From Elusimicrobiota bacterium (lineage in GTDB: Bacteria; Elusimicrobiota; Elusimicrobia; UBA1565): 64,000 bases of DNA. Every line of letters begins with the position of its first letter. Position 1 is the stretch's first letter. Positions 1 through 64,000 of the stretch are shown one piece after another. The notes under the pieces are model-generated. The model saw only the letters and a program-made list of their open reading frames with translations. It was not told where the DNA came from and did not search any database. A program made the translations under genes and the position numbers. Location of the stretch: the NCBI GenBank assembly GCA_043827405.1, contig JBDRPD010000105.1:1-64000 (forward strand), read 5' to 3'.

Positions 1-261
1 GCCGCTGTACCAGGCCGAACCGCCGACGGCGTTGAAGCCGAGGGAGGCGCCCCGGCCGAAGCCGCTGAGCGGCCCGGTCGCGGGCGTCGGCGCGTCGTCG
101 TGCGGCTGCTTTCCGGGCGCGCGCGCCACGTAGACGCCGATGGTGCCGAGGCGTTCCTTGAGCTCGGCGTCCGTCAGCTTGGGATAGCGCTGGTGCGTCC
201 CGAGGCAGCCGGACAGCAGGACAAGCGCCAGACAGAGCAGGCAGGAGAGGGACTTTTTCAT
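1..261 (-). CDS. Hypothetical lipoprotein (3' end runs off the window)
   Basis: Own translation from ATG 261: MKKSLSCLLCLALVLLSGC-LGTHQRYPKL..., open to base 1; lipobox LSGC; TATAAT 7 nt upstream. Confidence 0.7.
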   Translation of the reverse strand, partial: MKKSLSCLLCLALVLLSGCLGTHQRYPKLTDAELKERLGTIGVYVARAPGKQPHDDAPTPATGPLSGFGRGASLGFNAVGGSAWYSG

Positions 262-275
262 TGCCGACATTATAA

Positions 276-308
276 CGACAAAGGGCTTCCTCGCGGAAGC
301 CCTTGTCG
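276..308 (-). terminator. Hairpin downstream of tRNA-Ala, probable terminator
   Basis: Minus strand CGACAAGGGCTTCC-GCGA-GGAAGCCCTTTGTCG; GNRA loop; starts 7 nt after the tRNA CCA. Confidence 0.6.
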
Positions 309-314
309 ATTAGA

Positions 315-390
315 TGGTGGACCCGAGGGGGATCGAACCCCTGACCTCCTGCATGCCATGCAGGCACTCTCCCAGCTGAGCTACGGGCCC
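315..390 (-). tRNA. tRNA-Ala (GGC)
   Basis: Reverse complement GGGCCCGTAGCTCAGCTGGGAGAGTGCCTGCATGGCATGCAGGAGGTCAGGGGTTCGATCCCCCTCGGGTCCACCA: 76 nt, GGC anticodon, G3:U70 pair, TTCGA loop, encoded CCA. Confidence 0.97.
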
Positions 391-441
391 TAACGTCGAG
401 ATTATATATTTTTTCCCCCTCTTTTATCGCGGCCGTTCATT

Positions 442-2661
442 TCAATTTTCCTCCAGGGCGCGCAGGTCCGCGTCGGTGCGGCGCAGGCGCCGCGCGATGG
501 CGCGCGCGAGGCGCGCGAAGACCATGACCCCAACTACGGGGTTGTCGCGGGAAGCCTCGTTGAACCGGGAGCGCGAGAGCACGTAGAGTTCGGTGGGCTT
601 CAGGGCCACGACTTCCGCCGAGCGCGTTTCGTAGTCGAGGAAAGACAGGTCGCCGAAGAAATCCCCGCGGCGGAAGGTGGCGAGATGCCGGGAGGGTCGG
701 CCCTTGATCGGGAGGAACACGCGCACGGTTCCGCTCCGGATAAGGTAGAGCTTGTCTTCGGACTCGTTCGTGTCGAAGACTTTCTCCCCGGCGGCCACTG
801 AGCGCTTTTCCGCGGCACGGGAGAGGGTGTCGATAGCGGCGCCCTCAATCTCCCGGAAAAGCTCGATCTCGGAGAGTTCGAGGGGGCGGGGCCGCTGCTC
901 TTTTATCTTGGGGCTATGGGACTCCTCGATTAGCCGGTCTTCCGTCCATTCGAGCGCCTCGTCGAGCGTGTCCATGATGCGTACGGATTTCGCGTCTTTG
1001 CTGAATTCCAGGTCGTCGAGATAACCCTGCATGCCTTTGCGGTCGGGGGTCTCCGGCGTCAAGCCGCTCAGGAGAAGCAGCCCGTCGGCCTCCCGGAGCC
1101 GGGCTCGGAGCAGGTCGAAAAGGTGGACGGCGGTGTAGTCTACCGAGGCTACGCGCCGCAAGTCTACTATCAGAAAGCGGCAGTCCTTTAAGTCCTCCTC
1201 GAGCTCGGACTGGAGCTGGTCGGTGGTCCCGAAGAAGAGGTTCCCCTGCAGTTCGCAGATCGCGGTCTGCTGGCCCGCTTTTTCCAGGAACTCACGCTCC
1301 CAGGATAGGCGCTTGGTTTTGGAGAAGACCTGGTTGCCGCGGAGCTTGCGCCGGATGACCGAGCCGTGCACCTGGTCGCGGATGAAGAGCGAAATGGCCA
1401 GCGCCACGCCGATCCCCGAGGCGGCGATGAGACCCACCGTCGCGGCGGTCACAACGACTGCAGCGATGACGCAGAAGTCGAGCCTGGTCGAGCCGTGGCG
1501 TGCCAGACGCAGGCTCTTCCAGTCGAACATGCGGAAGGCCACCACGATCAGGATGCCCGAGAGCGCCGCGATGGGGATCCAGGCGATGAGGCGGCCGAGC
1601 AGCAGAAAGGCCAACAGGGACATGACGCCCTCGATCATGCCCGAGAGGCGGGTCTTGCCCCCGCTGGTGACGTTGATGAGGGTCGGACCCATCGTGCCCG
1701 CTCCGGGCATGCCGCCCGCAAAGGCCGAAACGAGGTTCCCGAGCCCCTGGCCGATGATCTCACGGTTCGAGTCATGGCGCTCGCGGGTGAGGGCATCGAG
1801 GACCACTCCGGTCTTCAAGGTGTCTATGGAAAGGAGCACCGAGAGAGTCAGTGTGGCGACCAGTATGCGGCGCAGATCCACAAGACCGATCTTGAAGAGC
1901 GAGTCGAGGCGCTCACGCGCCAGCGAAAGGACCGAGTCCCCTCCCGAACCGATGGAGCCGATGACGAGCGGATTGCCCTCAAGATGCATGAGCTCGGGCC
2001 GTAGCAGGCCCAGCCCGAAGTAGACCAGTACCGCAGAGACCAGCGCAATTATGGGCGCGGGGACTTTCTTTGTAACGCGGTCGGCCAAAGACATCACCGC
2101 GATGGTCGCCAGTCCCACTACGATACCCGGCCACTGGAAGGACCCGGGGTCGTGGAGCGCCGCGCTCAAGCCGATCCCCTGCGGGAGTCCAAGGAGCTTC
2201 GGAATCTGCGCGATGAAGATAAGCACCGCTACGCCGCTTAAGTAGCCGCTCACGACGGGAAAAGGGATGAACTTGATCAATCTCCCGAGGCCGATGCTCC
2301 CGTAGACCGTCTGCAGGAGCGCCGAGAGGACGGCCGCCACCGTCATGAGGGCGATGGCTTTCTCGGGAGAAATCCCCGGTCCGCCCTCCGCCGCCCCCAA
2401 GACCAGACTCGCTGCCAATGCGGACATGACCGCGGCCGCCGGGGCGCAGGGGGCCGAGATGATGCCTCGCGCCGCGCCGAAGAGGGGCGCGATGATGCCC
2501 AAGGCCACCGCGCCCAGAAGGCCCGCAAGAGCGCCTTGGGCCGCGTACTCGGGCCCGAGTACCGAGTAGATGAGCACCCCGAAGGCGATCGCCGAGGGGA
2601 GCGCCACAAGCATTGCCGTAATCCCTCCCCAGAGATCGCCGCTTAGGTGCTTGGTGTTCAT
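442..2661 (-). CDS. SulP/SLC26 anion transporter with STAS and cyclic-nucleotide-binding domains
   Basis: True start MNTKHLSGDLWGG; motifs LPSAIAFG, GRLIKFIPFPVVSGY, NREIIGQGLGN; STAS LQGNLFFGT; cNMP domain GDFFGDLSFLD...RSAEVVA. Confidence 0.9.
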   Translation of the reverse strand: MNTKHLSGDLWGGITAMLVALPSAIAFGVLIYSVLGPEYAAQGALAGLLGAVALGIIAPLFGAARGIISAPCAPAAAVMSALAASLVLGAAEGGPGISPEKAIALMTVAAVLSALLQTVYGSIGLGRLIKFIPFPVVSGYLSGVAVLIFIAQIPKLLGLPQGIGLSAALHDPGSFQWPGIVVGLATIAVMSLADRVTKKVPAPIIALVSAVLVYFGLGLLRPELMHLEGNPLVIGSIGSGGDSVLSLARERLDSLFKIGLVDLRRILVATLTLSVLLSIDTLKTGVVLDALTRERHDSNREIIGQGLGNLVSAFAGGMPGAGTMGPTLINVTSGGKTRLSGMIEGVMSLLAFLLLGRLIAWIPIAALSGILIVVAFRMFDWKSLRLARHGSTRLDFCVIAAVVVTAATVGLIAASGIGVALAISLFIRDQVHGSVIRRKLRGNQVFSKTKRLSWEREFLEKAGQQTAICELQGNLFFGTTDQLQSELEEDLKDCRFLIVDLRRVASVDYTAVHLFDLLRARLREADGLLLLSGLTPETPDRKGMQGYLDDLEFSKDAKSVRIMDTLDEALEWTEDRLIEESHSPKIKEQRPRPLELSEIELFREIEGAAIDTLSRAAEKRSVAAGEKVFDTNESEDKLYLIRSGTVRVFLPIKGRPSRHLATFRRGDFFGDLSFLDYETRSAEVVALKPTELYVLSRSRFNEASRDNPVVGVMVFARLARAIARRLRRTDADLRALEEN

Positions 2662-2790
2662 GGCATGTGAATATAGCTGATAATGCGGCTTGGAGCCAAA
2701 TGCCGCCCCTTGTGCGCAGCGCTTCCGCTGATTTACCCCGCCGCCGTCTCCGGGGAGAACGTTGGGGCTCCTAATAGCGTATACTGCGTT

Positions 2791-3456
2791 ATGCCCATAC
2801 AACACGATTCTTTGCTGGATATCCAGACGGTGGACGCGGTTCTCCTGATCGACGCGGACAATGACCCGCATCTCCCCCCTGATTTTACGCTTGGCCCGCG
2901 GACCTTGGTGCGCGTCTTTCTGCGCACCGGAGCCAAGCCCCCCCGTGCGCTTGAGCGCCGGCTTGAGGGAATCCCCATGTGCGTTACGGTCGTTTCGCCG
3001 CAAGGCGGCGGCAATGCCGCCGATTTCGTGATGTCGCTGCATTCCGGTATCCTGCACGCGACGCTGCCGATGCACGTTCCCTTCACCCTCGTCACCGCCG
3101 ACGTCAGCCTCTCGGTTATGGCGCAGGAGCTGCAGCGGCTGGGTCGGCGTGCGGCGCTGTGGACCTCGCACGACAAAAAGCCGGTGAGCCGCCGCCCCGC
3201 CAAGCCGGCGAAGCCGCCGGCGAGGAGGCCCGCGACCAGGACCAAGCCGGCCGGCCGCACTTTGGCCCAGGCCGCGGCGGCCTATGCCGCGCGGATGAAG
3301 GCGGCTAAAACCCCGCCGACCCGGCTTACCGCGCTGCTCAACGACATCAAAAACCGGGCCGCCAAGGAGTTTACGCCGGAGCAGATTCTCGAGCAGCTCA
3401 AGCAGCGGCACGGTCTGCGGGTGGACGCCAACGGCCGGGTCAGCCGCAAGACTTAG
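2791..3456 (+). CDS. PIN/NYN-like domain protein with C-terminal winged-helix-like region
   Basis: LLIDADN...GNAADF...FTLVTAD...LQRLGR acidic motif pattern of the NYN/LabA-like PIN fold; ATG 2791 follows TATACT. Confidence 0.6.
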   Translation: MPIQHDSLLDIQTVDAVLLIDADNDPHLPPDFTLGPRTLVRVFLRTGAKPPRALERRLEGIPMCVTVVSPQGGGNAADFVMSLHSGILHATLPMHVPFTLVTADVSLSVMAQELQRLGRRAALWTSHDKKPVSRRPAKPAKPPARRPATRTKPAGRTLAQAAAAYAARMKAAKTPPTRLTALLNDIKNRAAKEFTPEQILEQLKQRHGLRVDANGRVSRKT

Positions 3457-5525
3457 GCGGGAACTTTCTCCAGCGCCGCGACCAGCTCCCCCGCCGTCTG
3501 GAAGCGCTTGGCGGGGTCGGGCTCCAGCGCCCGGTCCATTAGGATGTCGAGCTCCTTCGGCAGGCCGGCGACGAGGCGGCTCAGCGGCACATAGGCTTTC
3601 TGCAGCTTCATCGGATGGCAGGCCGCGCCTTGAAACGGCGTCTGCCCCGCCAGGAGCTCGTAGAGGCAGGCTGCCAGGGCGTAGACGTCGGACTGCGGCA
3701 CCACCTTGCCCTGCTCCTGCTCCGGCGCCATATAGCTCGGCGTCCCCGACACTTCCATGCGGCTGACGGTCGAGAGGGTGTCCTGCGCGCGGCGCGCGAT
3801 GCCGAAGTCCATAACCTTGGCGGTCCCGTTGGAGACCATGATATTGCCGGGCTTGAGGTCCTGGTGGATGACGCCTTGGGCATGCGCGTAGTCGAGGGCC
3901 GGCGCGATCTGCCGCAGGTAGGGCAGCGCTTCGCTCAGCGGCAGCCGTCCCTTTTTGGCCAGCAGGTCGTACATGGACTCGCCCGGCATATGCTCGAAGA
4001 CGAGGTACAGCCCTCCCCCCTCTTCCAGCACCGAGTAGATCTCGACGATATTGGCATGCTTGAGGCCGGCGACGGTGCGGGCCTCTTTGAGGAAGCGCTT
4101 GCGCTCGCGCGGGTTGCCGGCGATCTCTTCGCGCATCTTCTTGATCGCCACCTTGCGCTGCAGGGCGCGGTCCATGGCCGCGTAGACTTCCCCCATGCCC
4201 CCTTCGCCCAGCTTGCCGAGGATGTCGTAGCCGATCACGCTTTCCTCGGCGTCCGCGGGAGCCTGGGTGATCATGGTGTTGGAGCGCCGGAATAAAGCAA
4301 AGGCGAGAAACAGCAGGCATAGGGCGCCGGCGCCGCCGTAAATCCATAGGCGGCCGCTGCCGGAGCGCGGTTTTTGCGGCGGGTTCGCTCCGGCGTTCTT
4401 GTCCGCCAGCCCCTGGCGGAAGAGATCCTTGAAGGCCGGATCGAGGTAAGCCGCGCGCTGCAGGTCGGCGAGCTTCTCTTCGACCTGGCCGAGACGCTCC
4501 CAGATGAGCGCCCGGGTGGCATAGGCGTCGGCGTCGCGCCTGTTGAGCGCCAGGGCGGCGTCGAGGTCCTTTTTCGCTTCGGCGTAGCGCTGGGCGTCGA
4601 TCAGCGCCTGGGCGCGCACCTTGTATGACCAGCCGTCTTTGGGATTGCGCCGCAGGGCGGAGGTCGCGTCGTCGATCGCCCCCTGGTAGTTCTTCATTTT
4701 ATGCCGGGTCATGGCGCGGAAGCGGAAAGCCGCCCAGTTGTCCGGGTCGCTCTGTATGATGCGGGTGAAGCTCTGCTCGGCGCCGCGGTAGTCCTTCATC
4801 TGCAGCTTGGCCAGGCCGGGGGCGGTCAGGTCGTGCTTGCCCTGGACTTGGCCGAAGGTGCGGACGCTCTTGTTTTGGATGGCGCTTTCCATCCAGCCGC
4901 CGCGTTCAATCTGCTCCTTTTTGTCTTCAGCCTTCTCGGGCGGAGCCTGCTGCGCGCCGAGCTGTCTGGCGCGTTCTTTAAGCTCTTTGTCGCTGAACGG
5001 TGATTTGACGCGCGGCAGGACGAGCTTCTGCAGCGCCTTGAGGCCGTGATCGCCCGGCGCGATGCGCAGGCCGGCGTTGATCGCCTCCATGGCGCCTTCG
5101 GCGTCGCCCTGGTTGGAGAGGATCATGGCCTTGTACTTGTTCGCCGTGGGGCTGTCGGGATTGGTTTCCTGGATGCGGCGGATGGCCTCCAGGGCGCTGT
5201 CGGTGTCGCCGCCGTTGATGGCGTCTTCTATGGGATTGAACGTCCCTTGGCCCGGATCGGTAGGGTAGGTCGGCATCGGGAAAGGCTGGGGATGCTGAGG
5301 GTTTTCCTGCTCCGGCGGCTTGGGCGGCGGCTTTTCTTCCTCGTCGTCTTCACCCTGCCCATCGTCGGATGACCCTTGGCAGCCCGGCAGGGGATTGTCC
5401 TCATCGCAGACAGGCAGAATGCTAAAATCGCCGCCCATGTCGCCGGTCGGCTTGTTTGCGGCGTAAGAGGTCCACGCGGCGAAAAGAGGGGCGGCGGCGA
5501 GCAGCAGGATGAGGCGGTATCGCAT
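3453..5525 (-). CDS. Membrane Ser/Thr protein kinase with signal peptide and extracytoplasmic TPR repeats
   Basis: Signal peptide MRYRLILLLAAAPLFA; TPR repeats; TM LWIYGGAGALCLLFLAFALF; Hanks motifs LGEGGMGEVY, VAIK, HQDLKPGN, DFG, GTPSYMAPE. Confidence 0.9.
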   Translation of the reverse strand: MRYRLILLLAAAPLFAAWTSYAANKPTGDMGGDFSILPVCDEDNPLPGCQGSSDDGQGEDDEEEKPPPKPPEQENPQHPQPFPMPTYPTDPGQGTFNPIEDAINGGDTDSALEAIRRIQETNPDSPTANKYKAMILSNQGDAEGAMEAINAGLRIAPGDHGLKALQKLVLPRVKSPFSDKELKERARQLGAQQAPPEKAEDKKEQIERGGWMESAIQNKSVRTFGQVQGKHDLTAPGLAKLQMKDYRGAEQSFTRIIQSDPDNWAAFRFRAMTRHKMKNYQGAIDDATSALRRNPKDGWSYKVRAQALIDAQRYAEAKKDLDAALALNRRDADAYATRALIWERLGQVEEKLADLQRAAYLDPAFKDLFRQGLADKNAGANPPQKPRSGSGRLWIYGGAGALCLLFLAFALFRRSNTMITQAPADAEESVIGYDILGKLGEGGMGEVYAAMDRALQRKVAIKKMREEIAGNPRERKRFLKEARTVAGLKHANIVEIYSVLEEGGGLYLVFEHMPGESMYDLLAKKGRLPLSEALPYLRQIAPALDYAHAQGVIHQDLKPGNIMVSNGTAKVMDFGIARRAQDTLSTVSRMEVSGTPSYMAPEQEQGKVVPQSDVYALAACLYELLAGQTPFQGAACHPMKLQKAYVPLSRLVAGLPKELDILMDRALEPDPAKRFQTAGELVAALEKVPA

Positions 5526-5580
5526 ACCCACAGAGTAGATACCCTGGAGGGAAAAATCAAGGGTACTTGGGAGGTAAAAA

Positions 5581-7263
5581 TTATTTGATGCCGACGCAGG
5601 CCTCGACCACGTTGAAGGCGTGATCGCCCATCTTCTCGAAGCTGGTGAGCATGTCGGTGAAGACGACGCCGGGCAGCGGCTTGCACTTCTGCTTGACCAG
5701 GCGGTCGAGGTGCTTCTGCCGCAGCTTGTCGCGCAGCGCGTCGAGCGCCTGCTCGCGCTCCAGGGCCTTGGGCAGCGGGTCCTTTTCGCGATTGAGGATA
5801 AGAATTTTCGTGGCCTCGAGGATGCCTTGGGTCTTGTCCGCCATGGTCTGGATGTCCCTGAGCGCCGTGGCGTCGAACTTGTAGGAATCGTCTTCCTGCC
5901 GTTCCATCAGGATGGCGAGCTTTTCACCGTGGTCGCCGATGCGCTCCAGGTCGTTGATCATGCTGAGCAGGGACAAGACCTCCTTGTTCGCTTCGGTCGA
6001 AAGGTGGCCGTGGGTCAGGTTCGCCAGGAAGGCGTTGATCTCGTATTCGAGAAAGTCCGTCTTCCTTTCGTCGCGGCGGATGAGGTCGACGAGAACCTTC
6101 TTTTCGCGTCCCTGGACGGTCAGCGCCTTGCGGATATTGTTGATCATCCGCACCGTGATATGGGCCATGCGGTCGACTTCCTTTTGCGCCGCCGGTATTA
6201 CGAGCTCGGGCGTGCTGGTCAGCGGGGTGGAAAGGTAGGTGAGCTCATGCTCCTTCTTTTCCATCGATTCCGGCAGGAGCCAAAGGATTATCCGCTCAAG
6301 GTGATGGATCAGCGGCAGGAATATGATCGTATTGACGACGTTGAAGGCCGTGTGGAAAGCCGCGATATGCGTGGGCAGCGCCAGCAGCAGGGAGTTCTCA
6401 CTCTTGCCCCAGGGGTCGCCCGGAACGATGACGTCGATGAAACGCAGGAACGGTGTGAGTATGAGGAGCGGCCAGATCGATCCGAGCAGGTTGAACAAGA
6501 AATGGCCCAAGGCGGCCCGCCGGGCGATCAGCGGCGCGCCGATCGAGGCCAGGAGCGCGGTGACGGTGGTGCCGATATTCTGCCCGACGGCGATGGCGGC
6601 CGCGGTCGGAAAGTCGATATAGCCTTTGGCGGCGGCGGTGATGGTGATCGCCATAGAGGCGCTCGATGACTGCACGATGCCGGTGACCGCGGCGCCGAAG
6701 CCGATGGCGAAGAGCAGGCCGGAATAGGTGCTTGGGTCGAGACGATGCAGGAAGGAGATGACCTGAGGCGCGGTATGGACATCCGGGATAGTGTCCTTGA
6801 GCAGCGCCAGGCCGAGAAACAGCAGCCCGAAGCCGACCAGCGCTTCTCCCACCTTGTGCGGCCAGACCCAGCGTTTGATGAACTGCGAGAAGAAGCCCGC
6901 TCCGATGAGCGGCAGGGCGAAGTTGCTGATCTTGACCTTAAAGCCGAGCAGGCTGACGATCCAGGCGGTGGTGGTGGTGCCGATATTGGCGCCGAAGATT
7001 ACGCCGAGGCTTTGAAACAGCGTCAGCAGGCCGGCGCTGCAGAAGCCGACGACCATGACCGTGGTGGCGCTCGAGGACTGCACCGCGCAGGTGATGAGGA
7101 AGCCGGAGAAGGTGGCGCTGAAGCGGTTGCCGGTGGCCCAGGCCAGGATGCGCCTGAGCCTGGCGCCCGCCATTTTCTGCAGGCCCTCGCTCATGACCTT
7201 GAGGCCGTACAGGAATACGGCAAGGGCTCCGATGAGGTTGAGGGTGAGGATAAGCCCCGTCAT
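5581..7263 (-). CDS. Na+/phosphate cotransporter (NptA/YjbB family) with PhoU-like C-terminus, copy 1
   Basis: Two QSSS motifs, GANIGTT and GQNIGTT; PhoU-like DLERIGDH and FEKMGDH. Confidence 0.92.
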   Translation of the reverse strand: MTGLILTLNLIGALAVFLYGLKVMSEGLQKMAGARLRRILAWATGNRFSATFSGFLITCAVQSSSATTVMVVGFCSAGLLTLFQSLGVIFGANIGTTTTAWIVSLLGFKVKISNFALPLIGAGFFSQFIKRWVWPHKVGEALVGFGLLFLGLALLKDTIPDVHTAPQVISFLHRLDPSTYSGLLFAIGFGAAVTGIVQSSSASMAITITAAAKGYIDFPTAAAIAVGQNIGTTVTALLASIGAPLIARRAALGHFLFNLLGSIWPLLILTPFLRFIDVIVPGDPWGKSENSLLLALPTHIAAFHTAFNVVNTIIFLPLIHHLERIILWLLPESMEKKEHELTYLSTPLTSTPELVIPAAQKEVDRMAHITVRMINNIRKALTVQGREKKVLVDLIRRDERKTDFLEYEINAFLANLTHGHLSTEANKEVLSLLSMINDLERIGDHGEKLAILMERQEDDSYKFDATALRDIQTMADKTQGILEATKILILNREKDPLPKALEREQALDALRDKLRQKHLDRLVKQKCKPLPGVVFTDMLTSFEKMGDHAFNVVEACVGIK

Positions 7264-7321
7264 GGTGGTGGCCTAGTCTATATATTTATCCTCGGCCGAA
7301 TCCAGCGGAGCGCCCAGGCGT

Positions 7322-9004
7322 CTATTTGATGCCGGCGCAGGCCTCGACAACGTTGAAGGCGTGGTCTCCCATCTTCTCGAAGCTGGTCAGCATGTCGCTG
7401 AAGACGACGCCGGGCAGCGGCTTGCACTTCTGCTTGACCATGCGCTCGACGTTGGCCTGCCGCAGCTCGTCGCGCAGCGCGTCGAGCGCGCGCTCCTTTT
7501 CCAGCGCCGCGGGGACCGGGTCCTCTTTACGCTCGAGGATCAGCGCCCGGGTGTCGTTGAGGATCCGGCGGGTATGCTCGGCCATCCTCTTGAGGTCCCG
7601 CATCGCCTGGCCGTTGATCTTGTAGGAGGAGTCCTCCTGCCGCTCGAGGAGGATCGCCAGCTTCTCGCCGTGATCGCCGATGCGCTCGAGGTCGTTGATC
7701 ATGCTGAGCAAAGACAGCGCCTCTTTGTTGGCCGCCGTCGAGAGCTTGCTGTGGGTCAGGTTCGCCAAGTAGGAGTTTATTTCGTACTCGAGGAAGTCCG
7801 TCTTCTTCTCGTCGCGGCGGACCAGGTCGAGCAGCACCCGCTTCTCACGGCCTTCGACGTCCATGGCCTTGCGGACGTTGTCGAGCATCCGCACGGTGAT
7901 GTCGGCCATGCGGCCGACCTCCTTCTGCGCCGCCGGGATGACGAGCTCGGGCGTGCCGGCCAGGGGCGTGGAGAGAAACAGCAGCTCGTGCTCCTTCTTC
8001 TCCAGCCGGTCCGGCAGCAGGCGCAGGATCAGCCGCTCCAGCGGGCCGATGAGGCATAGCATGATTCCGGTGTTGATGACGTTGAACAGGGTATGGAAGG
8101 CCGAGAGGTGGGTCGGGATGCCGATCAGGAGCGAGGCCTCGCTCGTGCCCCAGGGATCGCCGGGGACGATGCCGTCGACCAGGCGCAGGAAGGGCATAAA
8201 GAGCAGAACCGCCCACACGACGCCGAAGATGTTGAACAGGAAGTGGCCGACGGCCGAGCGCTTGGCGTTGAGCGTCGCGCCGATGGCGGCGAGGTTGGCG
8301 GTGATGGTGGTGCCGATGTTCTCGCCCAGGACGAGCGCCGCCGCCGTCGGATAGTCGATGAGGCCCTTGGCGGCGGCGGTCAGCGTCACCGCCATCATGG
8401 CGCTCGAGGACTGGAAGATCATGGTCAGGGCGGCGCCCGCGCCGACCGCCAGCAGCCGGGTGCCGATGCCGCCGCCGCTCAGGCGTCCGATCAGGTTCAT
8501 GATCTCGGGCGCGCTCTTGACGTCGGGGATGGCGGCCTTCAGCAGGTGCAGGCCGAGAAACAGCAGGCCGAAGCCGACCATGATCTCGCCGACCTTGTGC
8601 GGCCAGCGCCAGCGCTTGATGAACTGGGAGAAGAAGCCGAGGCCGATCATCGGCAGGGCGAACTTGGTGATCTTGATCTTGAAGCCGAGCAGGCTGACTA
8701 GCCAGGCGGTGGTGGTGGTGCCGATGTTGGCGCCGAAGATCACGCCGAGGCTCTGCGCGAGGGTCAGCAAGCCGGCACTGACGAAGCCGACGACCATGAC
8801 CGTCGTGGCGCTCGAAGACTGTACGACGCAGGTCACCAGGAATCCCGACAGGGTGGAGCTGAAGCGGTTGCTGGTGGCTTTCGCCAGGATGCCGCGCAGC
8901 TTCGAGCCGGCCGCCTTCTGCAGCGCCTCGCTCATGAACTTTAAGCCGAACAGGAAGACGCCGAGGGCGCCGAGGAGATCGAGGGCAAGCGAGAGTGTGT
9001 CCAT
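7322..9004 (-). CDS. Na+/phosphate cotransporter (NptA/YjbB family), copy 2
   Basis: Same motifs as copy 1; ATG 9004 preferred over TTG 9010. Confidence 0.92.
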   Translation of the reverse strand: MDTLSLALDLLGALGVFLFGLKFMSEALQKAAGSKLRGILAKATSNRFSSTLSGFLVTCVVQSSSATTVMVVGFVSAGLLTLAQSLGVIFGANIGTTTTAWLVSLLGFKIKITKFALPMIGLGFFSQFIKRWRWPHKVGEIMVGFGLLFLGLHLLKAAIPDVKSAPEIMNLIGRLSGGGIGTRLLAVGAGAALTMIFQSSSAMMAVTLTAAAKGLIDYPTAAALVLGENIGTTITANLAAIGATLNAKRSAVGHFLFNIFGVVWAVLLFMPFLRLVDGIVPGDPWGTSEASLLIGIPTHLSAFHTLFNVINTGIMLCLIGPLERLILRLLPDRLEKKEHELLFLSTPLAGTPELVIPAAQKEVGRMADITVRMLDNVRKAMDVEGREKRVLLDLVRRDEKKTDFLEYEINSYLANLTHSKLSTAANKEALSLLSMINDLERIGDHGEKLAILLERQEDSSYKINGQAMRDLKRMAEHTRRILNDTRALILERKEDPVPAALEKERALDALRDELRQANVERMVKQKCKPLPGVVFSDMLTSFEKMGDHAFNVVEACAGIK

Positions 9005-9011
9005 GTCCAAT

Positions 9012-9055
9012 ATTCTGCTCCGGCAGGCTGCTAGAGGCCTGCTAAATATTTGCCA
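9012..9055 (-). promoter_or_regulatory. Candidate Pho box plus -10 element for the Na/Pi cotransporter
   Basis: TGGCAA/TAGCAG/TAGCAG at exact 11-bp period, then 10 nt, CAGAAT, 7 nt, ATG. Confidence 0.55.
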
Positions 9056-9196
9056 GAAGTAAGGTTAGGCTCAGCATCGCCGCAAGGGAGATTACGACGG
9101 TCGCCGCTGCGCCTTTAATCAGTTCTATCATGCTTACAGAATACTTGAGCCGCGGTCGGATAGCCATGATGACGGGGTAAACCTTATGTTTGGACT

Positions 9197-10987
9197 TTAT
9201 GACGGCAGGCCGGCCGGGAGGGTAAAGCGGAAGGTCGAGCCATGATCGGAGCTCTCGGCCCAGATGCGGCCGCCGAGCGTCTCGACGAGATGTTTGACGA
9301 TGGAGAGGCCTAGGCCGGTGCCGCCCAGCGCGCGGGAGCGCGCCTTGTCGACGCGGTAGAAGCGTTCGAACAGGCGCGGCAGCTCCTGTTCCGGGATGCC
9401 GATGCCGGTGTCCTGGACGGAGACCGCGATCTCGTTCTCAGCGGTCCGTGCCGAGATCTCGACGCGGCCGCCATCGTGGTTGTACTTGATCGCGTTCTCC
9501 AGCAAATTCAGCAGGATCTGATGCAGCGCCGCGCGGTCGGCTGTCACCTTAATGGACGAGGTCACGGCGCAGATCAGGGACACGCCCTTCTTCTTCGCCG
9601 GGTGGCCGAGGCTTTCGATCGCGTCCTGCACCGCTTCGGCCAGCGACAGCCGTTCGGGGCAGATCGCGCGCCGGTCCGACTCGATGGCCGCCAGGTCGAG
9701 AAGGTCATCGACGATTCGCGTCATGCGGTCGGCATGGTTCTCGATCGTCTCCACGAAGTCCATGCGGTTCTCGCGGTCCTCTATGCCGCCCCGGCGCAGG
9801 GTCTCGGCCGAGCCTTTGATATGGGCGAGCGGGGTCCGCAGCTCGTGCGAGACATTGGCCACGAACTCCTTGCGCACGCTCTCCAGGCGGCGCAGGCGCG
9901 TGATGTCGTAGAGGGCGAGGACCGCGCCGGTCAACTCGCCGTCGCGGATGATAGGGTTGGCCGAGGCTTCGAACAGGCGCTCGTCGGGCACGTGCAGGAT
10001 GGTCTCGTCCTGCTGCTGCTGCTGCGACTGGAGCGCGGTTTCGAGCAGCCCCCACAGCCGATCGTGGCCGATGACATCGCGGAAGGGGCGTCCGCGCGGA
10101 TCGTCGGAATCCAGAGCGAACAGCCGCCGCATGACCGGATTGAGCTCCTGGATCCGTCCTTGGCGATCGACGAGCGCCACCGCCTCCGCGATGTTGTTTA
10201 GGGTCGCCTCCAGCGGCGCCTTCTCGGCGGAGAGCTGGCCGACCGTGGCGCCTACGCGCTTGGCCAGTGCGTTGAGGACCTCGGCCAGGCGGCCGAACTC
10301 GTCATGCGAGCGGACCTCGGCGCGGGCCGTGAAGTCGCCGTGCGCGATGCGGTCGGCGGCGTCGGCCAGGCGGCCGACCGGATTATGGATCGAGCGTGAG
10401 ACGTAGACGGCCAGCGGCAGGGCGGCGAGCAGGCACAGCAGGCTGGCGATGGCGATAGCCAGCCGCAGCCGCGAGACCTTGGCGTGGACGCTGGAGAGCG
10501 GCATGGCCAACCGCAGGGTGCCCGCCGGCTTGCCCTGGTCGCGGATCGGGACCGCGACATATAGGAAGTCGGCGCCGACCGTACTGCTGTGCCGCACCGA
10601 CCGGCCGCGGCCGGCGGCCAGGGCGGCGCGGATTTCGGGTCGGCCGCTGTGATCTTCTATCAGTGCGAGGTCGGCGGCGGGAACCTCGGAATCGCCTACC
10701 ACCTTGCCCGCGAGCGTGGTGAGGGTTACCCGGGCTCCGGTCTTGCCGCCGAAGCCGTCGGCCCAGCGGTCGAGGACCGCGGCGTTTTCCTGCCGGAGGG
10801 CGGCGCGATCGAGCTGCGGCAAAAGCAGCTCGGCCTTGCCGGTCAGGGCGGACGCCAGCTCATCGGCCAGATGGGTCCGAGCGACGCGTGAGGCGACGAG
10901 GCCGACCATGGCCGCCGTGGAGAGAACCAGCAGACAGACCGAGAGGGTGAGCTTTCTCAGGAAGGTACGGCCGAACCAGTCAAGCAT
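9197..10987 (-). CDS. phoR: Phosphate regulon sensor histidine kinase (HAMP, PAS, HisKA, HATPase)
   Basis: RRLESVRKEFVANVSHELRTPL, NLLENAIKY, FERFYRVDKARSRALGGTGLGLSIVKH; adjacent to Pi transporters. Confidence 0.85.
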   Translation of the reverse strand: MLDWFGRTFLRKLTLSVCLLVLSTAAMVGLVASRVARTHLADELASALTGKAELLLPQLDRAALRQENAAVLDRWADGFGGKTGARVTLTTLAGKVVGDSEVPAADLALIEDHSGRPEIRAALAAGRGRSVRHSSTVGADFLYVAVPIRDQGKPAGTLRLAMPLSSVHAKVSRLRLAIAIASLLCLLAALPLAVYVSRSIHNPVGRLADAADRIAHGDFTARAEVRSHDEFGRLAEVLNALAKRVGATVGQLSAEKAPLEATLNNIAEAVALVDRQGRIQELNPVMRRLFALDSDDPRGRPFRDVIGHDRLWGLLETALQSQQQQQDETILHVPDERLFEASANPIIRDGELTGAVLALYDITRLRRLESVRKEFVANVSHELRTPLAHIKGSAETLRRGGIEDRENRMDFVETIENHADRMTRIVDDLLDLAAIESDRRAICPERLSLAEAVQDAIESLGHPAKKKGVSLICAVTSSIKVTADRAALHQILLNLLENAIKYNHDGGRVEISARTAENEIAVSVQDTGIGIPEQELPRLFERFYRVDKARSRALGGTGLGLSIVKHLVETLGGRIWAESSDHGSTFRFTLPAGLPS

Positions 10988-11675
10988 CGTCGCCCCGCGG
11001 CGCGCGGTAGCCGGCGCCGGTGACGGTTACGATGCGCTTGCCCTCGGACTTGAGCTTGCGCCGCAGACGCGCGATGTGCTGGTCGACGGTCCGGGTGTCG
11101 ATGTCTATGGCCCGGTCGTAGCCCCATACCTGTTCGAGGATGCGATCGCGCGAGACCACCTTGCCGTCGGCTTCCAGCAGCAGGCGCAGGAACTCGAACT
11201 CCTTGGGCGTCAGCGCCACTTCCTTGCCTTCGACCCGGACTAGGTGGCGGTCGAGGTCGACCTCGAGCCTGCCGGCCTTGAGCGTGCCGGAGCCGCGCGG
11301 CGCGTCCGCTCCGCTCCGGCGCAGCACCGCCTCCACCCGGGCCAGCAGCTCGGCGATGGAGAAGGGCTTGGTGACGTAGTCGTCGCCGCCGAGCTTGAGG
11401 CCGAGAATGCGGTCGATCTCGCTCTTCTTGGCGGTGAGGAAGATGATCGGGATTCGGGAGTCCTGCCGCAGGGCCTTGCACAACGACAGGCCGTCCATCT
11501 TGGGCAGCATGATGTCGAGGAGGATGAGGTCGGGCTTGTCCTTGCGGGCCAGGGCCAGCCCGGCCTCGCCGTCGTAGGCGGCGGCGACGGCGTAGCCCTC
11601 CTTCTCGAAGTTGTACTTAATGAGCTTGACGAGGCCCTTCTCGTCTTCGACGATCAGAACTTTTTTGCGCGCCAT
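10980..11675 (-). CDS. phoB: OmpR/PhoB-family response regulator
   Basis: Receiver (VEDE, LLDIMLP, KPF) plus winged helix RTVDQHIARLRRKL...TVTGAGY; overlaps phoR. Confidence 0.85.
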   Translation of the reverse strand: MARKKVLIVEDEKGLVKLIKYNFEKEGYAVAAAYDGEAGLALARKDKPDLILLDIMLPKMDGLSLCKALRQDSRIPIIFLTAKKSEIDRILGLKLGGDDYVTKPFSIAELLARVEAVLRRSGADAPRGSGTLKAGRLEVDLDRHLVRVEGKEVALTPKEFEFLRLLLEADGKVVSRDRILEQVWGYDRAIDIDTRTVDQHIARLRRKLKSEGKRIVTVTGAGYRAPRGDDA

Positions 11676-11682
11676 ATGTAGG

Positions 11683-11715
11683 ATTATAGCGCGGACGTTT
11701 GACGATTGCTTGACG
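11683..11715 (-). promoter_or_regulatory. Candidate autoregulatory Pho box and -10 of phoB
   Basis: CGTCAA-N5-CGTCAA (11-bp period), 10 nt, TATAAT, 7 nt, ATG. Confidence 0.65.
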
Positions 11716-11736
11716 TTTCCAGCCTGCGGCCGCGCC

Positions 11737-13113
11737 TCAGCTCTGCTTGAACTGCGCCACCAGCGCCGAGATGCTCGCCTTGGCGTCGCCGAAGAGCATG
11801 CTCGTATTGTCGGAGACGAAGAGCGGATTGCCGACGCCCGCGAAGCCCGGGTTGAGGCTGCGCTTGAGCACGATGCAGGTCTTGGCCAGGTCGACGTTGA
11901 TGATCGGCATGCCCCACAAGGGGCTGTCCTTGTCGGTGCGCGCCGCCGGGTTGACGACGTCGTTGGCGCCGATCACCACCGCCACGTCGACGTTGTCGAT
12001 CGTCGGGTTGACGTCTTCCGGGACCACCAGCTGGTCGTAGGAGACGTTGGCTTCGGCCAGGAGCACGTTCATGTGTCCCGGCATGCGTCCCGCCACCGGA
12101 TGGATGACGTATTTGACCTCGGCGCCGTTCTCCTCGAGAAGCTCTCCGAGCTCGCGGACCACATGCTGGGCCTGGGCCACCGCCATGCCGTAGCCGGGGA
12201 CGAAAACCACCGAGCTCGCCGCTTCGAGGACCAAATAGGCGTCTTCGGCCGTCATCGGCTTATGGGTTCCTTTATACTTGGCGCCCTTCTTGGCGGTCGC
12301 GGCGGAGCCGAAGCCGCTGAACAGGACGTTGGCCAGGGAGCGGTTCATGGCCTTGCACATGATATTGGTCAGGATCAGCCCGCTCGCTCCGACCAGCGAT
12401 CCCGCCACGATCAGCACATTATTGAGGATGACGAAGCCGGCCGCGCAGGCCGCCAGGCCCGAGTAGCTGTTCAGGAGCGAAACCACCACCGGCATATCGG
12501 CCCCGCCGATGGGGATGACGGCCATGATGCCGAGCACGAAGGAGAGCCCGACGGATATGTAGAGAATATTGGCCGAGGCCGCCGGATTTTGGCAGAACAT
12601 CACGCCGCAGGCGATGGTGCCGAGCACCAGCAGGCCGTTGACGATATGCTGGCCGCTGAATACGGTGGGGCGGCCGTCGATGGTCTCGGAGAGCCGCAGG
12701 TAGGCCAGCACGCTGCCGGTGAAGGTTACGCCGCCGATCAGCACCGCGAAAAATACCGCCGCCGCGGTGAACAACGGCAAGCCCGGATTGGCGTTGAACT
12801 CGGCCCAGCCGACCAGCAGGCTGGCGAGGCCGCCTGAGCCGTTGAACAGCGCCACCATTTCCGGCATGGCCGTCATCTTGACCAGGCGCGCCGACACCGC
12901 GCCGATGACGCTGCCGATCAGGACGCCGATGATAATCCACTCAAAGGAGACGATATGGTGGTCGAAGAGCGTCACGCCCATGGCCAGGAGCATGCCGGCA
13001 GCCGACACCAAGTTGCCCTTGCGGGCCGTCTCGGCCCGGCTGAGCATCTTCAGGCCGAAGATGAACATCGCCGACGCCAGGATGTATGAGAAATCGATGA
13101 TCGCGGGGCTCAT
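11737..13113 (-). CDS. pntB: NAD(P)+ transhydrogenase subunit beta
   Basis: MTAMPEMVALFN, GGADMPVVVSLLNSYSG, PGYGMAVAQAQ, HPVAGRMPGHMNVLLAEA. Confidence 0.97.
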   Translation of the reverse strand: MSPAIIDFSYILASAMFIFGLKMLSRAETARKGNLVSAAGMLLAMGVTLFDHHIVSFEWIIIGVLIGSVIGAVSARLVKMTAMPEMVALFNGSGGLASLLVGWAEFNANPGLPLFTAAAVFFAVLIGGVTFTGSVLAYLRLSETIDGRPTVFSGQHIVNGLLVLGTIACGVMFCQNPAASANILYISVGLSFVLGIMAVIPIGGADMPVVVSLLNSYSGLAACAAGFVILNNVLIVAGSLVGASGLILTNIMCKAMNRSLANVLFSGFGSAATAKKGAKYKGTHKPMTAEDAYLVLEAASSVVFVPGYGMAVAQAQHVVRELGELLEENGAEVKYVIHPVAGRMPGHMNVLLAEANVSYDQLVVPEDVNPTIDNVDVAVVIGANDVVNPAARTDKDSPLWGMPIINVDLAKTCIVLKRSLNPGFAGVGNPLFVSDNTSMLFGDAKASISALVAQFKQS

Positions 13114-13400
13114 TTCTTTTCCTTCCCTTTCTTCTGTTTGAACATGGCCAGCATGCGGTCGGTCACCAGATAGCCGCCGACCACGTTGATCATGGCCGCG
13201 GCGACCGCCGTGGTTCCCAGCACCGTCTGCAGGGTGCCCGAGGCGAGGGATCCGGCGGCGAGCAAAGCGCCGACGATGGTGATTCCGGAGATGGCGTTGG
13301 AGCCCGACATCAGCGGCGTATGCAGCTGAGACGGAACCTTCGCGATGAGCTCGAAGCCCAAGAAAATCGCCAAGACGAAAACGAATATCAGCAGTCCCAT
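13110..13400 (-). CDS. pntAB: NAD(P)+ transhydrogenase subunit alpha, membrane part (alpha-2)
   Basis: LHTPLMSGSNAISG, NVVGGYLVTDRMLAMF. Confidence 0.95.
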   Translation of the reverse strand: MGLLIFVFVLAIFLGFELIAKVPSQLHTPLMSGSNAISGITIVGALLAAGSLASGTLQTVLGTTAVAAAMINVVGGYLVTDRMLAMFKQKKGKEKK

Positions 13401-13410
13401 GATCGCTCCT

Positions 13411-14562
13411 CTATTTTGCGCCCGCGGTCTCGGCCAGGAGTCCGCGGATGTCGGCGTTGCGTACCTCGCCCGCGTGCGTGAGCAGGCAGCCGTCGATGAT
13501 CTCGTCCTTCAGATCCAGCTTGAATTCCTTTTTTTCTTTGTCCCAAAAGTGCTCGATGAGGTTCGCCAGGTTGGCGGCGTACATCTCGCTGGCGGAGGTC
13601 GGCACCACGCCCGGGAGGTTGCGGGGGCCGAATACGCGCACGTCGTGGATGATCACCTCTTCTCCCGGCTTGGAGCCTTCGACGTTGCCCCCCGTCTCGG
13701 CGGCCATGTCGATGACCACGCTGCTGGGCTGCATGCCCTTGAGCATCTCGTCGGTGACCAGGAGCGGCGGCTTGCGGCCGAAGACCTGGGCGGTGGTGAT
13801 TACGATGTCGGACTGGGCGCAGATCTTGGCCATGCCCTCGCGCTGCTTGTTGATCTGCTCGGGGGTGAGCTGCTTGGCGTAGCCGTCGCGCGTCTGGCCG
13901 GTCTCGCCGAGGTCGATCTTGACGAACTTGGCGCCCAGCGACTTCACCTGCTCCTCGACCACCGGCCGGGTGTCGAAGGCCTCGACCCGCGCGCCCATGC
14001 GCTTGGCGGTGGCGATGGCCTGCAGGCCGGCGACGCCGACGCCGATGATGAAGACGCGGGCGGGCCGGATGGTGCCGGCGGGGGTCATCATCATGGGCAG
14101 GATCTTGTGGTGCTTCTCGGCGCCGATAACGACGGCGGCGTAGCCCGCCAGGTTGGCCTGCGAGCTGATGGCGTCCATCTTCTGCGCGATGGTCGAGCGC
14201 GGGATGAGCTCCATGCAGATGGCGCTGGCGCCGGCGTCGGCGAGGCGCTTGGTCAGTTCGGGGTAGGTAAAGGGCTCGAGGTAGCTGATATGGATCGCCC
14301 CCTTTTTTAGCTGGTCGATCTCTTCGTCCGGCGGCTTGCGCAGCCGCAGCACGATGTCGGCCTTGGCCAGCGCCTCTTTGCGGTTGGGCAGGATGACCGC
14401 TCCCGCCTGCTCGAACTCGGCGTCGGAGATAAGCAGGCTTGTACCGAGACCGGCTTCGATCTCGATCTCCACTCCCAGCTTGGTGAGTTTCTTGACGGCG
14501 TCCGGAGTCAGCGGAATCCGGGTCTCGCCTTGGGTGGTTTCTTTGGGGACGAAAATTTTCAT
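13411..14562 (-). CDS. pntAA: NAD(P)+ transhydrogenase subunit alpha, NAD-binding part (alpha-1)
   Basis: VPKET..GETR, AQKMDAISSQANLAGY, GVGVAGLQAIATAKRMGA, DMAAETGGN. Confidence 0.96.
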   Translation of the reverse strand: MKIFVPKETTQGETRIPLTPDAVKKLTKLGVEIEIEAGLGTSLLISDAEFEQAGAVILPNRKEALAKADIVLRLRKPPDEEIDQLKKGAIHISYLEPFTYPELTKRLADAGASAICMELIPRSTIAQKMDAISSQANLAGYAAVVIGAEKHHKILPMMMTPAGTIRPARVFIIGVGVAGLQAIATAKRMGARVEAFDTRPVVEEQVKSLGAKFVKIDLGETGQTRDGYAKQLTPEQINKQREGMAKICAQSDIVITTAQVFGRKPPLLVTDEMLKGMQPSSVVIDMAAETGGNVEGSKPGEEVIIHDVRVFGPRNLPGVVPTSASEMYAANLANLIEHFWDKEKKEFKLDLKDEIIDGCLLTHAGEVRNADIRGLLAETAGAK

Positions 14563-14637
14563 AGTTTAGGGCTCCCTTCAGCACCGATCGTATCGCGGTC
14601 GGACAGGATAACTAACTTTATCAATTTCGGGCAAGTA

Positions 14638-15168
14638 TCAAAATTGCGTTTTGGGATCGGACAGGTGGCACTGCCGGCAGCTGCTGCGCTCCGGGTGAGG
14701 GCTGCGCATGTTTTTATTCGGCTGTTCCGCGCCGTGGCAGACGCCGCATTTCTCGCGCAGAAACAGCCGGTGCGGAATCGCCGGCGGCGCCTTGGGGTGG
14801 GCGCGGCGTCCCGTACGCGGCTCTTTGAGACCGCGCCAGTTGGTCGCGACCGCGGCCGGCCGCTCGCCCGGAGGAGCGCTGCGTACGTGGCACTGCTGGC
14901 AGTTGGAGAACTCTGGGTGCGGCGTCTGGATGCTCACACGGTCGCCGAGATCCGTGACGTTTTCGTGGCAGCCGAGGCAGGTCTCGCTGCCCCGGTCAGC
15001 GATCTCATGCGGGATGACCGGCGGCGCGGTGTAGAAAGCACGCCGCTGGGCCCGCACCGGGTCGACCGGATCATCCTCGTCGGCGCCGAGCCCAGGCGTC
15101 GCCGCGAGCGCGGCCAGCCCGGCGCAGCCCATAACGGCCAGCAGGACGCGGCAGTTCCGGCTCATCAT
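14638..15168 (-). CDS. napB: NapB-like periplasmic cytochrome c with four CxxCH motifs
   Basis: Signal peptide; two PPxIPH units; CLGCH, CQQCH, CGVCH, CRQCH; ATGA overlap with napA stop. Confidence 0.8.
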   Translation of the reverse strand: MMSRNCRVLLAVMGCAGLAALAATPGLGADEDDPVDPVRAQRRAFYTAPPVIPHEIADRGSETCLGCHENVTDLGDRVSIQTPHPEFSNCQQCHVRSAPPGERPAAVATNWRGLKEPRTGRRAHPKAPPAIPHRLFLREKCGVCHGAEQPNKNMRSPHPERSSCRQCHLSDPKTQF

Positions 15169-17510
15169 GCTCGTTCCACCTTGACCGCGCACTTCTTGTA
15201 GTCGGGCTCCTTGGAGAACGGATCCCAGGCGTCGAGCGTCACCTGGTTGATGAGGCGGCCCTCGTCGAAGAAGGGCACAAAGACCAGACCCTTCTGCGGC
15301 ACGCTGCGCTCATCGATGGAAGCCGGCAGGACGATCTCGCCGCGGCGGGAGGCGACGCGGACCTCGTCGCCGCCGCGGATGCCGAGACGCGCGGCGTCCG
15401 CGGGATGCAGCTCCACGTACGCCCGCGGCATCGCGTTGTTAAGCTGGGGGACCCGCCGCGTCATCGTGCCCGTGTGCCAGTGCTCGATAACGCGGCCGGT
15501 GCACAGCCAGAAGGGATAGTTCTTGTCCGGCATTTCCGGCGGGTCCTCGTAGGGGCGGGCGTAGACAATGGCGCGCTGGTCCCCGGCCTTGGCCATATAG
15601 AAGGAAACGCCGTCGTCCTTTTTCACGTAGGGATCCTCGCCCTCGACGAAGCGCCGCTTGGTCTCGCGCCACGCGCCGGCGGCGTCCTGGACCACGGGCC
15701 AGCGCAGGCCGCGGTTCTCGACGTAGACGTCGTAGGGGGCGAGGTCCTTGTGCTTGAGGGTGGTAAAGCGCCGGTACTCCTCGAACAGGATCTTGTCGAT
15801 GTTGTGCTTCTTGAATTCGCTCCACTTCCAGGCTTCGATCTCGCGCCCCTTCTCGTCGCGTACCGTGAGCAGGAAGCCGCCGTCGCGGTCGCGCATGCCA
15901 GCGAAGCCCTTGTCGTAGAGGCGGCGCGCGACGGCGAGCAGCTGCCAGACGTCGTCGCGGGCGTCTCCCGGGGGTTCGATCATCTTGAACCATTGCTGGG
16001 TGCGCCGTTCGGTATTGCCGAACACACCGTTCTTCTCCACCCAGCCGGCCGAGGGCAGGACCACGTCGGCGAGCTCGGTGGTCACCGTCGGGTAGATGTC
16101 GGAGACCACCAGGAACCGGTCGCGCGCGGCCCGCATGTTCTCGTTGAGGTTGGGGATGGTCTGGGCGGGATTGGTCACCTGCACCCACATCCCGGTCAGC
16201 CCGCCGGATGCCAGCTCCTGGAACATCTGGACGGCGTGAAAGCCCGGTTTGGGGTTGAGCGCACCCGGTTGGGTGCGCCAGACGTCCTCGGTGAACTTGC
16301 GGTGCGCTGGGTCGTTGACAACGCGGCCGCCGGGCAGGGCGTGCGCCAGCGTCCCCACCTCGCGGCAGGTGCCGCAGGCGCTGGGCTGGCCGGTGAGCGA
16401 GAGCGGCGTGCTGCCCGGCTTGCCGATCTTGCCCGCGAGCAGGTGCACGTTGTAGACCAGGTTATTGATCGCCGTGCCGCGCGTATGCTGGTTCATCCCC
16501 ATGCACCACAGCGAGACCACTTTCCGCTCGGGATCGGCGAACTGGTCGGCCAGCACTTCCAGCTGCTTGACCGACAGTCCGGACCGCTGCGCCACCTGCT
16601 CCGGGGAGTAGTCCTCCAGGAAGCGCCGGTAGTCAGCGAAGCTGATGTCCTTTTCCTCGTTCGACTTGAAGCGCACGCGCTTTTCCACAAAGGCATTGTC
16701 GTAGGCGCCGCGCTTGAGCAGGATGTGGCAGATACCATTGGCGATTGCGAGGTCGGTTTGCGGAACAAACTCCATATAGTGATCGGCTGCTTCCGAGGTG
16801 CGGGTGCGGCGCGTAGCGAGATCGATCATGGTGACGGCGTCACCCTTGCTCTTGCGGTCGATGAAGCGCGAGAACAGGATGGGATGCATCTCGGCCCAGT
16901 TGTTGCCCCAGCAGATCACGGTGTCGCAGGTGTCGAGATCGTCGTAGCAGCCGGAGGGCTCATCCACGCCGAAGGTTTTGATGAAGCCGACGACCGCGCT
17001 CGCCATGCACAGTCGGGCGTTGGGATCGATGTGATTGCTGCCGAGCCCGCCCTTGAGGAATTTCATCGCGGTATAGCCTTCAATGACCGTCCACTGGCCC
17101 GAGCCGTAGACCGCGAAGCGTTCGGGGTCGGCGATAATCCTGTCGGCGATGAGGTCGATCGCCTGGTCCCAACTCGCCGGCGTCAGCTTGTCGTTTTTGC
17201 GGATCAGGGGGCGCGTCAGACGGTCGGGGCCGTAGAGGGCGGCGCCGGCGCTGTAGCCTTTGATGCAGAGCAGGCCCTTATTGACGGGGTTCTTGCGGTC
17301 GCCCTGTACGGCGACGATGCGGCCGTCCTTGACGCCCACCAGGGAGCCGCAGCCGGTGCCGCAGAATCGGCAGGGGGCTTTATGCCAGGACAGCCCGTCG
17401 CTGCCGAGGCGCTCGGCCGCAGCTTCGGCCGGCGCCGAGCTCAGGGCGGCCAGGGCCGCCGCTTGCGCGGAAAGCTTCAGGAACTGTCTACGCGTCAGGG
17501 ATTTTCTCAT
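15165..17510 (-). CDS. napA: Periplasmic nitrate reductase catalytic subunit
   Basis: Tat signal TRRQFLK; CRFCGTGC; DPNARLCMASAV (Mo-ligand Cys); NQHTRG; LTGQPSACG; SKEPDYKKCAVK. Confidence 0.95.
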   Translation of the reverse strand: MRKSLTRRQFLKLSAQAAALAALSSAPAEAAAERLGSDGLSWHKAPCRFCGTGCGSLVGVKDGRIVAVQGDRKNPVNKGLLCIKGYSAGAALYGPDRLTRPLIRKNDKLTPASWDQAIDLIADRIIADPERFAVYGSGQWTVIEGYTAMKFLKGGLGSNHIDPNARLCMASAVVGFIKTFGVDEPSGCYDDLDTCDTVICWGNNWAEMHPILFSRFIDRKSKGDAVTMIDLATRRTRTSEAADHYMEFVPQTDLAIANGICHILLKRGAYDNAFVEKRVRFKSNEEKDISFADYRRFLEDYSPEQVAQRSGLSVKQLEVLADQFADPERKVVSLWCMGMNQHTRGTAINNLVYNVHLLAGKIGKPGSTPLSLTGQPSACGTCREVGTLAHALPGGRVVNDPAHRKFTEDVWRTQPGALNPKPGFHAVQMFQELASGGLTGMWVQVTNPAQTIPNLNENMRAARDRFLVVSDIYPTVTTELADVVLPSAGWVEKNGVFGNTERRTQQWFKMIEPPGDARDDVWQLLAVARRLYDKGFAGMRDRDGGFLLTVRDEKGREIEAWKWSEFKKHNIDKILFEEYRRFTTLKHKDLAPYDVYVENRGLRWPVVQDAAGAWRETKRRFVEGEDPYVKKDDGVSFYMAKAGDQRAIVYARPYEDPPEMPDKNYPFWLCTGRVIEHWHTGTMTRRVPQLNNAMPRAYVELHPADAARLGIRGGDEVRVASRRGEIVLPASIDERSVPQKGLVFVPFFDEGRLINQVTLDAWDPFSKEPDYKKCAVKVERA

Positions 17511-17754
17511 CGTTCTGTTCTCCTGCGGCGTCTTCGAAGTTGTGATAGACCAGGTCGACTTGGACGACTCCTGGGATGCGCTCGATGCTCTTCCATACCG
17601 ACTTGTCTTCAGCGGGGAGCGAGGAGTCGGTAACTACCACCAGGTTCTCACCTTTTGCGTCGGTGACTTCGGCATGCGGGAGTTCGTTGATGGCGCGGCG
17701 GACTTTCTCGGTGCTGGCGCACTGGGTGCGGACGATGAGACTGGATATTGACAT
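17488..17754 (-). CDS. napD: NapD Tat-proofreading chaperone
   Basis: 88 aa, MSISSLIV...LVVVTD...[12 protein letters not shown], directly upstream of napA. Confidence 0.9.
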
Positions 17755-17761
17755 ATATCAA
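17748..17761. promoter_or_regulatory. FNR/Crp-type box overlapping the napD start codon
   Basis: TTGAC-ATAT-ATCAA, one mismatch to TTGAT-N4-ATCAA. Confidence 0.5.
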
Positions 17762-17810
17762 ATACGCTATTCGTCAATTCAAGCAATTTCCCGGCCGGGT
17801 GTCGAGCGGT

Positions 17811-18131
17811 CTAGCGTATCATCTTCAGCTGCTCGGTGGCGACGGTTTTAATAACCGTCTCGCAGCAGCCGAAGAACTTGAGGATGCAGGGGACTCTGAG
17901 GGAATAGAAGACCTGATTGCCGCGCTTTTCGGCGGCGACAATGCCGGCGTTTTTGAGCAGCGTCAGGTGCTTGGATACCGTGGAGATATCGGCGCCGACG
18001 ATCTCGGTCAGGTCGCGCACGCAGCGTTCTTTTTCCGCCAAGGCGTCCACCATGCACAGGCGCGCCGGATGGGCCATCGCTTTCACGATCCGGGCGCGGG
18101 CTTCGAACTGGGCGCGGGTCTTGCCGTTCAT
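17811..18131 (-). CDS. arsR: ArsR/SmtB-family metalloregulator
   Basis: [33 protein letters not shown]-terminal C-x6-CC; divergent from acr3. Confidence 0.9.
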
Positions 18132-18137
18132 TTGTCT

Positions 18138-18157
18138 ATTTGGTATTATAGCCAAAT
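18138..18157. promoter_or_regulatory. Inverted-repeat operator enclosing divergent -10 elements (arsR / acr3-hgcAB)
   Basis: ATTTGG-TATTATAG-CCAAAT; the spacer reads TATTAT on + and TATAAT on -. Confidence 0.65.
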
Positions 18158-19355
18158 GATGGGCGAAGAGCAATCCGACGCCAAGGGGCTGGGCTTCTTC
18201 GAGCGCTACCTGACGCTGTGGGTGCTGCTGTGCATCGCCGGCGGAATCCTCCTGGGCAAGCTCGCGCCGGGCTTCGCCGCCCGGCTCGACGGCATGGCCG
18301 TCTATGTCGGCGCTGCCCCAGTGGTTTCAATTCCCATCGCCGTCTGCCTGTTCTTCATGATGTATCCCATTATGGTTAAGATCGATTTCGGCGAGGTGCT
18401 GCAGGCCGGACGCAGCATTAAGCCCGTGGGCTTGACCTTGCTCATCAACTGGGCGATCAAGCCGTTCACCATGTACGCGATCTCGACGTTTTTTCTCGGC
18501 ACGCTGTTTCTCGGCTTCATCGGGCCGGATGCGGTCGATCTGGTCAAGATGCCGCTCGGGCTCAACCTTGATGCGGGCGCGGCCTACGGCGCCGGCCGCG
18601 TCGTCATGGAGGGCGGCGTCAAGATGCTGGAGGTCCCGTTGTGGCGCAGCTACCTGGCCGGCTGCATCCTTCTCGGCATCGCCCCCTGCACCGCCATGGT
18701 TCTGGTCTGGGGCTATCTGGCGAAAGGCAATGACGGGCATACTTTGGTCATGGTCGCGATCAACTCCTTGGCCATGCTCTTTCTTTTTGGTCCGCTCGGC
18801 GGCTTTCTTCTCGGCGTCGGCCGCCTGCCGGTTCCCTGGCAGGCGCTGCTGCTGTCGATCGGGATCTACGTCGCGCTGCCTCTGGTCGCGGGCTACTTCT
18901 CGCGCCGGTGGATCATCGCCGCCAAGGGCGAGGTCTGGTTCAAAGAGAAGTTCCTGCAGGTGCTGACGCCGGTGACCATCTCGGCGCTCTTGATTACTCT
19001 GGTCCTGCTGTTTTCCTTCAAAGGAGAGGTGATCCTTTCCAATCCCCTCACGATAGTGTGGATCGCGGTGCCGTTGTTTCTCCAGACCGTTCTGATCTTC
19101 GCTCTCGGCTACGCGCTGGCGAAAGTTTTCAAACTCTCCTACCGCGACGCCGCTCCTTCGGCCATGATCGGCGCCTCGAACCATTTCGAGGTCGCGATCG
19201 CCACCTCGACCATGCTCTTCGGGCTTTCCTCTGGAGCGGCGCTGGCCACCGTGGTCGGAGTCCTCATTGAGGTTCCGCTCATGCTCATGCTGGTGCGCTT
19301 CTGCCTGCGGACGGATAAATGGTTTGCGACGGAAACACCGTCACCTCTGAATTGA
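18156..19355 (+). CDS. acr3: Acr3-family arsenite efflux transporter
   Basis: [60 protein letters not shown]. Confidence 0.95.
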
Positions 19356-20251
19356 GCCGGGCGGATATGCTCGGCTCGTGGAAGGCGCGCTGGGGCGTTA
19401 ACCGCATGCGCTACAAGGTCTGCCCCGGGCTGCGCACGCTGGGCAGTCCCGGAAAGGATTCCCCCGTCCTGGTATCGGCCAACTACAAGATGAGCTTTGA
19501 CCGCTTGCGCGCGGCGCTGGCGGGGCGCGATGCCTGGATTCTCGTGCTCGACACCCAGGGGATCAATGTCTGGTGCGCGGCCGGCAAAGGCACCTTCGGC
19601 ACCGATGAGCTCGTCGCCAGAATTGAGCAGCATAAGCTGTCGGAAGTCGTATCTCATAAGACGGTCATCGTGCCGCAATTGGGCGCACCCGGGGTCTCCG
19701 GCTATGCGGTGACCAAGCGCACGAGGTTTAAGGTGATTTTCGGCCCGGTGCTCGCGGCGGACCTGCCGGCATTCCTGGATGCCGGCATGAGGGCGACGCG
19801 GGAGATGCGCCGGGTGAAGTTCGATTTATGGGACCGTGCCGTCCTCGTCCCCATGGAGCTCGTGGGCTGGGGCAAGTATGTCCTGCCGCTTTGCTTGCTG
19901 CTGTATTTCGCCGGCGGATGGATATACGCGCTGCCGGGGCTAATTGCGCTCCTGGCCGGCGCGGTGTTGGGACCGCTGCTGCTGCCCTATCTTCCGGGGC
20001 GGAGTTTCTCGGCCAAAGGCGCTTGGACCGGCCTGGCTTGCGCCGTCGCCGCCGCGCACGCAGCGCGGCTGCCGGGGATGCCGGCGGCGGCATGGGTATT
20101 GATCATCACGGCGCTGTCGTCTTTCATGACGGCGTATTTCACCGGCTGCTCTACCTACACGTCTCTGTCCGGGGTGCGCAAGGAGCTTCGCTTCGCTGTT
20201 CCGCTGCAGGGGAGCGCCGCTCTAATCGGGCTGGTGCTGCTGTTCCTATGA
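19319..20251 (+). CDS. hgcA: Mercury methylation corrinoid protein
   Basis: Cap-helix motif [34 protein letters not shown]-terminal TM helices; [16 protein letters not shown]. Confidence 0.96.
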
Positions 20252-20544
20252 CCCGGCACCGATACCTAAGCGGCGTCTCCACGCTCGCGCTCGACGCGGC
20301 GAAGTGCACGGGCTGCGGCTTCTGCCTTGACGTCTGCCCGCATGAGGTCTTCCAGTTGGCGGACAAGAAGGCCGTCATCGCCGATCTCGACGCCTGCATG
20401 GAGTGCGGAGCCTGCGCGCTTAACTGCCCGACGCAGGCGCTCTTGGTTGAGTCCGGCGTCGGCTGCGCCCAGGCCATCGTCAAAGGCGCCGTTACCGGCA
20501 CCGAGCCCACCTGCGGCTGCGAGAATAAGCCGGACTGCTGCTAG
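20248..20544 (+). CDS. hgcB: Mercury methylation 2x[4Fe-4S] ferredoxin
   Basis: CTGCGFCLDVCP, CMECGACALNCP, GVGCA, C-terminal CGC...CC; ATGA overlap with hgcA. Confidence 0.96.
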   Translation: MTRHRYLSGVSTLALDAAKCTGCGFCLDVCPHEVFQLADKKAVIADLDACMECGACALNCPTQALLVESGVGCAQAIVKGAVTGTEPTCGCENKPDCC

Positions 20545-20771
20545 GAGCTCCCCTCCTGCGGCTGCGCAGGCAGCTCGACTTGCTGCTTGCGGTCCCTCCG
20601 CACCGACTGCGAAAATAAGTCCGTCTATTTTTCGTTACCTGTCTCCCGTGACTTCGGATTGCGGAGGTCTTAAGGGCGCACTTTGAAGTTGAGCTTGTAC
20701 TGGGCCCGGGCCCAGTTGTTTCTGCTGAAATTACTTGTTCTTTTTTTTGATAATTTTCAGGGAACTAATAT

Positions 20772-21881
20772 GTGACGTACTCGTATGTAGCAGGTATGGT
20801 GAACGGGTATGGCGAAGTCAGTTCGGGCATCGATCTCGCTGCTCTGTCGGATAAGGCCTTGCTGGCGTCGCTCAAGCGCTTGGTCGCCGAGGAGCGCGTC
20901 CGTACCGTCGACGTGCTGCGGCATCTCGCGGAGGCGGATCGGCGTCGGGCATATGAACCGGAAGCGTTTCCGAGCCTGTTCAGCTACTGCGTGCGGGAGC
21001 TCGGTTTTTCCGAGGAGCAGGCGTATCGCCGAATTCGGGTTGCGCGCGAAGGAAGGGATTACCCGGTGATCTTTTCAATGCTCGAGCGCGGGGAAATCTC
21101 GCTTACGGTGGTTGCCTTGTTGGCGCCGCACCTGGGGCGTGAGAATTACAGTCGGCTTCTCAAGCAGGCCGCGGGCAAGACGCGGCGTGAGGTCGAGCGC
21201 ATTATCTCCTCGCTCGCACCGAAGCCTGAACCCAGCGACCGCGTGCGATATTTAGGGACACGACGAGCGGCGAGTCAGGCATTGACGCCGGCTTCATCCG
21301 AGCCGTCCGCACAGAGGATGTTCCTGGAGGCTGGCGGCGAACTTGTGTCGAAGTCCGGTGATGCCGAGATCGAAATAATAGATAGCAGATCGGCAGAGAG
21401 TGGGTCGGCGGAGAGCGGGTCGGCGGAGAGTAGGCCGGCAGATAGCAGATCGGCAGAGGGCAAGCCGGCAGATAGCAGATCGGCAGAGAGCAAGCCTGCT
21501 GATAGCAGATCGGCAGAGAGCAAGCCGGCAGATAGCAGATCAACAGAGGGCAAGCCGGCAGATAGCAGATCGGCAGAGAGCAAGCCTGCAGATAGCAGAT
21601 CGGCAGCGAGCGGGTCGGCGGAGAGCGGGAAAAGTGAAGCTGCTGCGATGAATGCTCATGAGCAGGGATTGTCCCAGCGCGTTTGTCTTAAGTTCGCCGC
21701 CGATGAGAGCCTGCTGGTTAAGCTGCGCCGCGCACGGGAGCTGCTTTTCCATAAGTATCCTTCGGGGCGCCTGGAATTTTTGGTCGGGCAGGCGCTGGAG
21801 GATTTACTGGAGAAGCGAGACCCAGAGCATCGGCTCGCGCGGCTGGCGAATAGGAAACGCCGCGCGCGGGACCGGCCGTAA
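20772..21881 (+). CDS. DUF222-like protein (N-terminal part of HNH-associated family) with internal tandem repeats; no HNH domain; start uncertain
   Basis: LSDKALL..LKRLVAEER...HLAEADRRR...SLFSYCVRELGFSEEQAYRRI; C-terminal KLRRARELLFHKYP; no C-x2-C or HNH motif before the stop. Confidence 0.6.
   Translation: MTYSYVAGMVNGYGEVSSGIDLAALSDKALLASLKRLVAEERVRTVDVLRHLAEADRRRAYEPEAFPSLFSYCVRELGFSEEQAYRRIRVAREGRDYPVIFSMLERGEISLTVVALLAPHLGRENYSRLLKQAAGKTRREVERIISSLAPKPEPSDRVRYLGTRRAASQALTPASSEPSAQRMFLEAGGELVSKSGDAEIEIIDSRSAESGSAESGSAESRPADSRSAEGKPADSRSAESKPADSRSAESKPADSRSTEGKPADSRSAESKPADSRSAASGSAESGKSEAAAMNAHEQGLSQRVCLKFAADESLLVKLRRARELLFHKYPSGRLEFLVGQALEDLLEKRDPEHRLARLANRKRRARDRP
21381..21629 (+). 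repeat. In-frame 30-bp tandem repeat (about DSRSAESKPA) with 15-bp subunits
   Basis: GATAGCAGAT at 21381, 21441, 21471, 21501, 21531, 21561, 21591; flanking 15-bp units encode SAESG. Confidence 0.95.
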
Positions 21882-22018
21882 GGCGGGCGGTGTGCTTAGC
21901 CGCTGCTAGGCGGCGGTCAGGGTGTTCCCAAAAGTTTTACATAATATGTATTATCAAGCCGTACTATCGGTTTTTCGATAGTGACGACGAAAGCCTTTTT
22001 TACCGGCGGAGGGCTCAC

Positions 22019-23266
22019 TTGGCCGTCATAACGATTTTTCATGCCTCCCGTTGCCACGGGAATGAGGTCGCTGATGCCGTGGCGAAGCAGACTGGTTGTG
22101 AGCGCATCGAGGACCGGCTGTTCGCGGACGCTTCCCGCCGGTTCCAGGTATCCAAAGAGAAGCTTCTCGGGGCGATGACCGGCCCCGCCCCCTTCTGGAA
22201 CAGATTTACGCACGAGCGGGAGAAGAACTTGGCCCGGTTAAGGGTCGTTCTCGCCGACTTGGTGGCGGATGATTCCAAGCTGCTCGTCGGCCTCGCCGCG
22301 CACCTTGTTCCCCGCGACCTGGCGCATGTCCTGCGGGTATGCGTCGTCGCCAATTTCGGGTACCGGGTTCGGCAAGCCGCGCTGGAGACGGGGAAGGCCG
22401 AGAACGAGGTCTCCGAGCTCCTGCGCGGTGAGGACGCTGAACTCCTGGAATGGACGCGCTACCTTTACGAAAAACCCCCCTACGAGGAAGAGCTCTACGA
22501 TCTCGTGGTTCCGATGCAGGACCAATCCGTTGCCGCGGCCGCCGGGCTCATCTGCGAGCAGGCGAAGAGTTCGTCCGTAGCGGTGACCGAAGTCTCCCGC
22601 GTCGCCGCGCGTGATTTCCAGCTGGCGGCCTTGGTGGGGCTGGAACTGGCGCAGGCGAATCATGATGTCGATGTGCGTGCCCGCCACGGCGAGATCACCA
22701 TCGCGCTCAAGCAGCATGTCCTGATGATGGCGCAGTACCAGCGGGAACTGCGGGGGATCGCGGAGAAAGTTTCCGGAGTCGACGGCGTGAAGTTCGGCTT
22801 CGCTCCGCGGTACAAGGCGCCCGCCATCAATACCATGTCCAATGTGGAGCTGCCGCCGAAGATCCTGCTCGTCGATGACGAAAAGGACTTTGTGCAGACT
22901 GTTTCGGAGCGGCTCAAAACGCGCAATCTCGACTCCTCCGTCGTCTACAATGGACAGCAGGCGCTGGACTATGTCGAGAGTGATCAGCCGGATGTGGTGG
23001 TCGTCGATTTGATGATGCCCGGCATCGGCGGTATCGAGGTCCTGCGCCGGATCAAGAAGACTCACCCGAACATCGAGGTTATCGTCCTGACCGGTCATGG
23101 TTCGGAGCAGGAGGAGCGCCTGGCCGCTGAGCTTGGGGCCTTCGCGTACCTGCAGAAGCCGGTTAATATCGACATCCTCGCGCGCACCATGCGTGAGGCC
23201 TATCAGAAGGTGAACGAGACCAGGGCGAAGTCTCCGCCGGACGCTCGGGATCGAGAGGCGCAATGA
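22019..23266 (+). CDS. Cytidylate-kinase-like + BON-like + C-terminal receiver domain protein
   Basis: TTG start after GGAGGG; AVITIF, HVLRVCVVA, YDLVV; receiver LLVDDE, VVDLMMPG, LTGHGS, YLQKP. Confidence 0.8.
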   Translation: MAVITIFHASRCHGNEVADAVAKQTGCERIEDRLFADASRRFQVSKEKLLGAMTGPAPFWNRFTHEREKNLARLRVVLADLVADDSKLLVGLAAHLVPRDLAHVLRVCVVANFGYRVRQAALETGKAENEVSELLRGEDAELLEWTRYLYEKPPYEEELYDLVVPMQDQSVAAAAGLICEQAKSSSVAVTEVSRVAARDFQLAALVGLELAQANHDVDVRARHGEITIALKQHVLMMAQYQRELRGIAEKVSGVDGVKFGFAPRYKAPAINTMSNVELPPKILLVDDEKDFVQTVSERLKTRNLDSSVVYNGQQALDYVESDQPDVVVVDLMMPGIGGIEVLRRIKKTHPNIEVIVLTGHGSEQEERLAAELGAFAYLQKPVNIDILARTMREAYQKVNETRAKSPPDARDREAQ

Positions 23267-24978
23267 CGTCCTCCGAAGCGCCGCAGGAGAAGGAGGCGCG
23301 GTCCACGCTGGCCGGCGGGACCGTCGGCAAGGTGCTGCGGTATCAGCATCTGTGGCTGACCTCCGTCATCGTGACCTCGTTGGTGGCCATTACGCCGCTG
23401 CTTATCATGGCGGCGTTCGACTACTCCCATAATCGCGCGGCAGGCCGCGTTGAAAGCCAGCTGACGATAAACCGTCTGCTGGGGACCACTAAGCGCAGCC
23501 TTGAGGACGCGATTCGGGAGCGCCGCGAGGTCCTCTCTCTGCTTCTCATCGAGAGGTCGCATTCGGAGTTGACACAGAAGGCGGCGCTGTCCCGTACGCT
23601 CGCCCACCTGCAGGACACCTTCGGCGGCTTCGTCGATCTCGGCCTGATCGACTCGGGCGGCAAGCAGATCGCGTACGCCGGACCGTTCGATCTCAAGGGC
23701 AAGAACTATAAAGACCAGGATTGGTTCCATGCGACGCGGCTCAAGGGCGTCTATGTCAGCGACGTGTTTAAGGGGTTTCGAAACTTCCCCCACTTCGTGA
23801 TCGCGCTGCAGAAGAAGAAGGGCGCCGATGATTTTTTTATCCTGCGCGCGACGTTGGATATGGAGCTCATTAACCGGCGCATCTACGACCTGAATCTCGA
23901 CCGCGATACGGATGCGTTTATTATTAATCAGGACGGCGTGCTGCAGACCGACTCGGCGCTCTACGGCGCCGCGCTCACCCGGATCGATATCCGCGTCCCG
24001 TCCCGTTCGCGCAGCACCGACGTCGTCGACGAACGTCTCCAGGACGGCTCATGGCTTACCTCGGGTTTCGCCTATATCGAGGACGCTCCCTACATCTTCG
24101 TTGTCGTTAAGCGGCAGCGCAATCCTCTGTGGGTGTGGCTGGGCCATCGGTCCACGATGTTCTGGTTCCTCGGCGCCAGTATTATCGTCATTCTCGCCGT
24201 CGGGTTCTTTAGCTCGACCTGGATCGTCAAGCGCCTCGGCAAGGCGGACGCGGAACGCGCCCGCGAGCTGCATGATCTCGAGTACACCAATAAGCTGGCG
24301 ACCATCGGCCGCATGGCGGCCACGGTCGCCCATGAGATCAACAACCCCCTGGCGATCATCGAGGAGAATGCGGGGCTGCTCAAAGATATGGCGACGTTTT
24401 CCGCGGGGCATCCGCAAAAGGAAAAGACGCTCAAGCTTGTTGAGCTAATACACAAGTCGGTGGCGCGCTGCAGTGATGTGACCCATCGGCTGCTTGGTTT
24501 TGCCAAGCGCATGGATATCCAGCGCGAGCCGATTGCCCTCGATAAGCTGCTTGAGGAAGTCGCCAGCTTCCAGAAGACCGAGGCCCTGCACCGGAACATC
24601 AAGATCGATTTCGCCTTGCCGGATTCGCTCCCCCCCGTTATCGGCGACCGCGGGAAGCTGCAGCAGGTGTTTCTCAATATCATCAGCAACGCTTTGTCCG
24701 CGGTGGACGACGGGGGTCGGATTCAGATTGAGGTGGCTCAGCTGGACGCTACGCATGCGTCGGTGATGGTCACTGATAACGGGAGCGGTATCGGTCAAAA
24801 GGATCTGAAGCATATTTTCGAGCCCTTCTATTCGACCAAGGGAGAGTTCGGAACGGGGTTGGGGCTTTCCATTACCCGCGATATCGTCACCAAGTTGGGC
24901 GGTACGATAGAGGTGCAAAGCGAGGTCGGCAGCGGCACAAGCTTTATCGTGACCTTGCCTATCCAGGGGAAAGTGTGA
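23263..24978 (+). CDS. Membrane sensor histidine kinase (Cache-like domain)
   Basis: 2 TM; YVSDVFKGFR; KLATIGRMAATVAHEINNPL; DNGSG; FEPFYSTK; GTGLGLSI. Confidence 0.92.
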   Translation: MTSSEAPQEKEARSTLAGGTVGKVLRYQHLWLTSVIVTSLVAITPLLIMAAFDYSHNRAAGRVESQLTINRLLGTTKRSLEDAIRERREVLSLLLIERSHSELTQKAALSRTLAHLQDTFGGFVDLGLIDSGGKQIAYAGPFDLKGKNYKDQDWFHATRLKGVYVSDVFKGFRNFPHFVIALQKKKGADDFFILRATLDMELINRRIYDLNLDRDTDAFIINQDGVLQTDSALYGAALTRIDIRVPSRSRSTDVVDERLQDGSWLTSGFAYIEDAPYIFVVVKRQRNPLWVWLGHRSTMFWFLGASIIVILAVGFFSSTWIVKRLGKADAERARELHDLEYTNKLATIGRMAATVAHEINNPLAIIEENAGLLKDMATFSAGHPQKEKTLKLVELIHKSVARCSDVTHRLLGFAKRMDIQREPIALDKLLEEVASFQKTEALHRNIKIDFALPDSLPPVIGDRGKLQQVFLNIISNALSAVDDGGRIQIEVAQLDATHASVMVTDNGSGIGQKDLKHIFEPFYSTKGEFGTGLGLSITRDIVTKLGGTIEVQSEVGSGTSFIVTLPIQGKV

Positions 24979-24991
24979 TGGGACAGCGGTG

Positions 24992-25363
24992 ATGGACAAC
25001 AGTTTGCGGATGCTTGTGATCGACGACGAGGAGGACTTGGTGACGGCATTGGTCGAGCGTCTCGGTTATCGGGGCATCGAGGCGGAGTATGCCCTGGATG
25101 GGCGAACGGCGCGCGAGAAGCTCGAAACGAATAGCTACGATATCGTCATCCTCGATCTGAAGCTCCCGGGAGAAAGCGGCGCCGAACTTCGCGATAGTAT
25201 CGCGCGGAAATATCCCGAGCTCCCGATCCTGATGATAACGGGCCATGGCGCGCACCCCGAGAGCCCGGGCTCGCCTCCGCTGCCGGGAGGTACCGTGCTG
25301 GAGAAGCCGGTTAACCTGGATGTCCTCATCGAGAAAGCGCGCGAAATGGCGAAGAAGCGCTAG
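24992..25363 (+). CDS. Single-domain response regulator
   Basis: VIDDEE, ILDLKLPG, ITGHG, EKPV. Confidence 0.88.
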   Translation: MDNSLRMLVIDDEEDLVTALVERLGYRGIEAEYALDGRTAREKLETNSYDIVILDLKLPGESGAELRDSIARKYPELPILMITGHGAHPESPGSPPLPGGTVLEKPVNLDVLIEKAREMAKKR

Positions 25364-25368
25364 GGCCG

Positions 25369-25929
25369 ATGCCGGGAGAAAGCGCGGAGAACGCGGAGCT
25401 GAGCTTCCTCGGCGAGATCACCACCTCGGCGGCGCACGACCTCAATAACGTCGTCTCGGTCATCGAACAGACCGCGGGCCTTCTTGAAGACCTCCTCCTT
25501 CCGGAAGCGGAAGGCGCGGCGGTGTCCAAAGAGCAGCTCGAGAATATCGTCGAGAAGCTGAACCGGCAGACCCGGCGGGGCGCGGCGATCATCAAGCGGC
25601 TGAAGAATCTCGCCCACGACGCGGGCGAGCCCGGGCGGGAATTCGATGCGGCCGCCGCCCTCGTGACCGCGGCCGCGCTTTCTCAGCGCTTGGCGGAGCG
25701 CCGGAAGATTGTGCTCGATGCCCGCCTTAGCGAAGCGCCGGTCGCCGTTCGGGGCAGCGCCTTTCGCTTCCAGCAGGCCCTCTATGCGGCGCTCAGAAGG
25801 ATGATCTCCGGAGCGCCGGAGGGCAGCACGCTGACGCTCCGGGTTGAGAAAAGCGGAGACGGCGCGGCGGTCAGCGTGACGGGAACGCCGGGCGCCCCGC
25901 TGGAAAAAGACGAATTTCGCTTCCCTTAG
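25369..25929 (+). CDS. Truncated/degenerate histidine kinase (HisKA plus partial HATPase)
   Basis: FLGEITTSAAHDLNN H-box; FQQALY; no N, G1 or G2 boxes. Confidence 0.7.
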   Translation: MPGESAENAELSFLGEITTSAAHDLNNVVSVIEQTAGLLEDLLLPEAEGAAVSKEQLENIVEKLNRQTRRGAAIIKRLKNLAHDAGEPGREFDAAAALVTAAALSQRLAERRKIVLDARLSEAPVAVRGSAFRFQQALYAALRRMISGAPEGSTLTLRVEKSGDGAAVSVTGTPGAPLEKDEFRFP

Positions 25930-28577
25930 GTCGCCAGGGGCGCGCGCATCTCTTTAAGGTCCCGCTGAATCTTGTCGCGGTAGTAGGCAATGGCGGCCTC
26001 GTCGTTCATGATCATATCGAGCTGCCGGGTATGGATGCTCAGGTAGCCGATGGTCCGCAGGTGAATCTCCATCTCGTCCTTCGGCAGGTCCTCGACGCGG
26101 GCGCGCAGGTTGTCTTCGCGGATGTCCACCCGGAAGCCGTGTTCCTCCAGAATATCCGCCACAAAGCCGATCCTTTTGCGCCTCCTTTCGAAATCGGCCG
26201 CTCCGCCTTTGAACTGGAAGCTGATGTAGTTCTCGCGCGGACGGTCGCCTACGAGCGCCTCACTGATGCAGAAATGAAAGCCCAGGCGTGAGCTCAGGCT
26301 GCAGTAGTTCTTGGAGATCAGGAAGTAGTTGCGATCCGTGTACGCGGAGCTCGCCGACGGCAGCAGGGCCGTATTCGCCGTGGCCTGGAAAAATACCGAC
26401 ATCAGCCCGCCGGTGTCGACCGGAGGCGGCCCTTCCCAAGGGAACCGCGTGATGCCTTTCCACAGCGCCAGCATGGGAATGGAAACGATATTGTCGAGAC
26501 GGATGTAGTCTCCGTCCACCTCATTCTTAAAACCGTCGTCCAGGTTCAGGACCCACCACTTCATCGGCACCTTTTCGATAAGCTGCTTGCTGGAGCGCTC
26601 GGGAAAGCAGTGGTCCCGTCCGAAGCGGAACATTTCGGTTACGGCCTTCTCATGGCAGAAGCGGGTAATGTCGTGCAGGGTCCGGCAGTTCTCCATGCGG
26701 AAGCTGATCGCGTTTGGGTCGAGCAGGTTCAGCGGCGTGATATGCTCGGCGGCGCCGCGCATCGCGCTATAGACGGCGCTGCCTTCCATCAGGTTGATGG
26801 GCTTGCGGGCGTAGCGCAGCAGGTCCTCATTGCGCCCGGCGTAGATTCTGCCGAGATCGGCGTCGACGGTGACGGTCATGCCCTTGCGCAGAACGTCGAG
26901 CGCGCCATCGACGCCGAGCAGGGCCGGTACGCGGAACTCCCGCGCCACATTCGCCAGGTGGCCGGCGATGCTGCCGCGCGCCGTGACCACGGCGGCGGCT
27001 TTATTGAGCACCGCCGCCCATTGCGGAAAGGCGCGCTCCGCCACCAGGACGCCGCCTTCCGGGAACCGCAGGACGTCCTTGCTCCGCTTGACGATGCATA
27101 CGGGGCCGGCCGCGATTCCCGGACTGGCGGCCAGCCCGCCCTCCAGGATCGCCGTTCCCGCGCCTAACCCGGCGATCTCGCGCTCCTCCGCGTCCAGAAT
27201 GGGCTCCGCCCGCTTGAGCGGGCGGCACTGCAGAATACGGATGCAGCCGTCGCGGCCGATGGCCCACTCGATGTCGCGGGGAGACCCGTAATGCGTTTCA
27301 AGGGCGATGCCCATACGGGCGAGCTCGACGGCCTGCTCGCGCGTGAGCGTGGCGGTGCGGCCCTCGTCTCCCAGCGGCTGCATCTGTCCGATTCCCCGCT
27401 CAAGATCGTTGGTGAACTGCCACTCCTGCCGGCGGATGATTCTGGACTGGAATACGGGCGGATCCGACCGCTTGACATAAAAGGTGTCGGTGGCGACGCT
27501 GCCGTCTACGACGGTCTTGGGGAGCCCGCGCGCCGCGTCGATCACTACCGAATCGTCCCGGATATCGATCGGGTTGCGGGTGTAAAGGACTCCCCCCGCC
27601 GTCGCGTCCACCATGCGCAGCACGCCGACGCACATCGCCACGTCGTCGTCGCGGATGCCGCGGTTGAGCCGGTAGAGCATGGCGGGCAGGCTGTACTTGC
27701 TGGCGATGATCTCCTTGTACCCCTGGAGCAGCGCGTCCTCGCGGACATTGAGCAGCGATAGATATTGTCCGGCGAAGGATGTTCCCATGACGTCCTCGCC
27801 CAGGGCGCTGCTGCGCATGGCGACGGCGACTCCCTCGCCGGCAATCTGTTCGAGCTGAGAGTACTGCTCAAGGATGGCTTGCCGGATGTCCTCCGGGACG
27901 GCGGCGCTGACGATGAGCTTTTGGATCGCCGTGCTGGCGGTGTAGCGTTTGCTCAGCTTGTCCAGATCGGCGGACTGTATGCGCCGGTTGATCTCGCTCT
28001 GGAGGTCGCTGTAGGTCATGAACCGCTGATAGGCATGCGCCGTGATCACGAAGCCGTTGGGGACGCGCAGGCCGATGCGGTTCTTTACCTCGCCGAGGTT
28101 CGCGATCTTGCCGCCGACCTGTTCCGCGATGCTGCCGTCCACTTTCTCCAGCGCGATGGCCAGCGGACCTGTTCCCTCGCGCCTGCGGGCGACGATGAAC
28201 GGGTTGATCTTCTCGACGATATCGTCGTATCGGTCGAAAAGCTTCGCATACTTGTTCGGCGCCAGTTCGTTGAGGTGCTTGACGATGCGGAAGACATCGG
28301 TCGATACCCGGGTGCAGCGCTGCCGGACGTATTTCATCCCATAGGGGCGCGTACCCTTCAGCGCGGCGGTCATCTCGGACATGATGTCGAGCGCTTTGTT
28401 GTTGGCGCTGAGCAGCTGCTTGAACTGATGGTAGCGGCTGCGGAAGTCGTTGCGCAGCTCTTCGGCCGCCGTCTCGTCGAGCGCGGCCCGGGGATCGCGT
28501 CCGCATGCGCGCAGCAGGCGGAGCGCGCCGCGTGCCGCTCCCCGGGCTTTGACCAGGAATCTGGTCCAGGCCCTCAA
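25926..28577 (-). CDS. PEP-synthase/PPDK-like phosphotransferase (ATP-grasp + His swivel domain, non-canonical C-terminus)
   Basis: VGGKIANLGE, VPNGF, MRSSALGED..SFAGQY, DIEWA, ILQCRP; swivel GSIAGHLANVAREF; TTG start overlapping upstream TGA. Confidence 0.88.
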   Translation of the reverse strand: MRAWTRFLVKARGAARGALRLLRACGRDPRAALDETAAEELRNDFRSRYHQFKQLLSANNKALDIMSEMTAALKGTRPYGMKYVRQRCTRVSTDVFRIVKHLNELAPNKYAKLFDRYDDIVEKINPFIVARRREGTGPLAIALEKVDGSIAEQVGGKIANLGEVKNRIGLRVPNGFVITAHAYQRFMTYSDLQSEINRRIQSADLDKLSKRYTASTAIQKLIVSAAVPEDIRQAILEQYSQLEQIAGEGVAVAMRSSALGEDVMGTSFAGQYLSLLNVREDALLQGYKEIIASKYSLPAMLYRLNRGIRDDDVAMCVGVLRMVDATAGGVLYTRNPIDIRDDSVVIDAARGLPKTVVDGSVATDTFYVKRSDPPVFQSRIIRRQEWQFTNDLERGIGQMQPLGDEGRTATLTREQAVELARMGIALETHYGSPRDIEWAIGRDGCIRILQCRPLKRAEPILDAEEREIAGLGAGTAILEGGLAASPGIAAGPVCIVKRSKDVLRFPEGGVLVAERAFPQWAAVLNKAAAVVTARGSIAGHLANVAREFRVPALLGVDGALDVLRKGMTVTVDADLGRIYAGRNEDLLRYARKPINLMEGSAVYSAMRGAAEHITPLNLLDPNAISFRMENCRTLHDITRFCHEKAVTEMFRFGRDHCFPERSSKQLIEKVPMKWWVLNLDDGFKNEVDGDYIRLDNIVSIPMLALWKGITRFPWEGPPPVDTGGLMSVFFQATANTALLPSASSAYTDRNYFLISKNYCSLSSRLGFHFCISEALVGDRPRENYISFQFKGGAADFERRRKRIGFVADILEEHGFRVDIREDNLRARVEDLPKDEMEIHLRTIGYLSIHTRQLDMIMNDEAAIAYYRDKIQRDLKEMRAPLAT

Positions 28578-29260
28578 TGCCCCAGCCGCAGGCCCCAGCC
28601 CTCGAACATGAACAGGATGGCGAAGCCGTACCAGACGGTGTAGAGGACGTAGAACAGGAGGGAAAATATAACGACGCCGAGGCGGTCGGTTATCTTCTGC
28701 GGCTCAATGCCGTAGAAGTTGTACGCCGTCTCGACGGCCTTTTTCTTTACCAAAGTCACGGTCTTGGCTTCTTTAAACTTCTTCTGTTTTTTTAGCGCGG
28801 CGTCCATGCTCTTGAGCGCGGTCCACCAATCGTAGAGCGCCAGCCGCGCGTCCCCGCCGTATCTTCCGGAGATCTCGTCGCCCTTGTTTCGGTACATGGC
28901 TTCGGCGTCGGCGAGGCAGCTGTCGAGGATCGCGCTAAGCTCTCCGGCGACATCGAGCTCGGCGCCGCGGAGTTCGGCCTCGGCGCCGCTCGCGGTGAGC
29001 AGGCGGGCGGCGCGCGTCGCCTGCGCCGCATCGTCGAGGCTTAAGCCGACGCGGATCGTTACGCCCGTGTGCTTGGCTGTTTCGCTTCGGGCCTCGGGGA
29101 TATAGTAGGCCGAACCCTTGGATATCGAGTTGTAAAGAGCGTCGGAGTATTCGAGGGCGTTCAGGCCGTTGATAAGCGGTGAGAATGCGAGGACCATGAC
29201 GACGACGAACACGGCCATTAGTCCCGCGCCGAGGAAAAAAGTCTTTTTGTCCGCGATCAT
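28574..29260 (-). CDS. Hypothetical membrane protein (2 TM), partner of the TauE gene
   Basis: N- and C-terminal hydrophobic helices; YNSISKGSAYYIP; 1 nt downstream of the TauE gene. Confidence 0.75.
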   Translation of the reverse strand: MIADKKTFFLGAGLMAVFVVVMVLAFSPLINGLNALEYSDALYNSISKGSAYYIPEARSETAKHTGVTIRVGLSLDDAAQATRAARLLTASGAEAELRGAELDVAGELSAILDSCLADAEAMYRNKGDEISGRYGGDARLALYDWWTALKSMDAALKKQKKFKEAKTVTLVKKKAVETAYNFYGIEPQKITDRLGVVIFSLLFYVLYTVWYGFAILFMFEGWGLRLGH

Positions 29261-29261
29261 T

Positions 29262-30563
29262 TTACGCCTCCCCCCTCATCAGGACCGGGATGTTTTTGAG
29301 AAAGGTGCCCACCACCCATATGCTGAAGCCGCCGATAACGATGAAGAAGGCGTAGGTGCCGACGCTCTCAAGAAGCGAGGCCAGGGCTTTGGGTACGGGT
29401 AAAACGCCCAGCTCTCCGAGCTTGGCCGGCAGGGCAAAGATGCGGTTGACGAAGCCCGCGAGCACCGCCATGGCGTAAAAGCCGCGGATGGTGATTCCGG
29501 GAACGACCTTGGTCACCATGGCACCGATCTGAATGCCGAGCAGCGAGCCCAGCAGCATGCCCATGGCCAAGGTGTAGAAGATAAAGCCGTAGATCGCGTA
29601 CTGGCTGATCGATGCGTACCCGGCGGTGAAAATGATCTGGAAGATATCGGTCCCGACCGTGGTCATCGAGGACACGCCGAGCACATAGATGAATATGGGG
29701 AAGGTCAGAAATCCTCCGCCCACGCCCATGATGCCCGCGGCCAGGCCTACGAGAGCTCCGCTCATGACGAGGAATATCCAGGAAATGCTCCTGCCGCCGG
29801 GAGTAAAATCGTGGTCGAAGTGCACCATGGGCGGGACGTTGACGGCCTGGAGCCTTTTGGGGAGACCTCCGAGATCGGCTCCTTCGGCCTTGGCGCCGTG
29901 CTTCGCCTCGCCCGCGTAGGGCTTGCGCACGGTTTGCGCGGCTTTTCGCGCGCGGAGGAAATCCGTCAGGGCGTAGACGCCGAGAAAACCGAGCATCAGG
30001 GAATATATCGTCGTGATAAAGGCGTCGCTGAGGACCGGATTGATCTCATAGAGGACGCGGTTGATAAGCCCCCCCGCCGTGGCGCCGATAATGGCCCCGA
30101 TGAGAAAGACCATGGCGAGCGGCACCGAGACATTGCCGAGTTTCTTGTGCAGCACGCTCCCCATGATGGCTTTGGCGAAGATGTGGAAGAGGTCGGTTCC
30201 CACGGCCAGAATGCCTTTGATTCCGGCGCTCATCAAGGCGGGCGCGATGATGAAGCCGCCGCCGGCGCCGATGCAGCCGGTGATCAGGCCCGCGCCGAAT
30301 CCGATGAGGATGGAGACTATGAATATCCCCAGCGAATAGGTCGCGGGGCTGTAGGCCTTCTTGCCCCCGAGTACGGCCGGCAGGGCCGCCGCCGCCTGGT
30401 CGGCGAAAGCCACTCCGAGGTAAAGGGCGGGCAGGGTCAAAAGGATCAGCAGGACCAGGCGTCTCTTGTCCCGCAGGATGGTGTTGGAAACGTCGAGCTC
30501 CCACCGGGCGTGGGCAACAGCACCCGCCATCATAAAGCTTCCCCACTCTCTGAAGAAATTCAT
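29262..30563 (-). CDS. TauE/SafE (TSUP) sulfite exporter family protein
   Basis: Duplicated GAGGGFIIAP / GVGGGFLTFP and VGTD motifs; multi-TM. Confidence 0.9.
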   Translation of the reverse strand: MNFFREWGSFMMAGAVAHARWELDVSNTILRDKRRLVLLILLTLPALYLGVAFADQAAAALPAVLGGKKAYSPATYSLGIFIVSILIGFGAGLITGCIGAGGGFIIAPALMSAGIKGILAVGTDLFHIFAKAIMGSVLHKKLGNVSVPLAMVFLIGAIIGATAGGLINRVLYEINPVLSDAFITTIYSLMLGFLGVYALTDFLRARKAAQTVRKPYAGEAKHGAKAEGADLGGLPKRLQAVNVPPMVHFDHDFTPGGRSISWIFLVMSGALVGLAAGIMGVGGGFLTFPIFIYVLGVSSMTTVGTDIFQIIFTAGYASISQYAIYGFIFYTLAMGMLLGSLLGIQIGAMVTKVVPGITIRGFYAMAVLAGFVNRIFALPAKLGELGVLPVPKALASLLESVGTYAFFIVIGGFSIWVVGTFLKNIPVLMRGEA

Positions 30564-30652
30564 AGTTGTTGGAGGCCTCCAGGCATTATTGTGATTGCGG
30601 TTGATATGACCAATTATAGCCGATTTCTGCCGCGCTTTTTTCGCCAGGCGGA

Positions 30653-31050
30653 TTAGGTCCCGCTGTTTCCCTTCGCCAGTTGGAGGGAGCGCTTCTTGTA
30701 GGCATCCTGGAGCTTGTACACGAGTTCCTCAATGTCTGTCGGCTTGGTCAGGTAGTCGAAAGCTCCGAGCTCCATGCCCTCGATCGCGAGCTCGACGTTG
30801 GCATGTCCGGTCAGCATAATGACTTCGACAAGCGGGTGACGCTTCTTGATCTCCCGCAGCGCGGCCAAGCCGCCCATGCCCGGCATCTTGACGTCCATGA
30901 CGACGATGTCCACGGGTTTTTCCGCCAGATATTCGAGGGCCTCTTCGGCGGTATAGGCGCAGCTGGCGGTGATTTTGCGCTTATTGATGCGCTTGAACAG
31001 CGCGTTCACAAATACCACCTCGTCATCGACAAGCAGGACGCTGAAGGGGC

Positions 31051-31054
<4 letters not shown>
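30653..31054 (-). CDS. Single-domain response regulator
   Basis: LVDDE, MDVKMPG, LTGHA, GAFDYLTKP. Confidence 0.92.
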
Positions 31055-31452
<398 letters not shown>

Positions 31453-31458
31453 GCCGGC

Positions 31459-33210
31459 CTATCCTTGGGCGCGCTTCTTTATGGGGATGTATATCTGGAA
31501 AGTGGTTCCGACTCCCACGGTACTGTCGACCGTGATCCTGCCGCCCATCTTGCTGATGATGCCGTGACAGATGGAGAGTCCGAGGCCCGTTCCTTTTCCT
31601 ACGGCTTTGGTCGTGAAAAACGGATCGAAGAGCCGCTTCTTGATGGCTTCGGGAATGCCTTGTCCGGTGTCGGCGACCTCCAGGAGGACGTCTTCGCCTT
31701 CCATGCGGGTGCGGATGGTTACTTGGCCGCCCTCCTTGTGGTCGATGGCGTCTATAGCGTTGTTGATGAGGTTCAAAAGGACTTGGGGAATTTCCGAGGC
31801 GGAGACGCTGATGTTGGGCAGGTCTTCAGCCAAATCCATCTCAAACTTGATGTTCTCATACTTGGCGCGCTGCTCGGAAAGCTCCTTCATCTCGCGCACC
31901 AGGTCGTTGAGCTGTATTTCTTTTTCCCCGGGATCGGTCTTGCGGGCGAAGCTTAGGAGCTTATGGGTTATATCCTTGCAGCGCCGGCCCTGCTTCTTGA
32001 TCTGGTTGACCGAATTCCTAATCTCCGTTAAGTTGCCGATATCGTCGGATTTTAGGTCGTCCAGGATGTCCTCGATCCAGCCGGATTCCTCGACCATAAT
32101 GGCGACCGGGTTGTTGATCTCGTGCGCGATGCCCGCGGCGAGTTCGCCGATGGACGCCAGCTTGCCGGCTTCAACGATCTTCTCGCTCATCAGCTCCCGG
32201 GCGCGAGCGCCTTCAGTCAGCCGCTGCACGACTCGCCGGGAGAGGTAGGTCGCGATGAGGATGATGAGGATGACGCCGAGCAGACAGACGGTGAGCGAGA
32301 TTCTGCGGGCTCGGTACAGGCTGGCGTAGGCGTCGCTCTCGTCCTGCTGATAGACGAGAGCCCAGGCGTCATTCTTGAGCAGCGTGGTCACGTAGATGGC
32401 CGTCTTGCCGTAATCGGGGTTCTTATCGGTGAAAATGCCCACCGGGCGGACGGCGCGGGAGCGGTCCGTCTTGCCCGCCGCCCAGCCCTTGCGGGACGCC
32501 CGCGAGCTTTTTTCCCAAATAAAATCCTGCAGAACGGGGATGTAGGAAGTGACGTCGATTTTGGGCTGGGTCTGGAATTCCCCCTCGCGGTTGATGATAA
32601 AGGCCATCCCGGTCTTGCCCAGACGGATATCCTCGATGAGATGGTTGAAGGCGACGAAGTCGATGGTGGCGCGCAGTATGCGGCTCTCTCCCGCGCTCTC
32701 GGATTTGACGGCGACGACAAAGTGGGGCAGCCTGCGGATGCCCAGGAAGACATCGCTGATATAGACCTGGTTCGCCATGGTTTCCTTGAACCATTTGGCG
32801 TTTCCATAGTCGGCCTTGCCGAGAGCGAAGGGGCCGGCGTACGCCAGCTGTTTCCCCTGCGTGTCGAGGAGGCCGAGATCGACGAAGACGCCGCCATGCT
32901 GCTCCTGCAGGTGCTTTAGGACGTTCGCCAGGAATTTTGAATCCTTGAGCTGCCGGTTCGAGTACAGACGGGTCAATACTTTGATGTCGGCGAGTTTTTC
33001 GTTGAGGAAGCCGTCGATCGTGAGCGCTTCCTTCTCAACGGTCTGGACCATGTAGGCAAGAACTTTCGCCCTATAAGTCGTATGGAATTCGTAGCCGATA
33101 ACGGCCATTACCAGCAGCAGGGGAGTTAAGGACCCGATCAGCACAATGCTGATCATGCTCCTCTTTATGCTGTGGTAGCGGTTCTTTAAGTCCTTCTCAT
33201 CACCGTCCAT
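31459..33210 (-). CDS. Membrane sensor histidine kinase (Cache-like domain), paralog of 23263..24978
   Basis: GGVFVDLGL..YAGPF..YISDVF shared with the first kinase; AGIAHEINNP; NAIDA; FDPFFTTK; GTGLGLSI. Confidence 0.93.
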   Translation of the reverse strand: MDGDEKDLKNRYHSIKRSMISIVLIGSLTPLLLVMAVIGYEFHTTYRAKVLAYMVQTVEKEALTIDGFLNEKLADIKVLTRLYSNRQLKDSKFLANVLKHLQEQHGGVFVDLGLLDTQGKQLAYAGPFALGKADYGNAKWFKETMANQVYISDVFLGIRRLPHFVVAVKSESAGESRILRATIDFVAFNHLIEDIRLGKTGMAFIINREGEFQTQPKIDVTSYIPVLQDFIWEKSSRASRKGWAAGKTDRSRAVRPVGIFTDKNPDYGKTAIYVTTLLKNDAWALVYQQDESDAYASLYRARRISLTVCLLGVILIILIATYLSRRVVQRLTEGARARELMSEKIVEAGKLASIGELAAGIAHEINNPVAIMVEESGWIEDILDDLKSDDIGNLTEIRNSVNQIKKQGRRCKDITHKLLSFARKTDPGEKEIQLNDLVREMKELSEQRAKYENIKFEMDLAEDLPNISVSASEIPQVLLNLINNAIDAIDHKEGGQVTIRTRMEGEDVLLEVADTGQGIPEAIKKRLFDPFFTTKAVGKGTGLGLSICHGIISKMGGRITVDSTVGVGTTFQIYIPIKKRAQG

Positions 33211-33252
33211 GAATTTCCAATTAACGCATCAATGCTGATGTGGGCAAGAGGT

Positions 33253-35058
33253 TTAATAGAAGAAATATATTACGGTTAGCTCAACCGTGAGAAATAGCAC
33301 CGTCATGACGGCGCCCGCCTTGGCGTAGTCCACCGTGCGGTAGCCGCCCGGGCGCATGATGAGCGCGTTGACCTGATGCGTCGGCAGGATGAAGGTGTTG
33401 GACGCGGAGAGCCCGACGACCAGGGCGGCCATCCGGGGATCTCCCCCCGCCATAACCGCCATGTTCATGCACAGCGGCACAAGCAGCACCGTGGCGCCGA
33501 CGTTGGAGATCACCAACGTGAAGAAGGAGGTCATGATGCCGACGACCGTGAGCAGCATGATCGGAGACGGCTGGCCGATCATGGCCAGCACGCCGTGGGC
33601 GATGAAGGCCGCGGTTCCGGTCTTTTCAAAGGCGATGCCCAGCGGGATGAGCCCCGCCAGGAGAAACACCGTCATCCAGTCCACCGAGCGGTAGGCTTCG
33701 TCGATCGAGAGGACGCCGCTGATGATCATCCCCAGGGCGCCCGACATCAGCGCGACCGACAGCTGGGCCTTGAAGAAGATGATCTGGCATAGGGCCAGCA
33801 GCAGCCAGAATACCGCGAACAGCGCCTTTTCCGGGCGCAGGATCTCCCCTTCCAGCGGGGTGGCGAAGGTCAGGATGCGCGGCTGCGGCAGGTTCTTCAG
33901 GATGTGGAAGCGCGCCCACTGCCCCTGCATCAGAATCGAGTCCCCTACCTGCAGCTGCATATTGGTATGGCCGCTGTAGAATACGCGGCGCGCCCGGACC
34001 AGCGCCACGGGATTGAGCTGGAAGCGTCCTTTGAGGTTGCTTTCGCGGATGGTCTTGCCGATGACCGCGGAGCGGGGCGAGACGATGGTCTCGGCCATGC
34101 CGGCATTGGTGCGCGACAGCTCCTCGGCGAATACGTCCAGGCCTTCCATGAGCTTCCAGCCCTTCTCCTCGGCCAGCTTGCGGATATTCTTCTCCCGGCC
34201 GACTATAGCCAAGGCGTCGCCGGCCGCGATCATGGTGGTGCTCTTGGGCACGAAGTTCTTGTCCTTCTGTCCTTTGTGATGGACGGCGACGACGCAGATC
34301 AGATACCGAGTCTGCAGATCCAGCTGCTCCAGGCTCTGCGGCTCCTGGAAGTCATCGGGCACGTGGACTTCAAACGTCGTCTCCAGCGCGCGGTACTGCT
34401 CCAGCAGCGTCGCCGTCGCGCCCTTGTCGGCCTCTCCGGTCTCGGCGGGCAGGACGAAGCGGCCGAAAAAGGCGAAGTAGAGCAGGGCCGATCCCAGAAG
34501 ACAGACGCCGATCGGCGTCTGGGTGAAGAGGCCGAACGGCTCCAAGTGCTTGCCGTCGAGCACCAGCAGGTCGTTGAGCAGGATGGTGGGGCTGGCGCCG
34601 ACGAGGGTGATGGTGCCGCCGATGATGGCGCAGAATCCCATCGGCATGAGGATGCGCGAAGACGGGACCGCGACGCGCTTGGAAATACGCAGGGCCGCGG
34701 GGAGAAACAGCGCGGCGGCGCCGATATTCTGCATCATGCTGGAGATGATGCCCACCGTGCCGGCGATCAATACGAGAATCCGCTTTTCGCTGGCGCCGGC
34801 CAGCTTGATGATGGGCCGCGCCACCTGGTTCATGACGCCGGTCTTGTCGAGCCCCGCGCCGATGATGATTACGGCGATGATGGAGCAGACCGCATTGCTG
34901 CTCAGGCCGACGAAAGCTTCTGACGCATTGATCAGGCCGAGCATGGGCAGCATGACCATCATAATGATGCCCACCACATCGACGCGAATCCATTCGGATA
35001 TGAACATCCAGACGGCGAAGGCCAGAACGGCCATGGTGAGAGTGATTTCGGGGGTCAT
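33253..35058 (-). CDS. SLC13/DASS-type permease with two TrkA-C domains (candidate sulfate or dicarboxylate transporter)
   Basis: IRVDVVG, MQNIGAAALFLP, GGTITLVGASP, central soluble region, ISNVGATVL, PTHQVNALIMRPGGY. Confidence 0.9.
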   Translation of the reverse strand: MTPEITLTMAVLAFAVWMFISEWIRVDVVGIIMMVMLPMLGLINASEAFVGLSSNAVCSIIAVIIIGAGLDKTGVMNQVARPIIKLAGASEKRILVLIAGTVGIISSMMQNIGAAALFLPAALRISKRVAVPSSRILMPMGFCAIIGGTITLVGASPTILLNDLLVLDGKHLEPFGLFTQTPIGVCLLGSALLYFAFFGRFVLPAETGEADKGATATLLEQYRALETTFEVHVPDDFQEPQSLEQLDLQTRYLICVVAVHHKGQKDKNFVPKSTTMIAAGDALAIVGREKNIRKLAEEKGWKLMEGLDVFAEELSRTNAGMAETIVSPRSAVIGKTIRESNLKGRFQLNPVALVRARRVFYSGHTNMQLQVGDSILMQGQWARFHILKNLPQPRILTFATPLEGEILRPEKALFAVFWLLLALCQIIFFKAQLSVALMSGALGMIISGVLSIDEAYRSVDWMTVFLLAGLIPLGIAFEKTGTAAFIAHGVLAMIGQPSPIMLLTVVGIMTSFFTLVISNVGATVLLVPLCMNMAVMAGGDPRMAALVVGLSASNTFILPTHQVNALIMRPGGYRTVDYAKAGAVMTVLFLTVELTVIYFFY

Positions 35059-35159
35059 CCTTTCTTTCTCATATTCTCTTCGCGGAACCAGAAGCAAAGG
35101 AAGAAGATGATCAGGATCAGCGACAGCTTGAGGAAGAATTCCGGGCCGAAAGTTTCCAT
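35055..35159 (-). CDS. 34-aa single-TM small protein (below ORF-track cutoff)
   Basis: METFGPEFFLKLSLILIIFFLCFWFREENMRKKG*; fills the intergenic gap; TGA overlaps the permease ATG (ATGA). Confidence 0.65.
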   Translation of the reverse strand: METFGPEFFLKLSLILIIFFLCFWFREENMRKKG

Positions 35160-35166
35160 GGTTTAG

Positions 35167-36030
35167 CTATATGGGACAGTAGGCGAATATCTGTCCCTTG
35201 TTGGGGCCCGACGCCGACTCGGAGACGATATAGTCCACCGGGCCGATCTCCGCCGTCACTTGGTCGATGGCTTCATCCCGGCCGATGCACTTCACTACAT
35301 GCGCGAACGGGATGCCCTCCTTCTCCGCCAGCTGCCGGAACAGGGCGGCGTTCTTCTCTGATATTTCGCGAAAATCCGTGCAAACCCGCTCGCGCGCCTT
35401 GGGAAATTTATTGAAGGACGTGCTGTCGAAGCCGGCGGCGTTCAGGGCGACGATGGAATACGACATGCGTTTGGACAGGTCCAGGGCGTATTCCATCAGC
35501 TTGCGCGAGAAGCCGCCCTCATAGCCAAGCACCAGCAGCTTGCCGCCGCTTTCGGGCAGGTCCCCTTTCTCCATCGCGCCGGAGGCGTGGCGCCGGTCGA
35601 GGGAGCCGGCTGTGATTTGGTCCTTGACGAAGCTGGCGTTCTTGATGCGCTCTTCGTGCTCGACGCGGCGGCTGTAGGCTTTGTTGATCTTCTCCACCAG
35701 GTCGCCCATATCCGCGGGCTTGGTGAGAAAATCGAAAGCGCCGTACTGCATTCCTTCGACGGCCAGTTCCAGCGTCGCGTGACCGGAAAGCATTACGACC
35801 TCGGTCAGGGGGTGCTGCGCCTTGATCTTCTTCAGCGTTTCGATGCCGCTTATCCCGGGCATGAAGACGTCGAGGATGACGACGTCCTGCGCCGCCGCCT
35901 CGAGGTTGGACAGCGCTTCCTCGCCGTTGAGCGCCGTGGTCATCTGGAAGCCGCGCTTCTCAAGGCGCCGGCCGAGCACGCGCACCAGCTCCTCTTCATC
36001 ATCGACCAGCATGACTTTGATCTCGGTCAT
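35167..36030 (-). CDS. Receiver domain fused to a USP-like C-terminal domain
   Basis: Receiver motifs; C-terminal KLLVLG...MEYALDLSKRM..IVALN...AEKEGIPFAHVV. Confidence 0.75.
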   Translation of the reverse strand: MTEIKVMLVDDEEELVRVLGRRLEKRGFQMTTALNGEEALSNLEAAAQDVVILDVFMPGISGIETLKKIKAQHPLTEVVMLSGHATLELAVEGMQYGAFDFLTKPADMGDLVEKINKAYSRRVEHEERIKNASFVKDQITAGSLDRRHASGAMEKGDLPESGGKLLVLGYEGGFSRKLMEYALDLSKRMSYSIVALNAAGFDSTSFNKFPKARERVCTDFREISEKNAALFRQLAEKEGIPFAHVVKCIGRDEAIDQVTAEIGPVDYIVSESASGPNKGQIFAYCPI

Positions 36031-36075
36031 TAAGTTTTACTGACGGGCGTCAGGGTCCCTTCGCGGCAAACAAAA

Positions 36076-36105
36076 TTGACAAGCATTAGCAGATAAAAAT
36101 ATATT
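36076..36105 (+). promoter_or_regulatory. Sigma70-type promoter of qmoC
   Basis: TTGACA-N18-TATATT; AGGAGG SD before ATG 36174. Confidence 0.6.
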
Positions 36106-36173
36106 TTGATCGCCGAGGCAATAGCGGGTACTATTTGCCTCCCCAAGGACAGCCAGAGTTAGGAGGATCGGGA

Positions 36174-37334
36174 ATGGGTGTGGGAAGACTTATCGACGCC
36201 GACCTTAGCTTCATCAAGTTCTTAAAACAATCGGGGGGCGAGGACGTAAAGAAGTGCTATCAGTGCGCGACCTGCTCCGCAGTCTGCAGTCTCTCTCCGG
36301 CCGACAAGCCCTTCCCTAGAAAGGAGATGCTCCTGGCGAGCTGGGGCCAGTCCGACAAGCTGGTCAAGGATCCCGACATCTGGCTCTGCTACCAGTGCAA
36401 CGACTGCTCGACTTACTGTCCGCGCGGCGCCAAGCCCGGCAATGTCCTGGCGGCGGTCCGCAACTATGTCTATCAGCATTGCGCATTTCCTTCCTTCATG
36501 GGGAAGGCGCTGGCGAGCCCTAAAGCGCTGCCGCTCTTGATCGCCGCGCCGATGGCGATCATGGCCGCGGTCTTTTTCGCCTCGAAGAAATTTCCCACCA
36601 TCGCGCATGATCCGAGCTTGAACATGCATACGGACCACATCACGAGCAGCACGGTGCTGCTGGACAGCGTATTCTCGATCCACGTGGTCGAGCCGCTGTT
36701 TATCGCCGGCAATATTCTGATCTTCATCTGCGCCTTTATGGGCTTGTGGCGCTTTTGGAATTCCTTGGAATCGCCGGCCGGCAAAGCCGAAGTCGGCTTC
36801 GTGGCCGGGGTGATCCTGACGGTCAAGGATATCCTGACGCATGGCCGCTTTTTCGACTGCGGGCAGAACAAGCCGCGCTCCTGGGGACATATGCTGGTGT
36901 TCTACGGCTTTTTCGGCGCCGCCGCGACCGCGGGCCTCGGCGCCTTGATGCTAAAGATCATGCATGAGCCGCCGCCGATCCCGCTGGGGCATCCGGTGAA
37001 GTGGCTCGGCAACCTGTCGGGCCTGGCGGGCATCGTCGGCTCGGCGGCCCTGCTGTTTCGCCGCTTTACCGACAGCGAGGAGGTCGGAGCCAACGGCTAT
37101 CAGGACTGGCTGTTCCTCATTGTGATATTCCTCTGCTTCGTCACCGGCTTCATGACGCAGTTCACGCGCATGAGCGGCACGTCGCTGGCCTTCGGGGTCT
37201 ATTACATCCACCTTTGCATCGTATTTTTCCTGTTGTGGTACGCCCCCTACTCGAAGTTCGGGCATATGTTCTACCGGGGCCTCGCTCTCGTTCATGCCCG
37301 CTGTACCGGGCGTCTGGACGACGGCGGCAAGTAG
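36174..37334 (+). CDS. qmoC: Quinone-interacting membrane oxidoreductase subunit C
   Basis: CYQCATCSAVC, FPRKEM, WLCYQCNDCSTYCPRGAKPG; TM part with GHMLVFYGF and YSKFGHMFYR. Confidence 0.95.
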   Translation: MGVGRLIDADLSFIKFLKQSGGEDVKKCYQCATCSAVCSLSPADKPFPRKEMLLASWGQSDKLVKDPDIWLCYQCNDCSTYCPRGAKPGNVLAAVRNYVYQHCAFPSFMGKALASPKALPLLIAAPMAIMAAVFFASKKFPTIAHDPSLNMHTDHITSSTVLLDSVFSIHVVEPLFIAGNILIFICAFMGLWRFWNSLESPAGKAEVGFVAGVILTVKDILTHGRFFDCGQNKPRSWGHMLVFYGFFGAAATAGLGALMLKIMHEPPPIPLGHPVKWLGNLSGLAGIVGSAALLFRRFTDSEEVGANGYQDWLFLIVIFLCFVTGFMTQFTRMSGTSLAFGVYYIHLCIVFFLLWYAPYSKFGHMFYRGLALVHARCTGRLDDGGK

Positions 37335-37374
37335 CGGCGCGTCCCTACGATTCGACTAACTTAAGGAGAAGCCA

Positions 37375-38637
37375 ATGGTTGAAGAAAACTCATTAACCGT
37401 CGATACGCTTGTCGTCGGCGGCGGAATCTCGGGCATGACGACGGCCATCGAGACCGCGGAAGCCGGCAAGCGCGCCATTCTCTTGGAGCGCAAGCCCAGT
37501 TTGGGCGGCCGGGTCATGGCGATGAACCAGTATTTCCCCAAGCTGTGCCCGCCGACCTGCGGCATCGAGATCAACCTGAAGCGGATGCGGGGCAACGAGA
37601 ACCTCCAGGTTATGACCCTCGCCGAGGTGGAGAAGATCTCCGGCGGGCCGGGCAAGTACGAGGTCACAGTCAAGCTGCACCCGCGCTTCATCAACGAGAA
37701 GTGCACCGGCTGCGGCGACTGCGAGCGGGCCTGCGAGGTCGAGCGCGACAACGACATGAACTTCGGGCTCGACAAGACCAAGGCGGCCTACCTGCCGCAC
37801 CTCAACGCCTATCCCTTCCGCTACGTTATCGATCCGGCGCAGGTGAAGGATGAGAAGATGAAGAAGTGCGCCGAGGCCTGCAAGTACGGCGCTATTGAGC
37901 TGGACATGCAGCCCAAGACCATCACCATCCGGGCCGGCGCCGTCGTCTGGGCCACCGGCTGGCGGCCTTATGACGCCGCCAAGATGGAGCGGCTCGGCTT
38001 CGGCAAGTACAAGAACGTGGTGACCAATGTCATCATGGAGCGCTTGGCCTCCGAGACCGGACCGACCGGCGGCAAGATCGTCCGTCCTTCGGACCAGAAG
38101 GAGATCGCGAAGATCGGCTTCGTGCAGTGCGCGGGCTCGCGCGACGACAACCACCTGCCGTACTGCTCGTCGGTTTGCTGCCTCGCTTCGATGAAGCAGG
38201 CGACCTATGTCCGCGCGCAGTATCCGGAGGCCGAGATCCATATCTTCTACATCGACGTCCGGACCCCGGGCCGTATGGAGGACTTTTACACCAAGGCGCA
38301 GGAAGACAAGAAGCTGTTCTTCCACCGCGGCAAGGTCGGCACCATCACCGAGATGGACAACGGCAACGTGATCCTCGAAGCCGAAAATACGGTCAGCGGC
38401 CAGCTCACCAAGACCGAGGTCGACATGGCGGTGCTGGCGGTCGGCATGGTGCCCAATACCGCCGATACGCCGCCGCCGTTGGATACGCCGCTTGACGACT
38501 ACGGCTTCATCGCGCCCGACAGCGGCCAGGGCGTTATCGGCGCGGGAACGTCGACGCGCCCGCTGGACGTCTCGATGTCCGTGCAGGACGCTACCGGCGC
38601 GGCCATGAAAGCCTTGATTACCGCGGCGGGGAGGTAG
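37375..38637 (+). CDS. qmoA: QmoA, HdrA-like flavoprotein
   Basis: VVGGGISG, YFPKLCPPTCG, QCAGSRD..LPYCSSVCC; 420 aa. Confidence 0.93.
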   Translation: MVEENSLTVDTLVVGGGISGMTTAIETAEAGKRAILLERKPSLGGRVMAMNQYFPKLCPPTCGIEINLKRMRGNENLQVMTLAEVEKISGGPGKYEVTVKLHPRFINEKCTGCGDCERACEVERDNDMNFGLDKTKAAYLPHLNAYPFRYVIDPAQVKDEKMKKCAEACKYGAIELDMQPKTITIRAGAVVWATGWRPYDAAKMERLGFGKYKNVVTNVIMERLASETGPTGGKIVRPSDQKEIAKIGFVQCAGSRDDNHLPYCSSVCCLASMKQATYVRAQYPEAEIHIFYIDVRTPGRMEDFYTKAQEDKKLFFHRGKVGTITEMDNGNVILEAENTVSGQLTKTEVDMAVLAVGMVPNTADTPPPLDTPLDDYGFIAPDSGQGVIGAGTSTRPLDVSMSVQDATGAAMKALITAAGR

Positions 38638-38640
38638 GCC

Positions 38641-40866
38641 ATGGAAACCAAGCTCGGAACTTATATCTGCAAAGGCTGCGACATCGGCAGCTCCCTGGAT
38701 ATTGAAAAGCTCACCGGCGTCGCCACCGGCGAGGCCAAGGCCGCGGTGTGCAAGACGCACGACGCCTTCTGCAGCGACGAGGGCGTCGGCCTGATCAAGG
38801 CCGACGTGGAAAAGGAGGGCCTCAACCGGGTCTCGGTCATGGCTTGCTCGCAGCGGGTTTTCCCCGGTCTCTTTGATTTCGGCAAGGAGGTGCTCGTCGA
38901 CCGCGGCAACCTGCGCGAGCAGGTGGCCTGGGTGATGAAGCCCAACGACGAGGACACCCAGATGCTGGCCGCGGACTATGTGCGTATGAGCGCGGTCCGG
39001 CTGCAGAACACCGAGCCGCCGGAGCCGCTCATCGAGGAGACCAGCAAGGAGATTCTGGTCGTCGGCGGCGGCATGACGGGGCTGACCGCGGCCAAGTCGG
39101 CGGCCGATGCCGGCTACAAGGTCGTCCTGGTTGAGAAGGAGGCGAAGCTCGGCGGCTGGGCGACGAAATTCAAGAAGGTCTTCCCCAAGCGCCCCCCTTA
39201 TCGCGACCTGGAAGATACCGGGGCGGCGAAGCTCATAAAGGAAGTCGAAGGGAACTCCAACATCACGGTGCACTTGTCGACCGAGGTGGCCAAGACGGTC
39301 GGCCAGCCCGGCAAGTTCGCGGTGCTGCTCAAGAGCGGCGGCAAGGAGACCGAGCTGACGGTCGGCTCCGTCATCCTGGCGGCCGGCTGGAAGCCCTACG
39401 ATGCCGGCAAGCTGGGGCATCTCGGCTACGGCAAGTCGCCCGACATCATCACCAATGTCGAGATGGAGGAGATGGTCGCCCGGGGCGAGATCAAGCGTCC
39501 CTCCGACGGCAAGCCCGTCGAGAGCGTCGTCTTCATCCAGTGCGCGGGTTCGCGCGATAAGGATCACCTGTCCTACTGCTCCGCCGTCTGCTGCCGCGTC
39601 AGCCTCAAGCAGGCGCTCTATGTGCGCGAGCAGAACCCGGAAGCCAAGGTCTACATTATCTACAAGGATGTTCGTTCGCCCGCGCAGTATGAGCGGTTCT
39701 ATGCCCGCGTTCAGGAGGACGAGGGCGTATTCCTGACCAAGGGCGAGATCGCCGCGGTGGAAAAAGACGGCGATAAAATCTCGGTCGGGGTCGAGCAGAC
39801 CATCCTCGGCGAGGACCTCACCCTGAAGGCCGATCTCGTAGTGCTGGCCGCGGGCATGGTGCCGTCGACCCAGGTCGACGCGCCGGCGCCCAAGGAAGAA
39901 GAGAAGAAGGCCGAAGGCGAGGCGCCCAAGGAAGAGAAGAAGGCGGAGCCTGTTCAGCCGGGATCCAGTATGCTCAACCTGGCCTACCGTCAGGGACCCG
40001 ATCTTCCGACCTTGAAGTACGGCTTCCCGGATTCGCACTTCATCTGCTTCCCGTACGAGACCCAGCGCACGGCGGTCTTCGCCGCCGGCGGGGTGCGGGC
40101 GCCGATGGACTTCGCCACCGGGGCCAGCGACGCGCGCGGCGCGGCGCTCAAGGCGGTACAGGCGGTGGAGGCGATCAGCAAGGGCCGGGCGCTGCATCCG
40201 CGCGCCGGCGACCTGAGCTATCCGGATTTCTTCTTCCAGCGCTGTACCCAGTGCAAGCGCTGCACCGAGGAATGTCCCTTCGGCGCTCTTGATGAGGACG
40301 TGAAGGGCACGCCCAAGCCCAATCCGCTGCGCTGCCGGCGCTGCGGCGTCTGCATGGGCGCCTGCCCGGAGCGCATCGTCTCCTTCAAGAACTACAGCGT
40401 CAATATGATCTCGCAGATGATCAAGGCGATCGAGGTCCCGGACGAGTTCGAAGAGAAGCCGCGGATGCTCGCTTTCGTCTGCGAGAACGACGCGCTGCCC
40501 TCGCTCGACATGGCCGGGATCCTGCGCAAGAAATATAATGACCGGATCCGCATCATCCCGCTGCGCTGTCTCGGCTCGATGAACGCGGTATGGGTAAGCG
40601 ATGCCTTGGCGCGCGGCTTCGACGGCGTAATGCTTATCGGCTGCCGCAAGGGCGACGACTACCAGTGCCACTTCGTCCGCGGCAGCGAGCTGGCCAGCTA
40701 CCGCATGGGCAACGTCAAGGAGAAGCTCAAGCAGCTGTCGCTTGAAGAACAGCGCGTTGAGTTTCACGAGCTGGCGATCACGGACTACAATAAGATTCCG
40801 GGCATATTCGACAAGTTCCTGGAAGCGATCGAAGCCATGGGGCCCAACCCATACAAGGGGATGTAA
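38641..40866 (+). CDS. qmoB: QmoB, HdrA-like flavoprotein with ferredoxin and MvhD-like C-terminus
   Basis: NLREQVAW, QCAGSRD, SHFICFPYET, CTQCKRCTEECPFG, CENDA, GCRKGDDYQCHF, GPNPYKG. Confidence 0.95.
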   Translation: METKLGTYICKGCDIGSSLDIEKLTGVATGEAKAAVCKTHDAFCSDEGVGLIKADVEKEGLNRVSVMACSQRVFPGLFDFGKEVLVDRGNLREQVAWVMKPNDEDTQMLAADYVRMSAVRLQNTEPPEPLIEETSKEILVVGGGMTGLTAAKSAADAGYKVVLVEKEAKLGGWATKFKKVFPKRPPYRDLEDTGAAKLIKEVEGNSNITVHLSTEVAKTVGQPGKFAVLLKSGGKETELTVGSVILAAGWKPYDAGKLGHLGYGKSPDIITNVEMEEMVARGEIKRPSDGKPVESVVFIQCAGSRDKDHLSYCSAVCCRVSLKQALYVREQNPEAKVYIIYKDVRSPAQYERFYARVQEDEGVFLTKGEIAAVEKDGDKISVGVEQTILGEDLTLKADLVVLAAGMVPSTQVDAPAPKEEEKKAEGEAPKEEKKAEPVQPGSSMLNLAYRQGPDLPTLKYGFPDSHFICFPYETQRTAVFAAGGVRAPMDFATGASDARGAALKAVQAVEAISKGRALHPRAGDLSYPDFFFQRCTQCKRCTEECPFGALDEDVKGTPKPNPLRCRRCGVCMGACPERIVSFKNYSVNMISQMIKAIEVPDEFEEKPRMLAFVCENDALPSLDMAGILRKKYNDRIRIIPLRCLGSMNAVWVSDALARGFDGVMLIGCRKGDDYQCHFVRGSELASYRMGNVKEKLKQLSLEEQRVEFHELAITDYNKIPGIFDKFLEAIEAMGPNPYKGM

Positions 40867-40892
40867 ACAGCCCCTTTTTCATGACCGGGGTC

Positions 40893-40946
40893 AATCCCCC
40901 AAGTTGATCTAGATCAACTTGGGGGATTTTGCATATTGGGTAGAAT
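40893..40946 (+). promoter_or_regulatory. Perfect 36-bp palindrome with central FNR box, followed by a -10 element upstream of dsrA
   Basis: AATCCCCCAAGTTGATCT/AGATCAACTTGGGGGATT (40893-40928); TTGAT-CTAG-ATCAA at 40904-40917; TAGAAT at 40941-40946. Confidence 0.7.
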
Positions 40947-41011
40947 TGTTTTGTTGGTGGTTGAACAGTTTTCGGCAAATCGGCGGCACGGCGTTTTGGA
41001 GGATAAAAATA

Positions 41012-42223
41012 ATGTCTGATAAATCCATAGAAACTCCCTTGTTGGACGAGCTGGAGAAAGGCAAATGGCCCAGCTTCGTCAAAGAGATCAAGGATGCGGC
41101 GAAGAAGAGCCCGATGGCGAAGGACCTTCTCGGCCAGCTGGAAAAGTCCTACCGGGAGAAAGTCGGCTACTGGAAGCATGGCGGCATCGTCGGAGTCATG
41201 GGCTACGGCGGCGGCGTTATCGGCCGGTACTCGGCGCTTCCTGAAGAATTCCCTGGCGTCTCGCACTTCCACACGGTCCGCGTCAATCAGCCTGCCGGCT
41301 GGTTCTACAACAGCGAGGCCCTGCGCAAGGTCTGCGATATCTGGGAGAAGCGCGGATCGGGCCTGACCAATATGCACGGCTCAACCGGCGATATGGTGCT
41401 GCTCGGCACCAAGACCGATCAGCTTGAGCCGATCTTCGACGAACTGCAGAAGATCGACTTCGACCTCGGCGGGTCCGGCTCCGACGTTCGCACGCCCAGC
41501 TGCTGCAACGGCATGGCGCGCTGCGAATGGGCCTGCTACGACACCATGAAGGCGTGCAACGACCTGACCCAGGCGTACCAGGACGAGCTGCATCGCCCGG
41601 CCTTCCCGTACAAGTTCAAGTTCAAGTTCTCCGGATGCCCGAACGACTGCGTCGCGTCGATCGCGCGCGCCGACCTGTCCATTATCGGGACCTGGCGCGA
41701 CGACATCCAGCTGGACAAGGACGCCGTCAAGGAGTACGCCGACAAGGGCATGGATATCCAGTCCGACGTCGTCTCCAACTGCCCCGCCAAGTGCATGAAA
41801 TACGACGCCGCGGCCAAGGAGCTTAAGATCGACAACAGCTACTGCCGCCGCTGCATGCACTGCATCAACGCCATGCCCAAGGCCCTGCGCCCGGGCAAGG
41901 ATCGCGGTGCGACCATCCTGATCGGATCCAAGGCTCCGATCATGGAAGGCGCCCTGCTGTCGTCGGTGCTCATTCCGTTCATCAAGATGGAAGCGCCCTA
42001 CCAGGAAATCCAGGACCTTCTCGAGAAGATCTGGGACGTCTGGTGTGAAGAGGGTAAGAACCGCGAGCGCGTCGGTGAATTCATCCAGCGCGTCGGTCTC
42101 GGTAACTTCCTCGAGGCGATCGAAGTCGAGCCGGTGCCGGAGATGGTGGCTCATCCTCGTGAGAATCCGTATGTCTTCTACGAAGAGTACTTCGAAGAAG
42201 GCGACGGGTCTGAGGAAAAGTAA
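41012..42223 (+). CDS. dsrA: Dissimilatory sulfite reductase alpha subunit
   Basis: [62 protein letters not shown]. Confidence 0.99.
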
Positions 42224-42250
42224 GGATAAGAGGATAAACGAGGTATATAA

Positions 42251-43336
42251 ATGACAACTACTCAAGCTCCTGAAAGGCGTACCGACTTCGGTCCTCCGCA
42301 TTACGAGCAGTTTTTGCCGCCGATCATCAAGAAGAACTACGGCAAGTGGAAGTACCATGAGGTCTTGAAGCCCGGCGTGATGGTCCACGTGGGTGAGTCC
42401 GGCGATAAGCTCTTCACCGTGCGGGCGGCCTCCGGCCGGCTGATCAGTGTCGGCAAAATCCGGGCCTACTGCGACCTGGCCGACAAGTACTGCGACGGCT
42501 ACCTCCGGTTCACCAGCCGGCACAATGTCGAGTTCCTGACCGACAAGAAGGAGAACATCGATCCCTTGATCGCTGATCTCAAGAAGCTCGGCCATCCGGT
42601 GGGCGGCATCGGCAACTCCATCTCCAGCATCGTGCACACGCAGGGATGGGTCCACTGCCACTCGGCGGCGACCGACGCCTCGGGCATCGTCAAGGCCGTG
42701 ATGGACGACCTGATCGAGCACTTCGAAGAGCAGAAGATCCCCGGGAAGCTGCGCATCGCCCTGGCCTGCTGCTTGAATATGTGCGGCGCCGTGCACTGCT
42801 CGGATATCTCGATTCTCGGCATCCACCGCCGTCCGCCGAAGGTCGACCATGATATGGTGAAGAAGATGTGCGAGATTCCGAACGTCAGCGCCTCCTGCCC
42901 GACCGCGGCCATCCGGCCGGCGACGGTCAACGGCAAGGAGTCCGTCGAGGTGCTTGAGGACCGCTGCATGTTCTGCGCGAACTGCTACACGGTCTGCCCG
43001 TCCATGCCGCTGAACAACCCGCTCAACGACGGCGTGTCGATCTGGGTCGGCGGCAAGGTGAGCAATGCCCGGACCGAGCCGGCGTTCTCCAAGCTGGCGA
43101 TTCCGTTCATCCCGAACAACCCGCCGCGCTGGCCCGAAGTGACCACGGCGGTGCGCAAGCTCGTGGAGGTCTGGGCCGCCAACGCCAACAAGTATGAGCG
43201 GATGGGCGAGTGGATCAATCGTATCGGCTGGCCGAAGTTCTTCAAGCTGACCGGCCTTCCGTTCGAGAAGGTCCATATCGATGACTTCAAGCACGCCGGG
43301 CTGACGTACAAGCGCTCGACGCATCTGACGTTCTGA
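42251..43336 (+). CDS. dsrB: Dissimilatory sulfite reductase beta subunit
   Basis: [50 protein letters not shown]. Confidence 0.99.
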
Positions 43337-43351
43337 GGCTGGAGGCTTAAC

Positions 43352-43600
43352 GTGGCGAAAACAGTTGAAGAAGTGGCGGATGCCATGTTCGACATGGTCA
43401 AGGACGCCATGGGTAAAAAGAAGCTGAAGCCGATGGACCTTATCAAAGCCACGATCGCGGCGTTCGGCGAGGATCAGGTCGACAAGAAGCTCGGCAAGGA
43501 GGCGATCAAGATATTGGTCAACTCCGGCCGGTGCGTCTACACCTACTTCGGCGGAAGCTTCATCGAGATCCCTCACCGAGAGGCCGCCGCGAACGACTAG
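43352..43600 (+). CDS. dsrD: DsrD
   Basis: 82 aa directly after dsrB; KKKLKP.DL, LVNSGRCVYTYFGGSF. Confidence 0.85.
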   Translation: MAKTVEEVADAMFDMVKDAMGKKKLKPMDLIKATIAAFGEDQVDKKLGKEAIKILVNSGRCVYTYFGGSFIEIPHREAAAND

Positions 43601-43662
43601 TTCGTGCGGAGCTCGGCAAGAGATCTTCGTCGTTTGATAGACGTCTGCAGGGCACATGCCCG

Positions 43663-43697
43663 CCCTTTCTCCGGCGCCGCTGGCGCCGGAGAAAGGG
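43663..43697 (+). other. 16-bp perfect stem-loop between dsrD and dsrN
   Basis: CCCTTTCTCCGGCGCC-GCT-GGCGCCGGAGAAAGGG; no U-tract follows. Confidence 0.75.
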
Positions 43698-43722
43698 AGA
43701 GGGTATTCATCCGCCTCAACCA

Positions 43723-45141
43723 ATGAATACCGAATTACCGCGGCTTATTATCGCCGGACTGTCCGGAGACTCAGGCAAGACTATCGTCAGCCTGAGCCTT
43801 CTCGCGGCTCTGCGCCGCAATGGATTGTCCGCCATCGCCTTCAAGAAGGGCCCCGACTATATCGATGCGGCGTGGCTCGGACGGCTGGCCGGTGCGCCCT
43901 GCCGCAATCTTGACACCTATATGGTCGCTCCGGAGATCGTGCGCGAGCGGTTTATGCGCCATGGCGCGGGGGCGGATATCGCGCTCATCGAAGGCAACCG
44001 CGGGCTGTTCGACGGCCGGGACGCCGCGGGGACGCACAGCACCGCGGAGCTCGCTAAGCTGCTGCAGGCTCCGGTTCTGCTGGTCGTTAATGCGGCAAAG
44101 ACCACGCGGACGGTGGCCGCTCTTATCAAAGGCTGCCAAGCATTCGCGCCGGATATCGTTTTCGCCGGCGTCGTTCTTAACCGGACGGCCGGCAAGCGGC
44201 ACACCCAAGTGATTACCGAGGCGGTGGAGCGGTACTGCGGCCTCCCGGTGCTCGGCGTGCTGCCCAAGCTGAGCGGAAATCCGGGACTTATTCCGAGCCG
44301 CCATCTTGGTCTGGTGACGCCGGCGGAATCCGGCAAGGACGCGGAGATGGAGGATCGGCTGGCGGATATCGGCGCCGAGCATCTCGATATTGAGCGCATT
44401 CTCGCGGCGGCGAGAAAGACCGCAGCGCTTCCCGCGGCGGCGGATCTCCCGGCGCCGCGCCAGCTGAGAGCGCGGATCGGATACTTCAGCGACCCGGTTT
44501 TTACGTTCTATTATCCGGAGAACCTGGAAGCGCTGGCGGCGCAGGGAGCGGAGCTCGTTCCCATTTCCTCCATCGTCGACGGCAATCTGCCCGATATCGA
44601 CGGCCTCTATATCGGCGGCGGCTTTCCGGAAACACATGCCCAGCGCTTGGCCGACAATACGGCGATGATGGCGTCGGTGCGTTCGGCGGCCAAGGCGGGC
44701 CTGCCGATCTATGCCGAGTGCGGCGGTCTGATATATCTCGCGAAGTCGATCACCTGGAAAGGCCATCGCTATCCCATGTGCGGTTTATTTCCGCTCGATC
44801 TGCGGATGCAGTCCAAGCCCGCGGGACATGGCTATACCTTGCTCAAAGTGGACCGCCCAAATCCTTTTTTCGCTCAGGACGTCGAGATCAAGGGGCATGA
44901 GTTCCACTATTCCGCGCTGAAAGAGGAGCCGGAGATCGAGGCCACCTGTATGCGGGTCGAGATCGGTGCCGGACTTGGAGGGCGGCGCGAAGGTCTGGTC
45001 AAAAACAACGTTTTAGCGTGCTACACGCATATTCACTCCGACGCGGTGAGCAGCTGGGCTCCGGGTTTCCTGGCACGAGCTGATGAGTACCGTTTGCGGT
45101 TGGCGAAACCGTTGCTTAAACTAGCAGGTAGACAGCCATAA
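43723..45141 (+). CDS. dsrN: Siroheme amidase DsrN (CobB/CbiA family)
   Basis: GDSGKT, FKKGPDYID, IEGNRGLFDG, GGGFPE, YAECGG, GHEFHYS; dsr context. Confidence 0.92.
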   Translation: MNTELPRLIIAGLSGDSGKTIVSLSLLAALRRNGLSAIAFKKGPDYIDAAWLGRLAGAPCRNLDTYMVAPEIVRERFMRHGAGADIALIEGNRGLFDGRDAAGTHSTAELAKLLQAPVLLVVNAAKTTRTVAALIKGCQAFAPDIVFAGVVLNRTAGKRHTQVITEAVERYCGLPVLGVLPKLSGNPGLIPSRHLGLVTPAESGKDAEMEDRLADIGAEHLDIERILAAARKTAALPAAADLPAPRQLRARIGYFSDPVFTFYYPENLEALAAQGAELVPISSIVDGNLPDIDGLYIGGGFPETHAQRLADNTAMMASVRSAAKAGLPIYAECGGLIYLAKSITWKGHRYPMCGLFPLDLRMQSKPAGHGYTLLKVDRPNPFFAQDVEIKGHEFHYSALKEEPEIEATCMRVEIGAGLGGRREGLVKNNVLACYTHIHSDAVSSWAPGFLARADEYRLRLAKPLLKLAGRQP

Positions 45142-45157
45142 ATAGCGAGCAAATATA

Positions 45158-46831
45158 ATGATAAACAAAGTAGTCAAGAAAAAGAAGAAGCTGGGCAGCA
45201 TGCGCGGCGGAGATTCCGGGACGCATGGCGGTTCGGACAAGCGGCCTAGGTTTGTCGAGAAGATTCCCCCCTGTACCGACCGCTGCCCGAATCATAACAA
45301 GATTCGCGAAGCTCTTATGGTCGTCTCCCGGGCGGAGGAGCAGGGGAAGACCCAGGATAAAGCGTATGAAGAGGCTTGGCAATATTTTATGGAGCGGTCG
45401 CCTTTTCCCGCCGTATGCGGCCGGGTATGCCCCCATCCCTGCGAGACGCAGTGCAACCGCAAGGATAAGGACGGCGCGGTAAGCATCAACAGCTTCGAAC
45501 GGTTTCTCGGCGACTACGGCCTCGAGAAAGGGCTTAAGCCGGTAAAGCTGTCCGCGGAGCAGCGCGCGGAGAAGATCGCGGTTGTTGGTTCCGGCCCCGC
45601 CGGAATGTCCTGCGCCTATCAGCTCGCCCGGCGCGGCTATCCGGTGACGGTCTTCGAGGCGCTGCCCAAGACGGGCGGCATGCTGCGCTACGGCATTCCT
45701 GACTACCGGCTGCCGCAGAGCGTTTTGGACGGCGAGGTTCAGCGCATCGCGGATATGGGCGTCGAGATCAAGTGCGGTACCGCGGTCGGCAAGGACGTCG
45801 CAATGGACGATTTGCGCAAGGAGTATAAGGCCGTGTTCGTCGGCATCGGCGGCCATCAGGGGCTCAAGCTGCGCTGCGAAGGCGAGGATGCGGAGAACGT
45901 GTATACCGGTACGAGCTTCCTGCGCCGGGTCAATCTTGGCGAGAAGGTCGATGTCGGCGACAAGGTCGTCGTCGTCGGCGGCGGCGATACCGCGATCGAC
46001 GCCGCCCGCATCGCCCGTCGTTTGGGCGCGGAGACGACCATTCTTTATCGCCGCACCAAGGATGAGATGCCGGCGATCGACGAGGAGATCGAAGGCGCGC
46101 TCGAGGAAGACGTCAAGATCCACTTCCTGGCGGCTCCGCTGTCGATCGTCAAGAGCAACGGCAAAGCGACGGGCATGAAATGCCAGAAAATGGAGCTCGG
46201 AGAACCCGACGCCTCGGGCCGGCGCCGTCCGGTGCCGATCGAAGGCGATACTTTCGACCTGGAGTTCACGACTCTTATCGCGGCTATCAGCCAGGAGCCG
46301 GACTTCACCGGTCTGGAAAGCCTGCGCGAGGGCCGGGACTGGGTTAAGGTCGACGAAAAGTATAAGACTAAGGAAGACGGCGTCTACTCCGGAGGCGACA
46401 ATATCAACCTGGGTCTGGTGGTCGACGCGATCCATCACGGAAGATTAGCGGCCGAGGCGATCCACCAGCACCTCACCGGCGAGACCCCGGCCGCGGCCGC
46501 TCGGGCGGAGGTCGTCAAGAAGGTCCGTCTCGAGCACTACGAGGAAAAGAAGCGGGCGGCGGTTAAGGAGCTCGCGGTCGCCGACCGCATGGGCGATTTG
46601 AGCGTCGAGATCGCCAGCACGCTCAGCGGCGAAGAGGCCCTCGGCGAGGCGAAGCGCTGCATGAGCTGCGGGATGTGCTTCCACTGCGGCAACTGCTGGA
46701 GCTTCTGCCAGGACAATGCGGTGCTTAAGCCCATGAGCAAGAGCGAGCCGTACAAATTCAAGCTGGAGTTCTGCAAGGGCTGCAGCAAATGCGCGGACAT
46801 GTGTCCGTGCGGCTATATCGATATGCAGTGA
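45158..46831 (+). CDS. dsrL: DsrL NAD(P)H:acceptor Fe-S flavoprotein, DsrL-2-like
   Basis: PPC...CP, GRVCPHPCE, GSGPAG, GGGDTAID, LYRR, C-terminal CMSCG.CFHCGNC and CKGCSKCADMCPCGYI; lies between dsrN and dsrC. Confidence 0.9.
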   Translation: MINKVVKKKKKLGSMRGGDSGTHGGSDKRPRFVEKIPPCTDRCPNHNKIREALMVVSRAEEQGKTQDKAYEEAWQYFMERSPFPAVCGRVCPHPCETQCNRKDKDGAVSINSFERFLGDYGLEKGLKPVKLSAEQRAEKIAVVGSGPAGMSCAYQLARRGYPVTVFEALPKTGGMLRYGIPDYRLPQSVLDGEVQRIADMGVEIKCGTAVGKDVAMDDLRKEYKAVFVGIGGHQGLKLRCEGEDAENVYTGTSFLRRVNLGEKVDVGDKVVVVGGGDTAIDAARIARRLGAETTILYRRTKDEMPAIDEEIEGALEEDVKIHFLAAPLSIVKSNGKATGMKCQKMELGEPDASGRRRPVPIEGDTFDLEFTTLIAAISQEPDFTGLESLREGRDWVKVDEKYKTKEDGVYSGGDNINLGLVVDAIHHGRLAAEAIHQHLTGETPAAAARAEVVKKVRLEHYEEKKRAAVKELAVADRMGDLSVEIASTLSGEEALGEAKRCMSCGMCFHCGNCWSFCQDNAVLKPMSKSEPYKFKLEFCKGCSKCADMCPCGYIDMQ

Positions 46832-46876
46832 CGCGCGTACAAAATACGTTTTTCGGTAATTCAAGGAGGAGTGAGC

Positions 46877-47194
46877 ATGGCTAGGTTTACAGCGGAAGGA
46901 GTGGACATCGAGGTTGACGAAGACGGTTTCATGATGGAGCCCGAGACGTGGAACGAGACCGTCGCAAAGGCGCTGGCGGTTACCGAGGGAGTCAACGAGA
47001 TGACCGAGGATCATTGGAAGCTCGTCAACTACCTTCGGGACTACTACCAGAAGTTCGGTATCGCCCCGATGATCCGCAAGCTCTGCAAGCAGACCGGTTT
47101 CCCGCTGAAGAGGATTTACGAGCTGTATCCTTCCGGGCCGGCCAAGGGCGCCTGCAAAGTCGCGGGTTTGGCGAAGCCTACGGGCTGCGTCTAG
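46877..47194 (+). CDS. dsrC: DsrC sulfur carrier
   Basis: VDEDGF, HWKLVNYLRDYY, C-terminal GACKVAGLAKPTGCV with both conserved Cys. Confidence 0.97.
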   Translation: MARFTAEGVDIEVDEDGFMMEPETWNETVAKALAVTEGVNEMTEDHWKLVNYLRDYYQKFGIAPMIRKLCKQTGFPLKRIYELYPSGPAKGACKVAGLAKPTGCV

Positions 47195-47267
47195 TACGTA
47201 ACTGGTAAAAAATAAGACGTCGTCTGGGGGGCCGCAACTCCCCCCTTCGGCGCGCCATGAGCGACCT

Positions 47268-47828
47268 ATGGCGTTGAACGACCTGTTAGCCAACAGCAAA
47301 AAGGACATCGTCGGGTGCTGGTTCGATAAGACCATCCGGTCCTATCGGCCGGAGACCGCGCGGTTCCTCAAGCGCGAGAAGGACTCCTTCAGCAATCCCG
47401 TCGGCAGCCATACCGCCGCGGGGCTGGAGGAGGTCTTCGACGCGTTATGCGCGGACGGCGAGAAGGGCTCCGCGCTGCGGCGCGAGGGGCTCGAACGGAT
47501 CATCAAGATCCGCTCGGTTCAAGACTTCACCCCGGCGCAGGCCGTGGCGTTTGTCTTCCAGCTCAAGAGCGCTGTCCGCGAGACGCTCGCCGGCGCCCTG
47601 CGCAGCGAGCGCATCTTGTCCGAGCTGGCGGGATTGGATGCCCGGATCGACGGCCTGGCGCTGGAAGCGTTTGACGTCTACATGCGGTGCCGTGAGCGCC
47701 TTCATGAGATCAAGACGGGTGAGATCAAGCGGCAGTCGCAGGTGCTTTTCGAACGCGCCGGCGGACCGTGTGCTATGGCGGAGAAAGGGAACGGCTCATG
47801 CGGCCAGGCGGGAGAGAACTGTTCATGA
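47268..47828 (+). CDS. dsrT: DsrT (RsbRD N-terminal-like)
   Basis: FSNPVG, IIKIRSVQDFTPAQAVAFVF.LK, AFDVYMRCRE; precedes dsrM. Confidence 0.92.
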   Translation: MALNDLLANSKKDIVGCWFDKTIRSYRPETARFLKREKDSFSNPVGSHTAAGLEEVFDALCADGEKGSALRREGLERIIKIRSVQDFTPAQAVAFVFQLKSAVRETLAGALRSERILSELAGLDARIDGLALEAFDVYMRCRERLHEIKTGEIKRQSQVLFERAGGPCAMAEKGNGSCGQAGENCS

Positions 47829-48820
47829 ACGCAATATACTCATTACTTATCGTCGCCCTGCTGCTTATTCTCGTGGTGGGGAGCGCGGGGCTGGGAGCTT
47901 TCCCGACCCTGTTCGGGGTGGTGATCCCCTACGCGGCGTTCGCCCTGTTTGCGGTGGGCTTCGTCTACAAGATCCTCCACTGGGCGTCGGTTCCGGTTCC
48001 GTTTCGTATTCCCACGACCAGCGGCCAGCAGAAGTCGCTGCCCTGGATCAAGAGCAGCTACTTTGACAACCCGCACAATACCCTGGGAGTCATCGGCCGG
48101 ATGGCGCTCGAGGTCCTGTTTTTTCGTTCGCTGTTCAGCAACTCGCGCTCCGAACTGCGGCCCGGACTGCGGCTGACCTATGCCGAAAGCAAATGGCTGT
48201 GGGCCGGCGCCATGGTTTTTCACTGGTCGTTTCTGGTCATCCTGCTGCGTCACTTCCGTTTCTTCGTCGAGCCGGTGCCGCGGTTCGTCCACATTCTGCA
48301 GTTCTTCGACGGCTTCTGGCAGATCGGCGTGCCGATCTTCTATGCGAGCGGCGCGGCGCTGATCGCGGGCGCCGGCTATTTGCTGCTGCGGCGGCTCGCG
48401 ATTCCTCAGATCCGCTATATCTCGCTGCCGGCGGACTACTTTCCCCTGTTTCTCATTCTGGGGATCGCCGGCTCGGGAGTCAGCATGCGCTACCTCACCA
48501 AGGTGGACCTCATCGCCGTCAAAGAGCTGACCATGGGGCTTATGAGCTTTCAGCCCGCCGCCGTCGGCGGGATTGGGATGGTGTTCTACATCCATCTCTT
48601 TTTCGTCTGCGCTCTGATCGCCTATTTCCCGTTCAGCAAGCTGATGCACCTGGGCGGCATCTTCCTGAGCCCCACCCGCAATATGGCGAACACCAACCGC
48701 ATGCAGCGGCATATCAACCCCTGGAACAACCCGGTCAAGGGGCATACGTACGAGGAATACGAGGACGAGTTCCGTGATCTCATGAAGGGCGCCGGACTGC
48801 CCCTGGAGAAGGAAAAGTAA
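47825..48820 (+). CDS. dsrM: DsrM cytochrome b subunit
   Basis: PVPFRIPTT.GQQ, FHWSF..LRH, YIHL...YFPFSKLMH (four His). Confidence 0.96.
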   Translation: MNAIYSLLIVALLLILVVGSAGLGAFPTLFGVVIPYAAFALFAVGFVYKILHWASVPVPFRIPTTSGQQKSLPWIKSSYFDNPHNTLGVIGRMALEVLFFRSLFSNSRSELRPGLRLTYAESKWLWAGAMVFHWSFLVILLRHFRFFVEPVPRFVHILQFFDGFWQIGVPIFYASGAALIAGAGYLLLRRLAIPQIRYISLPADYFPLFLILGIAGSGVSMRYLTKVDLIAVKELTMGLMSFQPAAVGGIGMVFYIHLFFVCALIAYFPFSKLMHLGGIFLSPTRNMANTNRMQRHINPWNNPVKGHTYEEYEDEFRDLMKGAGLPLEKEK

Positions 48821-50448
48821 TGGCTGAGAATCACCCGAAACCCGAAGAGCTGGCCAGTATCGACTATGCGCCCCCGGAACAGCCTTGGCTGGACCCGCGC
48901 GTCAATATCCGCAAGGGCATGTACAATTACGGCGCCCAGCCCAAAAGCGCCGAGTACTTGAGTCAGCCGCATGTTAAAAAGTGGATGCCGACCGACGACG
49001 ATTGGCAGCTGCCGGAGAACTGGAAGGAGATCGTCATCGAGGGGCTGCGTGCGCAGCTGAAGAAGTACCGCGCCCTCCAGGTCTTTATGGATATCTGCGT
49101 GCGCTGCGGCGCCTGCGCCGACAAGTGTCATTTCTTTATCGGCTCGGGCGATCCCAAGAATATGCCGGTCCTGCGGGCGGAGCTGCTGCGCTCGGTATAC
49201 CGCAATGACTTCACGACCGCCGGCAAGCTTCTCGGCGGCATCGCCGGAGCCCGCGCGTTGACGCCGCAGGTTATCAAGGAGTGGTTCATCTACTTCTACC
49301 AGTGCACGGAATGCCGCCGCTGTTCGGTCTACTGCCCTTACGGCATCGATCAGGCGGAGATTACCATGGCGGGCCGCGAGCTCCTGAACCTGCTGGGGCT
49401 GGGCATCGACTGGATCACTACGCCGGCCGCCAACTGCTTCCGGACCGGCAACCATCTGGGCATTCAGCCGCATGGCTTCAAGGACAGCATCGAATTTGCC
49501 GTCGACGACGTGAAGGATATTTACGGCGTCGATATCGATGTTTCGATCAACCGCAAGGGCGCCGAGGTGCTGCTGGTGGTGCCGTCGGCCGACTACTTCG
49601 GCGATCCGCACTACTTCGGCTTCCTGGGCTATCTGGCGCTGTTTCACGAGGTCGGCCTGGATTATACCTTCAGCACCTACGCCTCTGAAGGCGGCAACTT
49701 CGGGCTGTTCCATTCCGCCGATATGATGAAGCGGCTCAACGGCAAGCTCTACGCCGAAGCCAAGAGGCTCGGCGTCAAGTGGATGATCGGCGCCGAATGC
49801 GGCCATATGTGGCGGGTCCTGCACCAGTACATGGACACCATGCACGGGCCGGCCGACTTCATGGAGGTGCCGGTATCGCCGGTCACGGGGACGCGGTTCG
49901 AAAACGCCAAGTCTTCGAAAATTATCCATATCGCCGAGTTCACGGCCGACCTCATCAAGCATGACAAGCTCAAGCTCGATCCGAGCCGCAACGACAACTG
50001 GAAGGTCACTTGGCACGATTCCTGCAACCCGGCCCGGGCCATGGGCATCCTGGAGGAGCCGCGCTACATCCTCAACAAGGTCTGCAACAACTTCTATGAG
50101 ATGCCCGAGAACTGCATCCGCGAGCACACCTTCTGCTGCGGCAGCGGATCGGGCATCGGCACCGACGAGAACTTCGATGCGCGCATGCGCGGCGGCCTGC
50201 CGCGCGCCAATGCCGTGAAGTATGTCCACGAAAAGCACGGGGTGAACCTGCTGGCCTGCATGTGCGCGATCGACAAGGCGACGCTGCCCCCGCTCATGGA
50301 CTTCTGGGTGCCCGGAGTTCAGGTCGGCGCCCTGCATGAACTGGTCGGCAACGCCCTGGTCATGACGGGCGAGAAGCGGACGACCGACCTGCGCGGCGAC
50401 CCGCTGCCGGGAATGGAAGAGAAGGAGGAGGAGACGACCCATGCATGA
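48820..50448 (+). CDS. dsrK: DsrK HdrD-like catalytic subunit
   Basis: CVRCGACADKC, CTECRRCSVYCPYGID, ECGH, HDSCN, CCGSG. Confidence 0.97.
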   Translation: MAENHPKPEELASIDYAPPEQPWLDPRVNIRKGMYNYGAQPKSAEYLSQPHVKKWMPTDDDWQLPENWKEIVIEGLRAQLKKYRALQVFMDICVRCGACADKCHFFIGSGDPKNMPVLRAELLRSVYRNDFTTAGKLLGGIAGARALTPQVIKEWFIYFYQCTECRRCSVYCPYGIDQAEITMAGRELLNLLGLGIDWITTPAANCFRTGNHLGIQPHGFKDSIEFAVDDVKDIYGVDIDVSINRKGAEVLLVVPSADYFGDPHYFGFLGYLALFHEVGLDYTFSTYASEGGNFGLFHSADMMKRLNGKLYAEAKRLGVKWMIGAECGHMWRVLHQYMDTMHGPADFMEVPVSPVTGTRFENAKSSKIIHIAEFTADLIKHDKLKLDPSRNDNWKVTWHDSCNPARAMGILEEPRYILNKVCNNFYEMPENCIREHTFCCGSGSGIGTDENFDARMRGGLPRANAVKYVHEKHGVNLLACMCAIDKATLPPLMDFWVPGVQVGALHELVGNALVMTGEKRTTDLRGDPLPGMEEKEEETTHA

Positions 50449-50824
50449 TGCGGGCAAAATACTGGCCGGTCTCGTGATCTTCCTCGCGTTGCTGACCTCG
50501 CCGTTGTGGTACAACGCGGCCAGCGGCCGGAGCGCCGCGCCGCCGCAGCCGGTGCTCCCCGTCGGCGAGACGCAATGCGTCGCCGCCAAGGACTATATGC
50601 GGGCGAACCATATGAACATGCTCAACGAATGGCGGGACCTGGTCGTCCGCGAGGGCCAGCGGACGCATGTCACGCCGGACGGGCGGAAGTTCGAGATGAG
50701 CCTGACCCGGGGCTGCATGAAGTGCCACACCAACCGGCAGGAGTTCTGCGTCAAATGCCATGACTACTCCGGGGTCACGGAGTACTGCTGGGACTGCCAC
50801 GTCGAGCCGGAGAGGGTACAGTGA
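50441..50824 (+). CDS. dsrJ: DsrJ triheme cytochrome c
   Basis: MRANHM.ML.EWRD.VVR; CMKCH, CVKCH, CWDCH. Confidence 0.95.
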   Translation: MHDAGKILAGLVIFLALLTSPLWYNAASGRSAAPPQPVLPVGETQCVAAKDYMRANHMNMLNEWRDLVVREGQRTHVTPDGRKFEMSLTRGCMKCHTNRQEFCVKCHDYSGVTEYCWDCHVEPERVQ

Positions 50825-51594
50825 TGGATAGAAAACAGTTTCTCAAGCTGGCCGGCCTGACCGCCGTCGCCGGGGCGGTCGGCAAATTGCCGCTGGTCGC
50901 GAAAGCCGCGGGCGGCGGACATTCCGGCGGGCGCCCCCAGGGATACGGCAAGCGCTACGCGATGGCTATCGATCTCGGCAAGTGCCGCCAGGAGAAGGGC
51001 TGCACCCGCTGTTTCGACGCCTGCCATGCGGAGCATAACGTTCCCGATTTCGGCAACAAGAAAGACGAGATCAAGTGGATATGGAACGAGCCGTACGGGA
51101 ATGTTTTTCACGAGCAGGGCCACGAGTTCCTGCCCGAGGAGCTGCGGCAGGGGCCGGCCCCGATCCTGTGCAATCACTGCGACAGCCCCGCCTGCACCAA
51201 GGTGTGCCCGGTACAGGCGACCTGGAAGCGCAAGAGCGACGGCGTCGTGATGATGGACTGGCACCGCTGCATCGGCTGCCGCTACTGCATCGCCGCCTGT
51301 CCCTACGGGGCCCGGAGCTTCAATTACCGCGACCCGCGGCCGTTCATTAAGAAGCTCCGCAAGGAGTTTCCCACCCGCACCAAAGGCGTGGTGGAGAAGT
51401 GTAATTTCTGCGAGGAGCGGCTGGCCAAGGGCCAGGGGCCGTCGTGCGTGGAAGCGTGCAAGGCCCAGGCCCTCACCTTCGGCAACCTCGATGAGCCGGA
51501 TTCTGAGATACGCAAGCTGCTCAGCTCGAGGTATACCGTCAGGCGCAAGGCCGGGCTCGGGACCGGCCCGCAGGTCTACTACGTGATGTCATGA
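50821..51594 (+). CDS. dsrO: DsrO periplasmic Fe-S protein
   Basis: Tat-like DRKQFLK; CNHCDSPACTKVCP, CIGCRYCIAACPY, CNFC. Confidence 0.93.
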   Translation: MMDRKQFLKLAGLTAVAGAVGKLPLVAKAAGGGHSGGRPQGYGKRYAMAIDLGKCRQEKGCTRCFDACHAEHNVPDFGNKKDEIKWIWNEPYGNVFHEQGHEFLPEELRQGPAPILCNHCDSPACTKVCPVQATWKRKSDGVVMMDWHRCIGCRYCIAACPYGARSFNYRDPRPFIKKLRKEFPTRTKGVVEKCNFCEERLAKGQGPSCVEACKAQALTFGNLDEPDSEIRKLLSSRYTVRRKAGLGTGPQVYYVMS

Positions 51595-51601
51595 GGAACT
51601 T

Positions 51602-52762
51602 ATGCTGCTAGAGAAGGCGCTCATCGGAAGCAAGAAGTACTACCTGTGGATGGCATTTTTGGCCGGCGTGATCGGCGTGGGAATGCTGTTCTACCTCAAG
51701 CAGTTCTGCTACGGCCTGGGAGTGACGGGTCTGAGCCGCGATGTCTCTTGGGGCTTCTATATCGCGCAGTTTACCTTTCTCGTCGGCGTGGCGGCGTCGG
51801 CGGTCATGGTGGTGCTGCCGTACTACCTGCACGACTATAAGGCATTCGGCAAGATCACGATCCTCGGCGAGTTTATCGCCGTCCCGGCCGTCATCATGTG
51901 CCAGCTGTTTATCTTCGTCGATATGGGCCAGCCGCTGCGCCTTATGAACGCGATGCTGTACCCCACCCCGGGATCGATGATCTTTTGGGACATTATCGCG
52001 CTGTCGGGCTACCTGGGGCTTAACTTGCTCATCGGTTTCGTGACGCTCAGCTGCGAGCGCAAAGACGTCCCCCCTCCGTCCTGGATCAAGCCGGTGATTA
52101 TTCTGTCGATCCCGTGGGCGGTCAGCATCCATACGGTGACGGCGTTCCTCTACTCCGGCCTCGCGGCCCGGCCGTTCTGGATGACCGCGGTGCTGGCGCC
52201 TCGCTTCCTGGCTTCCGCCTTCGCCGCCGGTCCGGCGCTGCTGATCCTGCTCTGCCTGGTGCTGCGTAAGATCTCGAAGTTCGACGCCGGTGAGCAGCCG
52301 ATCCAGAAACTGGGCGTCATCGTAACCTACGCTATGGTGGCGAACGTCTTCTTCGTGCTCATGGAGCTCTTCACCGCCTTCTACAGCGGTATCCCGGAGC
52401 ATATGGCGCACTTCGAGTTCCTGTTTGTCGGCTTGGCCGGCAACACCACCTTGGTCCCTTGGATGCGGACTTCCGCGGTGCTGGGGCTGCTGTCTTTGGG
52501 TCTGCTGCTGTGGCCGGGGATGCGCCGCAAAGAAGGCGTTCTCGCGGCCGCCTGCGTCATGGTCTTCGCCTCATTGTGGATCGACAAGGGGCTGGGCATG
52601 ATCATCGCCGGCTTTATTCCGTCTCCGCTGGGCACCATCCCGATGTACTGGCCGACCATGCCCGAGCTGATGGTCAGCCTCGGCATTTACGGGATCGGGG
52701 CGTTTATCCTCAGCGCTCTCTACAAGATGGTCCTGACCATGCGGGGGCAGGTCGCGGCGTAA
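51602..52762 (+). CDS. dsrP: DsrP NrfD/PsrC-family membrane protein
   Basis: GLSRDVSWG.YIAQFTFLVGVAA, IPWAVSIHTVTAF, APRFLASAF. Confidence 0.95.
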   Translation: MLLEKALIGSKKYYLWMAFLAGVIGVGMLFYLKQFCYGLGVTGLSRDVSWGFYIAQFTFLVGVAASAVMVVLPYYLHDYKAFGKITILGEFIAVPAVIMCQLFIFVDMGQPLRLMNAMLYPTPGSMIFWDIIALSGYLGLNLLIGFVTLSCERKDVPPPSWIKPVIILSIPWAVSIHTVTAFLYSGLAARPFWMTAVLAPRFLASAFAAGPALLILLCLVLRKISKFDAGEQPIQKLGVIVTYAMVANVFFVLMELFTAFYSGIPEHMAHFEFLFVGLAGNTTLVPWMRTSAVLGLLSLGLLLWPGMRRKEGVLAAACVMVFASLWIDKGLGMIIAGFIPSPLGTIPMYWPTMPELMVSLGIYGIGAFILSALYKMVLTMRGQVAA

Positions 52763-52811
52763 GGATCAAGGCATCGACTCGCGAACAAGCCCCTGGATCC
52801 GCTTGGGAATG

Positions 52812-53726
52812 TCAGACGCGATTATGGACCCTCGATAGTCGAAAACTCTTGCGGAGCATATTCGCGATCGGGTTGAGCCTTAGGCGATCCGCGAACGTAA
52901 CGAGATAGATGCTGTCATGTATTCCTGCTAAGCATCCATCGCCGACAACAGCCAGCGCATTTTTTGGCCTGCTGGCGGAAAATGTATTGAAGTCTAGCGG
53001 CGCGATCCCATATCCTGCAATTGCGAGACGACGCGCATCTTCAACGTTCTGAACTTCGGCCACGACGCGCGGTTTGATGCTGTGCTGCGAAAAATAAGCT
53101 TGCAGCAATCGGAAGACATCACCGGGCACTCTAGGCAGCAGCATCGGAGCGCCGTCAAGATCTTTCGGTAGTCGAGAGTATTGTCTGGCGATAGCCGGCT
53201 TGGCCGCTAAAAGAATGGGGATCATCCCAATACGAAGAACGTTGAACCGCGAATTAGGTCCTACTGAAAAACAGTCATCGCTCAGCACAATATCCAAACG
53301 AAACTCCCGCAAGTCGAGCAGCAGCTGTTCAAATGATGCCTCATGGCAGGTTATTTGGACCTCCGGATAGGCCTCGAGTATGCGGCACAGCATCGCATGG
53401 GTGAATGTCCTCGGAATGCCCGTCACGATGCCCACTTGAATAGAGAGACTGCTTTGCGACGGGCGGTCGCGTAGGTCGTCCGCCAGCTCCTGCCCAATCT
53501 GAAAGATCGCCTCGGCGTAACGAAGTACGACGCGGCCCTCCTCTGTTAGTGAAAACTTGCGAGCATCGCGGTCGAATAATCTCCGGCCCATCGCCTTCTC
53601 GAATACTCGCAGCTGCGTGCTTAGCGTGGGCTGGGCAAGAAGGAGCTCCCTGCTCGCTTTGGCGATGCTTCCTGCCTTGGCGATCGAATAGAATAAATAC
53701 AAATGATGGTAGTTGATCCTATGCAT
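52812..53726 (-). CDS. LysR-family regulator, NhaR-like
   Basis: INYHHLYLFYSIAKAGSIAKAS..L.LAQPTLSTQL; LTEEG...YAEAIF. Confidence 0.88.
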   Translation of the reverse strand: MHRINYHHLYLFYSIAKAGSIAKASRELLLAQPTLSTQLRVFEKAMGRRLFDRDARKFSLTEEGRVVLRYAEAIFQIGQELADDLRDRPSQSSLSIQVGIVTGIPRTFTHAMLCRILEAYPEVQITCHEASFEQLLLDLREFRLDIVLSDDCFSVGPNSRFNVLRIGMIPILLAAKPAIARQYSRLPKDLDGAPMLLPRVPGDVFRLLQAYFSQHSIKPRVVAEVQNVEDARRLAIAGYGIAPLDFNTFSASRPKNALAVVGDGCLAGIHDSIYLVTFADRLRLNPIANMLRKSFRLSRVHNRV

Positions 53727-53831
53727 AGAATTTTTAGAACTCAGCCTCCTCTATTATCTAATTTACAATATACAACACTTCGACTATACTAGCGACAATC
53801 GGCATCTGCGGCGATTGTGAGGCGGGGATTT

Positions 53832-54263
53832 ATGAACGAGAAAACGAGGGCGAGGAGCAACCCGGCGGCGACGGAAGGCTTGCGTTCGGATGCGGACGCG
53901 CTTATGACGATCGCGATCATGGCCGCGTCGGCGAAGGGCGGCATGGAAATGCGGAAGTTGACGCGGCTGCAGGCGCTGGCCAGGCACAGCCCGGAATTTA
54001 GACATCTGCAGGATGTCAGCACCTATGTCTGCATTATGGTGGGGAAGACCGCTCGGGATAATAAAACCGCGGCGTTGCAGCGTTCCGTGGCGACACTGTC
54101 TTCCAGTCTCAGGAAGAAAGCATATGCCTGGGCGCGCGCAATGACTTCTGATAGCGAGACGGAGTCGGAAGATGAGGGTGAATTCCTGAACGTTCTGCGG
54201 CGGAGACTTAAAATACCGCATCAGGAGGAAGTACACCGCCTCTCGGGAGAGATCCATGGGTGA
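53832..54263 (+). CDS. TerB-like protein, divergent paralog
   Basis: Aligns by eye with the next gene (DALMTIAI, LRKKAYAWA, EGEFLNVLRRRLKI). Confidence 0.6.
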   Translation: MNEKTRARSNPAATEGLRSDADALMTIAIMAASAKGGMEMRKLTRLQALARHSPEFRHLQDVSTYVCIMVGKTARDNKTAALQRSVATLSSSLRKKAYAWARAMTSDSETESEDEGEFLNVLRRRLKIPHQEEVHRLSGEIHG

Positions 54264-54687
54264 GATGCTCGCGGGCACGGGTTCAAAACATAAATTGTCG
54301 GAGGCGGATGCGATTATGGCGATCGCAATCGGGGCGACTCTCTCGGATGGAGAATTGCAGGAACGCGAAATCGTGCGTCTGCGGATGCTGGCATATATTA
54401 ATCCCATGTATGACAAGATAGAGAACGTAGACGACTACATAGGCTCAATGCTGGAAGCGATTAAACGCGAGGGCTGGGGAGATGCGCTTGATTTTGCCGT
54501 TGCCGCGCTTTCCCCGCGGATGAAAGAAACGGCCTATGCGTGGGCAGCAGAGATCACTTTTTGCGATAGGAAGATGCATGAGGGCGAGCATCTGTACCTG
54601 CGTCAGCTTCGTAGACAGCTTGGTATCCACGGGACATTGGCGGGGAAGATTAAGGCGGTTACGGAAATTCGCAATCGAAGCGTCTAG
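54256..54687 (+). CDS. TerB (tellurite resistance) family protein
   Basis: SDGELQEREI, ETAYAWAAEITFCD..MHEGE..YLRQLRRQLGI. Confidence 0.78.
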   Translation: MGEMLAGTGSKHKLSEADAIMAIAIGATLSDGELQEREIVRLRMLAYINPMYDKIENVDDYIGSMLEAIKREGWGDALDFAVAALSPRMKETAYAWAAEITFCDRKMHEGEHLYLRQLRRQLGIHGTLAGKIKAVTEIRNRSV

Positions 54688-54703
54688 CAGGGATAAGTTT
54701 CCC

Positions 54704-54955
54704 ATGAGCCGAAAACAACCGAAAACTGTAGGCGTCGGAACACGGGTTACTTTTAGGAACGTGGGGACGGAGGAGGTTTCGAGCTATGTTCTGACTTCGT
54801 CCCTGAAAGCCGATCCAGCCGCCGGCATTATTTCAATCGCGTGTCCGCTGGCCCGAGGCATAGAAGGGTGCCGGGTGGGAGATAAGCCGTCGGTGGAATT
54901 GACTGAGGGGTTTATTATCGTTGAAATTCTTGATGTCAAAGCCGCAAAAGAATAG
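54704..54955 (+). CDS. GreA/GreB C-terminal-domain-only protein
   Basis: VGVGTRVTF, ADPAAGIISIACPLARGIEG..VGD, VEILDV; 83 aa, no N-terminal coiled coil. Confidence 0.75.
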   Translation: MSRKQPKTVGVGTRVTFRNVGTEEVSSYVLTSSLKADPAAGIISIACPLARGIEGCRVGDKPSVELTEGFIIVEILDVKAAKE

Positions 54956-55518
54956 TGATTCTCGGGGTCCATCATCGATGCGAATTTGTATTCTACATAT
55001 TGGCGATGGTCGTCGCTGTCGTCGTGATTGTGAGTGCCTTGGGCTGCGCAAAGTCTGAAGCTCAGTCGGAGGAGGAGGTATCGATCGGTTCCCGATACGC
55101 GCGGACTAAAGATCATACGCGGAAAGTTAAGATGATCCAATTATTCCTGATGTATTCCGGTCTCGACCCCGGATACGTCGACGGGGTGATGGGCGCCGGC
55201 ACCCGGGAAGCGGTTAAAGAATTTCAGACTTCCCGAGGCCTGCCGTTGTCAGGATTTATCAGCAAGCGGACGTTGCGCGAACTGGAGAGGGCAATAGGGG
55301 ATGACTGCCCGACTTCCGTCTGGGATGTGCAATTCGCCTTACGGGAAGCGGGTTTTGATCCGGGAATAATCGACGGGGGCATCGGCGACAAAACGAGGAA
55401 GCGAATTGAAGAGTTTCAGATGGATAACGGGTTGAAAGTCACTCGCACGATCAATCCTGATACTTGGTCGGAGCTTAAGAAATATCTCAAAACCGCCAAG
55501 TCCGCTGTGCCGAAATAA
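54955..55518 (+). CDS. Putative lipoprotein with two peptidoglycan-binding (PG_binding_1) repeats; start uncertain
   Basis: Lipobox ALGC; two Q..L...G.DPG..DG..G..TR..V..FQ...GL repeats. Confidence 0.8.
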   Translation: MILGVHHRCEFVFYILAMVVAVVVIVSALGCAKSEAQSEEEVSIGSRYARTKDHTRKVKMIQLFLMYSGLDPGYVDGVMGAGTREAVKEFQTSRGLPLSGFISKRTLRELERAIGDDCPTSVWDVQFALREAGFDPGIIDGGIGDKTRKRIEEFQMDNGLKVTRTINPDTWSELKKYLKTAKSAVPK

Positions 55519-55539
55519 ACGCAGTTGATGGGAGGGCGC

Positions 55540-56019
55540 ATGCTGAATTTTCCGAAGCCGTGCCGCCGGGAGAATGTCGAAACCGGCAAGAATTATCACC
55601 GTGTTAGGCGGGACGGCTTTACGCTGATCGAATTAATGATTGTGGTCGCAATCATCGGAATTCTAGCGGCGGTCGCTATACCGAAGTTCGCAGATCTGGT
55701 CCGCAAGTCCAACGAAGGAGCGACAAAGGGCAACCTGGGCGCCGTTCGCAGCGCATTAAGTATCTATTACGGAGACCAGGAAGGACTATACCCGAACACT
55801 CCTGCAGCGTTGACCACCGGCGGCGACTATATAGATATGATCCCCGAGGCGAGAACGCCGAGCTATCATGCAGACTCGGGTACTATCAGCCAAAGTCAGA
55901 GCACCAATGATACCGGCGGCTGGGGATATAACAATACCGCAGGCGCTGCTAACTTCGGCTTCCTTTTTGTAAACTGCTCGCATACAGATTCAAAAGGAAG
56001 CATCTGGAGCTCCTATTAG
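55540..56019 (+). CDS. Type IV pilin / pseudopilin; start uncertain
   Basis: G-FTLIELMIVVAIIGILAAVAIPKF prepilin cleavage motif. Confidence 0.88.
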   Translation: MLNFPKPCRRENVETGKNYHRVRRDGFTLIELMIVVAIIGILAAVAIPKFADLVRKSNEGATKGNLGAVRSALSIYYGDQEGLYPNTPAALTTGGDYIDMIPEARTPSYHADSGTISQSQSTNDTGGWGYNNTAGAANFGFLFVNCSHTDSKGSIWSSY

Positions 56020-56104
56020 CCCGCCGCAAACCCCGCAAAAAGTTGCGGGAAATTACTTGGTCAAGGATGTGCGCAGCGCGTACTGATCCGGGGATCCCCT
56101 CTGC

Positions 56105-58132
56105 ATGATTGCCCTTGACTTCCTGCAAGATCTTACCTTGGTCCTGATCTCCGCAGCGGCCGTGCTGCTGCTTTTCCGCCGCTTAAAGCAGCCGCCGGTC
56201 CTGGGGTATCTGGCGGTGGGGCTCATCCTCGGTCCTCACACGCCGCCGGTCAATTTGGTCGCCGATCCGCACAGCTTGGAGGCGTTGGCCGAGATTGGGG
56301 TCGTCTTCCTTTTGTTTGCGCTGGGGGTGGAGTTCAACCTCAAACGCCTGGCCGCGGTGGGCGCGCGGGCTCTGGTATGCGCGGGGCTTGAGGTGCTGCT
56401 GCTTTCGGCCGCGGGCTACTATGTCGGAATCCTCATCGGAATGAAGCCGTTGGGGGCACTGCTCTTCGGCGGGGTGATCTCGCTGGCCAGCACGGCGATC
56501 ACGGCCCGCATGCTCTTGGAGCACGGTGGAAGCTCTACGGGTTGGGGAGAGCTGGCCTCCGGGGTCCTGATTGCGGAGGACATTATTGCGGTGGTAATGA
56601 TCGCGTTCTTCGCCTCCGTCGGAGAGTTCGGCAGCCCCTCGGTCGCAACCGTCTTTTCGATGGTGGCGCGCTTCGGAATGCTTGTTACGCTGATCCTGGT
56701 GGCCGGGCTCCTGGTTCTTCCCGGTGTCCTCGCGCATATCGAGAAGTCCGGGATCAAAGAGGTCTACACACTCGTCATCATCGGGACGTGCTTCGGGGTC
56801 TCTTTTCTGACCGAGAAGCTGGGGTTCTCATCGGCGCTCGGTGCGTTTTTAGCAGGAGCCATGATGTCCGAGACGGCAACGGCAACCAAGCTCCGCGAGA
56901 GTGTCGAGCCCTTCAAGACGGTATTCGGGGCGGTGTTCTTCGTCGCAGTGGGGATGATGATCAATCCCAGCTGGATCTTCTTGCACTGGCAGCTCGCGCT
57001 TGGGCTGACGACGTTTGTGGTGCTGGCCCGGCTCGTGGTCAATTTCGGCGCACTTTCCCTGGCGGGTGAGGAGCCGGGGGGCGCGGTGCAGGCGACGCTC
57101 GCAAGGCTTCCCATAGGCGAGTTCTCGTTCATCCTGGCGCAGCTCGGCGACCGGCAGGGTCTTGCGGAGTGGCCGTTATATCCGTTGGCCGTGCTGCTGT
57201 GCCTGGGAACGACGCTCTTTTCCGCCAGTCTGCTGCCGCCGGTGGCCGCGGCGCCGGCGCGCGTTGAGCGCCTGCTTCCCGATATGCTCAAGCGTTTCTT
57301 GGTGGAGTACCGCTCCGGCCTCAAGAGGCTGTCGGTTCCCCGGCGGGCACGGTTGGTAATGGACCTCATCCGCCCTTCCGTGATCCAGATATTCCTAAAT
57401 GTCCTCGGGCTGAGCGGCCTGTTTCTCATGGCGAACGCCTTCGATAAGAGGTTCGGCTTCGACGTTCGTTATCCTGGCGGGGTGTGGCTGGCCGCGGCCT
57501 TTGTAATGCTGCCCTTTTTATTGGCTCTCTGGCGCAAAACCCAGGCCGTCACCTTGATTTTGCTGGAGGCCTTCACGACCCGGGGAGCGGATCCGCGTCC
57601 GCCGGCGGAGACCCATCCCTTGATGACGCGATTCATGCTCAGCATGGCCACGGTGGTCGTCGCCTGGTGGTTTCTGAGCATGAGCCTCAGTATCCTGCCT
57701 CCCTGGCCGTACACGCTGTTCCCGGTAGTCCTGATGCTGGGGGGCGGGATGTTCCTTTGGCGTGAGATGAACCGACTCTACTCTAAGATTCAGGTGAGGC
57801 TGCGAGAGACCCTGGAAAAGGGACACGCGCTGCCCGAGGCCGGAGCGACCGTGCTGTCGCATCTTGTGGAGAATCCCTCCCTGTCGCGAGTTCGCATCGC
57901 CTCATTTGTGATCAGCAAGCACTCGGGGGCGGCGGGTAAATCCATTCGAGAGCTGAACCTCCACGCATTGACCGGCGCCAGCATTGTCCAGGTCAACCAC
58001 TGCGGAGAGGCTTTCCCCTCCCCCGGGCCGTCGGTCAGGCTGCACGAGGGCGATGAGGTCCTTCTTGTTGGGACTCCAGAGGAAATTTCTTCGGCCAGGG
58101 AGCTCCTATGCGGAGGCGACCGTGCAAGATAG
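56105..58132 (+). CDS. CPA2-family cation:proton antiporter with C-terminal TrkA-C domain
   Basis: LKQPPVLGYL, AEIGVVFLLFALGVEF, LIAED, ALGAFLAG, FFVAVG, IGEFSFI. Confidence 0.92.
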   Translation: MIALDFLQDLTLVLISAAAVLLLFRRLKQPPVLGYLAVGLILGPHTPPVNLVADPHSLEALAEIGVVFLLFALGVEFNLKRLAAVGARALVCAGLEVLLLSAAGYYVGILIGMKPLGALLFGGVISLASTAITARMLLEHGGSSTGWGELASGVLIAEDIIAVVMIAFFASVGEFGSPSVATVFSMVARFGMLVTLILVAGLLVLPGVLAHIEKSGIKEVYTLVIIGTCFGVSFLTEKLGFSSALGAFLAGAMMSETATATKLRESVEPFKTVFGAVFFVAVGMMINPSWIFLHWQLALGLTTFVVLARLVVNFGALSLAGEEPGGAVQATLARLPIGEFSFILAQLGDRQGLAEWPLYPLAVLLCLGTTLFSASLLPPVAAAPARVERLLPDMLKRFLVEYRSGLKRLSVPRRARLVMDLIRPSVIQIFLNVLGLSGLFLMANAFDKRFGFDVRYPGGVWLAAAFVMLPFLLALWRKTQAVTLILLEAFTTRGADPRPPAETHPLMTRFMLSMATVVVAWWFLSMSLSILPPWPYTLFPVVLMLGGGMFLWREMNRLYSKIQVRLRETLEKGHALPEAGATVLSHLVENPSLSRVRIASFVISKHSGAAGKSIRELNLHALTGASIVQVNHCGEAFPSPGPSVRLHEGDEVLLVGTPEEISSARELLCGGDRAR

Positions 58133-58304
58133 GAACGAGAAGAAGGGCATATTACTCGTCGGGGTCCTGGTTTTAGCCGTTATTTCATGTCTTTTGGGAC
58201 CGTCGCTTTTGGATTTGCCTGGCTCTCAAGTGCAGGAATCGATTGTGCTGATATTGTTCCCCTTTTTTCTATTCTATGCGTGGTGGACTCGGAGCAGGCC
58301 TTAA
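58122..58304 (+). CDS. Small 2-TM hypothetical protein
   Basis: GTG 58122 after GGAGG; 60 aa with two hydrophobic stretches. Confidence 0.5.
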   Translation: MQDRNEKKGILLVGVLVLAVISCLLGPSLLDLPGSQVQESIVLILFPFFLFYAWWTRSRP

Positions 58305-58335
58305 CCTGTGATTAGGATTTTGCTTTACTACCGTT

Positions 58336-58746
58336 ATGTGCGAGACCAAGACGATCATATACGAGACCATGATCCGCGAGCAGTATCTGGACTCGCTCGG
58401 CCACGTCAACAACGCCGCCTACGCGACGCTGTTTGAGGAGGCGCGCTGGCAGCTGGTGACCGACGGCGGCTTCGGCCTCGACAACGTAAAACGGACGGGA
58501 TTATCGCCGGTCATTATCGAGATGAACCTGCGCTTCCGGCGCGAGGTGTGCAACCGAGAAAAGATCCGCATCGAGACGCGCTGTCTTTCCTATCTGGGGA
58601 AGATCTCGAAGCTCGAGCAGGTCATGTACAACGAGAAGGGCGAAGCGGCCTGCGTCGGCAAGTTTACCTTCGGGCTCTTCGACCTCAACTCGCGCCACCT
58701 CGTCGACCCGACGCCCGAGTGGCTCAAGGCGATCGGAGCGTCCTAG
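58336..58746 (+). CDS. Acyl-CoA thioesterase (4HBT/YbgC hot-dog family)
   Basis: LDSLGHVNNAAYATLFEEAR. Confidence 0.9.
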   Translation: MCETKTIIYETMIREQYLDSLGHVNNAAYATLFEEARWQLVTDGGFGLDNVKRTGLSPVIIEMNLRFRREVCNREKIRIETRCLSYLGKISKLEQVMYNEKGEAACVGKFTFGLFDLNSRHLVDPTPEWLKAIGAS

Positions 58747-59726
58747 TGCGCTGGTTCGTCCTGCTTCTCTTGCTAAGCGCTTGTGCTCCCCGCACGCCGC
58801 AGCACGATCCGCTGGAAGACGCAAAGAAAGCCCTCACGATGCCGATCCACCGCCTGGAATCGTACGCTTTTGATCCCATGGTTCCCATGAGCGAGCGGAT
58901 AGGCAATTGCGCGGGCTTTCTGGTCGAGTACTATGCCAAGATGGACGGCCGCGACAATTACCGGGCTTACACCGCGACGCCGGCGGAAAAAAAGCTTCTG
59001 GCCGACCGCATCGCCGAGCTCCCGGCCGGCATGCGCGCCGCCCTTGAGAAAAAGCTGATCGGCATCTGCTTTATCGAGAACTTCCTGGGCAACGGGCTGA
59101 CCGACTGGGTCGCGGGGCCGAACCAGGACCTCTACGCGAACATGGTCTTTAATCCCGCCGGCTTTAATAAGACGCTGTCGCAGACGCTGACCGAGCGCGA
59201 CTTGTCGGTATTCAAAGATGCCGCCGCGGTAAAGATCGACGCCGGCGGCAAGTTCCCCGGGATCGTCTACACGTTGCTGCACGAGATCACTCATGCCTAC
59301 GACTACGTCGCGGGAATTACGCCCTATACCGAGCCGCAAATCCGCTATGCCCTGCACGGCGGAAAAGGCATCAAGGTGAAGTGGGACGTCTGGGACGCCT
59401 ACTACCGGCCTAAAAAGGGCGCGGATTATCCCCTCCGCGGCAAGCTGGTGTTCTACGGTCTCGGCGAGGGGCCGCAGCTGCGGGCGGCGCAGGCGCCCAA
59501 GCTGTACCGGCAGTTGGAGGGCTCTCCTTTCGCCTCGCTATACGGGTCACAATCCTGGGGCGAAGACGTCGCCGAGCTGCACGTTTTCTACCACATAACC
59601 GAAGTTTTGCGGCAGCCTTACGCCATCACGGTTTCCGACGGAAAGGGCGGCAGCTTTATCGTCGAGCCGATGAAGAATCGGCGCGTCCGCAAGCGCGCGC
59701 AGTGGCTGTTCACGCAGCTCAAGTAG
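58746..59726 (+). CDS. Lipoprotein with zincin-like HExxH motif
   Basis: GTG start, lipobox LSAC; LLHEITHAYD; downstream SWGEDVAE. Confidence 0.65.
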   Translation: MRWFVLLLLLSACAPRTPQHDPLEDAKKALTMPIHRLESYAFDPMVPMSERIGNCAGFLVEYYAKMDGRDNYRAYTATPAEKKLLADRIAELPAGMRAALEKKLIGICFIENFLGNGLTDWVAGPNQDLYANMVFNPAGFNKTLSQTLTERDLSVFKDAAAVKIDAGGKFPGIVYTLLHEITHAYDYVAGITPYTEPQIRYALHGGKGIKVKWDVWDAYYRPKKGADYPLRGKLVFYGLGEGPQLRAAQAPKLYRQLEGSPFASLYGSQSWGEDVAELHVFYHITEVLRQPYAITVSDGKGGSFIVEPMKNRRVRKRAQWLFTQLK

Positions 59727-59766
59727 CCGCGCTTCCGGATTAGCTACAATTTACCTGGAGGACGCT

Positions 59767-60408
59767 ATGCCCAACACCTATTTGCCGATCGGACTATCCC
59801 TGAAGAACCGCCGCTGCCTGATCGTGGGCGGCGGCCATATCGCGCTGCGCAAGATCGAGGCGATGCTGGACTACGACTGCAGGATCACCGTCATCGCGCC
59901 CGAGACCGTCGAGAAGATCGATTACTTCGCGGAGGCCGGCCGCCTGACGCTGGCGAAGCGCGCCTACAGGTCCCCGGAGGCCAAAAAGTTCGGCATCGTC
60001 ATCGCGGCCTGCGACGACCGCAAGGTCAATAAAAAAATCGCCGCCGACTGCGAGAAGGCGGGCGTGCCGATCAACGTCGTCGACGACCCCGAGCTCTGCG
60101 GCTTCATCTTCCCCGCCATCGTCCAGCGCGACAACCTGACCGTCTCCGTATCGACCGACGGCAAGTCGCCCTTCCTGGCCGGGCACCTGCGGCTGATCCT
60201 CGAGGACATCTTTCCTGAGCGCTGGAAGAAGATCGCCGGAGCGGCCGCGCAGTTCCGGAGCATGGTTCGCCAGCGCTGGCCGAAGTCCCCCAAGGAGCAG
60301 ACGGCGTGCTACAAGCGCTTTGTCGAGGCCGATTGGAAGACGGTTCTGAAGGATAAAAAGGATGCCGGTGAGCTCGAGGACGTGCTCGTCGACCTGCTGA
60401 GCGAATAG
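59767..60408 (+). CDS. Precorrin-2 dehydrogenase / sirohydrochlorin ferrochelatase (SirC, CysG N-terminal type)
   Basis: LIVGGGHIALRK, NVVDDPELCGFIFPA, VSTDGKSP. Confidence 0.92.
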   Translation: MPNTYLPIGLSLKNRRCLIVGGGHIALRKIEAMLDYDCRITVIAPETVEKIDYFAEAGRLTLAKRAYRSPEAKKFGIVIAACDDRKVNKKIAADCEKAGVPINVVDDPELCGFIFPAIVQRDNLTVSVSTDGKSPFLAGHLRLILEDIFPERWKKIAGAAAQFRSMVRQRWPKSPKEQTACYKRFVEADWKTVLKDKKDAGELEDVLVDLLSE

Positions 60409-60409
60409 C

Positions 60410-61942
60410 ATGGCGGATGCGGCTCAGGGAGTCGTCTACCTTATCGGCGCCGGTCCCGGCGACCCCGAGCTTATCACGGTCAAAGGCAAGCGGCTCCTGG
60501 AGACCTGCGACGCGGTCATCTACGACAATCTCGTAGCCAACGAGTTCGTGCTGGCTCTCCCTGAGGCGGCGGAGAAGCACTATGTGGGGAAACGGGCCGG
60601 CCATCACTGCTTTTCCCAGGACGAGATCAACAAGCTCCTGGTCAAGCTCGGCAAGGAAGGCAAGCGCGTCGCCCGGCTTAAGGGCGGCGACCCCTTTGTT
60701 TTCGGCCGCGGCTCCGAGGAGGCGCGTTTTCTCAAGCAGCACGGCGTTCGCTTCGAGGTGGTCTCCGGCGTGACCTCCGGCGTCGCGGCGCTGGCCTATA
60801 ACGGCATCCCCTGCACCGACCGGAGCAAGTCATCTTTCGTTGTCTTCGCCACCGGTCACAAAGCGGGCGAGAAGCGCGAATCGTCCGTCCCCTGGGGCTG
60901 GATCGCCCAAGCGCGGCGGGGCACCGTCGTAATTTACATGGGTATCGGCGAGATGGAAGCCATCGTCGACCAGCTGCTCACCGGCGGCATGCCGCCGGAG
61001 ACTCCCGCCGCCGTCATCGAGCGCGGCACCTTTCCCTCGCAGCGGGTGGTCCAGGCCGAGCTGGCGGAGCTGCCGAAAAAGACCCGGGCGGCCGGCCTGC
61101 GTCCGCCGGCGATCATCGTCATCGGCGACGTGGTCAGCCTGCAGTCCGAGCTGGAGTGGTACGAGAAGCGGCCGCTGTCCGGCATTCGCGTCATGATCAC
61201 ACGGATCGCCGGTCAGGCGCGTGAGATGCGCGACTCCCTCCGGGATTTGGGCGCGGAGATCCTGTCCTATCCGACCTTGGCGGTCGAGACGCATGACGAC
61301 GCTGAAGGCTGGCGTTCTTTTGACCGGATCGGAAGCGGCGGCAAGTGGCTGGTGTTTACCAGCAGCAATGCCGTGCGGTTTTTTATCCGCCGCTTCGTGG
61401 AGCGCCGCGGTGATATCCGGCAGCTGGCGGGCTTTAAGATCGCGGCTGCGGGAGCAAGCACGGTGCAGGCGCTGCGTGATCTGCATCTGGAGACCGATTT
61501 CGCTCCCGCCATGGCGACCGTGGATACGCTGAGCGCGCGGATGCTCGAAGAGCTGGACCTTAAGGGCGCCGAAGTCGTGCGGGTGCGCGGCAATCTGGCG
61601 GCATCGACTATTGAGGACCGGTTCGAAGCGGCGGGCGTCCGGGTGACGCCGCTGACCGTCTACCAGACGCATAATCCCGTTTGGCCGGATGGGCTCAAGA
61701 GCAAACTGTTCGACCACCCGCCGCAGGTCCTGGTTTTTACCAGCGGCTCATCCGTCGAGGGCCTGTTCTCCAACCTGACAGAAGACGAAGTTCGTACTCT
61801 CACCGCCGGCGCAGTCATCGCCTCTATTGGCCCGATGACGAGCAGCGCCCTGCAGGCGCGCGGCTTGACCGTGACTCTGGAAACCAAGAAATTGACGGTT
61901 CCGGATCTTATCAAGTCCATCGCCGACCTCCACAAAAAATAG
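60410..61942 (+). CDS. Uroporphyrinogen-III C-methyltransferase / synthase fusion (CobA-HemD)
   Basis: GAGPGDPELIT, RLKGGDPFVFGRG; HemD half FTSSNAV, FTSGSSV, SIGPMT. Confidence 0.94.
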   Translation: MADAAQGVVYLIGAGPGDPELITVKGKRLLETCDAVIYDNLVANEFVLALPEAAEKHYVGKRAGHHCFSQDEINKLLVKLGKEGKRVARLKGGDPFVFGRGSEEARFLKQHGVRFEVVSGVTSGVAALAYNGIPCTDRSKSSFVVFATGHKAGEKRESSVPWGWIAQARRGTVVIYMGIGEMEAIVDQLLTGGMPPETPAAVIERGTFPSQRVVQAELAELPKKTRAAGLRPPAIIVIGDVVSLQSELEWYEKRPLSGIRVMITRIAGQAREMRDSLRDLGAEILSYPTLAVETHDDAEGWRSFDRIGSGGKWLVFTSSNAVRFFIRRFVERRGDIRQLAGFKIAAAGASTVQALRDLHLETDFAPAMATVDTLSARMLEELDLKGAEVVRVRGNLAASTIEDRFEAAGVRVTPLTVYQTHNPVWPDGLKSKLFDHPPQVLVFTSGSSVEGLFSNLTEDEVRTLTAGAVIASIGPMTSSALQARGLTVTLETKKLTVPDLIKSIADLHKK

Positions 61943-62000
61943 CAGAAACTCCTTATAAAATAAGGAGAAAGTAATATATTGTTATGTATTGTTTAATATG

Positions 62001-62065
62001 TTGACAAGTCATGGCTTTATTTGTAAAATGCATAAAGTCAATAAATAACCAATAAAGTCAATAAA
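62001..62065 (+). promoter_or_regulatory. Sigma70 promoter followed by a direct-repeat operator
   Basis: TTGACA-N17-TAAAAT (62001-62029); ATAAAGTCAATAAA at 62032 and 62052. Confidence 0.75.
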
Positions 62066-62080
62066 CAGGTTTAACGTCAG

Positions 62081-62860
62081 ATGAATGAACGATTTCTCTC
62101 CACGGGCCAAGCAGCGAAAATTTGCTCCGTCACCAGGGATACTGTTCTTAAGTGGATCAAGCTCGGCAAGATCGACGCCATCCAAACTCCGGGCGGGCAT
62201 TACCGGGTCAACCGCATCAGTCTAGACCCATATCTATCCAGCGATAAACCCGTCGCAGCGCTCCAGCCTGCTGATAAGCATGTCTCCTTCTGTTGGGAAT
62301 ACCATGCCAAGGAAGGCGAGATCGGTCATGACTGCCGCAAGTGCATGGTGTTTAAATCCCAGGCGCAGAAGTGCTATCTGATGGCCGGCCTCGGCGAGAA
62401 GGGCGGGCATGTGGGCGTGCACTGCAAGGACAACTGCTACGAATGCGAGTACTTCCGCTTCATTAATGACTCGGTGCCTAATGTCCTGCTGATCACCGAC
62501 AACGAGGACATGATCAAAAGGATGCAGGCGCGTACTTTGGACCGCATGATTCTCCGGGTCGCCAGCTGCGAATACGACACTTCCGCCATGGTCCATGATT
62601 TCAAGCCGGACTTCATCATCATCGATGATTCCCTGATCGGCGGCAGCCCGGATGGGCTGTGCCGGCACCTGATAAAGGACCCGCGGGTTCATGGGGCGCA
62701 AATCATTTTAGCCGTGCCGGAGGGGCGCAAGCGGGACACGCTGCTGGAAGGCGTATGCGCCTCAATGGTCATGCCGTTTAGCGTAGATCAGATGGAGGAG
62801 AGCTTTGACCGGCTCAGAAGAAGCCTGTGGGGTACCCGCAGGCCGCCGGCGCAGAATTGA
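62081..62860 (+). CDS. Excisionase-type HTH regulator with Cys-rich central domain and degenerate receiver-like C-terminus
   Basis: LSTGQAAKICSVTRDTVLKWIK.G...TPGGHYR; CWEY..C..C..C..C...C..C; KPDFIIID. Confidence 0.8.
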   Translation: MNERFLSTGQAAKICSVTRDTVLKWIKLGKIDAIQTPGGHYRVNRISLDPYLSSDKPVAALQPADKHVSFCWEYHAKEGEIGHDCRKCMVFKSQAQKCYLMAGLGEKGGHVGVHCKDNCYECEYFRFINDSVPNVLLITDNEDMIKRMQARTLDRMILRVASCEYDTSAMVHDFKPDFIIIDDSLIGGSPDGLCRHLIKDPRVHGAQIILAVPEGRKRDTLLEGVCASMVMPFSVDQMEESFDRLRRSLWGTRRPPAQN

Positions 62861-62877
62861 TCCGTGATTGGAGAGTT

Positions 62878-63408
62878 ATGATGCTAAAAGAGCCCAAGAT
62901 CAGCAATACGAAGTTAACCCTTGTTAAGGGCGATGTGACCGACACGGACGCGGACGCTTTTGTGTTTTACGCCCGCAACGACTTGCAGCTGGGTTCCGGC
63001 TACGGCACGGCGATTACCCTGAGAGGCGGCCCCGGCATCAAGAAGGAGTTGGACGCGATCGGCAGGGTGGCGACGGGCAAGGCCGTGGCGACTGGTGCCG
63101 GTGAGATGAAGGCGAAGGTCATCATCCACGCCTGCGGACCCAAGTTCCAGGAGGAGGACGAGGAGAAAAAGCTGCGCGATACCATGCAGTCTTCCCTAAA
63201 ATGCGCCGATGAGAAGGGCGTGAAGACGCTCGCATTCCCCCCCATGGGCTCAGGCTTCTACGGCATCCCGCTGGACATGTGCCGCAAGGTCATGATCGAG
63301 GAGATCCGGAAGCACCTTGAAGGCAAGACTTGCCTCGAGGAAGTCCGGATCGTCGTGCCGGACCCGAGAGAAGAGGGGCCTTTCGGCGAGGCCATCAAGA
63401 GCCTCTAA
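62878..63408 (+). CDS. Macro-domain protein (divergent)
   Basis: LVKGDVT, AVATGAG.M.AKVIIHACGP, TLAFPPMGSGFYG. Confidence 0.88.
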   Translation: MMLKEPKISNTKLTLVKGDVTDTDADAFVFYARNDLQLGSGYGTAITLRGGPGIKKELDAIGRVATGKAVATGAGEMKAKVIIHACGPKFQEEDEEKKLRDTMQSSLKCADEKGVKTLAFPPMGSGFYGIPLDMCRKVMIEEIRKHLEGKTCLEEVRIVVPDPREEGPFGEAIKSL

Positions 63409-63429
63409 AGGCTTCCGAGGAGAGAAACT

Positions 63430-64000
63430 ATGCAAGAAATGAGTGGATTGCTGCATTTTGCGGAAACACGGCTGCAGGAGGCCGCCTTGGTCTGGATGGC
63501 CTGCGTGTACGCCTTCAAGATCCGGTGGCTGCTGAGCTTTAAGGACGGCAAGGACGGGTCCATCGCCACGGGTATGGGCGCGGTGGACAAGGAGACGGGC
63601 AAGTGGTACTCGATGGCCAACATCGTCATGCCGTGGGCCATGGAGAGCACCCGGAAGAACCCCTTCTTCTACCTCCAATTCGTGCTCTTCCATCTGGGAG
63701 TGGTGGCGTCGATCAGCATGTCCTTCGTTATCCCGTACATGCCCTTCCTGCTGAAAAACGCCCTGGTGGTCAAGGTCATCCAAGGGCTCTGCGCCACGGC
63801 CTGCGTCATCGGCATCGGCCGGATGATCCGGCGCATCGTCAGACCGGTTATGCGGCTGATCAGCACTCCGGATGACTACTTCTCGCTGGCCCTCTTGACC
63901 GTGTGGTTCGCCGTGGCGACGCTGGCGGCGCCCAACGACATCAGCGGCGGCGAAGGGATCATGCTGACCTACTTCTTCATGACCGCGTTCTTTCTGATCT
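63430..64000 (+). CDS. NarI/DsrM/HmcE-like membrane cytochrome b (partial; runs off the window)
   Basis: Own translation MQEMSGLLHF...MPWAMESTR...VLFHLGV...RRIVRPVMRLISTPDDYFSL..., open to 64000; GAGGAG SD. Confidence 0.7.
   Translation, partial: MQEMSGLLHFAETRLQEAALVWMACVYAFKIRWLLSFKDGKDGSIATGMGAVDKETGKWYSMANIVMPWAMESTRKNPFFYLQFVLFHLGVVASISMSFVIPYMPFLLKNALVVKVIQGLCATACVIGIGRMIRRIVRPVMRLISTPDDYFSLALLTVWFAVATLAAPNDISGGEGIMLTYFFMTAFFLI

Follow-up and report, generated by a model that had tools for sequence, protein, structure and literature searches.

A complete and probably laterally acquired gene set for sulfate reduction in an Elusimicrobiota bacterium

Described Dsr, Hgc and Nap systems

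Members of the Elusimicrobiota have been treated as fermenters or as respirers of oxygen or nitrate, according to the accessible parts of PMC12740246 and 10.1101/765248. The locus described here is closest to the reductive bacterial-type Dsr systems of Zixibacteria, Acidobacteriota, Armatimonadota and others that carry DsrD and DsrL-2, with which it shares the gene order dsrABD-N-L-C-T-MKJOP, a YRR-type DsrL, qmo, aprBA and sat, as far as the available text of PMC10591310 and PMC7596348 describes them. It differs from them in its host phylum, and five Elusimicrobiota sequences form a clade of their own. DsrL-2 is defined by the YRR motif and the enzymes of this type use NADPH (PMC7596348, partial text). 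One Elusimicrobia assembly with dsrAB has been described, with a locus of the form dsrN-EFH-AB-C-TM-J-O-P, a basal DsrAB, no DsrD in the syntenic block and DsrK not found (PMC10504309, in the portion available); it belongs to the same phylum, whereas the five genomes treated here have DsrD and DsrK and gave no match to DsrE. A facultatively aerobic, sulfate-reducing acidobacterium (PMC10564751, partial text) is similar in that sulfate-reduction genes and an aerobic chain occur together in a non-canonical phylum; its switch was shown by transcriptomics, whereas ours is predicted from genes, with nap and hgcAB added.

Regarding mercury, hgcA is known in Elusimicrobia, and sulfate reduction among methylators has been listed for four other groups (PMC7438021, accessible part). 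In Pseudodesulfovibrio mercurii ND132, hgcAB is under ArsR control (10.1101/2022.10.17.512643, excerpt). The hgcAB genes found here have the HgcA cap helix, the HgcB cysteines and the neighbouring arsR and acr3 in common with these systems; unlike in ND132, acr3-hgcAB points away from arsR, which has the same orientation as napDAB. The nitrate-respiring groundwater Elusimicrobia of 10.1101/765248 likewise have NapA, Rnf and the capacity to respire oxygen in common with the present genome, as seen in its main text.

Our literature search, which covered subscription journals thinly and mostly at the level of titles, found no report of a complete sulfate-reducing member of the Elusimicrobiota. 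The string 'Elusimicro' is absent from the main text and one supplement of a 950-genome survey (PMC10591310), 'Elusimicrob' is absent from one supplement file each of PMC13293266 and PMC11406059, and the available portions of PMC12740246, PMC11484514 and PMC8357290 contain no dsr in Elusimicrobiota. The main text on 94 Elusimicrobia genomes (10.1101/765248) lacks the words 'sulfate', 'sulfite', 'dsr' and 'mercury', and the accessible text of 10.1101/2022.07.08.499144, on a magnetotactic isolate of the genome that bears locus L033, lacks 'dsr' and 'sulfite'. Since NCBI labels four of these DsrA sequences by product and organism, the data are public and apparently undiscussed.

Genes of the window and of the remaining genome

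The window, that is the whole stretch of 64,000 nucleotides that was analysed, is the first 64 kb of contig C105 (115,294 bases) in a genome of 4.33 Mb and 108 contigs, whose completeness and contamination were 97.97% and 0.48%, respectively. A 16S gene is present in the genome. An earlier note on this DNA had named napDAB, arsR/acr3-hgcAB, qmoCAB-dsrABDNLCTMKJOP and siroheme genes, all of which were found intact at the expected positions. NapA, HgcA, QmoC, DsrA, DsrB, DsrN/CobB, DsrC, DsrM, DsrK, DsrJ, DsrO, DsrP, SirC/CysG-N and CobA-HemD scored above their NCBIfam cut-offs (for instance, DsrA 592 and DsrB 508 against 393 and 342).

The left part of the window starts with a tRNA-Ala(GGC) gene (315..390, minus strand), and a membrane transhydrogenase, pntA1-pntA2-pntB, follows at 11737..14562 (minus), which could be a source of NADPH for DsrL-2. 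It was tried as part of the island and rejected, as it does not adjoin dsr in the relatives' stretches examined. The nap genes, all on the minus strand, encode a NapB-like four-haem cytochrome c (14638..15168; Pfam NapB barely passed, 27.9 vs 25.1), the periplasmic nitrate reductase NapA with a twin-arginine leader (15165..17510; NCBIfam 926, cut-off 904) and the chaperone NapD, which passes Pfam (17488..17754), so that a catalytic subunit with leader, NapD and a cytochrome partner are all present. No NapC or NapGH quinol dehydrogenase adjoins napDAB; a NapH/G-like fusion with a score below the cut-off lies on contig C25. NrfA was not found in this genome, and two octahaem proteins are candidates for nitrite reduction.

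An arsR-family regulator (17811..18131, minus) is co-directional with napDAB and divergent from the arsenite exporter gene acr3 (18156..19355, plus; score 367, cut-off 283), with 24 bases between the called starts. Then follow, also on the plus strand, hgcA for the corrinoid protein (19319..20251; NF040863 411, cut-off 275), with the cap helix NVWCAAGK and a hydrophobic C-terminal half, and hgcB for the ferredoxin (20248..20544; NF040864 122, cut-off 99), with two 4Fe-4S motifs and a C-terminal CC. Mercury methylation is predicted as the function of a separate hgcAB module. A gene for a DUF222-like hypothetical protein with an internal repeat (20772..21881, plus) and a response regulator/histidine kinase block (22079..25929, plus), which has a counterpart near dsr in genomes G435 and G465, come next. 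The minus-strand stretch at 25926..36030 holds a PEP-synthase-like gene, a TauE/SafE permease with its partner, two-component genes and an SLC13/CitMHS transporter; its TauE/SafE, SLC13/CitMHS and two-component genes are candidates for sulfate or sulfite transport and its regulation.

The sulfur genes proper are on the plus strand, beginning with qmoC-qmoA-qmoB at 36174..40866. QmoA and QmoB matched HdrA models below the cut-off, the profile library being without dedicated models for either, and QmoB carries an FlpD domain. They are followed by dsrA and dsrB of reductive bacterial type (41012..43336) and, directly 3' of dsrB, by a gene for 82 residues (43352..43600) that is a divergent dsrD missed by Pfam. 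The product gave no Pfam match even at E 0.05 and no true match among PDB sequences. However, a comparison with 80 loci recovered homologues of equal size directly 3' of dsrB, in all 71 different full-length sequences (6 loci were without a match and 2 were cut off), and against the Atlas the protein had a feature score of 0.98 to DsrD clusters and a TM of 0.84 to a PF08679 cluster. From its position, the homologues in related loci and the Atlas comparison, we identified it as DsrD. Downstream are the siroheme amidase gene dsrN (43723..45141), dsrL (45158..46831), assigned to type 2 by position, GltD-like domains and a YRR motif at residue 297, dsrC with its terminal CX10C together with dsrT (46877..47828), and the membrane complex dsrMKJOP (47825..52762). 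A host-type pilin gene lies at 55525..56019, the siroheme synthesis genes sirC/cysG-N and cobA-hemD at 59767..61942, and HTH/macro-domain genes and then the start of a membrane protein-HmcF-like pair at 62081..64000, all on the plus strand, leading toward further sulfur genes past the window.

The earlier note had asked whether sat and aprAB are also encoded, and both were found. Past the window, at 67.7–85.1 kb of the same contig, are tmcBCD, hmcABC and aprBA, and the contig also carries sulP. The genome's only sat, above its cut-off, is at the end of contig C81, and an H+-pyrophosphatase is on contig C47. The genome thus contains dsrAB, dsrC, dsrMK(JOP), sat, aprAB, qmoABC and a pyrophosphatase, the set by which a dissimilatory sulfate reducer is defined genomically. 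It also encodes an aa3 oxidase with an alternative-complex-III-like block, a bd oxidase, complex I, Rnf, 2-oxoacid oxidoreductases and a group 3b-like hydrogenase; in view of these, a facultative life like that of the acidobacterium of PMC10564751 (partial text) is plausible.

Direction and use of the pathway

Judged from its genes, we consider it likely that this bacterium, with a complete and probably laterally acquired gene set, reduces sulfate to sulfide in its respiration; nitrate and oxygen are predicted to serve as alternative acceptors, and mercury methylation is a further predicted trait. A possible route follows from the established biochemistry of these protein families. Sulfate would be imported by SulP or by the TauE/SLC13 permeases and activated by Sat, with the membrane pyrophosphatase pulling this step, and QmoABC would supply AprAB with the electrons to reduce APS. 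With DsrD as its activator and NADPH delivered through DsrL-2, DsrAB would then hand the sulfur to DsrC, whose trisulfide DsrMKJOP would reduce to sulfide; the NADPH may come from pntAB or the group 3b-like hydrogenase.

The reductive direction is favoured by DsrD, the YRR-type DsrL and the lack of a DsrE or YeeE match. DsrD alongside dsrAB, dsrC and dsrMK has been proposed as evidence of reductive metabolism, and the same source, in its available part, notes that reductive-type DsrABD also occurs in disproportionators and nitrate-coupled sulfide oxidisers (PMC8794893). The genes could accordingly run in reverse or serve disproportionation, the oxidation of sulfide or sulfur then being coupled to nitrate or oxygen in the manner of Desulfurivibrio alkaliphilus and cable bacteria, and such a mode is known in organisms with reductive DsrABD (PMC8794893 and PMC13293266, both in part). 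Consistent with it are napDAB on the same contig, the aa3 oxidase with its alternative-complex-III-like block, and the Sat of C81. The closest PDB entries to this Sat are 1JHD and 4DNX, which we take to be Sat enzymes of sulfur oxidisers. On the other hand, napA is present in just 1 of the 5 dsr genomes, and neither the type I DsrEFH nor the oxidative rDsrAB of Dsr sulfur oxidisers was found (DsrE, PF02635, in 0/5 dsr genomes; DsrA with 44% identity to the oxidative rDsrA of a phage). The DsrE result is not decisive because type II DsrEFH escapes the standard models, the only ones used; YeeE was found in 0/6, although type II dsrEFH adjoins yeeE and tusA in bacteria (PMC13293266, partial text). 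No TusA, SQR or Sox motif was found in the 3,568 called proteins, and motif scans for NirK, NosZ, Nor, ACS and CODH likewise gave nothing; these are weak tests, the scan that covered all of them except TusA having overlooked the H+-pyrophosphatase that was found otherwise. Taken with these points, we regard an oxidative or disproportionating use as unlikely.

Still less probable, in our estimation, is that the island is only partly used, for respiration of sulfite or thiosulfate, or persists as a remnant in a mainly aerobic or fermenting organism. The rarity of dsrB, which was above the cut-off in only 5 of 301 class genomes, and the full aerobic chain would fit such a history, as would the absence of the island's own sat: in the other four dsr genomes sat adjoins aprB, this type is missing here, and the sat on C81 is 43–44% identical to those. 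That another sat above the cut-off is present, however, and that the other four genomes keep theirs beside aprB, argue against it, as does the state of the genes, since every dsr, qmo and apr frame is intact and reported as passing cut-offs (QmoA and QmoB being without models of their own) and qmo-dsr has a GC3 of 0.845, the genome median being 0.827. Two RNA runs contained only short pieces, mostly at 90–95%. Respiration of sulfate to sulfide is the reading that we carry forward.

Host, distribution and origin of the island

The earlier note had suspected an Elusimicrobiota-like host, and this was borne out. Among the 120 best RpoB homologues, 26 of the 28 with organism names were Elusimicrobia and the other 2 were named only 'bacterium'; RpoB of Elusimicrobium minutum was 64% identical to that of the host, and in a tree of 34 rows, based on this single marker, the genome fell among Elusimicrobia. 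The pilin gene, 2.8 kb 3' of dsrP, has 12 matches in its own genome and homologues in 16 of 16 host-family genomes. By the RpoB matches, the one-marker tree and the pilin, the host is assigned to the phylum Elusimicrobiota. Two genes were discarded as anchors. The DUF222-like gene, which had been named with the pilin as resembling Elusimicrobiota proteins, has its nearest Atlas clusters in Acidobacteriota, Myxococcota and Bdellovibrionota and is not diagnostic of the host; ThrS was uninformative, being 49–54% identical to that of family members and 68% to that of one genome of another family, and pilin, Pgk and synteny were used in its place.

Coverage by reads had been suggested as a check for chimeric assembly. 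In run X1, the only run that fully covers the stretch and perhaps the genome's own source sample, eight contig pieces matched positions 10–30 kb of C105 with zero mismatches at a flat depth of 14.8–20.3, with two gaps of ~95 and ~90 bases; a single piece spans pntA, napBAD, arsR and acr3. In a run of a second study, pnt and hgcA were represented by near-identical pieces, unlinked and at low depth. When 810 windows of 5 kb were ranked by tetranucleotide deviation, none of those from C105 exceeded the 92nd percentile, and secG-pgk-gapA with tRNA-Leu at the far end of the contig has the gene order of six family relatives examined. A chimera is thus unlikely, given 98% completeness, 0.5% contamination and flat contig depth; RpoB, depth and synteny gave neither a known sulfate-reducer lineage nor a chimeric contig, the two outcomes by which the earlier note would have been overturned. 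That the link to Elusimicrobiota is an artefact of a chimeric contig or of a mis-binned piece of a Zixibacteria-like genome is very improbable: the near DsrA relatives are indeed mostly Zixibacteria or Ignavibacteria, the ThrS identity is low, and the read check, interrupted by its two short gaps, may draw on the source sample itself, but the same Dsr clade occurs in four more Elusimicrobiota-titled genomes, one of them single-cell, the GC of the dsr locus tracks each host, the host pilin and backbone genes are on the same contig, and the pieces of the read check are free of mismatches.

The dsrB-positive class genomes belong to three families: G000 and G344 to the host family, G465 to the same order, and G432 and G435 to one family of another order. 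Of 401 phylum genomes, 2 had a dsrA above the cut-off, and four Elusimicrobiota-titled dsr loci were among the best 80 of a scan of named genomes, one of which (L031) is the single-cell genome. aprA, sat, dsrK and H+-pyrophosphatase were each found in 5/5 dsr genomes, and the relatives carry the accessory genes qmoCAB, siroheme genes, sulP and regulators in shuffled order, with tmc/hmc in G435. A mam-like cluster is also present in G435, and no magnetosome genes were found in the present genome. In contrast, napA is found in this dsr genome only, nrfA in two of the five, this genome excluded, and hgcA, above the cut-off in 26/401 phylum genomes, in 0/9 other members of the family and in one of the four Elusimicrobiota-titled dsr genomes, on a contig other than that of dsr. 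A conserved nap-hgc-dsr unit was therefore rejected: the clustering of the three functions that had been noted holds for this genome, where all three are linked, and not for its relatives, so that dsr is the shared trait and the linkage to nap and hgc is peculiar to this genome.

NapA is 51–57% identical to 11 others in the 301 class genomes, and napA is likely a separate gain. HgcA grouped with the HgcA of the dsr-bearing L114, apart from other Elusimicrobiota HgcA (98/95, 32 rows), and fell in a five-row set with a support of 95 among 83 rows. The tRNA-Ala(GGC) and a tRNA-Leu(GAG) gene beyond the window (contig 92,346–92,431) are the left and right landmarks of an expanded variable region, as they are 92 kb apart here and 5.8 and 11.3 kb apart in two relatives (the 2 of 6 genomes examined that have both tRNAs inside the fetched stretch). 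napDAB and arsR/acr3-hgcAB share this tRNA-flanked region in the present genome only. A discrete integrative element is not supported, with no att repeats found at the two tRNAs and no integrase recognised in the annotation of the 64-kb window.

DsrA was 77–87% identical to its 120 nearest homologues, none of which is named Desulfobacterota; the 15 with organism names comprised 4 Elusimicrobia, 7 Zixibacteria, 2 GN15, 1 FCB group and 1 'bacterium'. For the 80 nearest loci, most of which carry Zixibacteria or Ignavibacteria titles, identity was 75–86%. After 4 of these 80 loci had been dropped as incomplete, a tree of DsrAB with 77 rows united the five Elusimicrobiota in one clade (SH-aLRT 100) among rows titled Zixibacteria or Ignavibacteria, which points to an old lateral acquisition. 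A quick tree of ten Dsr proteins (25 rows) recovered this clade at 99 and both two-member families at 99 and 95, whereas the tree of DsrAB alone paired L033 with L045 (94), in conflict with the ten-gene tree. The ratios of Dsr to RpoB distances were 0.85–1.3 inside the host's order or inside the second family and 0.4–0.5 between orders, and the GC of the dsr and rpoB loci in the five genomes was 0.61/0.61, 0.63/0.64, 0.48/0.46, 0.54/0.54 and 0.66/0.65. A search for a DsrA outgroup in plasmids gave no match. The trees are quick maximum-likelihood trees, unrooted and with no outgroup, and the DsrA rows were picked by closeness to the query, so donor and direction of transfer are unproven. From sequence comparison, we infer that the genes entered once, long ago, from a Zixibacteria-like donor and passed once between orders, or else that a single donor lineage was the source of two entries, with numerous losses in either case. 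The island likely came long ago from a donor of Zixibacteria/Ignavibacteria type, crossed from one Elusimicrobia order to another one or more times and survives in few genomes.

The pathway is known and the host lineage appears to be new for it. The earlier note had called the combination unexpected in this phylum, which applies to the sulfate pathway only; hgcA and nitrate respiration have already been reported in Elusimicrobia (PMC7438021; 10.1101/765248, both in their available parts) and are not new there. The enzymes themselves are known, and no new chemistry is claimed. This genome and its four relatives are likely unrecognised sulfate reducers. Whether true sulfate reducers form an ancient lineage within the Elusimicrobiota that has been missed, with at least three families in two orders and including both a mercury methylator that lives at redox boundaries and switches between O2, nitrate and sulfate and a magnetotactic family, we judge to be evenly balanced. 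If the proposal is true, the bacterial phyla to which sulfate or sulfite reduction is ascribed, 23 in number (PMC10591310, accessible text), would increase by one. The well-supported DsrAB clade would gain a taxonomic home, which helps to assign environmental dsrAB reads, and the five genomes would offer a small, testable case of a respiratory island of ~50 kb moving between orders. With dsr, nap, hgcAB and an aa3 oxidase in one genome, this organism is a concrete candidate for forming methylmercury where oxic and anoxic conditions alternate or meet.

Redox complexes and carriers around the island

Adjoining qmo (window 28574-35058), we found a TauE/SafE permease, whose 228-residue partner matched none of the Pfam families, together with an SLC13-type transporter with 80% identity to its counterpart in G435, a dsr-bearing Elusimicrobiota genome of another order; the permease and the SLC13-type transporter are candidate carriers of sulfate or sulfite. 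The only sat of the genome under study (L004, C81:47455-48651) is of a different type from the island-type sat, and the aprB-sulP interval is empty in this genome, whereas it is occupied by sat in G344, a dsr-bearing genome of the same family. Further along C105, the contig of the window, lies a hybrid tmcD-C-B-hmcB-C-A operon (L174:5727-12925, C105:67727-74925), whose gene order is conserved in G435, followed by a second DsrK-like/NarI-like pair (L174:16419-19416, C105:78419-81416), which is preceded by a MerR-like gene and is also present in the Zixibacteria-type dsr loci L030 and L037. The ThrS encoded on the same contig (L176:4247-5989, C105:102247-103989) shares only 49-54% identity with the homologues that other family members carry at the corresponding locus, and is likely a replaced copy. 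The DUF222-like protein (window 20772-21881) carries about eight near-identical 10-residue repeats in a row and has one partial paralogue, on C84.

Nitrogen, arsenic and multihaem redox genes

At the arsR-napD-acr3 junction (window 17488-18156), napD starts 56 bases past arsR on the same strand, and the divergent acr3 starts 24 bases from arsR, with a single sigma-70-like site oriented toward acr3; from this arrangement, ArsR could control nap. Two octahaem HAO-family proteins (L180:5102-6634, with 4QO5 as its top PDB match, and L181:5056-6555) are candidates for nitrite reduction in this genome, where NrfA was not found. The multihaem cluster on C12 (L179:587-8837) may serve extracellular electron transfer; it encodes cytochromes with 4, 11 and 19 haems alongside a DmsE/MtrA-type protein with ten haems and a protein of 689 residues. 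On C53, an AioA/IdrA-type molybdoenzyme and its Rieske subunit (L231:1345-4634, C53:91345-94634), directly preceded by a four-haem protein, scored over the arsenite-oxidase cut-offs, making the enzyme a candidate arsenite oxidase or iodate reductase.

Magnetosome-like genes in a dsr-bearing relative

A search of the genome under study found no magnetosome-like cluster. The dsr-bearing G435 has one (L281:9155-18995, C112), whose best Mam matches were MamA, MamQ, MamE/O-like proteases, MamB and MamM, every one below cut-off; this Mam-like cluster suggests that family f8 may include magnetotactic sulfate reducers.

Follow-up and report, generated by a model that had tools for sequence, protein, structure and literature searches.

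Where methylmercury genes are retained, and where they are expressed, depends on the native job of the mercury-methylating proteins HgcA and HgcB. The question of what this job might be is raised in compact form by a locus of an Elusimicrobiota bacterium (assembly GCA_043827405.1, contig JBDRPD010000105.1), which offers a test case of one 24-bp control region, one arsenite pump and one methylating pair in an arsM-free genome. The window, i.e., the whole stretch of DNA that was analysed, has a length of 64,000 nucleotides. Ars-linked, arsenic-induced hgcAB genes as such are an already published linkage class. Methylator genomes in which hgcAB are flanked by acr3, arsC, arsM, and arsR were described by McDaniel et al. 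(2020; PMC7438021), in agreement with the original prediction, according to which arsR/ars genes near hgcAB have been reported in some methylators. The same flanks, together with a lower hgcA expression behind arsR, are given in the accessible text of Peterson et al. (2025; PMC11984097), ars genes were present on four of 35 hgcAB contigs in a further study (PMC10349881), and arsenic induces hgcAB as well as the ars operons in Pseudodesulfovibrio mercurii ND132 (Gionfriddo et al., 10.1101/2022.10.17.512643). To this class the present locus adds a boxed bidirectional promoter, acr3/hgcA overlaps that recur in the phylum, and a near-exclusion of arsM. In our literature search, which covered few subscription papers, neither an acr3/hgcA coding overlap nor an hgcA/arsM exclusion was described, and the supplements of Gionfriddo et al. 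(Table S4) or the figures of the other papers may show the layout. The best reading of the locus is an operon of acr3, hgcA and hgcB that is repressed by ArsR, inducible by arsenic and driven from a bidirectional promoter, which we consider probable.

The locus comprises four genes in the order arsR, acr3, hgcA, hgcB, with the last two sharing an ATGA:

17811 to 18131, minus strand (read from 18131 to 17811): arsR, ArsR/SmtB repressor, 106 aa (NF033788, 83 bits, cut-off 55)
18132 to 18155: head-to-head gap between arsR and acr3, 24 bp
18156 to 19355, plus strand: acr3, arsenite efflux transporter, 399 aa, ATG ATG start (TIGR00832, 367 bits, cut-off 282.8)
19319 to 19355, plus strand: coding overlap of acr3 and hgcA, 37 nt
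19319 to 20251, plus strand: hgcA, corrinoid protein, 310 aa (NF040863, 411 bits, cut-off 275)
19565 to 19588, plus strand: cap helix of hgcA
20248 to 20544, plus strand: hgcB, 2[4Fe-4S] ferredoxin, 98 aa (NF040864, 122 bits, cut-off 99)
20699 to 20716, plus strand: terminator-like hairpin 3' of hgcB, a weak candidate (five such sites versus 4.0 in shuffles)

Gene identities were judged by the curated NCBIfam cut-offs, which all four genes exceed, and these scores and the coordinates, both read directly from the sequence, agree with the gene order, the head-to-head gap and the two overlaps proposed originally. Acr3 is full length (positions 1-327 of the 327 of the TIGR00832 profile are covered), belongs to the long subtype with 75-83% identity to its 80 nearest metagenome relatives, and is encoded by a single copy according to a genome-wide search. 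HgcA carries the cap helix NVWCAAGK at residues 83-90, and HgcB has two CxxCxxCxxxCP motifs, one of them CMECGAC, as well as Cys73 and a terminal CC (Cys97, Cys98), so that both signatures named in the original prediction are present. The cluster motifs, Cys73 and the terminal cysteine pair of HgcB and the cap helix of HgcA are named as essential in the accessible part of a published study (PMC11588087). A fused HgcAB-like family was ruled out for HgcA (NF043039, 199 bits versus a cut-off of 285). The membrane domain of HgcA is short, and the idea that it is damaged was dropped because the same short form is common to other Elusimicrobia HgcAs. Judged by these sequence features, HgcAB truly belongs to the SAM- and cobalamin-dependent mercury-methylation family, for which we take mercury methylation as established chemistry; arsenic methylation by HgcAB is not assumed in the explanation that we prefer. 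The acr3/hgcA junction is no assembly artefact, because a 151-nt contig from run X3 of another study (P3) spans it (19246-19396) with 0 differences; two pieces of run X1, the possible source run, also match the locus with 0 differences.

How these genes are controlled is suggested by the region around the gap, in which three elements were located:

18121 to 18149, plus strand: predicted acr3-hgcA-hgcB promoter, TTGCCG-17-TATTAT with extended TG (consensus scan)
18138 to 18157: palindrome ATTTGG-N8-CCAAAT, 20 bp, predicted ArsR operator (core TTGGY-N6-RCCAA at 18140-18155)
18145 to 18173, minus strand: predicted arsR promoter, TTGCTC-17-TATAAT (consensus scan)

The two -10 hexamers lie on opposite strands and overlap each other, and the palindrome covers both. 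The -35 elements match the consensus at four of six positions on the plus strand and at only three of six on the minus strand. Counting seven bases beyond each -10, transcription is predicted to start at about 18156, which is the ATG of acr3, and at about 18138, 7 nt before the ATG of arsR, and hence a bidirectional promoter is predicted whose two transcripts would have no leader or almost none. The predicted opposite starts are 18 bp apart, the commonest start spacing at bidirectional promoters according to the accessible text of PMC12825309. No further promoter-like site was found by the consensus scan between 18100 and 19330, including the inside of acr3, although the scan assumes a sigma-70 consensus and could miss an internal promoter. 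In the original prediction the overlaps were said to leave no intergenic space for a promoter, and a promoter inside acr3, which had been named as the refuting case, did not appear in the scan.

The palindrome itself is not peculiar to this gap. Its A/T-cored form occurs at two sites in the 4.33 Mb genome, both before ArsR paralogues (here and on contig C54), and at the paralogue the box again lies over the -10 of a promoter, TTGACA-17-CATAAT, in the same layout of -35, 17-bp spacer, -10 and box. The core TTGGY-N6-RCCAA has three sites in the genome, and because other spacer lengths give 2-20 sites, this count by itself is no evidence and only the positions of the sites are. The third site, C46:20975, was discarded, as it lies inside a ribosomal-protein gene. 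Of 12 related arsR genes with at least 45% identity and with upstream sequence, 10 are preceded by a variant of the box, versus none of 38 that are more distant. Three of the 12 had been viewed when the pattern was written, and seven of the nine unseen genes fit it. An inverted-repeat operator over the promoter, as is typical for an ArsR-regulated ars operon, is therefore present at the sequence level, and ArsR would bind to the palindrome at 18138-18157.

Which signal ArsR might perceive is less evident from its cysteines, which are located at positions 26, 37, 82, 89, and 90. Cys82 and Cys89 are kept in all 14 members of the ArsR clade, and Cys39, which is kept in 12 of the 14, is lost here. 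The sites described for As(III)-sensing ArsR proteins comprise C32/C34/C37 of R773, C95/C96/C102 of AfArsR and C15/C16/C55 of CgArsR, and SpArsR and ArArsR (C41/C80/C82) represent further types (PMC11868830; PMC13236881, as far as accessible). From the R773 site the host protein has only the first cysteine (ERCVRDL), and the spacing C82-x6-C89-C90 differs from the sites of AfArsR, CgArsR and ArArsR. It is also not of the ArsR2 type of ND132, since it is divergent, is separated from hgcA by acr3 and has no CxC pair, and it is about 39% identical to the CxC-type ArsRs at other hgcA loci. A sequence search of the PDB retrieved no close ArsR (best match Rv0081, E 4.5e-14), and a model built from the single sequence (pLDDT 47) is too poor to judge an As(III) site. 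The paralogue on contig C54, which is 60% identical to the host ArsR, heads a permease-arsE-arsF-arsG operon that encodes a permease and homologues of the organoarsenical-resistance proteins ArsE, ArsF and ArsG. The permease is presumably ArsP, although the family scan returned no match to the ArsP family for it. Thus, an arsenical inducer is suggested by the genes under the box and not by the cysteine motif. The inducer would be As(III), or else perhaps MAs(III) or Sb(III), perceived through Cys37, Cys82, Cys89 and Cys90. Since the sites of R773 and ND132 ArsR2 as well as Cys39 are absent, the sensing may also be altered or weak, and ArsR could respond to something else.

Taken together, ArsR likely binds the palindrome of the gap and thereby blocks both overlapping promoters, and a trivalent arsenical likely releases it, whereupon one and the same transcript likely serves for the synthesis of both the arsenite pump and the mercury-methylating pair. 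A single ArsR-controlled acr3-hgcA-hgcB transcript had been predicted originally and is still the best reading, as the sole promoter-like site lies under a conserved ArsR-type box. The further step, that methylmercury output is arsenite-inducible, is an over-reach, because methylation rates in ND132 were decoupled from the arsenic-raised hgcA transcription (10.1101/2022.10.17.512643, accessible text). It is quite unlikely, in our view, that hgcAB expression ignores arsenic, either because hgcAB has its own promoter in acr3 or because ArsR is arsenic-blind. The non-canonical cysteine pattern and the many metals that are sensed by ArsR/SmtB proteins would speak for such independence, as would a weak SD-like GGACGG before ATG19319, with which translation of hgcA need not be coupled, but acr3 is free of promoter-like sites and is the only copy in the genome, and the same box heads the C54 operon of organoarsenical-resistance homologues. 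The RNA runs are neutral in this respect: run X5 yielded two 151-nt pieces within acr3 only (0 and 3 differences), which decide nothing on co-transcription, and runs X7 and X8 gave nothing over 13000-25000, which argues neither for nor against it. Among the 60 related acr3 loci whose upstream sequence was long enough, none has a divergent arsR immediately in front of acr3, so that the exact layout of the host is not conserved.

Concerning translation, the coupling of hgcAB to the pump gene that had been proposed originally is possible at the acr3/hgcA junction, and coupling is likely at the junction of hgcA and hgcB. Standard termination-reinitiation operates at spacings of -1, -4 or -8 nt or over a very short gap, and the ATGA of hgcA and hgcB fits, so that coupling by termination-reinitiation is likely from hgcA to hgcB. 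The acr3/hgcA junction has a spacing of -37 from ATG19319 and belongs to a long and uncommon class: according to the accessible text of PMC10666635, overlaps with spacings between -10 and -60 nt occur about four times less often than short ones, although reinitiation is cited there for one overlap of 34 nt, in phage fr. The length of 37 nt depends on the use of ATG19319. This is the first in-frame start of hgcA after a stop codon, its ATG being formed from Lys-Trp codons of the Acr3 tail, where Trp-Phe is common in relatives. It is favoured because the conserved residues V8 (67/107 homologues), L12 (79/107) and D16 (104/107) fall within or just past the overlap. Possible alternative starts are TTG19352, which would shorten the overlap to the 4 nt of TTGA and thereby bring the spacing to -4, and ATG19367, 11 nt after the acr3 stop, which a predicted mRNA hairpin (19353-19376) buries; the folding z-scores near the starts range from -1.7 to +0.9 and none is decisive. 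Four other genomes of the phylum also have acr3/hgcA overlaps (8 nt in L049, 26 in L228, 11 in L233, 8 in L238), which involve another Acr3 subtype than that of the host; L240 could not be scored.

Two further readings concern why a mercury-methylating pair is placed behind an arsenite pump. HgcAB could be a stand-in for ArsM, a second and cobalamin-dependent arsenic methyltransferase that uses SAM to methylate As(III) or MAs(III), has mercury as a side substrate, enters ars operons that lack arsM, and is switched by arsenic via an ArsR-boxed bidirectional promoter that evolved at least twice in the phylum. We regard this as unlikely but worth weighing. It concerns function only, as HgcAB may replace ArsM without being its homologue; a profile scan of HgcA and HgcB gave no match to the ArsM family. 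In its favour, SAM is used by HgcAB (PMC11588087, accessible part), and no arsM was found in the host genome, which is 98% complete (23 of 23 candidates scored, best 53 bits versus the NF008823 cut-off of 263). Among 401 genomes of the phylum, with six candidates scored per genome, arsM exceeds the cut-off in 47, and in none of the 26 that carry hgcA. Within the 138 acr3-bearing genomes (acr3 E value at most 1e-50; of 152 rows, the 14 weaker were excluded), arsM is present in 0/24 with hgcA versus 45/114 without it (Fisher p 2.5e-5, kinship ignored), and within genera no co-occurrence was observed versus 5.75 expected (p about 1e-4). If ArsM-like matches below the cut-off are included, the figures are 3/24 versus 58/114 (p 4e-4). 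A Planctomycetota class leans in the same direction (1/6 with hgcA versus 117/225), which is not significant (p 0.10). Furthermore, the host's order has six arsM-containing genomes, in five of which arsM lies directly behind acr3. Of the 18 arsM operons in family f5, 13 were inspected, and in all 13 arsM occupies the same slot between an arsR-arsP block and (arsC-)acr3, while 11 ars-linked hgcA loci of the family are without arsM. The original statement that HgcAB takes the operon slot of arsC or arsM therefore holds for arsM in the host's lineage; its arsC part was abandoned, since arsC often co-occurs with hgcAB (14 of 26 phylum hgcA loci) and, in the 21 related acr3 loci that contain it, lies upstream of acr3 in 16 cases. 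The arsC-like gene of the host stands alone on contig C54. The preferred reading, an arsenic-inducible operon, would thus put HgcAB under arsenic control where related genomes keep arsM, and there is a hint that in this phylum the mercury genes, which almost never co-occur with arsM and often occupy its place, may stand in for it. Against this, the p-values overstate the exclusion because kin share operons: counted by the roughly five to six hgcA clades of the HgcA tree, it amounts to 0.61 to the fifth or sixth power, i.e., about 0.05-0.08, and without conditioning on acr3 its p is 0.035 (strict) or 0.17 (lenient). Moreover, hgcA and arsM do occur together in G005, a member of the host's family whose hgcA is not ars-linked, and, as arsM or an arsM-like gene, in G421 and L013, the latter with an ArsM-like gene with three conserved Cys motifs that follows hgcAB; arsM near hgcAB was also reported by McDaniel et al. 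(2020; PMC7438021). The most direct negative comes from ND132, which has hgcAB and no arsM: in the accessible text neither mono- nor dimethylarsenicals were detected, and an hgcAB knockout was no more sensitive to As(III) (10.1101/2022.10.17.512643). The additions from this phylum raise the idea of an ArsM substitute without establishing it.

A quite possible explanation, to which we give somewhat less than even chances, is that a mobile hgcAB merely entered a variable spot of ars operons and borrowed the promoter, that its chemistry is unrelated to arsenic, and that the lack of arsM only reflects which operon version was entered. The position after this Acr3 subtype is indeed variable, with arsM in three, an arsC-like gene in three, arsE in three and hgcA in two of 60 loci for which 1 kb or more of downstream sequence was available. 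Among the nearest 80 metagenome acr3 loci (39 of 70 candidate downstream ORFs scanned) hgcA is next in two; an arsM-like gene is found upstream in 11 loci and downstream in four, and for arsC-like genes the corresponding numbers are 16 and five. Seen from hgcA, acr3 is in the inspected flanks of just six among the nearest 80 of 573 GTDB hgcA loci (60 of them with at least 2 kb upstream), and L023, which has the nearest HgcA, is without ars neighbours. The host HgcA groups with Elusimicrobia HgcAs and genomes of its class (SH-aLRT 94-95; quick tree, 109 rows), which makes an Elusimicrobiota host likely. On this tree the label "acr3 upstream" needs 7-8 changes, so that a single origin of all acr3-hgcA junctions is unsupported. 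Halomethane dehalogenation has also been proposed as the native activity of HgcAB (10.64898/2026.04.26.720869, accessible part). Yet the links recur, as a synteny survey, suggested originally as a check, revealed: acr3 is present at 18 of the 26 phylum hgcA loci (25 of the hgcA-carrying genomes plus G005). In 11 of 12 family f5 loci, hgcAB are divergent from a different run, arsR-(hesB-like)-arsC-acr3, and among the hgcA/arsR gaps of these 11 ars-linked loci 10 contain a palindrome around TATTATA (one read by eye), so one promoter design appears to recur with two ArsR clades and two boxes. Such repeated independent entry, involving two clades of ArsR, two subtypes of Acr3 and two geometries, points to selection for control by arsenic and speaks against a mere borrowing of the promoter. 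The same applies to the f5 hgcAB, which lie across arsR from the place that arsM has in L256 and L260, and yet arsM is gone, and to the ND132 knockout, which was more sensitive to As(V) (10.1101/2022.10.17.512643). Our assessments of these explanations concern different steps and do not add up to one.

If only the regulation is true, hgcAB transcription in these bacteria would rise with arsenic in groundwater, an effect that so far has been shown in one sulfate reducer, and if HgcAB also substitutes for ArsM, the cycles of arsenic and mercury would share an enzyme. The hgcA and arsM versions within the same genera represent natural operon pairs for comparison.

Compared with known systems, the control region resembles the bidirectional promoters with a shared -10 in its overlapping hexamers and starts 18 bp apart, and acrR/acrAB in being flanked by a repressor gene and, at the opposite end, by an efflux pump, whereas here the promoters are predicted only and the transcripts would be (nearly) leaderless (PMC12825309, accessible text). 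The host ArsR shares the ArsR/SmtB fold, an autoregulatory box over the promoter and at least three cysteines with the characterised As(III)-responsive ArsRs, and one of its cysteines is at the position of Cys32 of R773, but it matches none of the described sites exactly; ArArsR may be closest in logic, with a cysteine within the N-terminal loop as well as cysteines near the wing (PMC11868830; PMC13236881, as accessible). With arsR2-hgcA-hgcB of ND132 the locus has in common that hgcAB are under an ArsR-family regulator in a genome without arsM, and the induction of transcription by arsenic that is known from ND132 is likewise predicted here (10.1101/2022.10.17.512643). However, ArsR2 is co-directional, directly upstream of hgcA, has two CxC pairs (47/49, 86/88) and adjoins no ars gene, whereas the host ArsR is divergent with Cys37, Cys82, Cys89 and Cys90, and acr3 is the first gene. 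Finally, as in the loci of McDaniel et al. and Peterson et al., who list Elusimicrobia among the hgcA carriers, hgcAB adjoin acr3 and an ArsR-like regulator; in comparison with what is accessible of these reports (PMC7438021; PMC11984097), the locus described here is distinguished by the coding overlap with acr3, the shared bidirectional promoter with its operator, and the exclusion of hgcA and arsM.

The arsR gene is followed, on its own strand, by nitrate reductase genes, and a further open reading frame lies 3' of hgcB:

14638-17810 of the window, minus strand, as arsR: napD-napA and a c-type cytochrome gene
20772-21881 of the window, plus strand: open reading frame of 369 aa after hgcB

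Since the napD-napA/cytochrome genes lie 56 bp from the end of arsR, both on the minus strand, and a search of this strand for a terminator-like site between 14500 and 20900 found none, the nitrate reductase operon could receive read-through from the arsR transcript. The start of napD is covered by a box at 17748-17761, which we take to be FNR/Crp-like. The 369-aa protein contains a tandem 10-residue repeat, gave no match in Pfam and NCBIfam, and has a single paralogue (43%), located on contig C84 of the host genome. At three other loci (L093, L094, and L095) the ArsR proteins form a sister group with a different recognition helix, and their genes are preceded by another palindrome, of the TGAGT-N-ACTCA type.

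A mercury-related candidate is encoded elsewhere in the host genome (G000):

C87:21767-23125: MerA-like flavoprotein (401 bits, under the cut-off of 454)

As the whole genome holds 15 matches to the B12-binding domain, yet none to cobS, HgcA probably depends on corrinoid imported by the cell.

Two related loci have other genes in front of hgcA. The first belongs to G005, the one genome of the host's family that carries both hgcA and arsM:

L009:2457-2951: Cys-rich, regulator-like open reading frame overlapping the hgcA start

This frame, presumably MarR-like, had no match in NCBIfam at 1e-10. At the locus with the nearest HgcA (L023), a gene pair at 5152-5878, which we assume to be nucleotidyltransferase-HEPN-like, precedes hgcA in place of ars genes. 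Toxin-antitoxin genes ahead of archaeal hgcA are reported in one study (PMC10349881).

ArsM-like or radical SAM genes lie near hgcA at two further loci. In G234 (L220), the order arsR-hgcA-hgcB is followed by an ArsM-like gene (245 bits, under the cut-off), in whose product Ala replaces the Cys of the GCGNP-type motif and two later Cys motifs are retained. The other is found in G025:

L007:2462-3706: radical SAM gene between acr3 and hgcA (TIGR04317, 282 bits; cut-off 380)

In G036, a genome of the same genus, this operon position is held by arsM instead.
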